Shown: positions 1 through 64,000, counted from the stretch's first letter. The stretch: 64,000 bases of DNA from Leucoraja ocellata (GCA_036785375.1 JAWMAR010000061.1:3162001-3226000); one strand, 5' to 3'. A program made the numbers and translations. The notes: a model not told the origin generated them from the letters alone.

Positions 1-863
1 TTGTGCAGTTTTAGCTCACTAAACCCCAACACAGCACATAGAGGTTTTGTCAAACTATACTTAGTGCTCTTGACTAAGAGTTCCCAAAGAGAGAGAGGGA
101 GAGAGCACGCATTGCAGGTAAACAAAACTGCATTGTGGATTCGTCATGTAGGCTTGTGTTAGACATTTGGTTGTGCAAAATAGGCATTTTGATTATTTGG
201 GTGTTGAATTTTCCATATTGTGACTTCAAAACAAATGAGCAATAAGTGGAATACTTTAATGAATGTTTTTTTTTAATTTTATGGTTATTCCAGTTTGAGC
301 ATTTTTGAACATACAATTCTTGATGTTTCTTTTTGCCCACTTGACCAAAGATTTAAAGATACTAAACTTTACAATAAAGGAATTTAGATGAGCAGTCTAA
401 ATCTTGATCAACGAGATGGCTTACATGACATTTATGGCTTCTACAATAAATGGAAATGTAATGCTTTCCTTGCAGCCATTTCAATTTTGAAACTTGCAAC
501 ATTGTCCCACCACGTAAAGAATAATTCTGTTCAGATATCAACATTATGAGTCCAATCAGCACCCAGTCTATACGATATGCACTTAGAAATGAATAAAGTT
601 TACATTAATTGAGGCCAATGTTTGAAGTGAGGTAATGCAGTCTAAACACTTTTAATCTTTGTTTCCTTTCAGCAACCGACCACACTCACTGCAAATGGAA
701 TCATGATTTGAAGTATGGCTGATGACCACAACTTAACTGCATCTGTTGTTCATGAACTGAAACTTCAGGGTTATTCAAGGCAAATTTAACATTCTCATAT
801 AATTGATGACACATTGTAATATGCTTGGATATTATACTGTTTTCCCATTTCTGGGTTGATTAA

Positions 864-1066
864 GTGTAGCAAAGAACTGCAGATGCTGGTTTAAATCAAA
901 TGTAGACACAAAATGCTGGAGTAACTCAGCGGAACAGGCAGCATCTCTGGAGAGGAATGGGTGACAGTTTGGGTGTGACTGAAGAAGGGTCTCGACCTCA
1001 AACGTCACCCATTCCTTCTCTCCAGAGATGCTGCCTGTCCCGCTGAGTTACTCCAGCATTTTGTGC
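864..1066. mobile_element. Palindromic Penelope-like (PLE) terminal-repeat insertion with degenerate hammerhead motif
   Basis: ~70-bp inverted arms (905-974 / 994-1065). CTGAAGA...CAAACGTC at 979-1006. Flanking direct repeat ctgg(g/a)ttgattaa at 851-863 and 1067-1079. Confidence 0.85.
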
Positions 1067-1412
1067 CTGGATTGATTAAAATGCTCAACTGGAATAAACA
1101 GCAGTCATAAAGAAAAAATGTACTGTACAAAGATTATTGATGCAGCAAACAATTAATGCCATAGCAACATAGCTAAAATATTAAGATCATACATTGGAGA
1201 CTAAAACCACAAGCACATCCTCAGAGCTGCAAGTTATTACAGCCAAATGCCATTACCATAACATGTTTCACACACCAATAATAGTTCTTCACAGATCCTC
1301 GTGGTTTAACTAATACAGAAAAAATCCTCTTCACACAGGTAAGTTCTACAATTATATTGCCCCATGGAACCACTCTTGGGTTTAAAACAGGCACAGGCAA
1401 AAACTTCAAATT

Positions 1413-1488
1413 AAAATGCTTATATATTTAAATATGCTTATATATTTATATAAGTATATATTTATATATGCTTATATATTTAAATATT
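1413..1488. repeat. AT-rich minisatellite (~18-bp unit atgcttatatatttaaat)
   Basis: Three to four imperfect tandem copies visible directly. Confidence 0.75.
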
Positions 1489-1824
1489 CTAAATTCATCA
1501 GACAGTTAATACTAACCATTTTCAGATTGGTTCTGTACTATAATTTTCATTCCTTCTTGCCGGACTCAAATCAATTACTTTAATTAACTTCATGTTGTCT
1601 GCCCACAGAAGGTTTCTTTGTGAGTGAATACAGGCGTTTCAGAAAGGAAGACGACTGCAAATCAGTCTAATCTTCCTCTCTCCGGATCATCAAGTACACT
1701 TTCCAAAATGTTCCATTGGTCACTTGATGGCAAATGAATACAAATATCCTGTCTGACGTTTGTTTCCCCCCCCCCCCCCCACTCCACCCCAATTTTCTAA
1801 TAACAATGAGACTCGTCTATTGTT

Positions 1825-1971
1825 TAAGAAAGAACTGCAGATGGTGGTAAAATCAAAGGTAGACACAAAATGATGGAGAAACTCAGCGGGCGAGGCAACA
1901 TCTATGGAGAGAAGGAATTGCCGACGTTTCAGGTCGAGACCCGAAACGTCGCCAATTCCTTCTCTCCACCA
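1825..1971. mobile_element. PLE terminal-repeat insertion, partly palindromic
   Basis: Same family motif (gaactgcagatg...gagaaactcagcggg...gacgtttcaggtcgagacccgaaacgtc). TSD agactc(g/a)tctattgtt at 1809-1824 and 1972-1987. Confidence 0.8.
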
Positions 1972-2984
1972 AGACTCATCTATTGTTCCAAATCAGGATC
2001 AGTGTGTTTGTAATAAACCATATATCAACCAGACTATCAATTAAATCTGTTTGACTCATTATGAGATCACAGGTTGCAATAAATCAAATAAATCTTCAAG
2101 AGCACTGTCCTACTTCAAAAAACATGTGAAGTTCAAAAAATCAATGCCACATGCTGATGAAAGAAATAGTTTCATGCTTTGAATTGAAAACCTTTATGTT
2201 TAAAGCACAAACAGTGAACATATATAACTGGGAGCCTCAACATATCTGATTGCAAAGTTAAACACCACTAGTCTTTAATGGAGACACAAGAGACTCCAAA
2301 CACTGCAATTTTGAGTAAAGAAAATACAAATGGCTGGAGGAACTCATTAGTTCAGGCTGAATCTGTGAAGTGAAATATTCCGATGATGTTTTAGGTTAGC
2401 ATCTTTTCACACTGATGGGAGTAGAGAGGAGATAGCTGGTTGAAAGAGTGAGGGAAAGGTATAGGGTAAGAGCTGGAAAGTGATAGTGTAGGAAGGAGCT
2501 ACAATCTGAAGAAGGGTCTCAACCCAAATTGTCACCCATTCCTTCTCTCCAGAGATGCTGCCTGTCCGGCTGAGTTACTCCAGCATTTTGTGTCTATCTT
2601 CACTGGGAAGTTACAGGTGAGTCCAGGTAAGGAGGACTATTGGCATAGGAGAGGAGTCAGGTGGGGAAAGGTAAATAAGGCTGGTGGTAAGTAGAGAAGA
2701 CAATAGGGTGCAAATCACTCGCTATAAGATCTTTGGTGCAAATGGCCACATCTGATAAGAGAGGAACGTGGGGAGTGAAATAGAGAGCTAAAGAGTGAGA
2801 TGATGGGAAGAAGGGAATGCCCTTCTTGGGGGTGGGGTGGTGAGTAAAATGAGGGAGCCAGATCAGGGAGAGCAGCTGATGAAAAGATGGAGATGGTAGG
2901 AAAGGGGGAAAACTGTAAAGTGTGGAAGTAAAACTAATGAAAAGGTTTTGATGAGGCCACATCTGGACCAGTGTGCAGAGCATA

Positions 2985-3400
2985 CATCCATTTACTTAAG
3001 GAAAGATGTTGATGCATTGGCAGCAATTTGGGGTGGAGGTTTCTGAAACTAATACCGAAACAAATGAGTTGAAGCATACAAAGGTCGATGTGGAGAGGAT
3101 GATTCCTAGTGTGCGATTCTAGAAACAGAAGTCACCTTTAAAATTATTGAATTGCCCATTTAATACAGACGAGGTTATTAATATATTCATCTCAGTGTTG
3201 AGTATCTATGGGACACTCTTTAAAGCGCGGTGGTGGAAGTATCTGTGAATATTCCAATGGTAGAGATAGATAGATTCTTGATATGCAAGTGGGTTAAAGG
3301 TTACCACGGGCAGAGTTAACGTTACAGTCATGTACAATCATGTTGAAGAGCAGAGCAGGACTGAGGAGTTGTGCTCCTTCTATAAGGACTCCTGCACATA
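2985..3400 (+). mobile_element. Degenerate CR1 LINE 3' fragment
   Basis: Decayed match to the CR1 3' text seen more intact at 20185-20660. Confidence 0.55.
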
Positions 3401-4175
3401 AAAAGAACATATGTTCTCCAAACAATGTTAAGCAAAACTGGCAATCAGTTGTAATCAAATGTATAATGTCATTTTCCTAGTTTTAATGGCTAGATTATCC
3501 AAAATGTGCCCAGTCATGTTCTAATTCAGAACACATTCCTTTCACCCATCAACCAAGTACCTGCTGTCCTAACAGGTGACAATTCTACTTTAAAATTTTC
3601 ACCATGGTTTAAAAATTCTTCATGGCCTCACTCTACAATCTCTGTGATCGCCTTCAACAATGTAGCTCTCCTGGCCTGTATGTGTTTACACTCCTTCAGT
3701 AGTCAGGGATCCAAGGTCAGGAATTCCCTCTCAACATGTTAAAATCCCAATTTGATCACGTTTTTGTTAACTTTCCCTATTGTGATCACATTATTAGGCA
3801 GCTTGGTTTTAAATGGAGTTTGCTCAGAATAATTTCAGCTATTATATAAATGCATTTTGCTGTGGTAATTACATTTTAATTATAAAAGATCCTCAAAAGA
3901 ATCATTATATAAACTGTATTGTAAAATAAAAATGCCTACAATTTAATTTTTTTTTTATTCTTTGGTTTTCTTGTATCAATAAAACAGTGTAGGCCACATT
4001 CCAATCCTAAGGTCGTTTAAATGTCAAAAACATTATTTTGTATGCATTTTGCAACTTTAATGGAAACCAGATTGAAGAACTCTTTTTCGCATCAACTACA
4101 GCAAGAGCTACATTCAAAAATTGCAGCATTGCTGAAATCATTTTATTTGGACTGAGGAACCTTGAATCATTTGCG

Positions 4176-4243
4176 TTGTAAAGCGCCTTGAGTATCTAGA
4201 AAGGCGCTATATAAATCCCATCCATTATTATTATTATTATTAT
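4176..4243 (+). mobile_element. L2-type LINE/SINE 3' tail
   Basis: gtaaagcgccttgag...gaaaggcgctatataaat stem-loop followed by (ATT)n. Confidence 0.7.
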
Positions 4244-4722
4244 TTTTCCATTATGCAAACTTATTTGTGCAAGAATATGAAATATTCTTTTTTTGCATTA
4301 AACCATTTTTCAAGCAAGCAACAATAAAGTGTGCAGCACAAAGAGTCCAGAACCTATTATTTTTTTACTTTCAAAACCTTCAATACATAACATGCTGAAC
4401 ACAAAGAATATAATGTTACCCAATTCTTTAAGACAGAATTAATAGTTGTGAAAATATGATTTGATTTTTAAAGGGATTTGGGCACAGCCAACAAGGACAG
4501 AAATTAATTCTCATCCGTAACCAAAGTTTCTCAGTTCAGTCATTGGAAAGTGCTGGATCAGGGCACAGGGCAGTGATGGTTTTAAGGTCATGCTTTTTCT
4601 GGCTCTTCAACAAAAAAAAATCAAACCACTTCTGAGATCACATCAAGTAATTGTGGCAAAATATAATGTACTTATGCAAATTGATGCAAATAAAAATCTC
4701 TGCCATTTTCAAATCAGAAGAA

Positions 4723-4820
4723 GGTAAACAAAATTACCGGAGAAACTCAGCGGGTGCAGCAGCATCTATGGAGCTAAGGAAATAGGCAACGTTTCGGGCC
4801 AAAACCCTTCTTCAGACAAG
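4723..4820 (-). mobile_element. PLE terminal repeat with intact hammerhead core
   Basis: Reverse complement reads CTGAAGA AGGGTTTTGGCCC GAAA CGTT (4788-4815). 12-bp TSD aaatcagaagaa on both sides. Confidence 0.8.
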
Positions 4821-5576
4821 AAATCAGAAGAATGCTGGCCGACTGAAAATATTGGCATATTCACCTTTTCCTTCTCTCCATAGATGCTGCCTCACCAGCC
4901 GAGTTTCTCCAGCTTTTTTTTGTCTACCTTGGAATTGCTAAGTCAGTTTTATACTGTTGCTGCTTTTCTAAATTTTGAGATGTTAGTGGATTTCAATGTC
5001 ATTTCCAAGGAAGTTATTTCACACTTTAATATTTCCCCCAAAACAAATCTTGCTCTTTTCCTTTCTAACAGCATCGTTATCTCAACAAGAGGCTTTTGTT
5101 CTGTAAAAGTCAAGGATTCCCACAGTTAAATTGATTTGTAGACGTAGTACAAGAAATTTCCATGCTCATTGTTCAGTCACCACTAACCATTTCTTAATCA
5201 TGCAATATGGTCAAGTGTGCAGATACTTTCATTTTTTAATATACAATGTTACTGGCTGCAAAAACAATCTGCACAATACAGAGAATGGAATAAAGGCTCC
5301 ACTTCCATATCTAGTCGGTCACATTTCATCGTTTACAATTACTACAAGGATTCAATTAAAGCTTCTCACTGCTTCACAAATGGTTCAAAATTATGTTCCT
5401 CTCAAGCAAACCTTATCTCTTTACATTGTCCTCTTCACTGGCACAATAAAATAAAAGTTGCAAACTAGAGGCCGAAAATCCAAGCATCTTTTATTAAATG
5501 CAAAAGACAAATGTTAAAATCTTCAACTGTGGATAAAGAATTTAAACACAACACCAAGAGCACATTATCTCGAACA

Positions 5577-6001
5577 AGGGGCTGTCTCACTGTGGCGACC
5601 ATGCTCGAGAGTAGTCCCCGCGTACTCGAGGCCTCAGCTAGGTTGCGGTGTATTTTTCTACATGCTGGAAAATGCCTGCGAGTAAAAAAGATCACCATGG
5701 GGAAAAAAAAAAAAGATTTTTTTTTACTCTTAGGTTTAGTCAAGGTAGGTCGTAGTAGTCGGCATGTTAGTCGTAGGTAATCGAGGGTAGTCGAAGGTAG
5801 TCGTAGATAGTCTTCAACATAGTTGAAGGGAGATCGAAGGAGGTCGTCTCCACTCTCACTATTCGGTGTCTAATTTACCCCGAAGCTAGTCGAACCTAGT
5901 CTTCAACATAGTCGGAGGAGGTCTTCAACATGACACTTTTTCCAAACTCTCCTAAACTGTTCCCAACTCGCCAATTAGGTGGCCGCAGTGGGACAGCCCC
6001 T
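5577..6001. mobile_element. PIF/Harbinger-like MITE
   Basis: TIRs AGGGGCTGTCTCACTGTGGCGACC / revcomp AGGGGCTGTCCCACTGCGGCCACC. 3-bp flanks aca/tca. Internal (gtagtc)-rich repeats. Confidence 0.8.
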
Positions 6002-6280
6002 TCACTTGCAGCCTTGTTTGTAGCTCTGCTAATCTGCCCAAATCATTTCCCCCTTCCTGTTGGATTTCAAACACTGGAAAATTCATTCTTTTGTTTATTA
6101 GTACGGGTCAAAAGGCAAAGTGGTGGTCAACACCTCCAGAAAAAAAGACAAGATCCAATCATAATTTTAAGTTAAAAAAGTAAATTTAACTGAAGAAAAT
6201 GCAAGTTCTATGCAATTTTCAATAAAATCAACAATTTAACACAGTCACAGAGCTGGAGCAGAACATTTGCAACTCTGTTA

Positions 6281-6500
6281 AGCCCCTGTCCCACTTGGCC
6301 GACCTATGCCGACATTTTCTTAGCAGGTTGAAAAAAATGCAGCGACCTACCCGAGGCCATGTGTACGCACAGACCACTCACGAGCATGAGGAAAAGTTAA
6401 CGAAGACCTCCAGGACCTCCTGGCGACCATGCTGCGAGTACGAGTCAAGGGCAAACTCAGCAGAGGTCGGCAATTAGTTCGTACAAGTGGAACAGGCCCT
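6281..6500. mobile_element. PIF/Harbinger-like MITE (second subfamily)
   Basis: TIRs AGCCCCTGTCCCACTTG / revcomp AGGGCCTGTTCCACTTG. TTA TSD at 6278-6280 and 6501-6503. Confidence 0.85.
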
Positions 6501-9500
6501 TTACACTGTTCTTGATGAACAGTGATGAATGTAGGTAGCTATAGGCCACTAGACACTTCAGCTTGCACTGCTTGTTGGCACCATATGGTGTAATCATAGC
6601 AATGACTTCAAGTAATGATCTTGAAAACAGTTAAGATACCATGCAAGAAAATTCACCTAAACATTTGTAATTTAGTCAGGTTGAAAGATGCTGCATTTCC
6701 AAATATATTTCCATAACCTGAAGGTCATTACTGATCATTGGCTCAAGTAGCTGGGGAATATTCAACAAACGATCCCCAGACATTATAACAATCTTGCATT
6801 CAGGAAATTATGTCTATATAAGAAACTGAACATTATAAGCTGTAGAACAGAAGGTAGAACCATATAAAATGTCAAATTATATTTATGACTTTATGACATT
6901 TTTTAAACTGCCAACTAAGGGAAGCATATTAATGTTATAAGTGTCACAATAAACTTTCCTTGTTGTGTATTGTGTTGAAAGAGTATCTGACATTGAAGTG
7001 AAGAGACAAGATATGGCTTCTCAATTAACATAGGGGTCATATTAGACGCATACATTCTAAACTTGTTCTAAACACTTGGGGAAACGGTGCGAGCTGGGGT
7101 TGGGTCGGCAGGTCGGTCAGCCCTGTCTGACATGTAATATAAGGGGGTCGTTAAAACAAGGGTTTACTGTATTGTCCTTTTAGAGAGAAGACAGTGAGGA
7201 GAGAAAATTGAGAGCAGAGTTGATTCTTTCACGACGGAGGAACACAACCGGAAAGAGCGATCGCCACTCGCAACGCCATCTGTGGCTGCTCAGGGAATTT
7301 CAACTGAGCTTTCGTAATTTTGTCTGGATTGTTAGGGTGGCGAACCATCAATTACCACAACGGTTACAACCTGCACCACATTTCAAAAAATTACAAAGAA
7401 TGGGATTTTTAGATTCTACAGTTACAGATTCTTGTAGTCCTTTTATTGTTTTATTTATCTTTGCTGTTTTTTTCCTTCTTCGACACTCGCTTGGGGTGAG
7501 GGATAATTTGCTTCCACTCCAGTTCTGTAATATCGGGCATGACCAATGAGGCCAATGTGGAATCCACAAACACCCATTGGTAAGACAGATGTCAATGCAT
7601 GCATAACCCCAATTAAAATGAAAAACACCAATATGAAGTCACTTCATTTTATTTTAATGAATCCATTTGTCTTGTATTGTGTATTTTTTCTAATGGCGAA
7701 ATATCTGCATTGGCTAAAAGGTGGAAAAGCAGCACTGTGTAATCAAAGCTAACAAAATAGGTTACAATTGGTCACAAAGCGACTCAACCAAAAACGTCGC
7801 CCATTCCTGTTCTCTAGAGATGCTGCCAGACCCGCTGAGTTACTCCAGCATTTTGTGTCTATCCTAGTTTACAATTGCTCATTGACTTAAAAAGCAACGC
7901 TGGTATCACGATTAATTTTCACTTTCAACACCAGGTGGCGCCGTACATGGCAGCCTCGCCGACAGCCTGCCTCGTCCCTTTCTTCCTTTGTTGTTTTTAA
8001 ATGATATTGATCATGATGCTTTGGTAACAAATTCTGATAACGCAACACTTTATTAAGTTAATCTGAGGGTCTTCGTATTTTACCCAAAAACCTGTGCAAC
8101 TGAAATTGCTCAAAACTGCAATATTTAATAAGAAATACCACAGCTGATTTTCAAACATTAAAAAAGGCGTAAACGCCTGAAATAGATGTGGAATTGCTTC
8201 ACAGGATAATATTTATTTTGTACACATAACAGACATATTGTTAACAAACCATTTTGAGGAACGGATCTTATTTGCATTTGCCAAATGCAATGCAAGCTCT
8301 GAACCAATTCCCAGTTCATGAATTGAAGGGTTTGGGGAATATCTGAATCTCCTGGTGGTTTTAATATAAGGATGCTGAAGGCAAAAAGTAGTTGGCAAAA
8401 ATATTATAGACCCATGAGGACTAGCCTCATATTAAAGCTGGTGCATTTTGTGGGTGTTTTTAGAGAGTTAGTACCTGTCCATTCATGGGCCATTGGTCAA
8501 CCAGTGCGCAGACCATACCTAGCAGCAGCCTGCTCATTGGTACATGTTAATTATATAGGTAGCAACAAACAACGTAGGACTCGAAATAGCTTATTAATAG
8601 AAATCTGCAAATGAAGGATATCAGCTGCTCCTTTCAAGTTCAAGGACAGATTTAAAAAAAATGGTGACAACCATGTCCAGTGATACAAAGCTGGAAAATA
8701 GAGTACAATAGGTTTCAGGGTACTGTCACCCCATTCCCAATGGCGATGATAACCAGCACTATCTCTGCATCAATTCTCACTGATTTTCCAACATTCTCTA
8801 TTGGAGAAGTATAGGTATTTAATAGCCAGCCATAATTATAAGTGTAATTTTGGAGTTATACAATTTCTGTTTCATCCAGAAATGTATGTAAATAATATTA
8901 TGTGCAAGTTAATGCTATCGATATTTATACAGTACTTCAGCAACAGTTGCTAAATATAAAAATGCATACCACAAATATTGTACTTTAGATCCATTGGACA
9001 TTTTATACTATTTGCCCGTCTGAAGGTTTAATTAAAAAGCGCATTCAATGACAAAAGACTTCAATCCACATCACATAGTCACATTCATAATTAATGTAAT
9101 GGACGCTAAAATTCAAAGGCCATGGAAATGATAAAAGAGAATTTTTGCCAACAACTGTTCAGCATCAAATTACTGGTGTCTAGACATATCAGAATGTACT
9201 TTAATACTTATTGCAATTTACATGCCTGCCTAAACAGTCTGATGGCCTGATGCCATTCAACAGCGATACCCGCTACCGATTCAACAGAAATGTTAGTAAC
9301 ACATTTATGCTTGCAGTACTAGCGACATCATATAATAGATTTCCAAGTTTGACAAGGTTTCTCTTTAATGACCTGAAGCCCAGAAGTTCAATGATCAGAG
9401 GATAATAATATTAAAGAGACAGGCTGGAGAATTAGCAAATAGGTAGCAAATCAGACTTAAAACGTTGAGAATTTCTAAATTTTAATAGAAAGAAAGAGAA

Positions 9501-9559
9501 GAGGGAACATAAACAAGATTGCACAATTTAAAAAAAGGTGCAACAACAAAGAGATTAAG

Positions 9560-9940
9560 GGATGGATGAGCAGGTTGAGACACTGGTAATGCATGTGGTA
9601 CTCCTGGGTTTTATAAATAGAATAAAACACAAGTGCAAAGAAGTCACAATGGACTTTTAAAAACACTGGGTCAGCCATATGTGAACTTGGCCGTATAACT
9701 GCCACATTTCTGGAAACTCTTTACTGAATAAACAGAGGAGATTTACTGAAATGATTCCAGGGCTAAGGGAATTTAGCTCTGTGGATAAACAGATTAATCT
9801 TGTATTGTTTTTCGTGGAAAGGAGGATTTCAAATGGATCTGGTAGTTATTTAAAATTATACAGGTACTGGAATGAATAGATTCAGGTAAACTGTTACCAT
9901 TGGTGAAAAGGCCAAGAGCAAGGGGGAAATAAAGATGGGA
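9560..9940 (+). mobile_element. Highly degenerate CR1 LINE fragment
   Basis: cagaggagatttactgaaatgattccaggg (QRRFTxMIPG) CR1 ORF2 C-terminal motif. Confidence 0.55.
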
Positions 9941-10074
9941 CAAGCTATAAATTGCACTTTTGTGATTTAGTTTCTGCTACATTGACAATTCACGTCAAGT
10001 TTCTACAAGGAAAAATATCCAAAAACAAGAAGCCAGAAGGCTTCCTTGAACTGGCGTAATATGATTATGAATAA

Positions 10075-10700
10075 TCTTTTCCTTCATGTCCACCTCTGGC
10101 CAAAAGACAAAAATCCATACATCTCAGCCTTTAATCTAACAAACGACTGAGCAACCAAAGGCCACAACTCCCAGTATGGACCAATAATGGAAGGCATCTC
10201 AAAGCACTCGAGAATACAAACAATATTCTCTCTACAAAGCCCTACAAATCCATTGGCTGGGAAGTGAAGCAATATCAGTGTTCTCTCCCAAGCCAACATC
10301 CGCCACACTAAGGCACAGTTGTTAAACAGCTCTGGCACACAAGCTATATTGTCTGCATGCTTGACATCATCCTTGTAAAACCAGTATTTTCAGCCAACCT
10401 TTGACACAACCAGGGAACTCCAGGAGGAAGAGGAAATGATTCAAGGATGTTCCCAAACTATTCTTGAAAATAATGCAACATCCTGAACACAAGGGAATCA
10501 AATGCTCAAAATAAAGGAAGAGCACCTGGAAAGTCACCATGCACCTCGAGTCTCCACAATAGAAGAAGTAATTTTCAAATTTACAGGGTTTATGAGCAAC
10601 AACAAACTACCTACCAACTTGCTCCACCAAGCTCCTGGCACATCACCGACAGATTCCACTTTAGAACCAGAGTTAGAACAAACGAACCTTGATCTTGAGG
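10075..10700 (+). mobile_element. Degenerate RTE-clade LINE ORF2 3' fragment
   Basis: Broken frames give WT...RHLKALE, SNISVLSQANI, IVCMLD, FKDVPK, resembling the RTE C-terminus. Confidence 0.65.
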
Positions 10701-11434
10701 AACAAGATACGTTTAGATTCATGAACGAGCACAAGAAGATCCTTCTGTATGATCACATATACTCGTTCTTCATTGTTTAAAGCAGTATTCCGATTGTCCG
10801 TTTTCCCATTTAAGACACAAATTTAAACTCCATCTACCCACCTCCCTCCTCATCTGTTATCTTTGTATATCTCATTTTACACTGGGATTTTCCCTCATTT
10901 TCCTACCTAGCTTTGTATCTCCGGCACATAGGGATACAGCGTACTGTCTCCCAATTTAGGAATACAGCATAGTCTCCCAATTAAAGTTATTTATATCAAT
11001 TAAAGTTGAAGCATACGACATATGCACATGACACTGCATTAATTAACAGTTTGCAAACATGAAAACAGTATGTTTATTCTTAGTTTGTTTTCTGGGTATA
11101 ACCATTCTGCTATAATCGACGCATTGATGAACCAGGATGGTGTGGACATGGAGAGGAGTGGTCTTCCCACATGTTGGGACTCTCACCCTCCATGATAGAG
11201 GGCACATATTGTGAATGCTTTGATACGATGCAAAATGTTAAAATGAAAGAAGAGAAAGATGAAAGAAGAGAAGATGAAAAAAGCAGACAAACACCAACAG
11301 ATAAATATCAAATGACAAACCTGGTACGAGAAAGCCTCTTTCAGTTTTATTTGCACCAAAGAAACAGACAGAAAGACTGAAAGATGGACATAAGTATGAT
11401 TCTTTTCCCTCTTATTCATCAGCATCCAATATGG

Positions 11435-12215
11435 AAAGCCAAAAATAGACAGATTGCTGGAACAACTCAGTAGGCCCAGCAGTATGTCTTCCAGAACAGA
11501 GGAGACGTTTCAATAGAAGGATCCCGACCCAAAACACCATCCATCCATGTCCTCCACAGATGCTCAGAAGTTCATAAGTCTTAGGAACAGAAGTAGACCA
11601 ATCGACCCATCGAGTCTACTCCGCCATTCAATCATGGCTAATCTATCTTTCCCTCTCGACCCCATTCTCCTGCCTTCTCCCATAACCCTTGACACACTTG
11701 CCAATCACGTATCTGTCGATCTCCGCCTCACAATACCCAATGACTTGGCCTCCACAGCTGTCTGTGGCAATGAATTCCTCAGATCAACCACTCTGACTAA
11801 AGAAATTCCTCCTCACCTCCTATCTTTTATTCTCTCCACATTTCCATCATCACTATCGTTTACCTACACACTAGGACAGTTTATGACAGCCAATTAACTT
11901 TCTCGCCCACAGATTCTGGGGGTGTCGGTGAAAAACAGAGGTTCAGGGGAAACATATGCAGTCATGGGGAGAACTTACAAACTCCTCACAGACTGTACCG
12001 AAGGCCAAGACTGAACCCGGCTTCACTGGTGCTGGGACACTCAGTTGCCAGGGTTTAGTAGCAAAATTGCCCCTAGCGTAACGTGGTATAGAGGATGGGG
12101 TGTAAATTGGGTAGAATGTGGTGAGAATAATAGGATTAGTGTAAATGGGTGCTTTGTAGCAGGCATGGACTTGATGGGCCAAAGGGCCTGCTTCGCTACA
12201 GCATCTCTCTATAAT
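11435..12215. mobile_element. Nested cluster: PLE terminal repeat, CR1 3' end (-), V-SINE fragments
   Basis: Each segment matches a family seen elsewhere in the window. Confidence 0.65.
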
Positions 12216-13052
12216 TCAACGACAAATAAATCTAGTGTATTTTTCAAACAGATGAAGAACAGGTGCAAGGGTAAAGATCTGCTATTTTATTGTTGAGTTG
12301 ATGTTTGGTTGCCTTCTTATTCCTATTCACTTGTGATTTGCATTTCAATGTGTTTCCTGCTGTTCATATCCTCGATTAGATTTGAAACATCTGGAAAACA
12401 TTTCCTTTATACTCCCAAACTTTGGCAACTACAATATAGTTTTTCCAGTTTTATGGAGCCCCAGGGTTTTGAAAGCCTTTACATCAACACAGGCATCCCT
12501 ATCTTTTTATATGATAAAAGAATACGGCAAGAACAAACAAAAATCGTTTAGGTTTATTTTTGTCACATGTGCTGAGGTACAGTGAAAAGCTTTGTTTTGC
12601 ATGCTATCCATACAGATCAGGTATACCACACATGCATACAATCAAGTCAAACTCAACTTGATCGAGCAAGAGGAAGATACGGAGTGCAGAATATAGTTCT
12701 CAGCATTGTAGTGCATCACATCCATAGTCAATGTGGAAGCTCCAATGTCAATTGTCCACCAGCATATATCATCCTCTCCACTTCTTAAATCAAAATCTGA
12801 CACTTTTTTTTTGGATTTGTTGCTCTGGTTAAGCATTTCCCTCCCTAGAATTCTGCCAAAATTTCTGTCAGCAGTTGAGCTGCTGAAGATAAAAATTCAT
12901 CTCGGTGGACTACTTTTCAAGCCACTGATGACTCGTTTCAACTACGCAATTAAGTTGGCAGTTATGTAGTGCACAATTTTAAAACATCATATAAGGAATG
13001 CCAGAGATCAAAGTAAGTTGTAAATGGTATGAATGAACAAGGTACTGTAGCT

Positions 13053-13269
13053 AAAGATAGACACAAAAATGTTGGAGTAACTCAGCGGGACAAGCAGCAT
13101 CTCTAGAGAGAGGGAATGGATGACATTTCGAGTCTCAGTCTGAAGAAGGGTCTCAACCCGAAACACCACCCATTTTTTTTCTCTCCAGAGATGCTGCCTG
13201 TCTCGCTGAGTTACTCCAGCATTTTGTGTCTATCTTTGGTGTTATCCAGCATCTGCAGTTCCTTCCTAC
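13053..13269. mobile_element. Palindromic PLE terminal-repeat insertion
   Basis: ~80-bp inverted arms. CTGAAGA AGGGTCTCAACCC GAAA at 13140-13163. 16-bp TSD acaaggta(ct/tg)gtagct at 13037-13052 and 13270-13285. Confidence 0.85.
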
Positions 13270-13639
13270 ACAAGGTATGGTAGCTTTTTGGTTGTGATGG
13301 AAGATGCTTATATTTAAATATGGCCTTGCCTACCTGCTGCTGCACACAAGAATGAAACCGTGGTTGACTTACTTAATAGGAAACTGAATAGCACAAGGAT
13401 TTCAAATATTCTAAAAGTGACACCAAGTACAACACTGAAAATTAAGCACAAAAGAGAAGAGACAATGATGATGATTTTTCATTCCAGGATTGTACTATCA
13501 TGTGCTTTCTAACATGGAAAAAGGTATTTGTTCAAAAACCACAAATTCACTTACATAGGTTTATCAATACATCAAGAATATTTGGCAGAACTATAGGAAG
13601 AGAAATGCTTTAACTTATATCAAATTAAATGTAAATAAG

Positions 13640-13775
13640 TTTAATGACAGGGATGTATGGGGGTAAAAAAAAGGCAGGAACCGGGTACTGAGTGTGGATG
13701 ATCAGCTATGATCACAATGAATGGCGGTGCTGGCTTGAAGGCCGAATGGTCTGCTCCTGCACCTATTGCCTATTG
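13640..13775 (+). mobile_element. CR1 3' end
   Basis: gatcagctatgatcacaatgaatggcggtgctggcttgaagg...ctcctgcacctattg. Confidence 0.75.
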
Positions 13776-16700
13776 AGTTTACACTTAAGTGAATCAATAT
13801 TCCACAAAGCCTCATTTGCAATGTGATCATATTCTGGTCTGCACTGAAAGCTAAATTAAAATGAATTGTAAATGATTCTCTATTCAATCAAAGTTTAGTC
13901 AACGCCAATTAACAATAATAACAGTAATAATTAAAAGGATATTTCAAATAATGAATTGCATGTCAGAAAATATATTAAACTGTTTGAAAAATACTTTGCA
14001 TTTGGATAAATGGCATTTATACCTAAATCACTACTCAGACTATTTGTCAAACCATTTTAAAAAAGCTAATTAAAATTGATTTTTACAGAGCTAAATATTA
14101 TACACAGTGAGCTGCAGCATCAGAAGAATGATGTTAAGGGTGCCATGGTTACCACAATGGAAGGTTTATATAGATGAATATATGATTTCTGTGTCCTCAA
14201 TACCAAATCCCAGATTAAGGAAACATTGCATCAAGATCATTAATAGTCATAAATATTTCATAGGTTCTGGATCTGATTGATAGTTTTATGTAGAACTCAC
14301 AATCACAAGTTTGGAAAATGACAACGAGAGCTGACATTCTGTGCAGTAAGTCCACAGACGTCTTCTTTATCCTTGAACCGGGAAATTTATGATTCAAGTT
14401 TTCAAAACCTATGCAATACACTAGTGAGCAAGTGATGCAGGTTTTCAATGAGTCGATAATCTGCATGCTCATTTATTTAATGCCTAGATAAAGGAGGTAC
14501 ATCATATCATAACACCATTTTTTGCAGTCAAACTCCTTAATGGAGAGTAATTATTGACCCGAGCCATTAAGTCAACTAGACCAAGTCAAAATAAATAAAA
14601 TTAATCTAGGTCGTCGATTTGCAAGTGCCATAAAAGATTATCTTCTTACATTTGCATATTTCTCTTTCCAGAAATAACATGCACTTTAAATTTTTAACAA
14701 GGAGTACATTATTTCTTGCATATTCTGTAATTTTGACATTTCCAATTAAAATCAAGATAGAAACACATTGCACGCATTCATACTATAACGTTACCATTAA
14801 ATAATTCTATCAATAAAGAAAATCTCAAAATAGACTTCTCTCAGATTAAATCTCTCAGGTTTAAATTTTAATTAAAAATTCTACTTTTCCCTGATGTCAG
14901 ACCCCATGGGTGTATTAGTGTAATTCTGTAATGGAGGGCAGATACATTTCCTGTAACATGCCTATAGATAGGTCACTTAGCCAAAAGCCCTCAATTGTCA
15001 GGAAGTGCTTCACATATCAAGTACTTTTCAGGAAATAGACTTGAATAAATATTAGATGTAATCAATAAGGGCATGAGTCTTTTAAGCCTTTAAAGTACAT
15101 CGGATGGGATCTATATGCACCAGAAATGTTCCAAAATATAATTTTGGCAAATGTGATGGCCTAACCAATGAATGGAAAGGTTTTCTGCTGGAGAGTCCAA
15201 TAACAAGAATAAAATCATTACAAATCCCTTAGTGGAACAATTGAAGAGTTCAACTGAAGATGTTGAAATTCCAATGAAAGGATTTTAATTGGTACAGTCA
15301 TGGATTTCTCCATTATTCAGGTAAGGACATTTCAGGGCAGTGCAGAAAGCATCAATGGTACAATCCAGTCTCCCCAGAAGCACTGGTATGTTTGAATTAG
15401 ACCAAAACAAGAACAAGATCTAATTTATTCTAGGTGGCTGCCCGACAGATAGCTTTTATTCAGTAACAACCAACTAATCTATCGGTTTTATCTTTTATCA
15501 TATTTCCAGCCTTGAAATGACCCAACAGAAATCAATTTTCAAGCCTACTTCGCAAATCTCGGTTATGGATTTGGTAAAGATGTGATAATCGCAGTAAAGT
15601 CGAAGGTTAGCAATAATTCACTTTCACTTCTGCTTTCAACAGTGGAACTGCATTAGTTTCCCTTACGTTCACTAAATGACAGATGAAATCATTTGTTTCC
15701 ATTCCGACTGTCCAGAAACATATGGAATGACATAAAATGAACCATGATCAAGATAATTCTATTCTGGACAACTCAGAGGATGACATTTTTTTGGATAAAG
15801 GATCACATAAACAAACAGGAAATCAATCAAAATTTCATAAATGCTCTGCAGGAATGCTCTGCACTCATGTAATGATTACAAAAAGATAACCTCATATCTT
15901 TAATTTAAAGATTTTGTTTCACCTTGTGAGCTGACAGTGCACCAGATTTTTCAAAAATATCCTGACAAAGGTTACATAGTTTATTCAGCACATTTTTTAT
16001 GCTTTGTACTTTAGACATGACTACAAATAAAAATAGAGAATGTGATAAGTAGTGCAAATAGACTTTTGGTCAGCTGATTACCTTTGTCTTAAATTAATCT
16101 ACAAACCTTTGAGCCGGATCTAAATGACATAATCATACTCAGACTCACAGTGACTTACTTTTTATTCAGTGGTCTTCACAGCTAAACATTTTTAAAGGTA
16201 AGAGAACAGCAACAAATTCAAAAACAGACACAATATAAATAAAACTTTGCAGTATTGCATAGAAACAAGTGCAAATGTATTAAAATTTTAATGCATACAT
16301 TATAAATGGCTCAAAGCTCTTGTACAGAAAATATAAAAGCTCAATGCACATGTACAATGCATACTGTCCATTCTCATTCATGATACCCATCATTTGTTCC
16401 ATCACTGACCTCACAACTCAAATAACCCCGATCTACAATTCATTTCGCAAAGCACAGCAAAATATAAATGGTCAAAGTACTATTCAGTTAAGAATATGAT
16501 GTCAAAACTGCAAGATCAGAGCCAACTCCTTCAATATTTTAAAGACTAGATTCTTGACTACAGCAATTTCTCAAAAATCAGGAAAAACTTTTGATAACAT
16601 CGAAAATCAGCAGGAACAAAAAATGCTGATCGGTGACAATTGAGAGCAGTAACTAAAGTGGCAATGTTTAAACTCTCAATTTAAATCTGAAGCAAAGATA

Positions 16701-17972
16701 CAACAAATATTATGAACATACCTTCCACAATCCGTGTCCTGCGTTGCTCAGTACAATGCACAAATAAAGTGCTCTGTGTAATGGAAGCAGGAGATTCTCC
16801 CCAGTGATTCCAAGACCCATTAAGCTTCACTCAGATGATGGATTTAATCGGTTAAGATTTTAAAAATCTAAAGTCTGATTTCCTATGATTCCCTCTTAAT
16901 CCCAATCACAGTTTTAAATGTTCTTATTAGTTTGTAAACTTTTGAGGTGGTTTGAAAATTCCACTTTCAAAATATATTTTCTCATCGATCCAAGGAGACC
17001 TTCCAATGATAGAAAAGCTTTTAAAATAAGCCGTTTTCATTAAATATTCAACAGTCGAAATTAAAGTAATAAGCATTAAAAACATGTCCATCTTTACTGC
17101 CTGACAAATCGTTGCAATTTTATTTCCCTTTGTAAATATTCATCCGATTCAGGTGATTTATTTTATTCCAATAATAACAAAAGTATTAGCTGGGCAACCA
17201 ATATGTTTACGTAAATATGCTAATATAGATAACGTATCGGGCAGTTTACAGATACTAATAATCAAAGCAATCAGATTGTCTGTTGAAATGCCAACTGGGA
17301 TCAGATTTGAAATTCAGAAGATAATATGGACGAGATATATATTTACTTTTGCTTCTGACGTCATCACATCAACTATCGCTCATCAGTTTGCACAATTTAA
17401 TCGAGTCATACAGAGTGGAAATATGCCACTCGGCCCACCATGTCTGTGCCAGCTCGTGAGCACCGAACCGTATTAATCCCATCTTTCAGCACTTAGCCCA
17501 CAGCCTTCTACGCCGGGATGATTGACATGCTTGAATAAACATTTGTTAAATAAAGTTAAATTGCTGTAAAATTTCATTCAAGTATGACCATTCAAATGTA
17601 TAGATTTCCAGTGTGCATTTGAAAATGAAATCTTCCAAATTCTATTCAACCCTTATTAATATTTGTCCTAGAATTGAAGGAATCACAAAATAATAATTAT
17701 TTTCTTCTAATCCACTGCCAAAGGAAACTAAGAATACAACAGATAACGCACAAGAACTGAAGCTTCCAAGCACCACTTGAATAAATTCAGAAACTAAACA
17801 ACAGCCTTTGTAACCATCAGCAATGTTTCACCCACACATTTTAGCAGCCAAAAAAAAAAATTTGGAACGGCATTAGAAACAGTAAACACGTATCCATGTA
17901 CAGCTAACGTAATTAATTCAGCATGACCTATCTCTACTGAATTGCATCAAACAGTTGAGAGTGTACATTACT

Positions 17973-18250
17973 GGGTGGCACAGTGGTGCAGCCACCAGAG
18001 TTGTCATCTCACTGCTCTAGTATTCAGTATTGAAGCATTACTTCTGTGTACTCATTCTCCATGTGACCACCAGGTGCTCTCGTTTTCGCCCACATTCCCA
18101 AAATGTGCCAGATTGTAGGTGAATTGGCCACTGTATAAATGAATGGTAGAACTTGGAATGAGTTGCTTGGAATGTGTGGTAGAATAAAATGGTCGGTGTG
18201 GACCTGATTATCCATGACTAACTCTCTGCTGTTTATGCTGTACTGAATCA
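17973..18250 (+). mobile_element. Degenerate V-SINE (HE1-like)
   Basis: ggcacagtggtgcagc tRNA-like head plus ttctccatgtgacc...cccacattcccaaa core. Confidence 0.6.
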
Positions 18251-18274
18251 AAATCAGGAAACAAGGACCTAAGG

Positions 18275-18827
18275 ACCTCCATCCAAGGACCAAAGCAGTC
18301 TTTTCAGGTGCGGCAGAGGTTCATCTGCACCTCCATCAACCTCATCTATTGCATCCGCTGCCATAGATGTCAGCTGCTCTACATCCGTGAAACCAAGCGT
18401 AGGCTTGGCAATCGCTTCGCCCAACACCTCCACTCAGTTCGCAATAACCAACCTGATCTCCCGGTGGCCCAGCACTTCAACTCCCCCTCCCATTCCGAAT
18501 CCGACCTTTCTGTCCTGGACCTCCTCCATGACCAGAGTGAGTCCCACCGTACATTGGAGGAGCAGCACCTCATATTTCACTTGGGTAGTTTACACCTGAG
18601 TGGTATAAACATTGACCTCCAATTTCAGGTAGTCCTTGCTTTCACCCTCTTTCCCCTCCCCTTCCCAGCTCTCCCACAGCCTCTGCCTCTTCCTTTCTTC
18701 TTCCCCACACACCTCCCCTCCCCATCCCCTCATCAGTCTGAAGGGTCTCGACCCGAAACATCACCCATTACTTTGCTCCATAGATGCTGCCTCACCCGCT
18801 GAGTTTCTCCAGCATTTTTGTCTACCT
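18275..18827 (+). mobile_element. Penelope-like element 3' fragment encoding GIY-YIG endonuclease remnant
   Basis: ORF 18308-18802: NLIYCIRCHRCQLLYIRETKRRLGNRFAQH...VAQHFNSPSH...EQHLIFHLGSLHLSGIN, the PLE GIY-YIG domain with CxxC. Followed by the terminal repeat. Confidence 0.92.
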
Positions 18828-18870
18828 AAGATTAATTCTACAATATTTTTGAAAGAAAAAATCTGTTTTT

Positions 18871-19150
18871 GCAGCATGGATGTGCAACAGCAGAGTTGCT
18901 GCCTTACAGCACTCAAGATCCGGGTTTGATCATAACTATGGGTTCTGTCTGTACAGAGTTTGTACATTCTCCCCATGACCGTGTGGGTTTCCTCCAAGTG
19001 CTTCAGTTTTCTCCCACAATCCAAAAATGTGCAGGTTTGTAGGTTAATTAGTATGTAGGATAGAATTGGTGTACAGGTAATCATTGATCGGTGCGGACTC
19101 AGTGGGCCGAAAGGCCCGCTTCCATACTGCATTTTTAATCTCTAAATCTA
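18871..19150 (+). mobile_element. V-SINE (HE1-like, tRNA-derived)
   Basis: A/B-box-like head, V-domain text gagtttgtacattctccccatgacc...ctcccac, CR1-derived tail gtgggccgaaaggcc. Confidence 0.85.
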
Positions 19151-20184
19151 GCATCACTCGGCTGCCAATTGCTAAGGATAGCATTAGCTAAAAGGATAGC
19201 ATCAATGTCTCAATATACAACACTTTGTCTGACGTGAAGCTGTTTTGCAACGATACGCTTAGGTATATAGAATATGTTAAACCGCAACATAAATTTAAAT
19301 CCAATTTATTGGATTTAAGCTTAAGCTTCCAATCTTTTTTTATGCTTATTAAGTCAAGATGTAATAACCTGATCTTTGCACCTTAATTAACCCAGATTAC
19401 ACCTCTTCTAATTAAGATCAGTGACTAGGAATGGAGCTATTCAGGAAGTACATTGCAGAAAACAATACAAAGGTCCCCCCCAGCCAAAGGATTTTTAGTG
19501 GGTGTTAATCTGAAGTTTAAAACTGCTAACTTTCAATTTGGATATGCAAATTCCTATAATTAGGTACCACGGAAGAAAATACAAACCGATATGCTGAAAG
19601 TATGGTTTTTCTATTTGTGATACAATTTTGTTATGCCAAAGTCGTTTGGTCTTAATTTATCCTTTGTGCTTCCAAGCAGATGTGAGAGCAGAAACTGATA
19701 CATTGCTTGCATTTGAAGGAGGAATATGCTGCACTTTCAACCAGCTGCAGAAGATGGAAACTTATAAAATTATAATTGAAGAAGTTGTTGCTATGGTGAT
19801 ATCAATCCCGATGGTGGAAAGTTAATTCATGAAGTGGGCACAACAATGATATACAAGCAGGCCATTACGAAATGCTACATAATGAGTCTTGGTGAGTTAC
19901 TGCAGTGCATCGTGTAGATGGTGCACACTGTTGTTACAGCGAGTCAGTGCTGAAATGAGTGAATGATTGTGGATAGACTAATATGTTCAGTATGGTAATG
20001 CGTCTTGAGTTTTGTGGAAGCTCCACTCATTCAGGAAAGTGGAGCTTATTCCATCATATACACGTCTTGAGCCTTGAAGATGGTGGATAGTCTTTGATAT
20101 TTAGGGGGCGAGTTACTGGGATTCTGAGCCTCTGAGCTGCTCTTGTAGCCATATTGTGTTTATGGCTGCTACAGTTCAATTGGA

Positions 20185-20660
20185 GGAAGGACATCCTTGT
20201 GATTGAGGCAGTGCAGCGTAAGTTCACTGGGATGGCGGGACTGTCATACGAGGAAAGATTGAAAAGACTAGGCTTGTATTCACTGGAGTTTAGAAGGATG
20301 AGGGGGATCTTAAAGAAACATATAAAATTATAAAAGGGTGTTCCCAATGTTGGGCGAGTCCAGAACCGGGGGCCACAGTCTTAAAATAAAGGGGAGGTCA
20401 TTTATGACTGAGGTGAGAAAAAACGTTTTCACCAAGAGAGTTATGAATTTATGGAATTCCCTGCCACAGAGGGCAGTGGAGGCCAAGTTACTGGATGGAT
20501 TTAAGAGTTAGATAGAGCTCTCGGGGCTAGTGGAGTCAAGGGATATGCGGAGAAGGCAGGCACGGGTTATTGATAGGGGGCGATCAGCCATGATCACAAT
20601 GAATGGTGGTGCTGGCTTGAAGGCACCATGGCCTCCTCCTGCACCTATTTTCTATGTTTC
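20185..20660 (+). mobile_element. CR1 LINE 3' fragment
   Basis: EAVQRKFT..., SYEERLKRLGLYSLEFRRMRGDLKETYKI; ends in ttctatgtttct tail. Confidence 0.9.
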
Positions 20661-20959
20661 TGCAGAATGCATAAGGAAGCTCAAAACAGGAGATAGCGAT
20701 GGCAGAAAAGTGAAATATTAAATCCGTGGCTGTTGCAAAACAATTCACCATGGCAACAATACCCCTGTAAAACAGATTGTACCTACTTTTCAAATCAATA
20801 ATCAAAACACTGCCTGTGCATTCCCACCTTTAGGCTTATTATGTATGGTTACCTAATTCAAGTGCACCAATTTCCTGTAGAATCTCTTCAAATATCTTTA
20901 GCAAATTATTATTCCTTACATGTTCCCTTACATGTTTTTCCTCTACCTGCTAAATTTTT

Positions 20960-21020
20960 GTAAGGTGTCCTTGAGACTATTGAAAGGCACCCATAAATAA
21001 AATTTATTATTATTATTATT
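20960..21020 (+). mobile_element. L2-type 3' tail
   Basis: gtaaggtgtccttgag...gaaaggcacccataaataaa followed by (ATT)n. Confidence 0.65.
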
Positions 21021-21431
21021 TCTCTAATATTTGTTTAGCACACAACAAAATAAAAATATTTTATATTTGGTGTAGCAAATATGTTGCAATCAATACAAGA
21101 GATTCACTTATAGCTCAGGCCGCAATACATCAAAATACAGTGAGAGGCTCAGCATGTTCATCGATCATTGAATTTATATCTACCTATGCATCTTAAAGGG
21201 GGGATTTAAGTTATGCCCCCTGATGAGTCTTCAAAAGGCCTACCCTTTTTCTCTCAATCCTGACTTTAATATAACAGTTTGAATAGACAATCAGCACCTT
21301 GGTTTACTGATGTTGAAAGTAAGGTAGTTGTTCTGGCAACATTCAATCAGACGACCTATCTCCCTCCAATGCTCCCACTCATCAGAGGAGTGGCAAACCA
21401 AATAGCACCGATCCCCATCAAAAACAGCATC

Positions 21432-21724
21432 CCACCCCACAGATGGGTGGGGAGGGATGCGAGGCAGGTATATCACCATCTTTTGTTTTTCTTTCTGTTT
21501 TTGTCTTTTTTATTTCTCTGCGTCTTCCTTATTTCTTTTACTTACTCACTCTTTGGCAACACCACTTTGGTAGTCTAGGGGTTCTGTCTTTGCACATTCC
21601 ACTTTTCCTCTCTCTTGCTTTTTCTTTTCTCTCAACTATAGCTAAAATCAAAATTGAAGCTGCACAATAACTATTATGTCATATGCCGCTGGTTATATTT
21701 TTGTACACTTGCTTGTAATAAAAT
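21432..21724 (+). mobile_element. 5'-truncated L1/Tx1-type retroposed 3' end
   Basis: Perfect 12-bp TSD aaaaacagcatc (21420-21431, 21725-21736), AATAAA at the 3' end, T-rich body. Confidence 0.7.
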
Positions 21725-21843
21725 AAAAACAGCATCATTCAAGATAATCAATGATAACTAGGAACGGGGAGTGGGAACTTCCCAAATATTTTTTCAATCT
21801 ACTTATATGGTAAAACCCAAGAGATATCACAATGATATAAAGA

Positions 21844-21998
21844 ACTAGACCAACTGGGACCCAACCCCATCACACGGGAAGCCTGGTCCCCCAATGCAAT
21901 ATTGCACCACTCACCCATAGCCTCCACGGGAGGAATGGAACCCCCAACGCAACCCGTTCCCCCAGGGCAATATTCCACCACTCACCCGTTTCCCAAAC
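21844..21998 (-). mobile_element. Helitron-like 3' terminal fragment with internal tandem repeats
   Basis: actagaccaactgggaccc resembles the terminus at 60814-60843. Repeated gcaatatt(g/c)caccactcaccc. Confidence 0.55.
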
Positions 21999-22084
21999 AG
22001 GAGGGAAATATGTATCAAAAGATAAGTTTAAAATGGCATTACATGTTTCATATAAATCTTTCAGGCAAATGTTTCTATACTTAC

Positions 22085-22139
22085 ACTAATCTTCTATCTG
22101 GAACAAGATGACTTCTTGTAAATATCTCAGATAAGGCAT
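22085..22139 (-). other. Candidate 55-nt internal exon (possibly 5'UTR) of the minus-strand gene
   Basis: Acceptor ctgtactttcattccgcag and donor AGT|gtaagt. No recognisable protein. Confidence 0.3.
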
Positions 22140-23499
22140 CTGCGGAATGAAAGTACAGTCCTGAGTAAATAAAGGATGTCACCCAATTATTTAAATTATT
22201 GCGAGGATAATTAAGTAAATACAATAGTACATTTCTAAAGAAAATTAGTTGCACTAGGTCATTAAAATGAAAAATGAGTGCAGAATGGGCACATAAAGAT
22301 CTTCAGATTACAGGTTCAACCTCTAATTTAAAATTAACTTGATTCCACCAAACCAGTGGAAGGGAGCACAGAGATAAGGGGTAATATAAGACTTCAAGCT
22401 TGCTCCTTCATTCAAACAGGATTGTAACTAATTCTATACCTCATCTTCCTTCTTTCCAATTTTCATTTCGTCTCATGCTCCTGGTGCCTCAGCTTTAACC
22501 TAACCATTGACCAAGATTACAGTGGTGTAGAATTGAAACATTTTCAAAAGGAATTTCTCATCATCCAGATCAAACAGCCAGACACTTTATGTTACTGTAT
22601 CCCGAGTTCTATGAATGTTCAGTTTCACCTCAATGTTCCGTGGGCAGGACAGGAGTGATACTCCCTTTAAATAATTTGTGACACTATATTTCTGAAGGTA
22701 ATCCCAGCATATACATGTAAATCAGGTGACCAAAGACTTAAGTAGATGTATAGACCATATGGCCAAAGACTTCAGTAGATGTAAAATTAAATCTCTCAAA
22801 TATATAAACGCCAAAATTTAAGATGCATGATCTTAAGCTGAAAAAGGAGCTATAATTTAGAAGACCAATTAACATTGTGGTTAAATATTTCGGAATTGAA
22901 TTTGTGATACAAATAATTTATTAAACATGGAAAACTAATTTTATTTGAAAATGTTATAAATGTAATGCTTTATCTGGAGATAGTTAAAATCCAATTAAAA
23001 AACTCACCAACATGACATGATTTTACACATTTAAAGTCATATTCATGCTTTTAATTCTGTCAATGCACAAATTTTAACACGTGAATTTTTATTCTACATT
23101 ACTCCGAGTCTAGATATTAAAATAATTAAAATGTTAAACTAAAGTGAACAGAGCACGTCTGTGCAAGACCACCAGATGTGCAGAATCTCTTTCACAATTC
23201 AACAGTTAACAAATGATCTGAAAAACTATGCAAGCATCTGAAAATCTGAGGGACTAACTGGATTATCAGTTATTCATTTGACTAATCCAGTGGATTTCCT
23301 CACATAAAGCAACAGTACGAGGGAAAGAAAGGCATACTTTAAGCCAATGGTGCCAAGCATTCTCATGTTCATAAATCATGTTGCTACGTTTAAAAAAAAA
23401 GTTCAATCCATCATGTTGCATAAACTCACACACAAATCCAGCGACATCATCGGTATAGCAAAACTCAAAGTTACAGGAAACCAGTTTCTCCATCAGAAG

Positions 23500-23743
23500 T
23501 TTTCTGGGCCTCCTCCATGGCCAGAGTGAGGACCTCCGTAAATTGGAGGAGCAGCATCTCATATTTCGCTTGGGCAGTTTGCACCCCAGAGGCATGAACA
23601 CCGATTTCTCTAATTTCAGGTAGTCCCTACTTTCTCCTCCCCTTCTCAGCTCTCCTTCAGCCTGCTGGTTCTACCTCTTCCTTTCTTCTTCCACCCCCAC
23701 TCCCCCCCCCCCCCCCCACCTCCCCCCACCCTCACATCAGTTT
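23500..23743 (+). mobile_element. PLE GIY-YIG C-terminal fragment
   Basis: LGLLHGQSEDLRKLEEQHLIFRLGSLHPRGMN, homologous to 18510-18620. Confidence 0.85.
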
Positions 23744-25489
23744 GATTCTACATTTAAGCTGAGATAAATAAGTTTTATAGGAGATCTGAAGGTTGTCTAT
23801 TTAATCAGTGTAGGTGATATCTTGAATACACCACCGAGATGATGGTGGAATTAGATACAAGTTCCTATTCTGAAAGGTATTAACACGGATACTTAAATAG
23901 GCAAGGCATAGGATATGGTTCCAATGAGATCAGTGTAGATGGGTAAAAAGTTTGGCATGGATGTGGTGGGCAGAAGGACACACTTCCATACTATACATCT
24001 CTGTGACTCGATGAATGGCCTCTTACCCCTGTTGTATGGATTAATATCATTAATATTTATGTTAACTCTGTACTACAAAGGAAACCGAGTTCCACAAATT
24101 GCAACATCCTACTGCAATAACACGTGAAACTCCAATATGCGTGGATTGCAAAACAAAATTAATCAAGCTACAAGATTGTATGGGTAGAATCGTGAGATTA
24201 TGTAGCACATCCAGTAGTTATTTTGCTCATTCTGCCGGCTCTTTGATAAAGCCATCCAATTAAAGTCAGAGTCATACAGCATGGAAACAGACCATTTGGC
24301 CCACCAACTCCATGCCAACCATCAAGTACCCGTGAGCCCAGCATATGCTGATCAGCAAACATTCAGTAATCTGACTACTCTGCTGTTTTTCAATATTCTC
24401 ATCAGTTTTCCCTTGAGAAATGTATAGTTGAATCTGTTCTCATTCCCATTTTAGAGCACAATAAACCCCTTAAACAGTTTCTTCCTCATGTCTGCTCATA
24501 CTTTGACCAACCATTAGTCTCTTCTTCTTAATGACCCTTCTCACATTTTAGTTGCATTAAGAGCATAACCGTTCCAACCTGTTTGATCCATTATACAAAA
24601 CTGCGGAGCATGAAATATCCTAGATATGACTCACACCGTTAAACATACATGGCCTCAAATGATCATTTCCTCTGGCTTGATTTATAACATCACAATATTG
24701 TCTTTATTATTCACTAAAAAATATATGCTTGTATTGGAATGTGGTCCCACGGTTGACAGCAATAGCCACCCTATTCTATAGTATCTCCCCTTCCTCTCTG
24801 GCCCAGTTCATCACATTAACTATTCATTCTTCTGCACGCTTAGACATTGATTACCAATACTCTGGTGTAATGTTAGAAGCAATCACACAGGAAATTGACC
24901 CTATTCAGGACCTTTGGACTCTCCCAAAAGTCATTAAAAAGTGATCAGCAGAACTCTCTGTGAATTATTCCTCTCTTCTTAACCAGGACCAGGAAAGTGA
25001 AAGCTCGTCATCAGAATGGCTAACTCAGAGTCCAACAATCCAAAATATATTTTATATATTGCTATGACTAGGCGTCCCACACGATACCATACAAGTCAGC
25101 ATGCAAATCAAACCAAGATTTAAATTGATTCTATAATAACCTGAAAATATTATTTTGGAAAATTGAAGGCTTCGGAGAGGGTGCAGAAGAGGTTTACCAG
25201 GATGCTGTCTGGATTAGAGGATATTAGCCACAGAGATTGGACAAACGTTGAATGACTGACATTTCAGAGAAAATAATCCATAAGGGACATGTGTAAGAGG
25301 TTGTGCAAAAAAAAAAAAAAAAAGGTCCAGCTACAGAGAAAGTGCTGATATAAAAAAAGTGCAGCGGCTGCAACAAGGTAGTTTGGCAGATCTGGATTAC
25401 ATCTTTAGCTAATGAGAGATCCACCCAGGGTCTGATAACAGCGGAAGAGAAGAAGTTCTTGAAAGTAATGGCACATGCTTTCAAGCTTT

Positions 25490-25770
25490 CTTATCTTCTG
25501 CCTGACAAGAGATGAGGGAATGACTGGAGTGTGACAGGCCCTTAATTACGTTGGCTGCTTTCCAGAGGCAGCTTGAAGCGTAGCTGAAGTTGATGGAAGA
25601 GGAGGCTGGTATGTGTGATGGACTGGGCTGCGTCCACAGCCCTCTACAATTTATTGTAGTCTTAGGCTGAGTAGTTGCCAGGTAAGTTTTAATGCATCAC
25701 AATAAGATGCTTTGTATGGTGCATCTGTAGAGATTATGTCATTGGAGACATGCTAAATTTTTTGTCTTCC
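25490..25770 (-). mobile_element. Degenerate Rex1/L2-group LINE fragment
   Basis: ttggctgctttcc..ggcagc...gtgatggactgggctg...atggtgcatctgtag. A related copy lies at 58870-59060. Confidence 0.6.
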
Positions 25771-26519
25771 AAGGCTCACCCTTATACGTTTTATATACTT
25801 TTGAGTTAACTCCCACATTCTTTCATTTTGTTATTGTTTACTACTTTATTTGTGAAAATATTGACTGGATTACACTTTCAGAAGCTTGGGACTGCTCTTG
25901 TATCTGCCCATGGAGCCATTCACGTATTAAGTTAGAGAAAACATGCTAGTATGAATAGTGAAGTACAATCATATTCTCACTGGACTTGCAATGCATGTTT
26001 CAGCAAGGGATCAATCTCAACCATCAACCATTCATTCATTCTTTGCCAGAAGCATTAAAGTCAAAATACATCTCCATCATATATTTAATTAAGCATTAAT
26101 AATAAGGAATTTAAATTTGATCATCCAATGTGCTTAGGGTCACTTGAGCATTGCTTCTGCCCAGAATTATTCAGTCTGCACAATTGAGTAAATACGTTCA
26201 CCTGGAATTTTAAGAATACTACGTACTTTTAACAAATCAATTTATTCAACATTTATTTACACGACACAAATAGATAAAGCACTAGAAGCTATAGATGAAA
26301 AATCCATAGCATGTTAACATGTCATAATAGTCTCACTGGCTACATTAGATTTTTTATTCAGCAGATACTCATTACATATTGTATTCATTCATTATCACAA
26401 TCAGTTTGTTCTTCCTGCTATAACCTTTCTCAAGAAATATTATTCATGTGTTATCTGTCACATAGACCCTCTGTTAGACTGAAAATTGTACACAACTGTT
26501 CAGATGCTATGTCATAGAG

Positions 26520-27211
26520 AGAGAGAGGGAATGCCGGGGCTACCTGAAGTGAGAGAAATCAATATTCATACCGCAGGGCTGTAAGCTGCCCAAGCAAAAT
26601 ATGAGATGCTGTTCCACCAATTTGCGTTTAGCCTCACTCTGACAATGGAGGAGACCGAGGACAGGAAGGTCTGTGTAGGAATAGGAAGGAGAATTAAAGT
26701 GTCCAGCAACTAGATCAGGTAGGTTCAGGCGGGTTGAGCGAAGGTGTTCTGCGAAACGATCACCTAGTCTGCGTTTGGTCTCACCGATGTATAAGAGTCC
26801 ACATCTTGAACAATGGATACAGTAGATGAGGTGCTTGAACCTCTGCCTAATCTGAAAGGACTGTTGAGGTCCCTGGACAGAGTTGAGGGAGGAGGTATAG
26901 CGACAGGTATTGCATCTTCTGCGGGAAGGTATTGCATCTTGTAAGGGAAGGTACCTGCGGATGGGGTGATTTGGGTGGGAAGGGATGAGTTAACCAGGGT
27001 GCTGAAGGAACAGTCTCTGCAGAAGGCGGAAAGGGTTGGAGATGGGAAAATGTGGCTCGTGATTGGATCCCGTTGGATCCCCTGAAGAAGGGTCTCGACC
27101 CGAAACGTCACCCATTCCTGCTCTCCAGAGATGCTGCCTGTCCCGCTGAGTTACTCCAACTTTTTGTGTCTATCTTCGGTTTACAGTAGCACCTGCAGTT
27201 CCTCTTACACA
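26520..27211 (-). mobile_element. PLE fragment (GIY-YIG region, minus strand) joined to an inverted terminal repeat with perfect hammerhead core
   Basis: 26520-27080 is the reverse-complement homologue of the 18.3-kb PLE. CTGAAGA AGGGTCTCGACCC GAAA CGTC at 27082-27109 (+). Confidence 0.9.
27082..27109 (+). ncRNA. Minimal type I hammerhead-ribozyme-like core
   Basis: CUGANGA and GAAA boxes, stem II GGGTC/GACCC, palindromic ACGT minimal stem III, GUC triplet. Stem I is not evident. Confidence 0.6.
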
Positions 27212-28527
27212 CAACTTGGAGAGTTGTTGCTATTGCTTTCAGACATATCCCAGCAACTGGTATAACAGTAATTCCAGACGACTGCAAGCAGCTTGCCCTC
27301 CTGCCCGCTCAATAGGAAATGATCTCTTGAATACGATAACATTACTAAATATTAAACCTGAAGTCAGTTCATGCTTTGAATACAAATCAAAATATGATTC
27401 TTAATTTCCAGTGAACATTTTTCATTATTAAAGGCTGCATGAATGTATGCTCATCGTAATTGTTTCGTTCAGGCGGACCCAATTTCTTTGAAAGATTTAA
27501 AAAAACAGAATTACAACTAGGTTTTTTTAATGAAATTGTGGCACTTTCCTCAAAAGATTGTAGAATCCTTTTCTAGACACAGTTAATTCCCATTATCCAC
27601 TAATGTACTATCTCAGATGGCGAGGTCAGCTCCAACTTGAACAAATATATCTATATACGCATGTGCACATTAGCTAACCATTCATGGTCTAACTGAATAC
27701 ATTTCCAGACTAGAGGAGCATTGTTTGTATACACAATTTCAAAGCCGATTGCTGCTTGCACTTATTCAACATACAATTCATGAATTCACATTCAACAGAA
27801 CTAGAATGTTGGCTGATGCAATTTCATCATAGGCATTCAAAACATTTTATTTATTAATGGATGTTAAAGCTTTAGAACATAACTACCACAGTTCCACATT
27901 TCTGGCCAGTTTCTGGTCATGGTCTCTCCATTGTAGCCATACCTCATCCAAAAAGCTTGAATGATTTCATAATACAATCTCAACATATATGCCATGCTGA
28001 AAATAATTCTAGCCAATCAGTAATTCTAGGGATAGTATTACTGATAAGTATCAGTAGTTGATTATACTCTGTAATTACTGCAGTTGTGTTTAAAAAATGC
28101 ATTATGTATCTCCTCACATTAAATCCTTCAGATGAATGCTGTTGTAGTTATAAATTAAGACAGTAAGATTATAAATATTAACTGGACATGAAGCCTCAAG
28201 AAACAATTGAAAATCCATTCATTATGAAGATCAGCAATTCAAAGATAAGATGCAATTACTTTGCAGAACAAATTAATTACTAGTACAAAACACTTTTTTA
28301 ATATCATTAGAAAATGGTGTATAATTACACATAATCTACATAAAGTTTTCAGCACTGAAAATTAGCACGTTCTCAGCTGCTTAAAGGAACTGGCTCACTG
28401 CTGCTATGTATTCAAATCTTCATATCAGTAACATTCAAAGGTAATTGGTTAACAGACAATATAAATTTGAGTGAAATATCTTTCAGACAGGAATAAAACC
28501 CATATTGCTATGATATTAATATTAGCT

Positions 28528-28936
28528 GCTGGCGGCGCTGAACAACATCGCGGAGCTCAGGGATCCCTTTGACGAGGGCGCCAGTGTGAATCTCTATCCA
28601 GCTCGGCCTGTGGACTTCGGGAGCCGAGGTCTCCAGTAGGAAGTGGCCGATTCAGAACTCCAAACCGCTGAGAGTGTTCTCCGTTCCGACGTTGGAGTTT
28701 CGATCATCCCACCGAGAGGGCCTGAACATCGGGGCGAAAACGGGTGAAAAAGGAGGAAGATGGCTGGACATTATTGCCTTCCCTCACAGTGGGAAACGTT
28801 GATTCTGCTGTGTGGGGATGTGCATGTTAAATTCTATCGTGTGCTGTGTTCCTTTTTTATTCGTATGGCTGTAGGGCAACCCAAATTTCACTGTACCAAT
28901 TGGTGCATGTGACAATAAATGTAAACTTGAACTTGA
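28528..28936 (+). mobile_element. CpG-rich non-LTR element with Rex1/L2-like 3' tail
   Basis: Abrupt GC/CpG-rich block ending gacaataaa...cttgaacttg. Confidence 0.65.
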
Positions 28937-29306
28937 TATTAATGTTTGCATGATTAATTTAAAGTAGCAACAAAGATACATAAATTTGCATTTTTAATTG
29001 ATTGCACAAGCCAACTTTGAAGTTAACAGACGGAATTGCGTAGATTAAATGTGGGACAGTGTACAAGGAAATAATGTAAATTCAACATATGAGGAATTAA
29101 TATAAATTTAACAGGTTAGACATAAACATGTTAACTATGACTGGCATGATTCAAATTCTGTAGATCTTCAGAATAATTATTTCACCCCCTACACTGGACG
29201 GCCAGCAAAGAAAATATTTTATGCAATCATCTTTTCATTTTACTATTGATCAAATAGAATAAATAATACACTTTGTAATCTAAAGTGCTTTTACAATGTC
29301 TTTAGT

Positions 29307-29873
29307 AGTTGTGAAGGTTTTATCATATATAAAAAAGATCGATCAGGATTTCAGTAAAGTGAAATGATGAAAAGAAACATGGTCACAGAACTGTCATCTG
29401 CTCTGAACAGGGGGGGGGGGGGGGGGCGTCTGGAGTAGCAAGGATGCCTAGTCATCGAAACAACCATGATGGAACAACAAAGCTAGAGGCAGGGTTTTGC
29501 AATTGATTTTCTTAACAAGTTTTTAAAATGTATCTGCCATGTGAAGTCCAGAGGCATAACAAACTGAAGAGTCGGCTCACAAATCTGTGTATTATCAATG
29601 GGTTTCAGTGTCTCATATCGCATGATGGACTACCAAGACTTACTCCAACTTCAATGGTCAAAAAACATATTTTGTTTAAAACTGCCAGCAAGACTCTAGG
29701 CTTTACAGGGAATTCAACAATTTCAGATAACAGCCTTTCCAGTTTAGGTACAAGGTTAATATGTGACTCCATACAAGCTGTTGTGTTCGATAAATCACTG
29801 GATTCAGATTTCATTTTACTGAAATCCTAATGGTACCGATTGATCTTTTTATATATGCTAAAACCTTACACTG
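29307..29873. mobile_element. Non-autonomous DNA transposon with ~55-bp TIRs
   Basis: Left aaggttttatcatatataaaaaagatcgatc-aggatttcagtaaagtgaaat; right revcomp aaggttttagcatatataaaaagatcaatc...aggatttcagtaaaatgaaat. Confidence 0.75.
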
Positions 29874-32800
29874 CAGAAGCATAGAAAATAGGTGCAGGAG
29901 TATTCGAGCCAGCTGAGGTCATGGTTGATCATCGCAGGAAAGTAATGTACAGGAGCATTGTATATAAATAGAATATTGTAAACATGAACTCTTTGGGATA
30001 AATTAAAGGAAATGTCATTATCACATTTGTCAATGGCATAGCTTCCTAAAGGAGCAAAGGGCTTAAGAAAAAGAAGATTATTACATTTAAGAAAAGAAAC
30101 TATTAATTTACAGTAAATTACTAATTTTTATTCCATGATTAAATGGTTAAGCTGCACTGAACATAAATTTGGAAACTAGAACAAGGAACAATGATGTCAC
30201 CCAGTTAGGTTATTTCTAATCCAAACTTTTGAAGAGAAATAATCTTGTTCACAATAGACATGAGACATAAATGCTTGGTTGTAAGCTATCATTTAAAATG
30301 CATGCATAAAAAATGTCAGTATCTGAGAGTTTAATGTATGCTGACCAATTTAAGTTGTGTAATACATTATGAATGTTGTCAGAGTACAATGTCGTCTGCA
30401 CCAAACCACCAAAAACTGCTCTCTCCACGATAGAATTAGATGGAAAGTGGAAAACTGACCCAAAAACGTATCCATTGACATACAATCACATCACCCTACA
30501 GTATTCACACTTGTCTGTCTGTCTCTGACACACAGGCTTTATATTTTAGTTTTTGTCTGTGAACACCAGAAATTCTTATAATTATTGCCTCCCTCTTTTT
30601 TGATAATGATATTTATAAACTTCCACAAAACATGACTCAAAAATCTTCTCCTCTTTCAATTAATGTTGCAGTAACTTCATATTCAACTCAACCTGTAAAT
30701 CCTCAATGGGAAACAGTTTATTAAGATTATACATCAAACCTGTATGCATATCTTCATCAATGTATCAGCTGCACTGCCATTTTATTGCAAACATCTATTC
30801 CGCATGTTCAGGAACCTGTGTAATTTAGGATATTAAAAAAATTAGATTATGTGCAGCTAGGGTGATTAATGGTCAGTGCCACATGAGAAAGTAGTCCAGG
30901 GAATATCAGATTTATTGATTTATGATTAGCATTACAACAATAAAATGGGTGAGGTTTTCTGCAACAGATGGGTTGAGGCAGAAGAGTAAGTGAAAGTACA
31001 GTAAAATGCCACTGATGTAGCACCCTCAAAATGTTGGTCATGTTGAGCAAGTATATTTTCCAGACCACCAGATTAGTGTACCTACACAAATTAAATTCAC
31101 TAATATTTTATATTTTACACATAGAAAAATTAATCTTCCAGAGAACCCAACTAGTTTAAACAGAGCTCAGAAGCCAGGGAATGAAAGGGAGCTCAGGAAT
31201 CAGGTACCAGAGAGCCAGATGCTGAACTATCAGGTAACATTATTGGATTTTTACTGGCATGTACTTATTGTACCAGAGGCAGTTGGAACAAAAGATTAAA
31301 ATGTAATGTTGAGATCACATGATTCAACCCGAGACGGATCGAGGGAGAAAATCAATAGCAGTATTAAGCATTAAGCAGAATGGCTTTGCTTTTCCCCAAA
31401 GTGCATTTAGGAAAGCAGAGTAGGTCTTCACAAAGACCAAATAGCTAATCAACATCAAAATGGACCTGCATATTCAAGACGACATGTGTAAACAATACGC
31501 AGAGTGTTCATTGCAGGCAGGAAATTGAACTAGCTGGTTGCACAAATTTATGAAGCCCAAAAACACGGATTTTATAGCAAAAATTGCATAAAATAATTAT
31601 CACCAGGCACTGATGATATCCAGGGTGAACCCAGTGTGCTTATTTTGGGATCAAAACCTGTGCAATATCTTCTCATGGATTTAAGGGGGCCAAATTTAAA
31701 CCCTGCATTACCAAATTCCTGTCACCAGAGGGAACTCGACAATTTCTACATATAGACACAAAAAAAAGCTGGAGTAACCCAGTGGGTCAGATAGCATCTA
31801 AGAATAGAAAAGAAAAAGAATAGGCGATGTTTCGGGTCAAGTCTATTCTGAAGAAGTTTAAACCAGCATTTGCAGTTCCATCCAATAAATTTCTACAGAC
31901 ATGCTGGATTTTACATTGGTCAGTATATGAATCTTTTTAAATGTAATTGTTAATTCCTTTCATTAATATTCAAGACAATGCAGAAATATTGCTGTATATG
32001 TCACATATGGGTATCATTATAAACTAAATTCTGTATTCATGCTTACTGAGTTCATGATCCTATTATTCATTTTATGTTGAAGCACAAAATTATACTGAAA
32101 TATTAAACTTTATTAGGTTTCAGTTGCAGTTCCAGTAGAGACATTAATCTAGTCAGTGATGAATAATCTTAAAAAGGATGCAGCTATTCTTGGTACAAGG
32201 AATAATTAAGCTACTTTGGATCAGGAACCTTCATTAAATTGACCTTATGGGAAAACGAGGCAATTGAGATCACACGAGCCCAAGTATGCCCAAATGATCT
32301 GGATCATCAACAAGGGGCAAAGAGCTCTCCTTTACCATATAGGATAGGTAACGTGTTTTCATTGCAATTACAGTAAGATGTTAAGTCGGCACCGAGAAGA
32401 AATTGCATTCTTTCAGAGTTGGAAATGCATTCTATTTGTTGCTATGAGAACTGCAAAATCCACCCTGCAGCATAAAATGAAAAATTCCACAGCACTATTA
32501 ACTTCACCTTAAATGTACAACAGGGATCAAGATGTGCATATATAAATCGCCCTTTATTACATTGACAATAAGAAAACTATTTTAAATTTCAATTAACGTT
32601 ATTATGGTTCGAGAGTTTCTTTTCCTGTTGCTGCTCTCTCCTGTATTTACAAGTTACCAAAATACCAATTTCAGAAATTAGATAACATGATCCTTTTGAG
32701 AAAGACAATTTCACTGTTTTTAAATGCACATCCTTACCCAAACTGGTTTGCACAATTTGCAAGTTTGCTCCCAGGTCAAATATTTAACATATTTTTGGAG

Positions 32801-34904
32801 ATTCAAAGATAATGAAACATGTGCACACTATGCACTGCCAAGCTAATTAAATGAACATTTCCTGACAATTCTATATATTTTCCTCCACATAACACCTTTT
32901 TAATCCATTTAAATTCTGCTGTGACTTTTAAAATTTGGATTGCAGAATTACATTCAACATTGCCTCTTTGTAGTCGTATCACTTAAATGAGCTCCTTTGC
33001 GCGAACAAGACTGCATGCACAGATGTTTTGAGACTCGTTCTAGAGCCAATTTTCTGACACCAAATTAAAGACAATGAAGTCTGGTGCGTGGTTCCATCCG
33101 TTTAGAAACACCCGAAGCTTCCTTTGCAGAGGCAACTAGATTTTTTTCTAAAGGTGTTTCACGTAATTAAACTCACATCTTTCCACAATGTCTCTTCCAT
33201 CTCCCCTCTACCACTGAACATTACACCCAACATCTGTCCCATTGACCCTATACTCCGTTAACCTCTGGCCACCAAACGTTCCCGACTCACATATTAATGG
33301 ATTATTAATGAATACTATTCCCCTCCGACTCAAATTCGCCACCATCATTCCTCCCCAAACTTTGCAGTTCACTGTCACATCTAACCACGACACATTTCTT
33401 GAATTTGCTCTCATCTCAAATCCTCCTCCTCTTACCCATCTCTCCAGGGACAATTTGAATCTCTCCATTACCTGTCAGAGTTCTTCTAAAATCACTTATA
33501 AAATCCTATCCAATTGTGGTAAAATAATCTTTCCTTCAATCTTCTTTGACAACATCCTTTGCTTCAAGATAAATTGCTGTTCCTTCAGCATCATTATTTC
33601 AAAATCATGTAATTCACCAACAACTGTACTCCATGAAAGAGCTGCAAGGTTTCAACAATGGTACCTCGCCACCATCCTCTCCTGGACAAAAAAAAAGGAG
33701 ATATATGCTGGCCTCACCAACACCACCCACATGCTGCAAATTAATAAAACGAAATGGAACTGCATTTCATGAAAATGACTCTACCAAAGAACCACAGGGA
33801 ATTCATGCAGACAGATTTGACATGGGAAACTTGTTGAGGCTTAGACACAAAATACTGGACTAACTCAGTGGGATAGGCAGCATCTCTGGAGAGAAGGCAT
33901 GGTTGCCGTTTTGAGCCGAGACCCTTCCTCAGACTTGAGGCTTAACTGGTCTATTCTATGATATTAGTGCCGCTTAGGTCTCTTTTTTTTTACACTTTTA
34001 TAGGCATTTGGAGTGCCATTTTTATTCTGATACATTTTCATAATTGTTACTTTGTTATCAGACTTCAACCTGCAAAGGGCAATTAATGTTTGTAAAGATT
34101 ACCGATGCTCCCAATTGTTGCATTTATTTTGTAATGCAAACCAGATGTATCAGAAGTTAAACCCTCAGTATTTCATCCAGGGGTAGCACTATGGAAGGGA
34201 TTTGGTTTCCTTGCATCAGGCATTAATTACTGTACTATGCTTGACTGCAAATGAATGAAAGCTTTTGCAAAGGCATGTATGTACACACTGTGGAAAGTTT
34301 AATTTGGCTAATAAACCACCAAGTCCTGCAACCAGCAACACAATGCTAAATATCAATGCCTGAGAAAAGGAAATGGGGAAGGATAAATTAATTTTGTTAT
34401 TATTTCTAACATTACACCACAAAAAGTTGAATAGCAAAGGTTGATCTAGCAAATACTAGATTTTAGTGTATAAGCTTTTGCCAAAATATAGATCTACCAC
34501 TGTGAATTTAACTTAAATGCATAGAACTATAAACCAAAAAAATAAATAAGGCAATGATTACGTTTTCAGCATACTTTCCAAATGATACAACAAAGAGCAA
34601 GCAGCATATCCAGCCCTTCCCAAAAAAAAGGACATGGTCGTTAGAATGTTAATTCATCAGTTCCGAACTATTATTCTTTAGCAATGCAGGTGTGGAGACC
34701 TATAATGTGTCATATTCCCAAAGCACAGGCAGTCATGGGAAAGAAAGAAAACATGGAAGTGCTGAGTCTCACAAATGAATGCTTGGTGCAGGAAGGGCCT
34801 AGCCAGGAAGAGCAAGAATGTCTGCATTTTCAGCATAAAACAGTAATGAAACAGTTATACTTCCAATAAATTAACAAATAGGTTCATGCTGCTCCGCACA
34901 AAAT

Positions 34905-35110
34905 AGACAATACACAATAGACAATAGGAGCAGGAGCAGGCCATTTGCCCCTTTGAGCCAGCACCACCATTCAATGTGATCATGGCTGATCATCCCCAAT
35001 CTGTACCTCATTCTTGCCTTCTCCCCATATCCCCTGACTCCGCTATTTTTAAGAGCCCTATCTAGCTCTCTCTTGAAAGCATCCAGAGAACCTGCCTCCA
35101 CCGGCCTCTG
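34905..35110 (-). mobile_element. CR1 3' end with (CTATTGT)n tail
   Basis: MEAGSLDAFKRELDRALKNSGVRGYGEKA is the CR1 ORF2 terminus. Confidence 0.88.
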
Positions 35111-37065
35111 ATTTGCTTATTTTGTGTATAAATAGAATTTACTAAATTGTCACCAAAACGATTGAATGGGTTATCTTGTGTAAACAAACTGATGTTATCC
35201 AAATACCTTATTTGGTAAATGCAGCAACGATTGAGCAGAATCTTATCACCAGCTAGAGTAATGCTACATCATACGACTAGAGGTTCTCAGATTCAATTTA
35301 ATCCATGCTCCTGTTTAGCTCCGTTGGGGCATCAAAGTGACTTCAGATATCTGGACGAAGAATAAAGTTGTCACTCAAGTAATAAAGGAAAGTGCATGTA
35401 TTTATTACTTAAAGTGAGAATATAACCAAGATTGTCTGTGATGTTCTCTAACAATGAGCAGCATGCTGATATTTATCTCGACTGGATGTGTGAACATTAG
35501 ACACTCAGGATAGACAATGACAGGCAGATGATTCACATGGACCCTCGGAAGTATTCCAAATAAAATGTCATACTCAAAGTGTGGCCTGGAAAATATTTAG
35601 AGCAGAGAATGATCATTAAGAGACATCTTCAGTGAGAAAATTGGAAAATAACACAAAACATTCATATTCACTCCACCAAAGTAACATGCAGAGAAATGGA
35701 GAATGAAAAATATTAAATGAATCCCTTTTTGCCATATTCTGAAGATGTGGCCTGTGTAGACATCAATCATCTTGACAAACAAGCAGACAGCATCAAAACA
35801 AGCCAAGTTCCCACGCTTCCTTATACTCCAGCAGACAAGAGTCAGAAGGTACTTGCAAGCTGAGGGACTGGGCCACCATCATATTTGTCTCCTTTAACCT
35901 TTCTATGTCCAGTGATCACTTCTAAGCAACGGCCAGAGCAGAAAGAGAATCAGGAGAACGGTTGGGGGCTTGCAAACATAAGTCGTTGAATTTGAAAATC
36001 CCCATGCTGTGGCTCAGCCGATAATGTATTCTATATTTTTAGTGACAAAATCCACCCATTTGAGACCTGAGCAGATAAGTAACAAGCCGTTGTTTCACAT
36101 CAGCTTCCCAATGGACTTCACAGAGCAACCTCTTGATCCAACGGTAAAGAGTCCAAGGCAACTTAAAACCAAGGCTTTATGGTATCCATATTAATGCTTT
36201 CATGTGGTGCATGTGTAGGTGCTGCCCGGCAGAAAACATTGCATATTTATTAATGTTGAGGATGAATTGTGCTCATTTATTTGTGTTATTATTTGACCGT
36301 CACTGGAGATGCAAAGTAATTTCAGTTTGATATCATCTTGGAAGTGAAAACATAACTACAAAAAAAAAGGAAATAGAGAGGGTTCTGAAGTTTCTCTTTC
36401 CAAAAATAATGCCTGACACGATGAGTGTTCAAGCAATTTCTACTTTGAATACTGCGCGTTGATCTGCAGACACAGCAAATTAAAGGAAATATCTGGAGAA
36501 GACTGAAAGAAATAAAAGGATTATATGAATTGAATGTTGAAAATTGAAAAGAAGAATATGGACCAAGTTCATTGGAGATCACAGAGGATTTACAGGAAGG
36601 GAAATTAAATGATTCCGATAAAAACATTAAAGGACAAATAAAGAATTCTAAGGAGAATGCAAAAACAGAATACAGAGAGCAAAGAAGTACTTGCTGACCT
36701 TTTCCTTAGCATGATTCCATTTATATGCTGGAATTTTTTTGTTATCTGAAAATAATGCTAATCAACTCAGATAGGTCAACCCTTCTCCAACCAAATCATG
36801 ACTCGTACACCATTTATCTTCAAACACAAAGACTTTAAAAAAGCTCCTTTACATGCTGAGATGGAAGCTATTTAGTTTACACTCAAGAAACAAACCAACA
36901 TGCATCAGAAATTGTAATTTAATAGTGCAACGAACAGGTAAGTTATCATTGCACTTCAAAATTCAGAGTAAACAGGAAAAACGGAAATAGAAACTGTCAT
37001 TGATCATTCCAGACACTCTAGCCAGGGAGAAACATTCTCCCAGCATCCAGACTGTCATAATTTTA

Positions 37066-37406
37066 TGTGGAAGAAGGAACTGCAGATGCTGGTTTAAACT
37101 GAAGTTAGACACAAAAAACTGGAGTAATTCCGTAGGACAGGCAGCATCTCTGGAGAGAAGGAATGGGCGACGTTTCGGGTCGAGACCCTTCTTCAGACCA
37201 GAGGATTCAACGGGATCCAACCACATTTTTCCATCTTCACCCCTTTCCGCCGAGACCGTTCCTTCCACAACTCCCTGGTTAACTCATCCCTTGCCACTTA
37301 ACATTTTGGGTCGAGACCCTTCTCGACCCAAATTGTCACCCATTCCTTCTTTCCAGAGATGCTGTCTGTCCTGCTGAGTTAATCCAGCTTTTTGTGTCTA
37401 TCTTCA
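37066..37406. mobile_element. Composite PLE insertion: inverted terminal repeat, internal fragment, terminal repeat
   Basis: Perfect hammerhead core on minus strand at 37169-37196. Flanking tcataatt(t/a)tat duplication. Confidence 0.85.
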
Positions 37407-37725
37407 TCATAATTATATATTTCAATTGAATGTCCATTCATTCCTCTAAACTCTCATGATCTGTTGGCTACAATAGTGAGTAATTGTGCCCTTCTGCAGT
37501 CTCACGTCAAACCTTTGAACCGAGTTAAATTAAGCGAGTCTCAGCCATGATGATTAAAAGTGACAAGTCAGAATGAACCATTTTCTGGGGACGAGGAGAG
37601 AGGAACTGTCAGACAGAGTTGTTTTCTAAGGTTACACAAAAAAGCTGGAGAAACTCAGCGGGTGCAGAGTTGTTTTCTATTCCACTATTCTATTTCTGAC
37701 ACTTGCTTTCAGCTCCCTGATTATT

Positions 37726-37986
37726 AGAGTTTAGAGAGACAGCGTAGAAACAGGCCCTTCGGCCCACTGAGTTCACGCCGACTATCGATCACACCCACTA
37801 TGCTATCCACCAGGCGAAATGTACAGAAGCCAATTCACCTACAAACCTACGCATCTTTGGAGTGTGGAAGAAAACTGCAGCCCCGGAGAAAACCCACAGG
37901 GAGAATGTACAAACTACATAAACAGCAACTGTCATCAGGTTGGAACCCAGGTCTCTGAAGCTCTACCGCTGCCCCACCATGCCGCC
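37726..37986 (-). mobile_element. V-SINE (HE1-like)
   Basis: Reverse-complement homologue of 18871-19150. Confidence 0.85.
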
Positions 37987-38564
37987 TGGTTGAGGATACA
38001 ATTTGAGCTTTGTCTCCCATTCCCAGTGTTAGAATTTTGCTCACAACCTCGCACGAAGCGCAATAACCGATTAATCTAATTTTGATGATGTCATAGCAAG
38101 CCTAATAACACCAATACAAATTCAGGTGGGTGCAGATGCAAAATTAAACCTGGAAAACAGATTTTAAAGGAAAGCTAATTAACTAGCAATTCAAATAACA
38201 AGAGCTAAAAGCTTTAAACTGGATAGTTGAAAGGTGGTGGAGAGGAGAGGAAGGATTTAAAGTGTGAAATATAAAGGACAACACAGGGTACAGAAATGGG
38301 TAACATGGGGAAATAGAGCAGTCAGGTCAGAGCATGTAAACTTAAGGCAACCGCTCCTCCCCAGGCTATGACAGGTTTCAGTTCCTGAGAACTGTTCGTA
38401 ATCAGTTCACATGTTGGACGTGCGGCCTCCCGGCAATGTATTTAAATAAGAACATAAGCCAACCTAGAGCACTGGTAATTAAACCAGGACATTTAACTCG
38501 ACCACATATGACCACAAACCAAGTTCCCACATTGCAAAAGATGCCTGCAGTCCCGTAGCAGCTA

Positions 38565-39155
38565 GCAAATTGTTGGAGGAGCTCAGCAGGTCAAGGCAGC
38601 ATCTCTGGAAGACATGACTAGGTGACGTTTATGTCATGGCCCCGACCTGAAACGTCTCCTATCCATATCTTCCAGAGTTGCTGCTCAAGCCGCTGAGGTC
38701 CTACAGCATTTTGTGCTTGCTTCATCATACAGGCTGTACACAAGATGGGCATCAGGAACTTGGGCAGCTTACAGCCCAACGGTATTGAACTTCTCTAACT
38801 TCAAATAACCCTTGCTCTTTCTCTCTCCATCCCTCCCCCTTCCCAGTTTTCCAACTACTTACTGTCTCTCACTACATTTTATCTCGATCTGCTTTGTTGT
38901 TACCTTCTCCCAGCTAATAATGATCTATTCTAGATTTTCCTTGAACTCCATTCACTTTGCCGTTTTCACACCTTCACACTTCCTTATCTATGTATCTCTC
39001 TTCCCCCTCCCCCCCCCCCCCCCTCCCCCCGACATCAGTCTGAAGAAGTGTATCGACCCAAACCGTCACCCATTCCTTCCCTCCGTGGATGCTGCCTGTC
39101 CAGCAGTTTGTGTCTATCTTCGGATTAAACCAGCATCTGCAGTTCCTTCATACAC
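38565..39155 (+). mobile_element. Older palindromic PLE repeat plus PLE 3' end
   Basis: ttgggcagcttacagcccaacggt (LGSLQPNG) GIY-YIG end, then pyrimidine-rich UTR and terminal repeat. Confidence 0.75.
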
Positions 39156-39689
39156 AGTAACCTGGGGAGGATCTATATCCCACTGATTACAATCAGTAAT
39201 CCGTGGTTTTACTACCTCAAAAGGCACTGGATAATTTCAGGCTGGTGTAGTGCTGAGATGTACACAGGAAGGTTCCCAGGATTAGCATCCCCTGCGTTGG
39301 GCCAACAGGATCCAACTTTCAGTTTGACCTCTGATCAAGACTGAAGATATCTGTTCTAATTTCTCCTGATAAGCACAGGGTTAGTATTTTAAGAGATATT
39401 ATTCATTGGGGTGGCTATATCAAACATTCAAAATAAATCAAAATTGTTCTCAAAGGCTATGATCCATTATCTAATGAATCGTGTTCCCATTCACCCCTTC
39501 CCGCACCCAGCATCCCGCACCACATATGGACTCGATTCCGTAAGAGTCAGTGAGGTGAGCTATGACAAAGCAATTGACTCAACTATCTTTATTGACAAAA
39601 TATAGAAGAAGAACTTGAATCTGATCATTAACTATATTAACTAACGATCACTAGAAAATGCAAGTCTGTGGATTTAAGATATTTATTAA

Positions 39690-40560
39690 CAAACTGCCTG
39701 GATAAAGATGCATCACTGGATTTTGTAGCTGTGTAAGGGGGAATGTAGAGGTATTGAATATAATCTTACATGTCCTTTTGACAAGTGAGTGGTGGCAGTG
39801 GAGAGAAGATTAACAATGTTACTCCTGTTCAATAAAAAAGGAGAAAGGAAAAACCAAGCAACCACAAGCCAGTTCATCCTTGGTGGAACAGCTTTTATAA
39901 CATTTTATAAACATTAAAAAGGATCAAGAGTAGTCACCTGGAGGAAAATGAATTAATGAAAGCAAGCCAGCAAGGATATATCTAGGGCAGTTGTGCTTAT
40001 TGTGTAACTAATCTAGGGCAGTTGTGCTTGTTCTGATTTTTGATGAGGTAACAGACAAAAAAAAAAAATGAAAATGCAGTTGATTGAGTGTAGGTGAACT
40101 TCCAATAGGCTCTTGATAAATTTGTCACATAACACGTCTATCAGCAAAGCTAAAGGACATGGGAAAAACGGAACAGCGATAGCATAGATACTAAATTGGT
40201 TCAATACAGACAATTGAGATGAATTCCCCCCCCCCCTCCCCAACTAAAGGAAGGTGAGCAGTGCCATTGGGGATTTGTATCAGGCCCCCTGCTTTTTTTT
40301 TACCCAATTACCTCGACGGGGACACAAGCCACAGTTACTATGTTTGTAGATGACACAAATCCAGGTAGTATGTAACCTGCAAAGAGCCTAATAAATGCAG
40401 CAAGATACAAACACGTTAATAAAATAAATGATGTGGAAATGTGCATTTTAGGAGAAACTCTGGATAATCCAAACAGATAAAAAGGACAGTTCCAAGAGTT
40501 GCAGGAGCAGCGGTAAATATGCACAAATCATTAACTTAATTTAGCGTTTATGAATAGAGT
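39690..40560 (+). mobile_element. Degenerate CR1 RT fragment
   Basis: aatgttactcctgttcaataaaaaaggagaaagg...aaccacaagccagtt (NVTPxxKKG..NHKPV); atgtttgtagatgacaca (FVDDT). Confidence 0.7.
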
Positions 40561-40929
40561 GTAAGATAAAAGAAATTTTGCTAAGCACTCAATGGGTCAA
40601 TCAGCATCTATGGAAAGACGTTCAGGCCCTGAATCCTTCTACAGAATTGGGAAGCAGAAAAAAAAAGTTAGTTTTGTCTTCAGTAGAAGATTGAAAAGGA
40701 ATGGGTAAAACAAATGAATCTTGCTAATTCATTCTGATAGAGTGAGACCAAATATGTTAATGTTGCAGTTAAGTAGCTGTTAGGATCAGTTTGTACTTCT
40801 TTGTCTATGTACATTTGTTACTAATGGTAACACAGTGTGATATGCCAAGGAGGCTAAACTGTGCAAACAGAAGAAAGAAAACAGCCAAATTGATAATGGC
40901 AGAACTGGTCATTTCTGCAGGCAGAACAA

Positions 40930-41780
40930 GCAAGTTACCTCAACTTGGAGAATTTCTAATCGAGAACTAAAGGTTGCAACATGTCTAAACTAACCTTTCT
41001 GCACTGTTACCGCTAGAAAGACTGTTTGGGTCTCTGAATAGTGGGAAGGGAAGAGGTGAAAGAACGGGCACTACAAATCCTGCGAAACTGCCAATAAACA
41101 GGGCACATTGGGTGTGGATGGAAGAGTGGACCAGGGTCAACAAAGGAACAAACCCATCCCTTTGAAATACCAAAAAGAGCGAACGGCAATATGTGCCTGG
41201 TAGTGGAATCTTATTGGAGCTGCCAGAAATTACAAAGAATGTGGAGGTGAGCTCATGGAAAAGAAGGATCAAGGGAACTCTGTTCTCGCTTTGTCACTGA
41301 GGGGAAGGGTTGAAAGCAGTAAAACAGATGGAATGCCGATAAAAACTGTCAAGTACAATTCAGGAAGGAAGAAATTTCACAGGCACCTGTGCAAATTGTC
41401 TCATCATTACAGCAAATGTGACAGGGGCAAAGGAACTTGAGAATGGAAAGGAGTCTTTGTGGGAGATGATGGGAGGAAGTATAGTCAAAATAGTCAAACC
41501 AATCTGTGGGCTTGTAATGAATTTGGCAGCTAGTCTACCCCTTTAAAAGGAGATGGAGATCCAGGAAAGAAAAGGCAAGTGTTAGAGATGGACCACGTGA
41601 AGGTGGCAGCGAAGATTGTGAGTCCTGAATGAATACAGGAGAGCACCTGTATCCTGGCTTTGAAATGTTAACTGTTTCTCTTTCCACAGATGCTGCCTGA
41701 CCTGGTTGATCCTCTGGTGCCTCTAGCATCAATGTTTTTAATTTTCAATTCATACACTATTCCAGCATCGAGCAGCGTAT
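40930..41780 (-). mobile_element. Old degenerate PLE internal fragment plus terminal repeat
   Basis: Decayed match to 26520-27080; tccacagatgctgcctgacc terminal motif. Confidence 0.55.
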
Positions 41781-43959
41781 TATTTTCAATTCTGGTTTCA
41801 CCTGATAAGGATGTGAAGGCTTTAAAACAAGAGATAAATGAGAATGATTCTTGAGATAACAAATGACAGGGTGACCAGGCCTTCTCCAGTGATTCTCTAG
41901 CCATACTGTACATTAACTCTTAAAAAGCAAGTTACTCATTCCATTGTTTAGTAATGGAAATGAGTAAGGGGTAGTAATGGAAGAGGGTAGTAATGCACAG
42001 CAAGTCCATAAAGTTCTAAGCTTGACAGCACTAATGTATAATGCCAGCACTTGCTGGTGGCAAGGGTTTTATTAATCCATAATGTTTATCTTCTTGTTAA
42101 TCAAATCACTGGCATCACAGGCTCACAGTAAGCAATACCCTGATAACTCTTTCGCCCACTCTCAAATTCATCCATGCTGTAAACTTATTCTCACCATAAC
42201 TCCGGCCAAAAATCCACTGTAAGTCTGCCTTCGCTCTTCAAATTCTCCTCATTACCAAATAAACACGTTACCAGTGATAGCTCTCGCTTCCACTGCAAAC
42301 CTCACCATCTATTTTGTCCTTTCAGATGCTCCTAGGGGCCTACCACTTTAATCAAGCTTTTGATCATCTGTCTTGGCCTAGGGTCCAATTTAATTTAATA
42401 ACGCTCGAATGTGTGCATCATTTTTACTTATGGGATTTGCATGAGGAAGATGGAGGGCTGGAAGAAGAAAGAAAAAAACAGCTTACTCCTCTCTTGCATT
42501 AACCTCTGCTGAACCCAAAGGAAGGCAGATAATTTGTAAGATTGTGCTGGATCTTTGTGCAGGAGTTTTGCAGGGGCACCACATGATGAAATGATAAGGT
42601 TGTTTTATTTGTAACAGAAGAAGCTGAAGGAAATGTGGATGGATGATAAAATGAGGGACCTTAAAATAGGAAGGATCTATTTCATCTCCTTTACTGTTCT
42701 GATGAAGGTTACTGACTCAAATATTGACTGCTTCTCTCTCCACAATTATTGTCAGACCTGGTAAGTTTTTCTCTCACTTTATTTCTCTGTTACAGACTTC
42801 CCAGACTTCATACATGTTTGTGTTTAAGAAATAATCTTCATTTGTTTTCACTTCCATTTCTAATCGTCTAAATAAGCAAGTTCATTTAAAATCAGGTAAT
42901 TAACATCCTGTAGTGAGATGTTTCAATAGCATTGAATGAATAACCATAATAAACAGGAAAAACTTAAATGTTATTCAATGTGTAACTATGTTTCTATCTG
43001 AAACCACATTCTGAAAACCATGTACCACTTGATATAATAACCCATGAATGCCAAGGTGACAATACCCCGACATACTAAAGCCGTGATTTCTTCAGAAACT
43101 GACCAACATATTTTATTATAAAATGGGAGATGATCAACTACTAATCTAGTAAAAATAGTTCAGAATGTAGTAAAGAAAAGAGGTGCTACAGGAATGCCAC
43201 AGGTATGGTCGGTAAGATGACCAATTGTTTGGACAGAGAGGGACATTTTAAGGAGTTTTATTTTAAAGGAGAAGTTTTCCAGGCCCCGATCTTGGTAGCT
43301 GAAGACATAACTGCCAATGTCTGTGCAACAAAATAAATAAGAGAGAGTAATACTCATCTCAGTGCATGATGGAGTTGAACAAGATTCTACAGAGATTAGC
43401 CAAAAAGGGACCATATTTTTTTTTAATATGTTATAAAACGTAAAACATGTTTTAATTGTGTTTTTTAGAATGCAGAGTTCACTGCAAAGGCCAGCATTTA
43501 TTGTCCATATCTCATTCACCTTGAGAAGGTTGGCAGCAAGCCAACCCGAGTCATTGCATTCTTCTCATGAAGGCACTCTCAGAATTCATGGGCTAGGGAG
43601 TTCCACGCTTTCGACCCGCAACAAAAGACAAGCGGCAGTATATTTGTAAGTCGGAATGCTGTGCTGGCTGGGGAAAAAAAATGAATGTACTAGCGGCACA
43701 AGAGACGGCAAGTGCTGGGATCTGAAACTAAATAAAGACCTGGAACAATTCAGCGGGTCGAGCAGCATCTATCTAGGGGAGGCAAAAGAGATTAGTCAAT
43801 GTCAAAAATTCAGATCACAACCAGCACTATCCTGATGCAGGGTCACGATCTGAATTATTTTGGTGTTCTCCTTTTGTCCTGCCCTGACAATAGAAACTGT
43901 AGGTTTCACTATGCTGTTGGATTAGTCTAGGAGAGTTTCTCCAATGTCCACCTCCATGT

Positions 43960-44718
43960 TTTGAGAGGTGGGGACAATTCCCCCCCCTCACCCCGTGTTT
44001 TTGTAATCCGGATTTGAAATTCAGTGAACATTTTTTTTTTTAAATCTCTGCATTCCCACGAGACAGTGGGGGTGGGACTGATGAGTGAGGGCGCCCGATT
44101 GGACGAGACCGACGTCGGTCAGCAGGCAAGGGGGGAGAGGGTCCATGATGATTCAGCGTGATGATTGGAGGGAGATGTTGGTCAGAGGCGGAAGTAATGG
44201 GGTGGGACTGAGGATAGAGCACGGTGATTGGTGGAGGAGACGTCCTGGTGGAGCAAAGATCATAGAGCGGTGCTTGAATCGGCCTGACACTGGGCCTTTC
44301 ATCGCCCGGCCAGGCACGGCTTAAAAACGGCCGCGGGATCTTCCACCGTCCCGCGGTCAACTTGCTGCAACGAGGCGGTCGAAGTTCCTGATGCAGAAGC
44401 CCTTGCCGGGCGATGGAAGATCCCGTGTCCAATTTTAAGCCATGCCGGGCAATGAAAGGCCCCACGAACGGGCCGATTGAAGCCCCATGGGCGGACGAAA
44501 CTGCTGTTGCTGGAGTTCGGAGTCGGTCACCAACCAGGTCAGTTCCCGATGTTATCGTCCATAGGGTACTGCCGAAGCCTTGTGGGTGCGACCGCCAAGA
44601 AATTGCGTCCCCACACCTCCTCCCCCCCCCCATGTTTTGATAACGGATTTCCGCCCCTGGCTGCGACTATGACGGGTGCTGGCACGTCGTCAAAAAAAAA
44701 AAATCGGGTAAGGCCCTT
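43960..44718. mobile_element. CpG-rich DNA-transposon-like composite insertion
   Basis: Sharp GC/CpG block. hAT-like end (revcomp CAGGGGCGGAAATCC, ending 44659) and Harbinger-like end (...gggtaaggccct|taa). Left partners not found. Confidence 0.5.
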
Positions 44719-47399
44719 AAAGGGTGCACAGTATACCATTGCACAAAGGTGGTGAAGGTTATTAATGTTTAGATTGGTGGATGGGGTCCCAATCTAGCAG
44801 ATTTGTCTGCATGTTGCTGACCTTTTAGTGCTTTTGCATTCATTTGGACAGATACAGAATATTCCATCATGCTCCTGATGTGTGCCTTATCGATAATATG
44901 GTGAGGTGGTGATTCATTCGCCACAGGATACCCGGCCTCTTATCTGCCAATGTGCTTGTGAGTTGAGTTCCTGATCATTGCCGGTGGGGGATTCAGAGAA
45001 TGATCAATAAATGACACTGAATGCCAAGGATAGACTCCATCATGGTTGAAGATGGTCATGCCTGGCACTTCCATGTCACATGTGTTACTGTCACTTATCA
45101 GCTCTCGTCTAAACCTAGTCCAGGTCTTGCTGCATGCTTAACATGGAATGTTTTCTTTCTTGGGAATTATCAATGGATTTTGACTTTTGACGCCGATGAT
45201 ACATAATAAGCTGCAGCAAAAACTGGTTTGGATTGGCCCATTGCTCTGAGAATGTTGCAGTGATGACCTGGGGCTACAATGCTTGAACCCCTAAAATCAC
45301 AACCATTTTCCTTTTTAAGTAGAACATTTTTCAACCATTGGGGTATTGTAACAGGAGAAAGTGCATAAGCATGTATTTGGCTCCTTTGGTCTACTTCACT
45401 CAATAAAATCACAATGTCAACTTCACCAGTTTTACCAAGGCTCCTTGTCAAATGTTGCCTTTATGTCAAGGACACCCATTGTCACTTCATCTTTGGAATC
45501 GAGCCATTCAATCATGTTTGGAATAAAGGGAGAAAGAGGACTAAATGTGACTGATCCTTGCGAATCATAAACTGGTCATCAATGAGCAGGTTATCAGTAG
45601 GCAATGCCCTCTTGATATCACTGTTGACTCTTTCAATCACTTTGCTGACAATAGACTGATTGGAGAGTAATTAGCCAAACTGGATATGTTCTGCCTTGTG
45701 TGCATTAGGCAGATTTGAGCAATCTTTCATTGCTTAACCAGTAGGCAAAGAAGTTCAGGGTAAACAGATGAACAGGATTTTTTTGCAAGTTAGGACGAGG
45801 AGAGTCAATGTTTTTATGAGCTAAACTTTACAGAGGGCAAAATATCAGACAACAGCCAGGGACATGTTTGAAAAATCTTATCCACTGCACAAAAATCACT
45901 TAGTATTTACTACTTGGTGTACTGTAGTTAATGTAATTCAACCGCTTATATGTATAACAATGTATCTGCACTTAAAATGTTGGTAGAAAATAGTCCCTCC
46001 ATTTCCCTTGTCTTCATGTCTATCAAATTCAATCAATTTGGTGCCGATTTTATTTATTAGCAATTGCAATATGTCGTGGAATTCAAGACTATCGCTATGA
46101 CTTTTCCTTCCACTGACACCTCAGCAACTAGCAACAAGCTCAGTTCATACTATTTTAAGATCAATGTCAAAATATTACGTATACAAACTACCACTGAATC
46201 AAATACATAGTTTGGACAATGAATCGATCAGTAGCAGAGGTTTACGAGAACATGTGGTTAAATGTCATAGATGAACTACAGTTTCATATGTTTGAGATCT
46301 ATAAATGGCTGAAACATTGATCAGGTGGATGATCATATTCACAGAGTACAATACAAGTCATCAAACCTATTCAATTTATAGTACTGGACAGAATGCAACA
46401 AACATGGGATTTATGTTACTGTCACTAAAAATTAATTCATTAAAATCTTTGTGTCAATCTGCTGGAAAAGATGAGTAGTTCAACTTTCATATTTGCTATT
46501 CAATTTTTGAATATGACCCGATTCATTGGTCACCTACTCTCAACGCAAATACTGAATCTCAGAACAAATCTTTGTCATGTGGCTGTTTAAAAGTGAATAT
46601 TGTCTTCATAAACTACTAATGTAGATAATATCAAAGTGTGCCACAATGTAGTAAGGAAAAATTAGGTTTTATTCCTTTAGCATCTACGATTCAAAGATCA
46701 ACCAGTTTAACACAAATGTTCTTCCAAAAACGACAGGATTCGCTTTAAACACAAGATTGCATTCTTTATATTTCCAAAATATGTGAAAGCTTCATAATAC
46801 CCTCTCCTAATAAACAGTACTGTATCAAATTCAATGTATAATAACAAGTATTACAATATGTAAACATAACAAGATAAGAAATATCGTTCTGCCCTTTAGT
46901 TTCCGCAAAAACATTTATCATCCATCGTATTTTCTCCACTGCACAACTCCGCATAGCTGTATTCTAATAAATCCCTAACTTTATGCAAACAAATTTAAAT
47001 ACAAATTGCATCGCTCACACCCGTAAGTCTATGGTGGTGCAGCAGTCCGAGACGGGCAGCATGGTCAAGGAAAGCGTACGTCCTGCCTACAAAATGCCTC
47101 TTTCCACCCACTCGATTTATTTTTGCCAACCAATTTTTTTAAACCATCTGCGAAACCATAGGCGAAAAGAAATCAAGGTCTTTCCCTTCCCACTACCCAA
47201 GAGTTGGTCTGGAAGTCTATCCGCCATTCAAGGACTTTCAGAGGAATAGAAATGCGGATTTCACGATAAAAATGAATCCGAGAAACCTTTCTCCCAGCCC
47301 AGGTTGCATTGGCCGAGGTGTTTCACAAAACAAAAAGTTTGGCAGGAACCGTTTAACTTTGCACGGGGGGAGAGATGTCGTTGGCTAGCAATGCGCAAA

Positions 47400-48030
47400 C
47401 TTTCTTCACCGTGGGATTTTTTGCAACGGTATTAAACCAGGGGGAGAGAAAAGGAGTGAAGATCGCGGTGCTTCTTCTTGCAAGTTTGGGCTACGTCTTG
47501 GATTGTATGCGGTGCTGGCCACATTGCCAGCCGTGCTCGCTCGGGGGGCGGCCGGCCGGGCTGAGGCAGCTCGCTCACCCTCACCCTCAGCCCCGGCTGA
47601 AAGTTATTTTTAAAAATCAAACACTCAATTTCACCGAGGTCCACAACCGTGGGGAGCGGTAGAAACACAAGGGTCTTACCTCTCGGATGAGGAGGGTGAC
47701 AGCAGCGCTGGATTTACCGATGAAAATACCTCAATTGATCCCTTTTTTCCCCCCCTTTCTCCCGGCCGCGTTTATTTCCCCCCTCACTGCCGCGCCGCTG
47801 TGGTGCGGACTGAAAACAGTCGACAGCGCGCGCTCCCGACAGTGCGCGCGGCTGGATGGGGTCTGTCGCGCGCACGCCGGCAGCGCCAGGGCAAGGGAAT
47901 GTCTGTGGTGGAGAGCGGGCGGGCGCGCGCGCGCATTCCCCCCGAGGGCTCGCGCACAGCGCGGGCAAATGGGCAGCTCGAGCGAGCTGCGGCATCAACG
48001 GACTTCCCCCCCCTCAGGGGAGGGGGGGGG
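47400..48030 (-). promoter_or_regulatory. CpG-island promoter
   Basis: Dense CpG and GCGC runs (NRF1-like gcgcgcacgc, gggcgggcg GC box) in an otherwise CpG-poor background. Does not match any repeat in the window. Confidence 0.8.
47680..47900 (-). other. Probable first (non-coding) exon of an unidentified minus-strand gene
   Basis: Strong donor GAG|GTAAGA at 47680/47679 inside the CpG island. TSS position approximate. Confidence 0.55.
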
Positions 48031-48034
48031 GGGG

Positions 48035-48177
48035 ACATAGACAATAGGCGCAGGAGTAGGCCATTCGGCCCTTCGCCGCCATTCAATATGATCATGGCTG
48101 ATCATCCAACTCAGTATCCCACCCCTGCCTTCTCTCCATCCCTTTAGCCACAAGGGCCACATCTAACTCCCTCTTAT
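48035..48177 (-). mobile_element. Short CR1 3' end abutting the promoter
   Basis: Near-identical to 48530-48680. Confidence 0.85.
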
Positions 48178-48514
48178 ATATCAACCCAAGCAAATAGTCA
48201 ACCTTGAAAGTGATGCAAAAACAAAATCACTGTTTGCTTGATGGTTAGTTAAACTGGAGATAAAGACAAATTATGAGTTTGTGTCACTTTGAATATGACT
48301 ACATTACATTCATATCAAATCTAGAAATTATCACTCCCTGCTTCTAAGTAGCATTTGTTAAATGCAGGGAAGGAGAGTTAAAATTTCAGGTGACATTTTC
48401 AACACAATGGACATGACCTGTAATATTACAATATTTATATTGTCTGCGTTAGTAGCATTTTCTAACAAATAACTTCAGTTGCATATAGATGCTATACATC
48501 AAATGCAGGTATCT
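48175..48514 (+). repeat. Local direct duplication, copy A (copy B at ~52387-52741)
   Basis: ~340 bp alignable base by base. Copy A lacks an internal segment of about 16 bp present in B. Confidence 0.95.
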
Positions 48515-49325
48515 AGAACATAGAAACATAGAAATTAGGTGCAGGAGTAGGCCCTTCGAGCCTGCACCGCCATTCAATGTGATCATGGCTGATCATCCAA
48601 CTCAGTATCCCACTCCTGCCTTCTCCCCATACCCCCTGATCCCTTTAGCCACAAGGGCCATATCTAATTCACTCTTAAATATAGCCAATGAACTGTGGCC
48701 CCAACTACCTTCTGTGGCAGAGAATTCCATAGATTCACCACTCTCTGTGTGAAAAAATATTTTCTCATCTCGGTCCTAAAAGTCTTCCTTCTTATCCTTA
48801 AACTGTGACCCCTAGTTCTGGACTTCCCCAACATCGGGAATAATCTTCCTGCATCTAGCCTGTCCAACCACTTAAGAATTTTGTAAGCTTCTATGAGATC
48901 CCCCCTCAATCTTCTAAATTCCTCAATCCTCAATTTTCTATGACTGTATGCATGTAAATAGATTTATTTATTGAAATCATATTCTATGTCGCTCTTCCAG
49001 GGAGATGCTAACTACATTTCGTTGTCTCTGTACTGTACACTGACAATGACAATTAAAGTTGAATCTGAATCTGAAATTCTAGCGTGTACAAGCCGAGTCT
49101 ATCCAGTCTTTCTTCATATGAAAGTCCTGCCATCCTAGGAATCAGTCTGGTGAACCTTCTCTGTACTCCCTCTGTGGCAAGAATGTCTTCCTCAGATTAG
49201 GAGACCAAAACTGCACGCGATACTCCAGGTGTGGTCTCACCAAGACCCTGTCCAACTGCAGTAGAACCTCCCTGCTCTTATACTCAAATCCTTTTGCTAT
49301 GAATGCTAACATACCATTTGCTTTG
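48515..49325 (-). mobile_element. Young CR1 LINE 3' fragment interrupted by a (GAATCT)n-tailed LINE 3' end (~48930-49073)
   Basis: KANGMLAFIAKGFEYKSREVLLQL..VLVRPHLEY..QFWSP; RRLRGDLIEAYKIL...FFTQRVVNLWNSLPQ; tail (TTCTATGT)n. Confidence 0.92.
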
Positions 49326-50840
49326 GAGAGGCAATGGAGGGCAAATAGTAGAGGGACAAATGAGAGAAAGGAACAACAGAGAGCAATAAAATGGAGGGGG
49401 GGGGGTGTAAAAAAAAAAGATGGGCAATTCAATGAGAGGGGGCAATAGGTGAAAATAATGAATTGAAAGGGGCAACATCACAAAGGGGGTAATTGTATTG
49501 AGGGGCAATAGAATGAGGTATTAAAATAGAGGGGTAATCGAGGATGGGGAATTCAATAAGGGGGCAGTATGTGGAGATAATAAAATAAAGGGTATTGAAT
49601 GGGCAACATCATAAAGGGGTAATCGTATTGAGGGGGCAATAGAATGAGGTAATAAAATGAAGGGGTCAAACAAAGAAAGGGGCAATATAGTAAATGGCAG
49701 GGGCCGCGGAACATTGGGGGGGCTGAGCGATCACTGATCACCGGCCTAGGGAGCGGAGCGGCCGAGCGTGGTGGAGGGGGAGGGTGGCACAACTATTATA
49801 ACTATTATTTTTTGTTGTTGCTCGACCTACTGGGGGGGGGGGGGGGAGAGAGGGGTGGGGGCAGTTGGTTTCCGCCATGGTTGGTCGTGGTTTTGCCCAA
49901 AGATCATAGAGTGGGCTCCACTCTATCATCTTTGGTTTTGCCATGCTCACTGTACGCTTGTTCTGAGATTCTGGATGTCGGAGATCCTCAGAAGAAGAGA
50001 AAAATACGCCCGCGGGCCGGATAATTTCGGGTTATGAAGCATGTCTTGCCAAAAAAGTGGAGGGGCTCCAGCCCCCCCAGCCCCCCCAGTTCTGCGGCCC
50101 ATGAATGGTCAATGGAATTGAGCAATAAAATGGAAGGGGACAAAGACAAGGGGCAATGGAAGGGAGGAATAAACTAATAGAGACTGGGCAACATAAAGGG
50201 GCAATTGAACAGAGGGGCAATAGAATGAAGTAAGAAAATTGAGGGGAGAAAATGGAGGGTCAAAGAAAGAGGGGCTATCTAATAGAATGATAATAAAATG
50301 GGGTCAAATAAAGAAGGACATTGTAATAAAGGGGCGACAGAGTAGAGTGGCAACAAACAAGGGGGTGAATGAAAGATCAAAGCAATACAATATGTGATAG
50401 AAGGGAAATAGAGAGGAGAGGGGCAATAGAATGACTAATCAAAATATATGCTATAGCATGGAGAGGCATAGAAAGAAGGTGATTTAAATCAAGGGGCAAT
50501 AGAATGGTATTAATATAGGGGTCTGAACAGAGAGGACAAAGAAAAGGGCAATAATAGGGAGGAGTGAGGACAACGGGCTTTAGAATGGAAGGTAAATAAT
50601 TAGAAAGCCTGGAGAAGTGAGGAGGCAATTAAATAAAATGGCAATTGGAATACAGAATAAAGTGTCAATAGAATGGGGAGATGATAGAATGAAGGGGCAA
50701 ATGAAGAAGAGAAATTGAATGAAAAGGAAAGGAAAAAAAGAAAAGCAATGAAGTAAAGACACAAAAGGATGGACCAACATGTGGAAAATGAATAGTTGTG
50801 GCAATGAAAAAAAAAAGGTGATATGAAGGCAAAGGAATGT
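49326..50840. repeat. Purine-rich degenerate satellite (GGGGCAATAGAATG motif)
   Basis: Many ggggcaat(a) units, strong A/G strand skew, ~130-bp higher-order repeat (49469 vs 49601). Confidence 0.8.
49698..50103. mobile_element. MITE with hAT-like TIRs and 5-bp TSD
   Basis: CAGGGGCCGCGGAACATTGGGGGGGCTG / revcomp CATGGGCCGCAGAACTGGGGGGGCTG. aatgg at 49693-49697 and 50104-50108. Confidence 0.8.
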
Positions 50841-52386
50841 AAAAAATAAGGTGGGTCATAGAATAGGTTAACACATTCAAATTGTTTATAAGCAGTAATA
50901 AAATCATACTTATATCTTGTAATTAATGAATCGGTTGAGGGTTAACTACAGGCCCATGGATTCACTGCCCTGCTGTTCAAAGATGCACCAATCACTTCTC
51001 CATTGGAGTTCAACTGAAACGTTTGTGCTCAAGTCTCTGCAAAGGGAAGGACCCTAAGTTTTAAATTCAAAGGTAAGAATATTACTAACTACATAATTGA
51101 GATAAACATATTCTCATTTTCAGAGTTTATTCCTTCTTTCTAAACAGAGAAAATGAATCACCATCACCAACCCACACACCCCAAGTCCCACCTGTTGCCA
51201 TGGTGTTGTATCAATAGAAATAGATTTGGGTTGCCCAACTTATAAAGCACAATAAAATCCGTCAAGGAAGCCAGTTTGCAATTTGTACAGTGTAACTGCA
51301 GCATGATTAACATTCAGTTTCAAGTGCCAAGTATGTAAAAATAGTTGTGTTTTTCATTGTGTTCAGTCTTTCCCGTTGGAATTGTTGACATAGTTTGGAG
51401 AAGGAAAATGAAAAGCCACTGAAAGTAATACAATTTTCTCTTGAAATATAAGCTGTTCAATTTTGTTTGCACATGCTCCAAAATATACGTCTAAGTGAAT
51501 TGCACCCATTGCCTTAAAAATGTTGATGGAGGTTGATTATTGAGTTGATTATTGGCTCCAGAACGCTAAATGCAAAAGCATACGATACTGCAGCTGCTTT
51601 AATGTGTTGAAGCTTGGAAGAACTGAGCAGGCCAAGCAACAACTGGGAGGCAAAGGTTTGGCTGACATTTTGGATTGAGACCATGTATCGTGAACATTAA
51701 ACCTTCACCACAGTAACTAAGAATAGCCAATGTCAATTGTCATTTGGAAATTTTTGTGGAATGTGGGTGTAGTAGGAACAATTTGGAGGAAGAAAATCCC
51801 GAGTTGGGAGATTTATGGGGGAATTTAAAGTTATAAATCATTAACAATTAAGCTGCTTCCTAAGATTCATTGTACAAATATTGGATGGTTGATCCAGCAG
51901 CTGTGACTCAAAATCCCGTGGGGGGGGGGGGGGAATCTACATATTTTCAGGATAATATGTGCATAATAAAGTATTTGGAATTAATAATATGTGCATAATA
52001 TTTATCACAGTCTAAAGTACATACTGTATATTATTTGTGAAAGTCAAAAAAGTTGGATGGAATGTGAAGAATTTTTACACATTGGTTTTATCCAGAATTC
52101 TGCCTGTAAGTGTGATGGAACAGGTCTATCAAAAGTGAATTGGATAAGCTTTGGGTAAAAATAATCGGTAGCGTAACAAAGAAAGAGCAGGAGAATAGAA
52201 TGGAATACATTTCTCAGAAAGGAACCTGATGGACCCTTTAGTCTATAAATCTTTCTTCTTTACCATATATATTATCTGCATCACAGATACACACAATTTA
52301 GCATGAATGGAAAACTAGACCAAGGGTGGAACTTCCTGCCAGCACAAATGACAGATATATTAATGTACTCATTGTTGAGCTTAGAT

Positions 52387-52741
52387 TATATATCAACCCA
52401 AGCAAATAGTCAACCTTGAAAGTGATGCAAAAAAAAATCACTGTTTGCTTGATGGTTAGTTTAGACTGGAGATAAAGATAAATTATGAGTTTGTGTCACT
52501 TTGAATATTACTACATTATATTCATATCAAATCTAGAAATTATCACTCCCTGCTTCTAAGCAGCATTTGTTAAATGCAGGGAAGGAGAATTAAAATTTCA
52601 GGTGACATTTTCTACACAATGGACATGACCTGTAATATTACAATATTTATATTGTTTGTGTTAGTAGCATTTTTTACAAATAACTTCTGTTAAAGGTTCA
52701 GTTACTGCATATAGTTGCTATATATCAAATGCAGGTGTCTA
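52387..52741 (+). repeat. Local direct duplication, copy B (likely source)
   Basis: Matches 48175-48514; flanked by unique sequence. Confidence 0.95.
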
Positions 52742-53774
52742 CTGGATTATGTGATCACAACTATGGAACCACAATTAATGTTTGCATGCAATGCGACGGA
52801 AATCCTCATGAAACCTATCCAGTAATTTCCAGATATATGGATGGGGAACTCAAGAGGCAAGTGTGTTAAATTGTCATATGGATGGGCAGCAGAACAATTA
52901 AATTCTTATTTTCTGCAGCTTAACAGGCCCATAAATGTAATGAGGTTAAAATCATCTCACATCTATATAATATGATCCCCACATATAAACAGCCTGCCAA
53001 CATCAAGATTCCTGTAAATAAGACAAAGTCCAAAACAAATTAAATTAATCAAACTCGCACGGGTAAATGCTTTCAGGAGTTAAGGAGGAATAGAATGGGC
53101 AAAAGAAACATTATCTTTCAAACCACCATGCTGTACCAGTACAACACAAAACAACAAATGTCATTGCAATTTCTCCCTGCAAAGTTTAATTTAGCTATAG
53201 CTGTGAAGCGGTGCTAACAGACTGTATAAATCAAATCAAATAAAATAGCTTGTCCAAAATGGAAACGAATTACATCAAGACACACATAAAGCAGGTTAAG
53301 AGAGAAAAACAAGCAAAATGCCATCAAATCATAATTGACATTCTAATTACATGTCTGGCTTGTTTTGTGAAGCCAATCAAGAAATAACAACTGTTCCAGT
53401 GATGTTCAGCTGTGAGCAGCAGAGAAATGCACCCCATTCATTGACTTTCACATATTAGATATGGATTACCACATATAATTAACACACTAAAGCACAATCT
53501 AAGGTTTAATTTCTATTTATTGATAGCAACTCTGAAAAACACTGCAGAATTGTTATCAACCTGGCCGCTTTATCTCACAATTTAAATGCAGAAATAACAA
53601 TTCTCTTCCCCTTTGTTATTGAATTTGCTTTTAGATAGGCACATGGATATGCAGGGAATGGACAAGTATGTTTCATGTGCAAGCAGATGAGATCAGTTTA
53701 TCTTGGCATTGTATTCAGAATTGACATTGGGGACCGAAGTGTCTGTTCCTGTGCTGTATTCTATTTGTTTGTGC

Positions 53775-54941
53775 ACCATGCGTGCCCTCTCATCCATTCT
53801 CAACAACCATAGATTTAGGTTTTCACTTGGGAACCAGGCCAGCTCTGTCAGGACCCTGAATGATGGTCTCCCCCAAGGCTCTGTCCTAGCTCCCCTACTC
53901 TTCAACATTTATGTGAGTGACATGTGAACCAGCTCGTCCAGGAAGTTTGCATATGCAGATGACCTTACCCTTGCCTACCTGCAACTGCCCATGAGGATAT
54001 CAGCAGAGTGCTAACCCAAGACTTGGAGGAGCACTTCACCATCTAAGACAACTTTCATCTCAGCAATCGGCTCGCCAATGCAAAGCTCTGAGTGTCCTTT
54101 TGTGGTAAGCCGGTGAAGAATGAAGAATTCACCAAGTACCTCAGAGTCACCCTGGATCGTACTCTCACCTATCGTAAACACCTGAAGAGGGTGGCCGATA
54201 AACTGAAAGCAAGGGTGAACATCATTAGGAAACATGCAGGCAACAGCTGGCGATTCAATGCACACATCCTCCGTACTGCAAGCTTCGCCCTAGTCTGCTC
54301 AACAGCCGAATTTTGCTCAACATCTTGGGCTAATATCTGCCACACTGACACTGTCCTTAACTCTGCAATGCGGGTCATCACAGGGACGCTTAAATCAACA
54401 CCTTTCCTCTCTCATATCATACAGCATATATAGAAGGGAGAGGATGTTGAAAGATTGGTGCACCATCGAGGCTAACCCTGACCTTCCCATCCATGCTGAC
54501 TTGAACAATCTGCCCAGCAGTGCCTGAAGCCCGGCAAAACCTTCTGGTCTTCCGTTAAATCCCTGGAAGACTTTGACTCCAAGATTGAGTGGCGCAGTCT
54601 GGAAAGAACCTGGAAACACCAACAACGGAGAAGTCATCACAGGCCCCACAGTGAAACCACCGGGTTTTGACCTACAACACAAGCAATGGCTAACTCTGAA
54701 CAGAGTCCGCACCCTCCTTGCAAGAACAGCCCATCACCTGCATAAGTGGGGGATGACAGACAGCCCTGCTTATGAATGCGACATCCAGACCAGACCATAC
54801 CCACACATCGTGAATGATTGCCCACTGAGGCTTTCCCTAGGGGCATCAAAGCCGTCCACTCAGTAACTGATGCTGTCATGGCCTAGATGTCTACCCTTGA
54901 TCTACAACTTTAGGCTGTGCACGCCATATGCATGAAGAAGA
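53775..54941 (+). mobile_element. Vingi/Ingi-clade LINE, 5'-truncated, frameshifted RT and C-terminal zinc-knuckle region
   Basis: GLPQGSVLAPLLFNIY; FAYADD; KYLRVTLDRTLTYRKHL; LRTASFALVCSTAEFC; LNRVRT..HLHKWG..SPAYEC..HIVNDCP; gccata...gaagaag 3' end. Confidence 0.85.
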
Positions 54942-54959
54942 TGTGCGGTATTGGTCTAT

Positions 54960-55164
54960 GTATAGGAAGGGATTGCAGATTCTGGTTTAAACCATAAATA
55001 GACACAAAATGTTTGAGAAACTCAGCAGGACAGGCAGCATCTCTGGAGAGAAGGAATGGGGGATGTTTCAGGTCGAGACCACAGTCTCCAGACTAGTCAC
55101 CCATCCCTTCTCTCCAGAGATACTGCCTGTCCCACAGAGTAATTCGTGCATTTTGTTTATCTTC
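54960..55164. mobile_element. Palindromic PLE terminal-repeat insertion
   Basis: Inverted arms; flanking gtattg(g/t)tcta duplication. Confidence 0.8.
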
Positions 55165-55759
55165 TGTATTGTTCTAAGTTGCATGTTCTAATTCACCAAA
55201 TTTCCACATATCGACATACTAATTTCAGTGTTATCACTGTGTCCATTTTTCTAAAGGTCTGTTGGGAAAGGCAGATCCCACTGTAAGGCTAAAGCTATAT
55301 AACAATAACTGCATGTGTAAATTGCTTCGAAACCGTAGGAAGGTACTTTGTAGAAGTTTTATCACGTTAACTTTGTCACCTGAGGGTCTGAAAGCATTGT
55401 CTATTATTGGTCTCACAGCAGGAAACCTAGATAATTGATCCAGAGCTACATTTGAATCTTGCAATGGTAGCCGGGGAATTAAATAAATCTGTAATTTAAA
55501 ATGTTAGCATCAATAAAGATGTTTGTAAAGCTACTGGATTGTAATAATAAAAATGCTGGCCACTAGTATCCTTCAGGGAAGGAAATTTTCCATCCATTTC
55601 TATTCCCAAACCCAACACCATAGCTCCCTGCAAATCTCTCAGTTTGTTGGCAAATTAGGAGCAGACAACAAATGGCAGACAGAACTGATAACAGTGGGAT
55701 GATGCAGAAGATTTTAGCTTTCAATCTCAATCTGTGCTGAATTTATTGATCACAGAAAA

Positions 55760-56820
55760 AAGATGCATTTATATAGTGCCTTCCCCAATTGATTTGTATC
55801 AAATTAAATAAGTATTTTTGAATGATTATCATGGCAATGTGGGAAATTATAGCAGTCCGTGTTAATTTGTACACATCAAAATTCTCAGAATGAGCAATGT
55901 GCTAACAATCAGATAATCTGTTTTTCATGATATCAGTTAAGGATAAACATTGGCCAGGACACCTGGGAGAATCCTGTTCTTCTTCAAAATAGCATAGCAG
56001 TGCAACCGATAATGTGGCTGCCTCGTATCTCTGGGGAACGGAGTGTAATTCAGAATTTGAGAGCTGTCTGTGTGGAGTTTGCACATTCTTCCCAAGTTTT
56101 CTCTGGTGTTCTCTCTAAAGATTAACTGCCTACTGTAGATTAATTGGCAAGCGTAAATAGCTTCTTGGTATAGATAGCAACAAAAATAATCAAAGGGAAG
56201 TTGATATGCATGAGAAAAAAGGGGAGTGAGACTGCATTGCTCTGCTGAGAGCTGGTGCAGACCTGATGGTCTGAATGATCCTCTCCTGCCAGGCTTTGTC
56301 CTGTCCTCTCTTCTGGCATTCCTCCCTTGCGACCCCCCCCCCCCCCCCCCCATAATCTGTGTGAAGAAGGGTCTCAACTGGAAACGCTGCCTATCCATGT
56401 TCTCCAGAGATGCTGCCTGACCCATTGAGTTACTCCAGCACTTTGTGTCTTTTTAAAATTTCAAAAGTAATCAATTGGCTCTGAGACAGAATGCCTTAAA
56501 GTCGTTAAAAGTGCCTGGAAAAGGCGCATTTTAGAAAACCAATGCTGTGTTTTAGTAATTCATTTATCAACATAAAATTAAGTTTCTCCTCACAGGGTAA
56601 TAAATAACATGTTGACAGGGAATCTTTAACATCCACTTGACAAGGCAGATGGGACCTCAGCAAGTGTTTTATCCACAAGATTACACCTTTGACAATGCAG
56701 CAATCCTCCCAAAGCAACCCAGCATTGGCAGCATCAATTGAGGTTGTGTCTTTAGTCCCTGAGATGGATTTGAACATCCCTTTCATCTCAGAGGTGAGAA
56801 TGTTATCAACTGGGCTATGA
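55760..56820 (-). mobile_element. Ancient Deu-domain SINE (SacSINE1/AmnSINE1-like) pieces separated by younger V-SINE and PLE insertions
   Basis: ggataaacattggccaggacacctgggaga (55940-55970) and gggaatctttaacatccacttga...gcagatgggacctc...ttgaac...ctcagaggtgagaatg (56618-56820). Confidence 0.6.
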
Positions 56821-56937
56821 ATGACAAAATAAGTGCTCTAATTATTGACTCCAGAAGGGAAGCTAATTGACCCAAGAGGGGAAAATTAAAGACAGCTAAT
56901 GTTTCTGCTTTATTACTTCTGAAGGACCGCACATGTA

Positions 56938-57222
56938 AACATAGAAACATAGAAAATAGGTGCAGGAGGAGGCCCTTCAAGCCAGCACGGCCATTCATTG
57001 TGATCATGGTTGATCATCCCCTATCAATAACCCGTGCCTGCCTTCTCCCCATATCCCTTGACTCCACTAGCCCCTAGAGCTATATCTAATTCTCTCATAA
57101 ATCCATCCAGTGACTTGGCCTCCACTGCCCTCTGTGGCAGGGTATTCCATAAATTCACCACTCTCTGGGTGAAAAAGTTTTTTCTCACCTCGGTCTTAAA
57201 TGACCTCCCCTTTATTCTAAGA
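56938..57222 (-). mobile_element. CR1 3' end
   Basis: Reverse-complement homologue of 20385-20660, with (TTCTATGT)n tail. Confidence 0.9.
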
Positions 57223-58237
57223 TTTTTATATAAAATATGCCCACGTCCTATTCGGCCAATATGCTGTTTGTGATCATTGAGAAAATGGACAACATGAGTG
57301 ATAATATATGGGTAATGTCAGTCCATGGTTGAATAGACTAATGTCACTTTCTGTCTGGTCTTACAAGTGAAATATGTGCACTGAGGTAAAATATGGGGCT
57401 GTCAATATCCATAAACCATTTTTACAGCAATAACCACCACCTCCATTCAAAGCGATGATGTAAATGTTCCAGCTCAAAACTCCATGTGTTAAATGCATCA
57501 GTGCCCACAATTTTCCCCTGAGGAGAAGCTGATATTTACATGGATAAATCAATTACTAAAACACAGTATCAGTTTTACTGTTCACAGTGTGTCTGAACTG
57601 TTTACTGAAAATAATGTGCGTTTTTAGGGCACTTTTGACAACCTCAAGGCTTTCTGATATCTCAGAGCCAATTAAATACTTTTGAAGGACGATCAATGTG
57701 GTAATGAAGAGAAAGATTTTCACCAGTTTATGCACATTTAGTTTGATGCCAGCAACAGGGCTCTGTCAGTAAATGAAAAAGTGTCCAAGGCACCCCTTCT
57801 TAAAATGATACATGTGTATATAGAATCTTTCGGAAAACAGAATCCAGAGAAGGAATGATAATACAAAAGTACATTACAAATATATTTATAATACAAAAGA
57901 GTGTGGTGTAATATTTATTACCTTAAGAAATGTTCTGCTCAGAGTATTATTATTTTTCTAAAAATGTATTATTCTTTTTCAGAATGAGAAGGTCACTGGC
58001 TCTGTCACCACTGTGGTTCTGGTAATAATGCTACTGGGAAGGGAGTTCCAGGATACACATCATCAATGATAAAGAAGCAAAGATATGCTTCTAAGTCAGG
58101 ATGGTGAGCGACTTTGTCATTGGGATAGGATAAGTCTTTGATCATGTTGGCTGCTTTCCCGAGTGGAGTCCGGGTCAGTTTAGGTTTAAGAATTTTGGCA
58201 CGTGCTAAGGTATAACGAAAAGCTTTGTTTTACATAC

Positions 58238-58664
58238 TGTTGAGTAAATCACACATACTAGGCCATTTTTACAAAAAAAGAAACCATTTCATTAAATGCT
58301 CTTGAGCCCGTGGGAATCGCTCATTCCCAAGGCAGTCTGCGCACCTGTTAAAACATGAAGATTCTGATATCAAGTGCCAAGAGCTACCAGCACCTCCTCC
58401 GGTTACTCTCCACGAGCATGAAGATAACAGTCATAACATACACTCCCTGGTTGATCCAACTTCTGACACCATGTTGAGTAAATCACACATACTCACAAAT
58501 CTGGTATAACAATATTTATTGCATATCGTATACAACACACAATAGCATGTTACTCCTACCATGCAGCACATGATGGCTTGCGATAATATGAATGGTGTGG
58601 TAGTAGGTGGGGCTTATAATAATAAAGCACTACATTGGTTAGTAAGTAAAGTAACCAATCTACA
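58238..58664 (-). mobile_element. Internally deleted LTR retrotransposon (Gypsy-like)
   Basis: 193-bp 5' LTR TG..CA (58664-58472) with AATAAA. PBS TGGTGTCAGAAGT immediately after it. 22-bp remnant of the 3' LTR end (58238-58259). Flanks catac/cacac. Confidence 0.85.
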
Positions 58665-60814
58665 CACACTAAGCAAACAGATCACATGTACCGTACATAG
58701 ATACAATCAGTTCAAACCCAAGGACAACAGAAAGAGCAAAGAAGAAGAGTAACTCATCGGGACAGGCAGCATCTCTGGAGAGAAGGAATGAGCGACGTTT
58801 CGGGTCGAGACTCTTGACCCTTCTTCTCGATCTGAAACACCACCCATGCTGAGCATTTTGTGTCTATCTTTGATCATTTCGGCTGCTTTTCCGAGGCAGT
58901 GTGGTGTAGGTTGAATCAATGGTGGGAAATCTGGTCTATGTGATGGACTCAGCTACATCTGCAGCTCTCTGCAATTTCTTGCCGTCTAGGGCAGAACTAT
59001 TCCCAAAATCAAGCTATGATGCAGCCTGACAGTATGCTTTCTATGGTGCATCTGCACGGATGTGTAAATGCAATCAGAGTAGCCATGGAAAATTGCAACT
59101 GTGTGATTGTAACTGGTACACATTTGGAATAATATGGTATGAGAAAGATACCGATAGATGGTTCCCTGAATCCACTGGGTAAAACAGATCTTCTCTTTCT
59201 GTTTCAATCTGGTTTAAACAGCATAGTGAAGCTGACACATTTCAAGCATAGCAGCCAGGATGATTCACAGGACAAAACCAATGTCCTTCTGTTTTCTATA
59301 TTGATCCTTGTAATCAAAAAGCCAATGTTAATTGACCATGAAGAAATGCAATATGAACAATCCATCAAATAATCTCAGAGTGGTCCAACATTTAAATTCC
59401 TGTGACTGCTTCCATTTAGTTCTGATTTTTTGCTAAATATAAACCATACTGTTTGTAAAGTCAAACTAAATATTACAGGAAAAAAGAGTCTGTCACCACC
59501 ATGAAACACTTTAATATAACAATTTAAATATCTCACTCTTATTAGTCACTGAAGTATTACAATATAGATGAGTCAAGTATGTACTAACTGTATGAAAAAA
59601 GGAATCCCCACTCTTTCTTCATAGCCCTGTAAATCTTTCTTTTAGTTACTATCCAGAAACATTTTGAATATTACAGTTTAATCTGCATCTATTACTACTT
59701 TTGCATTGCATTACAAGTCCTAATTTCCAGTATATATTTAAAAATACTACATCTCTTTTAGTTCTTTTGCCAGTCACTTTTATTTATTTTATGTCCCCAG
59801 GTCTTAATTATTCTGCCAAAGGGAACACTTTAAGAAAGTAAGAACTAGGAGCAGTAATAGACCATCTGACCCTTCAAAGCTAATCCACCATTCATCAAGA
59901 TCAAGGCTCATCTTCAGTCTGAAGAAGGGCCTCAACCCAAACATCACCAGTTACTTCTGCACTTTGTGTCATCTTCTCTCAGCTCCATTCTTCTGCACTT
60001 TCCCTATATCTCCTGTTTTCCTTAATATCCAGACATCCATTGATTTGTTTTGAATGAACTTAAATCCCCTTCAAGGCACAGATATGAGTTGAGAAATTTC
60101 TCCTAATTTTATGATTAAATGGCCTACCCCCTAATCTGAGATTGTGTCCTCGTGTTCTAGGTTCCTAAAATGGAAAACATCCTCCCTGCATCCAGTATGT
60201 AGAGTTTGTTTCCATCTGCTCTTATATCAGATCATTTATGTTCCAAGAACAACCAAGGCTGTATCACTCTAACCACATAAATCAACTCCATAATGCCTGG
60301 AATCAGTCTGGTAAATCTCTTCTGTAAGCAAAAGACAAAGTGCTGGAGGAGCTCAGCAGGAGCTCAGCAACATCTGTGGAGGGGATGGACAAGTGACGTT
60401 TCAAGTTGAATCCCTTCTTCAGAATCTTCTGTGCCTTCTCCAAAGTTATCACATCGTTTCTGAACTGTGGTATCCAGATCTAGGCATAATACTCTACTTG
60501 CGGCTCAACATGTGCTTTATAAAGGTTTATCATGTAGAGACAAGGAACTGCAGATGCTCGTTTACAAAAAATCTAAAGGCATAAAGTGGTGATAACTCAT
60601 CTGCTCAGGTAGCACTTTACCCTTTATCTAGAGAACATGGATAGGTGACTATTTGGGTCAGGACCCTTCTTCAGACTATATTTTGATTGCTCCACTGCAA
60701 AATCTCTTCCAGTTATGCCAACTTTGAAGAAGTTCTTCCTCCAGTATGAAGAAGGGTTCCATCACAAAATTCCACCTAGCCATGTTCTCCAGCACTGTGT
60801 CTTATTAATTTTTA

Positions 60815-60874
60815 CTAGACCATGTGCAGACCCGTTGGGTCTGTTCCTCCAACGCCCGGTTGCGGTGGGGGGCT
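60815..60874 (-). mobile_element. Helitron-like 3' terminus
   Basis: Hairpin CAGACCC-aac-GGGTCTG, 8-nt spacer, terminal CTAG followed by T on the minus strand. Confidence 0.7.
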
Positions 60875-61005
60875 CTGTGTCTTATTAATTTTTATAAGGC
60901 TCTTCATGTCTGTCGTGTACTTGCACTCTTTACCTTTCTACAAAGCCCAGAGTCCACACTCCTTTTTTAAGAACGTTTTCAAACTGCCTTGCATCTCTCA
61001 ATAAA

Positions 61006-61268
61006 TCAAGTTCAAGTTCAAGTGAGTTTATTGTCACGTGTCCCTGTATAGGACAATGAAATTCTTGCTTTGCTTCAGCACACAGAACATAGTAGGCATT
61101 TACTACAAAACAGATCAGTGTGTCCATATACCATAATATAAATATATACACACATGAATAAATAAACTGATAAAGTGCAAATAACAAAAAATGGGTTATT
61201 AATAATCAGAGTTTTGTCCGAGCCAGGTTTAATAGCCTGATGGCTGTGGGGAAGCAGCTATTCCTGAA
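61006..61268 (-). mobile_element. Rex1/L2-group LINE 3' end, (CTTGAA)n tail
   Basis: Inverted near-identical copy at 62488-62759. Confidence 0.85.
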
Positions 61269-61669
61269 TTAGCTATAAATGATGTACATCTAACCACAGA
61301 CCTTTGTTCTTGCACCACTTGTAGAATTATATCCTCCAGCTTATATTGTCTTTTCTTCTTCCGACCAAAATATATCACTTTACATTTTCTCAGCATTAAT
61401 CTTCATCTACCTGCCTGTCTGCATCTGCTGGAGTCTATTACTACTATCCTCCTTGCAGTTCACCTTACCTCCAACTTTTACATCATCTGCAAGTTTAGCC
61501 TTGATCTTTACATTACCCTTGTGATAGAAACATACTATGAAAACAAAACAAGCATGTTTTGGGGCAATTATTCGATGCATTGCATGTACATAAACTTTAG
61601 AAAGTAATTCAGAAGACAAGGAGGACAATCTCTCTGCCATACTGACTGTGGATCATGGGAGTGTAGTTT

Positions 61670-62130
61670 TGCTTCACCTTTCGCACCCGTCTAGAAGTGA
61701 GCCAAAGGTTGACATAAACTACAACTCCCGGCAGCCTTCACGGCCGGCGGGTGATCCGGTTAAAAGACACAGTTGGCAGCTCTACCGCCGACACAAAATA
61801 ATCCGGCAAACATTTCGCCCGCGAGTCTGACATCGACAAAAGGTGTACGCCTAAGATTTAAAAATAGTCAACATGTCAGTAAAATATAATCTCTCCGCTG
61901 AATAAAATATGTCTTTGACATGTTCGCAGGGTGGCGGTTGACAGTTGGAAGTAGTTCCGCCGGTGCGGAGGGAGTTTGCAGCCAGTTGCAGGGTGAAGCG
62001 GTGCTGCAGGGTTCCACGCCATTTTGTTCATTTGTGGAACCCCCCCCTCTAAGGAGCAGAGTGCAGCCAATAGTTGGAGGGCGGGCGGCTCTCTTGCAGG
62101 TCAGTGTGAGATCCTGCAGAGCAATGACCT
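61670..62130. promoter_or_regulatory. Second CpG-enriched, housekeeping-type promoter
   Basis: ACTACAACTCCC ZNF143/THAP11 motif (61718-61729), YY1 CGCCATTTT (62017-62025), CCAAT (62067-62071), GC box (62076-62085), possible donor CAG|GTCAGT at 62099. Confidence 0.7.
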
Positions 62131-62487
62131 TGACTGTCTCTAAACTTTCTCTTTCAAATAAACCTTCTCATCCATTCAGAGAGAGGGGGGTTAATGGGGC
62201 AAAAACACTAAATCTCATTTTCTCCCCAAAATATAATTCCTGTCTTAAAAGCTGATCAAAGTATTTGTTTGCTCTGACATTCCATCTCTACGTTTTATAC
62301 CTCACTTGTCTTTTTATAGCTATGTCTGTGGCTGTCATTACAAGGCCAGCATTTATAGTCCATCCCTAATTGCCCTCAAGATGGAGATGGTGGTGGTGAG
62401 TTGATTTCCTGGACTGGTTAGTGTGGTGAAGGTGCTTCCATAGTGTTGTTGGGTGAGGAGTTTCGGGATTTAGACCCAAGACTGCAA

Positions 62488-62759
62488 CAACCAGGCTCAG
62501 GAATAGCTACTTCCCCACAGCCATCAGGCTATTAAACCTGGCTCGGACAAAACTCTGATTATTAATAACCACTTTCTGTTATTTGCACTTTACCAGTTTA
62601 TTTATTCATGTGTGTATATATTTATATCATGGTATATGGACACATTTATCTGTTTTGTAGTAAATGCCTACTATTTTTCTGTGTGCTTAAGCAAAGAAAG
62701 AATGTCATTGTCCTATACAGGGACACATGACAATAAACTCACTTGAACTTGAACTTGAA
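62488..62759 (+). mobile_element. Rex1/L2-group LINE 3' end, (CTTGAA)n tail
   Basis: RLRNSYFPTAIRLLN terminus; inverted partner of 61006-61268. Confidence 0.85.
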
Positions 62760-64000
62760 ACCATGAAGGAACAGAATATAGATGTTCCAATGAGGATGTT
62801 GCACTTGGCGAAGAACTGTTGTTGTTATTCGCAGGTGCCTGTGGCTTAATGGAAGAGGGTTATAAACCTGTTTAAGAAGGAACTGCAGATGCTGGAAAAT
62901 TGAAGGTACACAAAAATGCTGGAGAAACTCAGCGGGTGCAGCAGCTTCTATGGAGCTATAAGGTTATAAACCTTACCTGCGGCAGTTAGAGTGCACACCT
63001 GGTGGTTGTAGATCATCTGGCAATTTGATCAGATCAAAGGTGTTGCAGAAAGGTCAGAGTCAGTAGTGCCTGCCATTGAAGTAGGAGAACAGTCCAATGG
63101 AATAGTGACAATCTTTCCATTGCGACTTTAGATTCACTTGACAGAATGATCTCACTCTTGCATTGTGGCCTGCCTTTGAGCATCAGATTGGTGCAAGTCC
63201 ATAACAATGGGGTTGCTCTTCCCTTGTTACGAGCATCTCAAGGTAAATTGTGTTGGATTTTTCTGTTAATCTATCTGGAATTGCCCTTTGCGATATAGAT
63301 TCCAGTGCCAAGCCACTTTATAAGTAAACACATTTAAGTGCCCATTTGTCTGGATTTGCCGCAAATTGCGTGCGAATGGCTGCACAAAATAGTGACATTG
63401 ACCAAATTAGTGTTGAGCTGCAAGCTTGCCAGATGTGGCTAACTGCATTTTTGATTATAATAAAAATAAATGAAATATACTGTAGTTAATCTTATGAATT
63501 CAGTGTTTATGTTGACATGATACATGTTTGCACATTTGAAGCTTTTTGTTGTTGTTTCTGGTAAAGTCTGATGCAAAACAATGTGCAAAGTTTTGTTTGA
63601 TCGTTGTTAGTCCTCAGTTACTAAATTCTGGTGTATGCACATGTGAAATGTATTACTTGAATTATTTCACTGCATGCAAGATATTTTCTCACATTGATGC
63701 ATGAAAACTCAAAGGCTTTGCTCAGTATGTGTGGTTGGTGTTTTGTAACCTCTTGTTCATTGCATTGAATACAGATTAATATGCTTGAAATATGAGGTTC
63801 AAACAAGGTGATTCTAGGTTTTTCAAAGTTTTATTCAGACCTCTCCTGCACAGTAATAACCACATCAAATGTCAAGTTCACATATTTACAGACACTATGC
63901 TTCCTTCCTATTTTAAAGTAACTAATTTATGAAGCAGAAACAAGCAATCTACTCTGAGGTAATGTCCAAAGAGAGGTTGATGTATGAATCCTTCATTATC

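Follow-up and report, generated by a model that had tools for sequence, protein, structure and literature searches.

Short, often inverted remnants of pseudo-LTRs from a Penelope-like element, likely of Neptune type, with a minimal type I hammerhead in Leucoraja ocellata

The stretch of Leucoraja ocellata DNA analysed here (64 kb, hereafter the window) carries 39 arms of one repeat family, and we read these as 5'-truncated, often inverted remnants of pseudo-LTRs from a Penelope-like element, likely of Neptune type, that bore an ordinary minimal type I hammerhead; after insertion the copies would likely have decayed neutrally, and they would not cut host RNA (probability about 0.82). The same search of the reversed window gave no matches. 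When the arms were grouped by script, 27 insertions were obtained, or 28 once one merged group was split by eye, which corresponds to about one insertion per 2.3 kb of window and bears out the original prediction of more than 20 short insertions with a common terminal repeat. As shown in Table 1, many arms are paired: counting arm orientation in the window yielded 10 head-to-head inverted pairs and no tail-to-tail pair. The 3' ends of the arms fell into two classes, at columns 94-113 (16 arms) or at column 120 and beyond (15 arms), with none in between; the long tail was present on a single arm only in 8 of the 10 inverted pairs and on both arms in none. A 5' truncation, an inverted arm and an optional tail of 30-40 nt on one end have been reported for Penelope-like elements (PMC8557442, PMC3846280). 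The pairing had been overlooked at first reading, and both minus-strand intact cores sit within head-to-head pairs.

Table 1. Features of the repeat family and neighbouring sequence, in window coordinates.
Feature	Position	Strand
Head-to-head pseudo-LTR pair, decayed core at 979	864..1084	.
Head-to-head pair, symmetry centre = stem II (fold-back signature)	1818..1968	.
Head-to-head pair; native pyrimidine-rich UTR on minus arm	2287..2611	.
Head-to-head pair containing 4788 core	4705..4936	.
Minimal core, intact, in left arm of inverted insertion 4705-4936; stem I 2 bp, triplet GUU	4788..4815	-
Decayed head-to-head pair	11433..11564	.
Head-to-head pair, decayed core at 13140	13048..13278	.
Endonuclease 3' end, UTR, damaged hammerhead, pseudo-LTR, native order	18275..18860	+
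Endonuclease 3' end and UTR, ending just short of hammerhead core	23483..23741	+
GIY-YIG endonuclease fragment and linker bearing a zinc-finger remnant	26540..27087	-
Intact core, no stem I pair; arm 27081-27217 head-to-head with endonuclease fragment	27082..27109	+
Inverted insertion with internal linker fragment, contains 37169 core	37060..37413	.
Core, intact, in left arm of inverted insertion 37060-37413; stem I 3 bp	37169..37196	-
Head-to-head pair, diverged subfamily	38557..38729	.
Endonuclease last codons, UTR, decayed hammerhead (39040), tail	38760..39159	+
Decayed reverse transcriptase-thumb fragment (-) head-to-head with short pseudo-LTR arm (+)	41016..41704	.
CpG island, GC 0.55, CpG o/e 0.98, donor-like sites on minus strand only; candidate host promoter, outside element	47001..48000	-
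Head-to-head pair; plus arm is the sole arm starting near cut site	54955..55170	.
Arm with native UTR, decayed core	56286..56460	+
Head-to-head pair, decayed core at 60650	60541..60792	.
Further solo arms (7777+, 31849-, 33934-, 36395+, 37665-, 40645-, 42699+, 43785-, 51683-, 58826-, 59917+, 62956-)	7777..62958	

The order native to the element is endonuclease, pyrimidine-rich UTR, hammerhead and then about 70-110 nt more; endonuclease, UTR and repeat start follow one another in this order in three copies, and no full-length element was found in the 64-kb window. The repeat likely represents the pseudo-LTR at the 3' end of a Penelope-like element of Neptune type, in a cartilaginous fish, and is linked to the remains of a GIY-YIG endonuclease. 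The endonuclease fragment at 26543-26953 is 56-66% identical to ray, skate and shark proteins, and a homologue search returned 15 relatives (best E 7e-46); the Pfam match to GIY-YIG (E 3e-4) scored 21.4 bits, below the Pfam cut-off of 22.6. A linker finger of the form C-X4-CxxC was present in 6/6 aligned relatives, and the first cysteine is replaced by serine in the window copy. A reverse transcriptase domain (PF00078) is present in relatives (P0012); the window holds only a decayed, separate fragment of it at 41016-41652. The Neptune clade (PMC8557442) shares with this family the C-terminal GIY-YIG endonuclease, a CX2-5CxxC linker finger, 5' truncation, the inverted arm and the optional tail on one end. 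The window differs in holding fragments only; Neptune is the likely clade, with Nematis as the other candidate.

The published marks of a minimal type I hammerhead with palindromic stem III (PMC4209133) were all present, in support of the original identification of these repeats as terminal repeats of a Penelope-like element. The CUGANGA and GAAA boxes with a UH triplet are complete in three copies and in the family majority, and a motif scan recovered the same three intact cores that had been predicted (at 4788, 27082 and 37169), with none expected from 100 shuffles. The unpaired base between positions 9 and 10.1 is A in 23/24 arms, and the G10.1-C11.1 pair is formed in 15/16 copies; these two features and every catalytic position are retained across subfamilies. 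The palindromic 15.2-16.2, which lacks a loop III, is CG in the majority and is kept in 16/35 arms, with losses mainly of the CpG type. In the 16 decayed window copies, covariation of stem pairs was no more than in shuffles (190/500), and the percentage paired in stems was far above slid controls. The predicted copy with both boxes kept and stem II broken (~60394-60422(-)) was located at 60395-60422(-), and the nine decayed copies named beforehand were all found (979, 2506, 13140, 18738, 33905, 39040, 42700, 59918 and 60650). The statement that many arms contain the full motif was too generous, since only 16/39 arms span both boxes and only 4 have them unchanged. The cut triplet had been given as GUC; the 4788 core has GUU instead. 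A search against Rfam, which had been suggested as a check, detected no hammerhead family at E <=5 across the window nor at E <=10 around two intact cores, probably because these models expect stems I and III to be longer; Rfam matches of the microRNA type were inverted arms and lay below their cut-offs.

Stem I had been described as only 2-3 bp long, which is correct for the 4788 (2 bp) and 37169 (3 bp) cores and wrong for 27082 (0 bp); the native stem I is 2 bp, and a third pair is unpaired in 12/15 copies. From this length it had been suggested that the lineage may use an atypical or trans-completed ribozyme. Such a stem I is, however, usual in this class: the PMC4209133 list includes helices I of 2 bp and of 3 bp, and 51/113 look-alike cores from metagenome contigs have a stem I of 2-3 bp. 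Trans-completion corresponds to the dimer model already published and is no new property. Among the look-alike cores stem I was at least 3 bp in 65/113, compared with about 9% in a partner-swap control. The two largest look-alike families showed no fixed 5' boundary at the core, since both extend well beyond it, and an initiator-like motif preceded the core in 13/57 look-alike families against a 12% background, a weak enrichment.

Decay of the cores included CpG-type loss of G12, which was kept in 16/32 arms and was changed by G>A in 13 of the 16 others. Three of 16 cores were intact, against 2.2 expected under neutral decay, and this count is low because both G12 and the stem III palindrome lie in CpG sites. 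The suggestion that the ribozyme may be inactivated suits most genomic copies, through CpG decay. The boxes might have been no better conserved than the surrounding repeat; instead, non-CpG core positions were retained in 146/156 cases versus 711/843 in the flank (p 0.002). We read the better-kept core as constraint on past master elements together with an alignment-edge bias, and it could also reflect selection on copies. Four insertions reached orthologous flanks in one relative (~2.7% diverged) and three in another (~4.3%), the relatives' contigs breaking inside the repeat, so that shared insertions are known from flanks and not from orthologous cores.

The ends of the arms carry information on the RNA that was copied. 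Among 21 arms reaching the 5' box, 16-17 stopped in columns -7..5 versus 3.7 expected, a count that includes one palindrome artefact and two copies with a common junction, and in about six further arms the DNA upstream may represent the UTR of another subfamily; the 10 clear 5' junctions alone gave p 0.0009. Twelve arms started in columns -3..3, and only 1/39 started near the cut site (columns 27-34). Because the 5' ends pile up at the 5' edge of the ribozyme, the copied RNA was likely uncleaved. An initiator-like motif, TCAGT, adjoins this edge at the pile-up, and on balance we favour, by a little, a template RNA that began at this initiator, about 3 nt before C3; such a start would limit stem I to 3 bp. 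Stalling at a branch point was also considered as the source of the pile-up and was rated low because the acceptor-like site is about 49 nt off. The cut site was absent among the best-supported loose-end piles listed, and the pile at 27082 was expected anyway.

In the mechanism that we propose, the element protein would nick target DNA and begin reverse transcription from either of two positions that lie downstream of the hammerhead. Synthesis would proceed toward the 5' end of the RNA, giving mostly short products, and an inverted pair would arise from two such products or from fold-back at stem II. The ribozyme of the active element likely functions solely as a weak dimer, assisted by protein and formed when two pseudo-LTR copies join through the ACGU palindrome. 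An extension of this scheme, which we consider speculative and rather unlikely, would make the hammerhead the first 30 nt of the transcript. With the initiator 3 nt before C3, promoter and ribozyme would form one dual-coded module, and the short insertions would be strong-stop-like cDNAs that start at the tail site and run out at the capped 5' end. When the 5' pseudo-LTR pairs with the 3' one, mainly the 3' copy would be cut, and a terminal redundancy of 30 nt would let the short cDNA jump to the RNA 3' end, like a retroviral R region. The in vivo role of Penelope hammerheads has been stated to be unclear (PMC8557442); if this extension were true, the abundant ray arms would be a fossil record of it.

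The short arms might instead form a distinct SINE-like, non-autonomous derivative whose 5' end is fixed and which is transcribed and moved as one unit. The 12 starts in columns -3..3 would fit such a unit, as would the excess of 39 arms over six coding remnants in the window, the single chimeric 5' junction common to the 27082 and 37169 copies, and the tandem retrozymes with hammerheads that are reported from one chondrichthyan as derivatives of Penelope-like elements (bioRxiv 10.64898/2026.07.22.740005). However, inversion junctions vary between insertions, several subfamilies show the same arm pattern, three arms are joined to coding fragments and the unit forms no tandem array, and we therefore judge this derivative improbable.

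The original prediction also held that a host pre-mRNA from a promoter at 47.7 kb would read through the sense cores 4788 and 37169. A CpG island and three donor-like sites on the minus strand make a leftward promoter plausible there, but the searches identified no host exon: a Pfam scan of 506/571 open frames of at least 45 codons (the other 65 being minus-strand frames right of 47.7 kb) matched only GIY-YIG, one reverse transcriptase fragment and four weak entries under their cut-offs, structure-bank and homologue searches were negative, and rough splice modelling did not yield a convincing chain of exons. The match of a candidate exon (29644-29826) to a limpet repeat protein (P0016) was rejected as a sum of weak repeats, and this exon lies in a multi-copy bin. 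Sequencing run X7, presumed to be RNA, had coverage in repeat bins and none in unique bins, and is uninformative on expression. When the two sense cores were folded in context, the probability of stem II was 0.002 and 0.08 (folding z -11.6 and -10.3). Both are thus predicted to be blocked by their own inverted arm and the third intact core lacks a stem I pair, so the three likely do not cut host RNA. In a stronger form of the claim, intact sense cores would be trans-completed by another copy or by element RNA and would act as intronic regulators that cleave the host pre-mRNA. Donor-like sites confined to the minus strand of the island, the minus-strand orientation of 2/3 intact cores and the great abundance of family members in a contig survey lend it some colour, as does the modelling of isolated cores as active dimers, which at 4.3 and 8.7 kcal/mol above two monomers fare no worse than look-alikes (median 9.3). 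Against it, the antisense arm is made first on the minus strand and is predicted to pair with the core, the sense cores lie 32 kb apart, the intact count matches neutral decay, and arms left of the island show no strand bias (14 minus, 15 plus; low power). Moreover, published minimal hammerheads cut poorly even as dimers (PMC4209133), and the anole hammerhead requires an element protein (PMC11167929). We consider host cleavage very unlikely. Two simple features would let a host carry many copies in its introns: G12 is lost through CpG decay, and inverted arms pair with each other.

It is likewise highly doubtful that the ribozyme was dead even in the master element, its boxes persisting as DNA-level promoter or protein-binding signals: the short native stem I with its unpaired third position, the near lack of arm starts at the cut site and the initiator-like motif abutting the core, with an ACGT palindrome following at 27-30 nt, presumably the place for a downstream promoter element, would suit this idea, but the catalytic positions, bulged A and G10.1-C11.1 pair are retained across subfamilies, 2-bp helices I occur in the published set, and look-alike cores form at least 3 bp of stem I far more often than partner-swapped ones. 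A downstream promoter element with an ACGT core is on record (PMC2377424).

Several known systems resemble the family described here. The amniote intronic hammerheads of RECK and CTCL introns (PMC6155905) share a type I hammerhead in a possible intron; they are full ribozymes with tertiary contacts, whereas the window cores are minimal, multi-copy and decaying. Non-LTR retrozymes are likewise non-coding, carry a type I hammerhead and derive from Penelope-like pseudo-LTRs (bioRxiv 10.64898/2026.07.22.740005; PMC7229834), and are present in one chondrichthyan genome (bioRxiv 10.64898/2026.07.22.740005). They form head-to-tail tandem units with a hammerhead in each; in contrast, no such units were found among 12 tandem-repeat rows of the window, where copies are dispersed or inverted. 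With the minimal type I hammerheads of Cervera and de la Pena (2014, PMC4209133) the family shares the CUGANGA box, an additional base ahead of stem II, the G10.1-C11.1 pair, the GAAA box, a palindromic CG replacing stem III, the UH triplet, a pseudo-LTR site after the endonuclease and many solo or opposite-strand copies. With a 4-bp stem II and a 2-bp native stem I, the window family lies at the short end of the range given there, and cartilaginous fish are absent among the supplement rows listed. Taken by itself, the family only adds a cartilaginous fish, in which its copies are dense, to the known hosts of Penelope hammerheads. Of more use is the record of where insertions end, as a genome with many arms permits 5' ends to be counted at the ribozyme edge versus the cut site. 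Here the comparison is with the anole Poseidon element PAc (Frangieh et al. 2024, PMC11167929), for which two reverse transcription start sites that yield the tail, nicking and extension of both DNA strands, and uncleaved RNA as the main template with no reads at the cut site are reported, features to which those of the window family are likened. PAc belongs to another clade, without the linker finger, and the portions of that paper covered here mention no accumulation of 5' ends at the edge of the ribozyme. The window points to uncleaved templates, in agreement with this sole in vitro study (PMC11167929).

When the window was searched with a profile of the arm (one copy of the pseudo-LTR repeat), built on five copies and rebuilt once, 39 arms were found, compared with none in the reversed window. 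The original prediction that many short insertions share one repeat sequence was thus confirmed. These arms formed 27 insertions by script (28 once one merged group was split), covering 5.5% of the window. Both the family of repeats and the hammerhead motif it carries are genuine, each being of a known class. We consider it likely, with a probability of about 0.8, that the insertions are remnants of Neptune-type Penelope-like pseudo-LTRs with an ordinary minimal hammerhead, probably in neutral decay and without cutting of host RNA. The features are collected in the table.

At 18736, 39038 and 23741, the repeat starts after an endonuclease and an intervening pyrimidine-rich UTR; therefore, it is a 3′ pseudo-LTR. 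The frame at 26543-26953 (minus strand) was 56-66% identical to proteins of Hypanus, Leucoraja, Mobula, Rhincodon and Heptranchias (15 matches among 233 candidates), making a ray or skate the likely host; the frame's assignment to GIY-YIG was weak (E 3e-4, below the cut-off). A C-X4-CxxC linker was present in all six aligned relatives, and a linker of this type is a hallmark of Neptune and Nematis elements in the accessible text of PMC8557442. Ten insertions were head-to-head pairs and none was tail-to-tail. Arm 3′ ends lay at profile columns 94-113 in 16 arms and at column 120 or beyond in 15, with none between and eight shorter; the long end occurred on one arm in 8 of 10 pairs and on both arms in none. 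This anatomy is typical for Penelope-like elements, for which inverted truncated copies with a one-sided tail of 30-40 nt are described in the available portions of PMC8557442 and PMC3846280; an anole element has two sites at which reverse transcription begins, marked by the tail (PMC11167929, in part). The near-common junction of the 27082 and 37169 cores suggests one chimeric non-autonomous template.

Coordinates of features in the window
Feature	Position	Strand	Remarks
Intact core	4788-4815	-	stem I 2 bp
Intact core	27082-27109	+	no stem I
Intact core	37169-37196	-	stem I 3 bp
Core, stem II broken	60395-60422	-	both boxes kept
Two best-kept cores with inverted linker fragment	26960-27109; 37169-37310		nearly identical junction
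Coding remains of element	18275; 23483; 26543; 41016
Shorter coding pieces of element	~37200; ~38760
Endonuclease-UTR copy	23483-23741		stops at column 2-6, close to the start of many other arms; single case
Splice-like site, columns 33-54	e.g. 27112-27135	+	pyrimidine tract and YAG ~20 nt past cut site; ATG next
CpG island (47-48 kb)	47001-48000
Donor-like sites	47679; 47584; 47578	-
GC-rich segment	44001-45000		GC 0.53, CpG o/e 0.78; 208-codon open frame without Pfam match
Inverted arms flanking ~1.2 kb (61006-62758)	61006-61267; 62497-62758		94-96% complementary; resembles a young non-autonomous DNA transposon
LINE reverse transcriptase remains	53691-54866	+	RVT_1, E 9e-6; Vingi-like
Second abundant repeat family	20379-20623; 34917-35110; 48035-48690; 56947-57222		77-90% alike; taken to be HER1/CR1 LINE 3′ ends
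216-nt copies	48249-48464; 52461-52676		95% alike, spaced 4.2 kb
Purine-rich tandem-like repeat	49481-50700		decayed, spacing 60-73 nt
Other repeats			taken to be V-SINE

The strict core pattern matched three times in the window, compared with 0 in 100 shuffles, and the matches were exactly the three cores predicted to be intact; the predicted core with damaged stem II and all nine predicted decayed copies were also present. That many copies contain the full motif was an overstatement, as both boxes were spanned by 16 arms and kept in four. The family majority carries both boxes, an additional A ahead of stem II (in 23 of 24 arms), G10.1-C11.1, the CG palindrome and the UH triplet, which are all the minimal-hammerhead marks listed in the available part of PMC4209133. 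Rfam hammerhead families gave no match in the window sequence, and stem covariation across 16 copies did not exceed shuffles.

The short stem I (2 bp in native context) had prompted the suggestion that the ribozyme may be atypical. In the accessible part of a published alignment (PMC4209133 supplement), helices I of 2 bp occur in Culex, three Drosophila species and Oikopleura, while those of pufferfish and cichlids have 3 bp. Scanning metagenome contigs with the window-derived core pattern yielded at least 119 loci (L001-L119) with 113 distinct cores, look-alikes by pattern alone. Among the matches listed, stem I was 2-3 bp in 51 of 113 cores and in 21 of 57 families, and at least 3 bp in 65 of 113 cores, compared with ~9% in a partner-swap control. 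A stem I of 2-3 bp is thus ordinary in both sets, and the idea of an atypical ribozyme found no support. In an active-dimer model, the three window cores were predicted to lie 4.3-8.7 kcal/mol above two monomers, the corresponding median across 109 look-alikes being 9.3. The metagenome contigs hold at least 57 minimal hammerhead core families, and 28 of the 119 loci listed have their own inverted arm, like the window copies.

G12, the general base of the hammerhead (PMC6155905, in part), and the stem III palindrome each lie within a CpG site, and the CpG ratio of the surrounding DNA is ~0.3. Sixteen of 32 arms retain G12, with G>A accounting for 13 of the 16 changes; few cores survive because both of these features sit in CpG sites. 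Three intact cores among 16 compare with 2.2 expected under a neutral model. Counting against neutral decay, non-CpG core positions were better kept (146/156) than flank (711/843; p 0.002), a gap inflated by flank subfamily differences and alignment-edge bias. Outside CpG sites, the core was thus more conserved than its flank, as originally predicted, which we read as constraint on past master elements. In the listed pieces, two relatives (organisms B and C) diverged from the window by ~2.7% (241/8800 letters) and ~4.3% (351/8094). Contigs of both pass from unique flank into arms at 27082, 31849 and 33934, and those of organism B also enter the right arm at 37321; therefore, the shared insertions predate the split, the comparison covering flank-arm junctions, as the contigs end inside the repeat. 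To the left of the 37169 core, at 36987, both relatives diverge from the window sequence.

Read-through of cores by a host pre-mRNA had also been predicted. Given the CpG island with three minus-strand and no plus-strand donor-like sites nearby, a leftward transcript is plausible. No recognisable coding exon was identified within 47 kb beyond the island, which would fit a gene whose first intron is long or one that is non-coding. If a leftward RNA exists, transcription would reach the antisense arm before each sense core, and the two are predicted to pair: the predicted stem II probability with its own antisense arm was 0.002 at 4788 and 0.08 at 37169 (folding z -11.6 and -10.3), these cores being 32 kb apart. 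With no host exon found and the sense cores predicted to be paired, an effect on host pre-mRNA was not borne out. Left of the island, 14 arms lay on the minus strand and 15 on the plus strand, which gives no strand bias in a comparison of little power. In the accessible text of PMC4209133, minimal hammerheads show no activity as monomers and little as dimers, and the anole hammerhead requires protein (PMC11167929, in part). The splice-like site scored strongly as a 3′ splice site in 27 of 27 spanning arms (their median ranking among the best 1% of AG sites in the window), and might serve the element itself as an acceptor or host introns as a cryptic one.

The 5′ ends of the 39 arms were mapped after native UTR had been added to the profile. 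Four arms continue into the UTR, 17 start in columns -7 to 5, 11 in 6-26, one in 27-34 around the cut site (~ column 31) and six further down. Given the stop rate of columns 6-35, 3.7 starts were expected in columns -7 to 5 (p 5e-10) and ~3 near the cut site. The 17 starts include one palindrome artefact and two arms with a common junction, and in about six the upstream DNA could be another subfamily's UTR; the 10 clear junctions alone gave p 0.0009. In native copies, TCAGT lies immediately 5′ of the core and matches the initiator consensus. Internal initiator promoters are documented in Penelope (PMC2377424, PMC3846280, both in part). It is improbable that the element held a promoter-ribozyme module with strand transfer. 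The 5′-end pattern is not a general one: initiator-like enrichment outside the window was weak (13 of 57 families among the matches listed, versus 12%), and the core-edge boundary was absent in the two largest metagenome families. The simplest reading of the pile-up is run-off from uncleaved RNA beginning 3 nt before C3 (column 3).

Lunse et al. 2017 (as described in PMC6765202) may include shark examples. In the mostly non-subscription Penelope literature searched on sharks, skates, elasmobranchs and cartilaginous fish, no account of this family was found; the accessible part of a 2026 preprint describes hammerhead retrozymes in one chondrichthyan (bioRxiv 10.64898/2026.07.22.740005), and its supplements may list the family. 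Nor was the insertion-end pattern found in similarly accessible literature on start sites, strand transfer and intron bias; this 5′-end pattern, unreported in the literature searched, merits a genome-wide test. At 1909-1964, stem II itself is the centre of symmetry, consistent with the self-priming put forward in the available part of PMC3846280. In the accessible text of PMC11167929, unprocessed RNA is the main template of the anole element, in agreement with an uncleaved template for the window's insertions.
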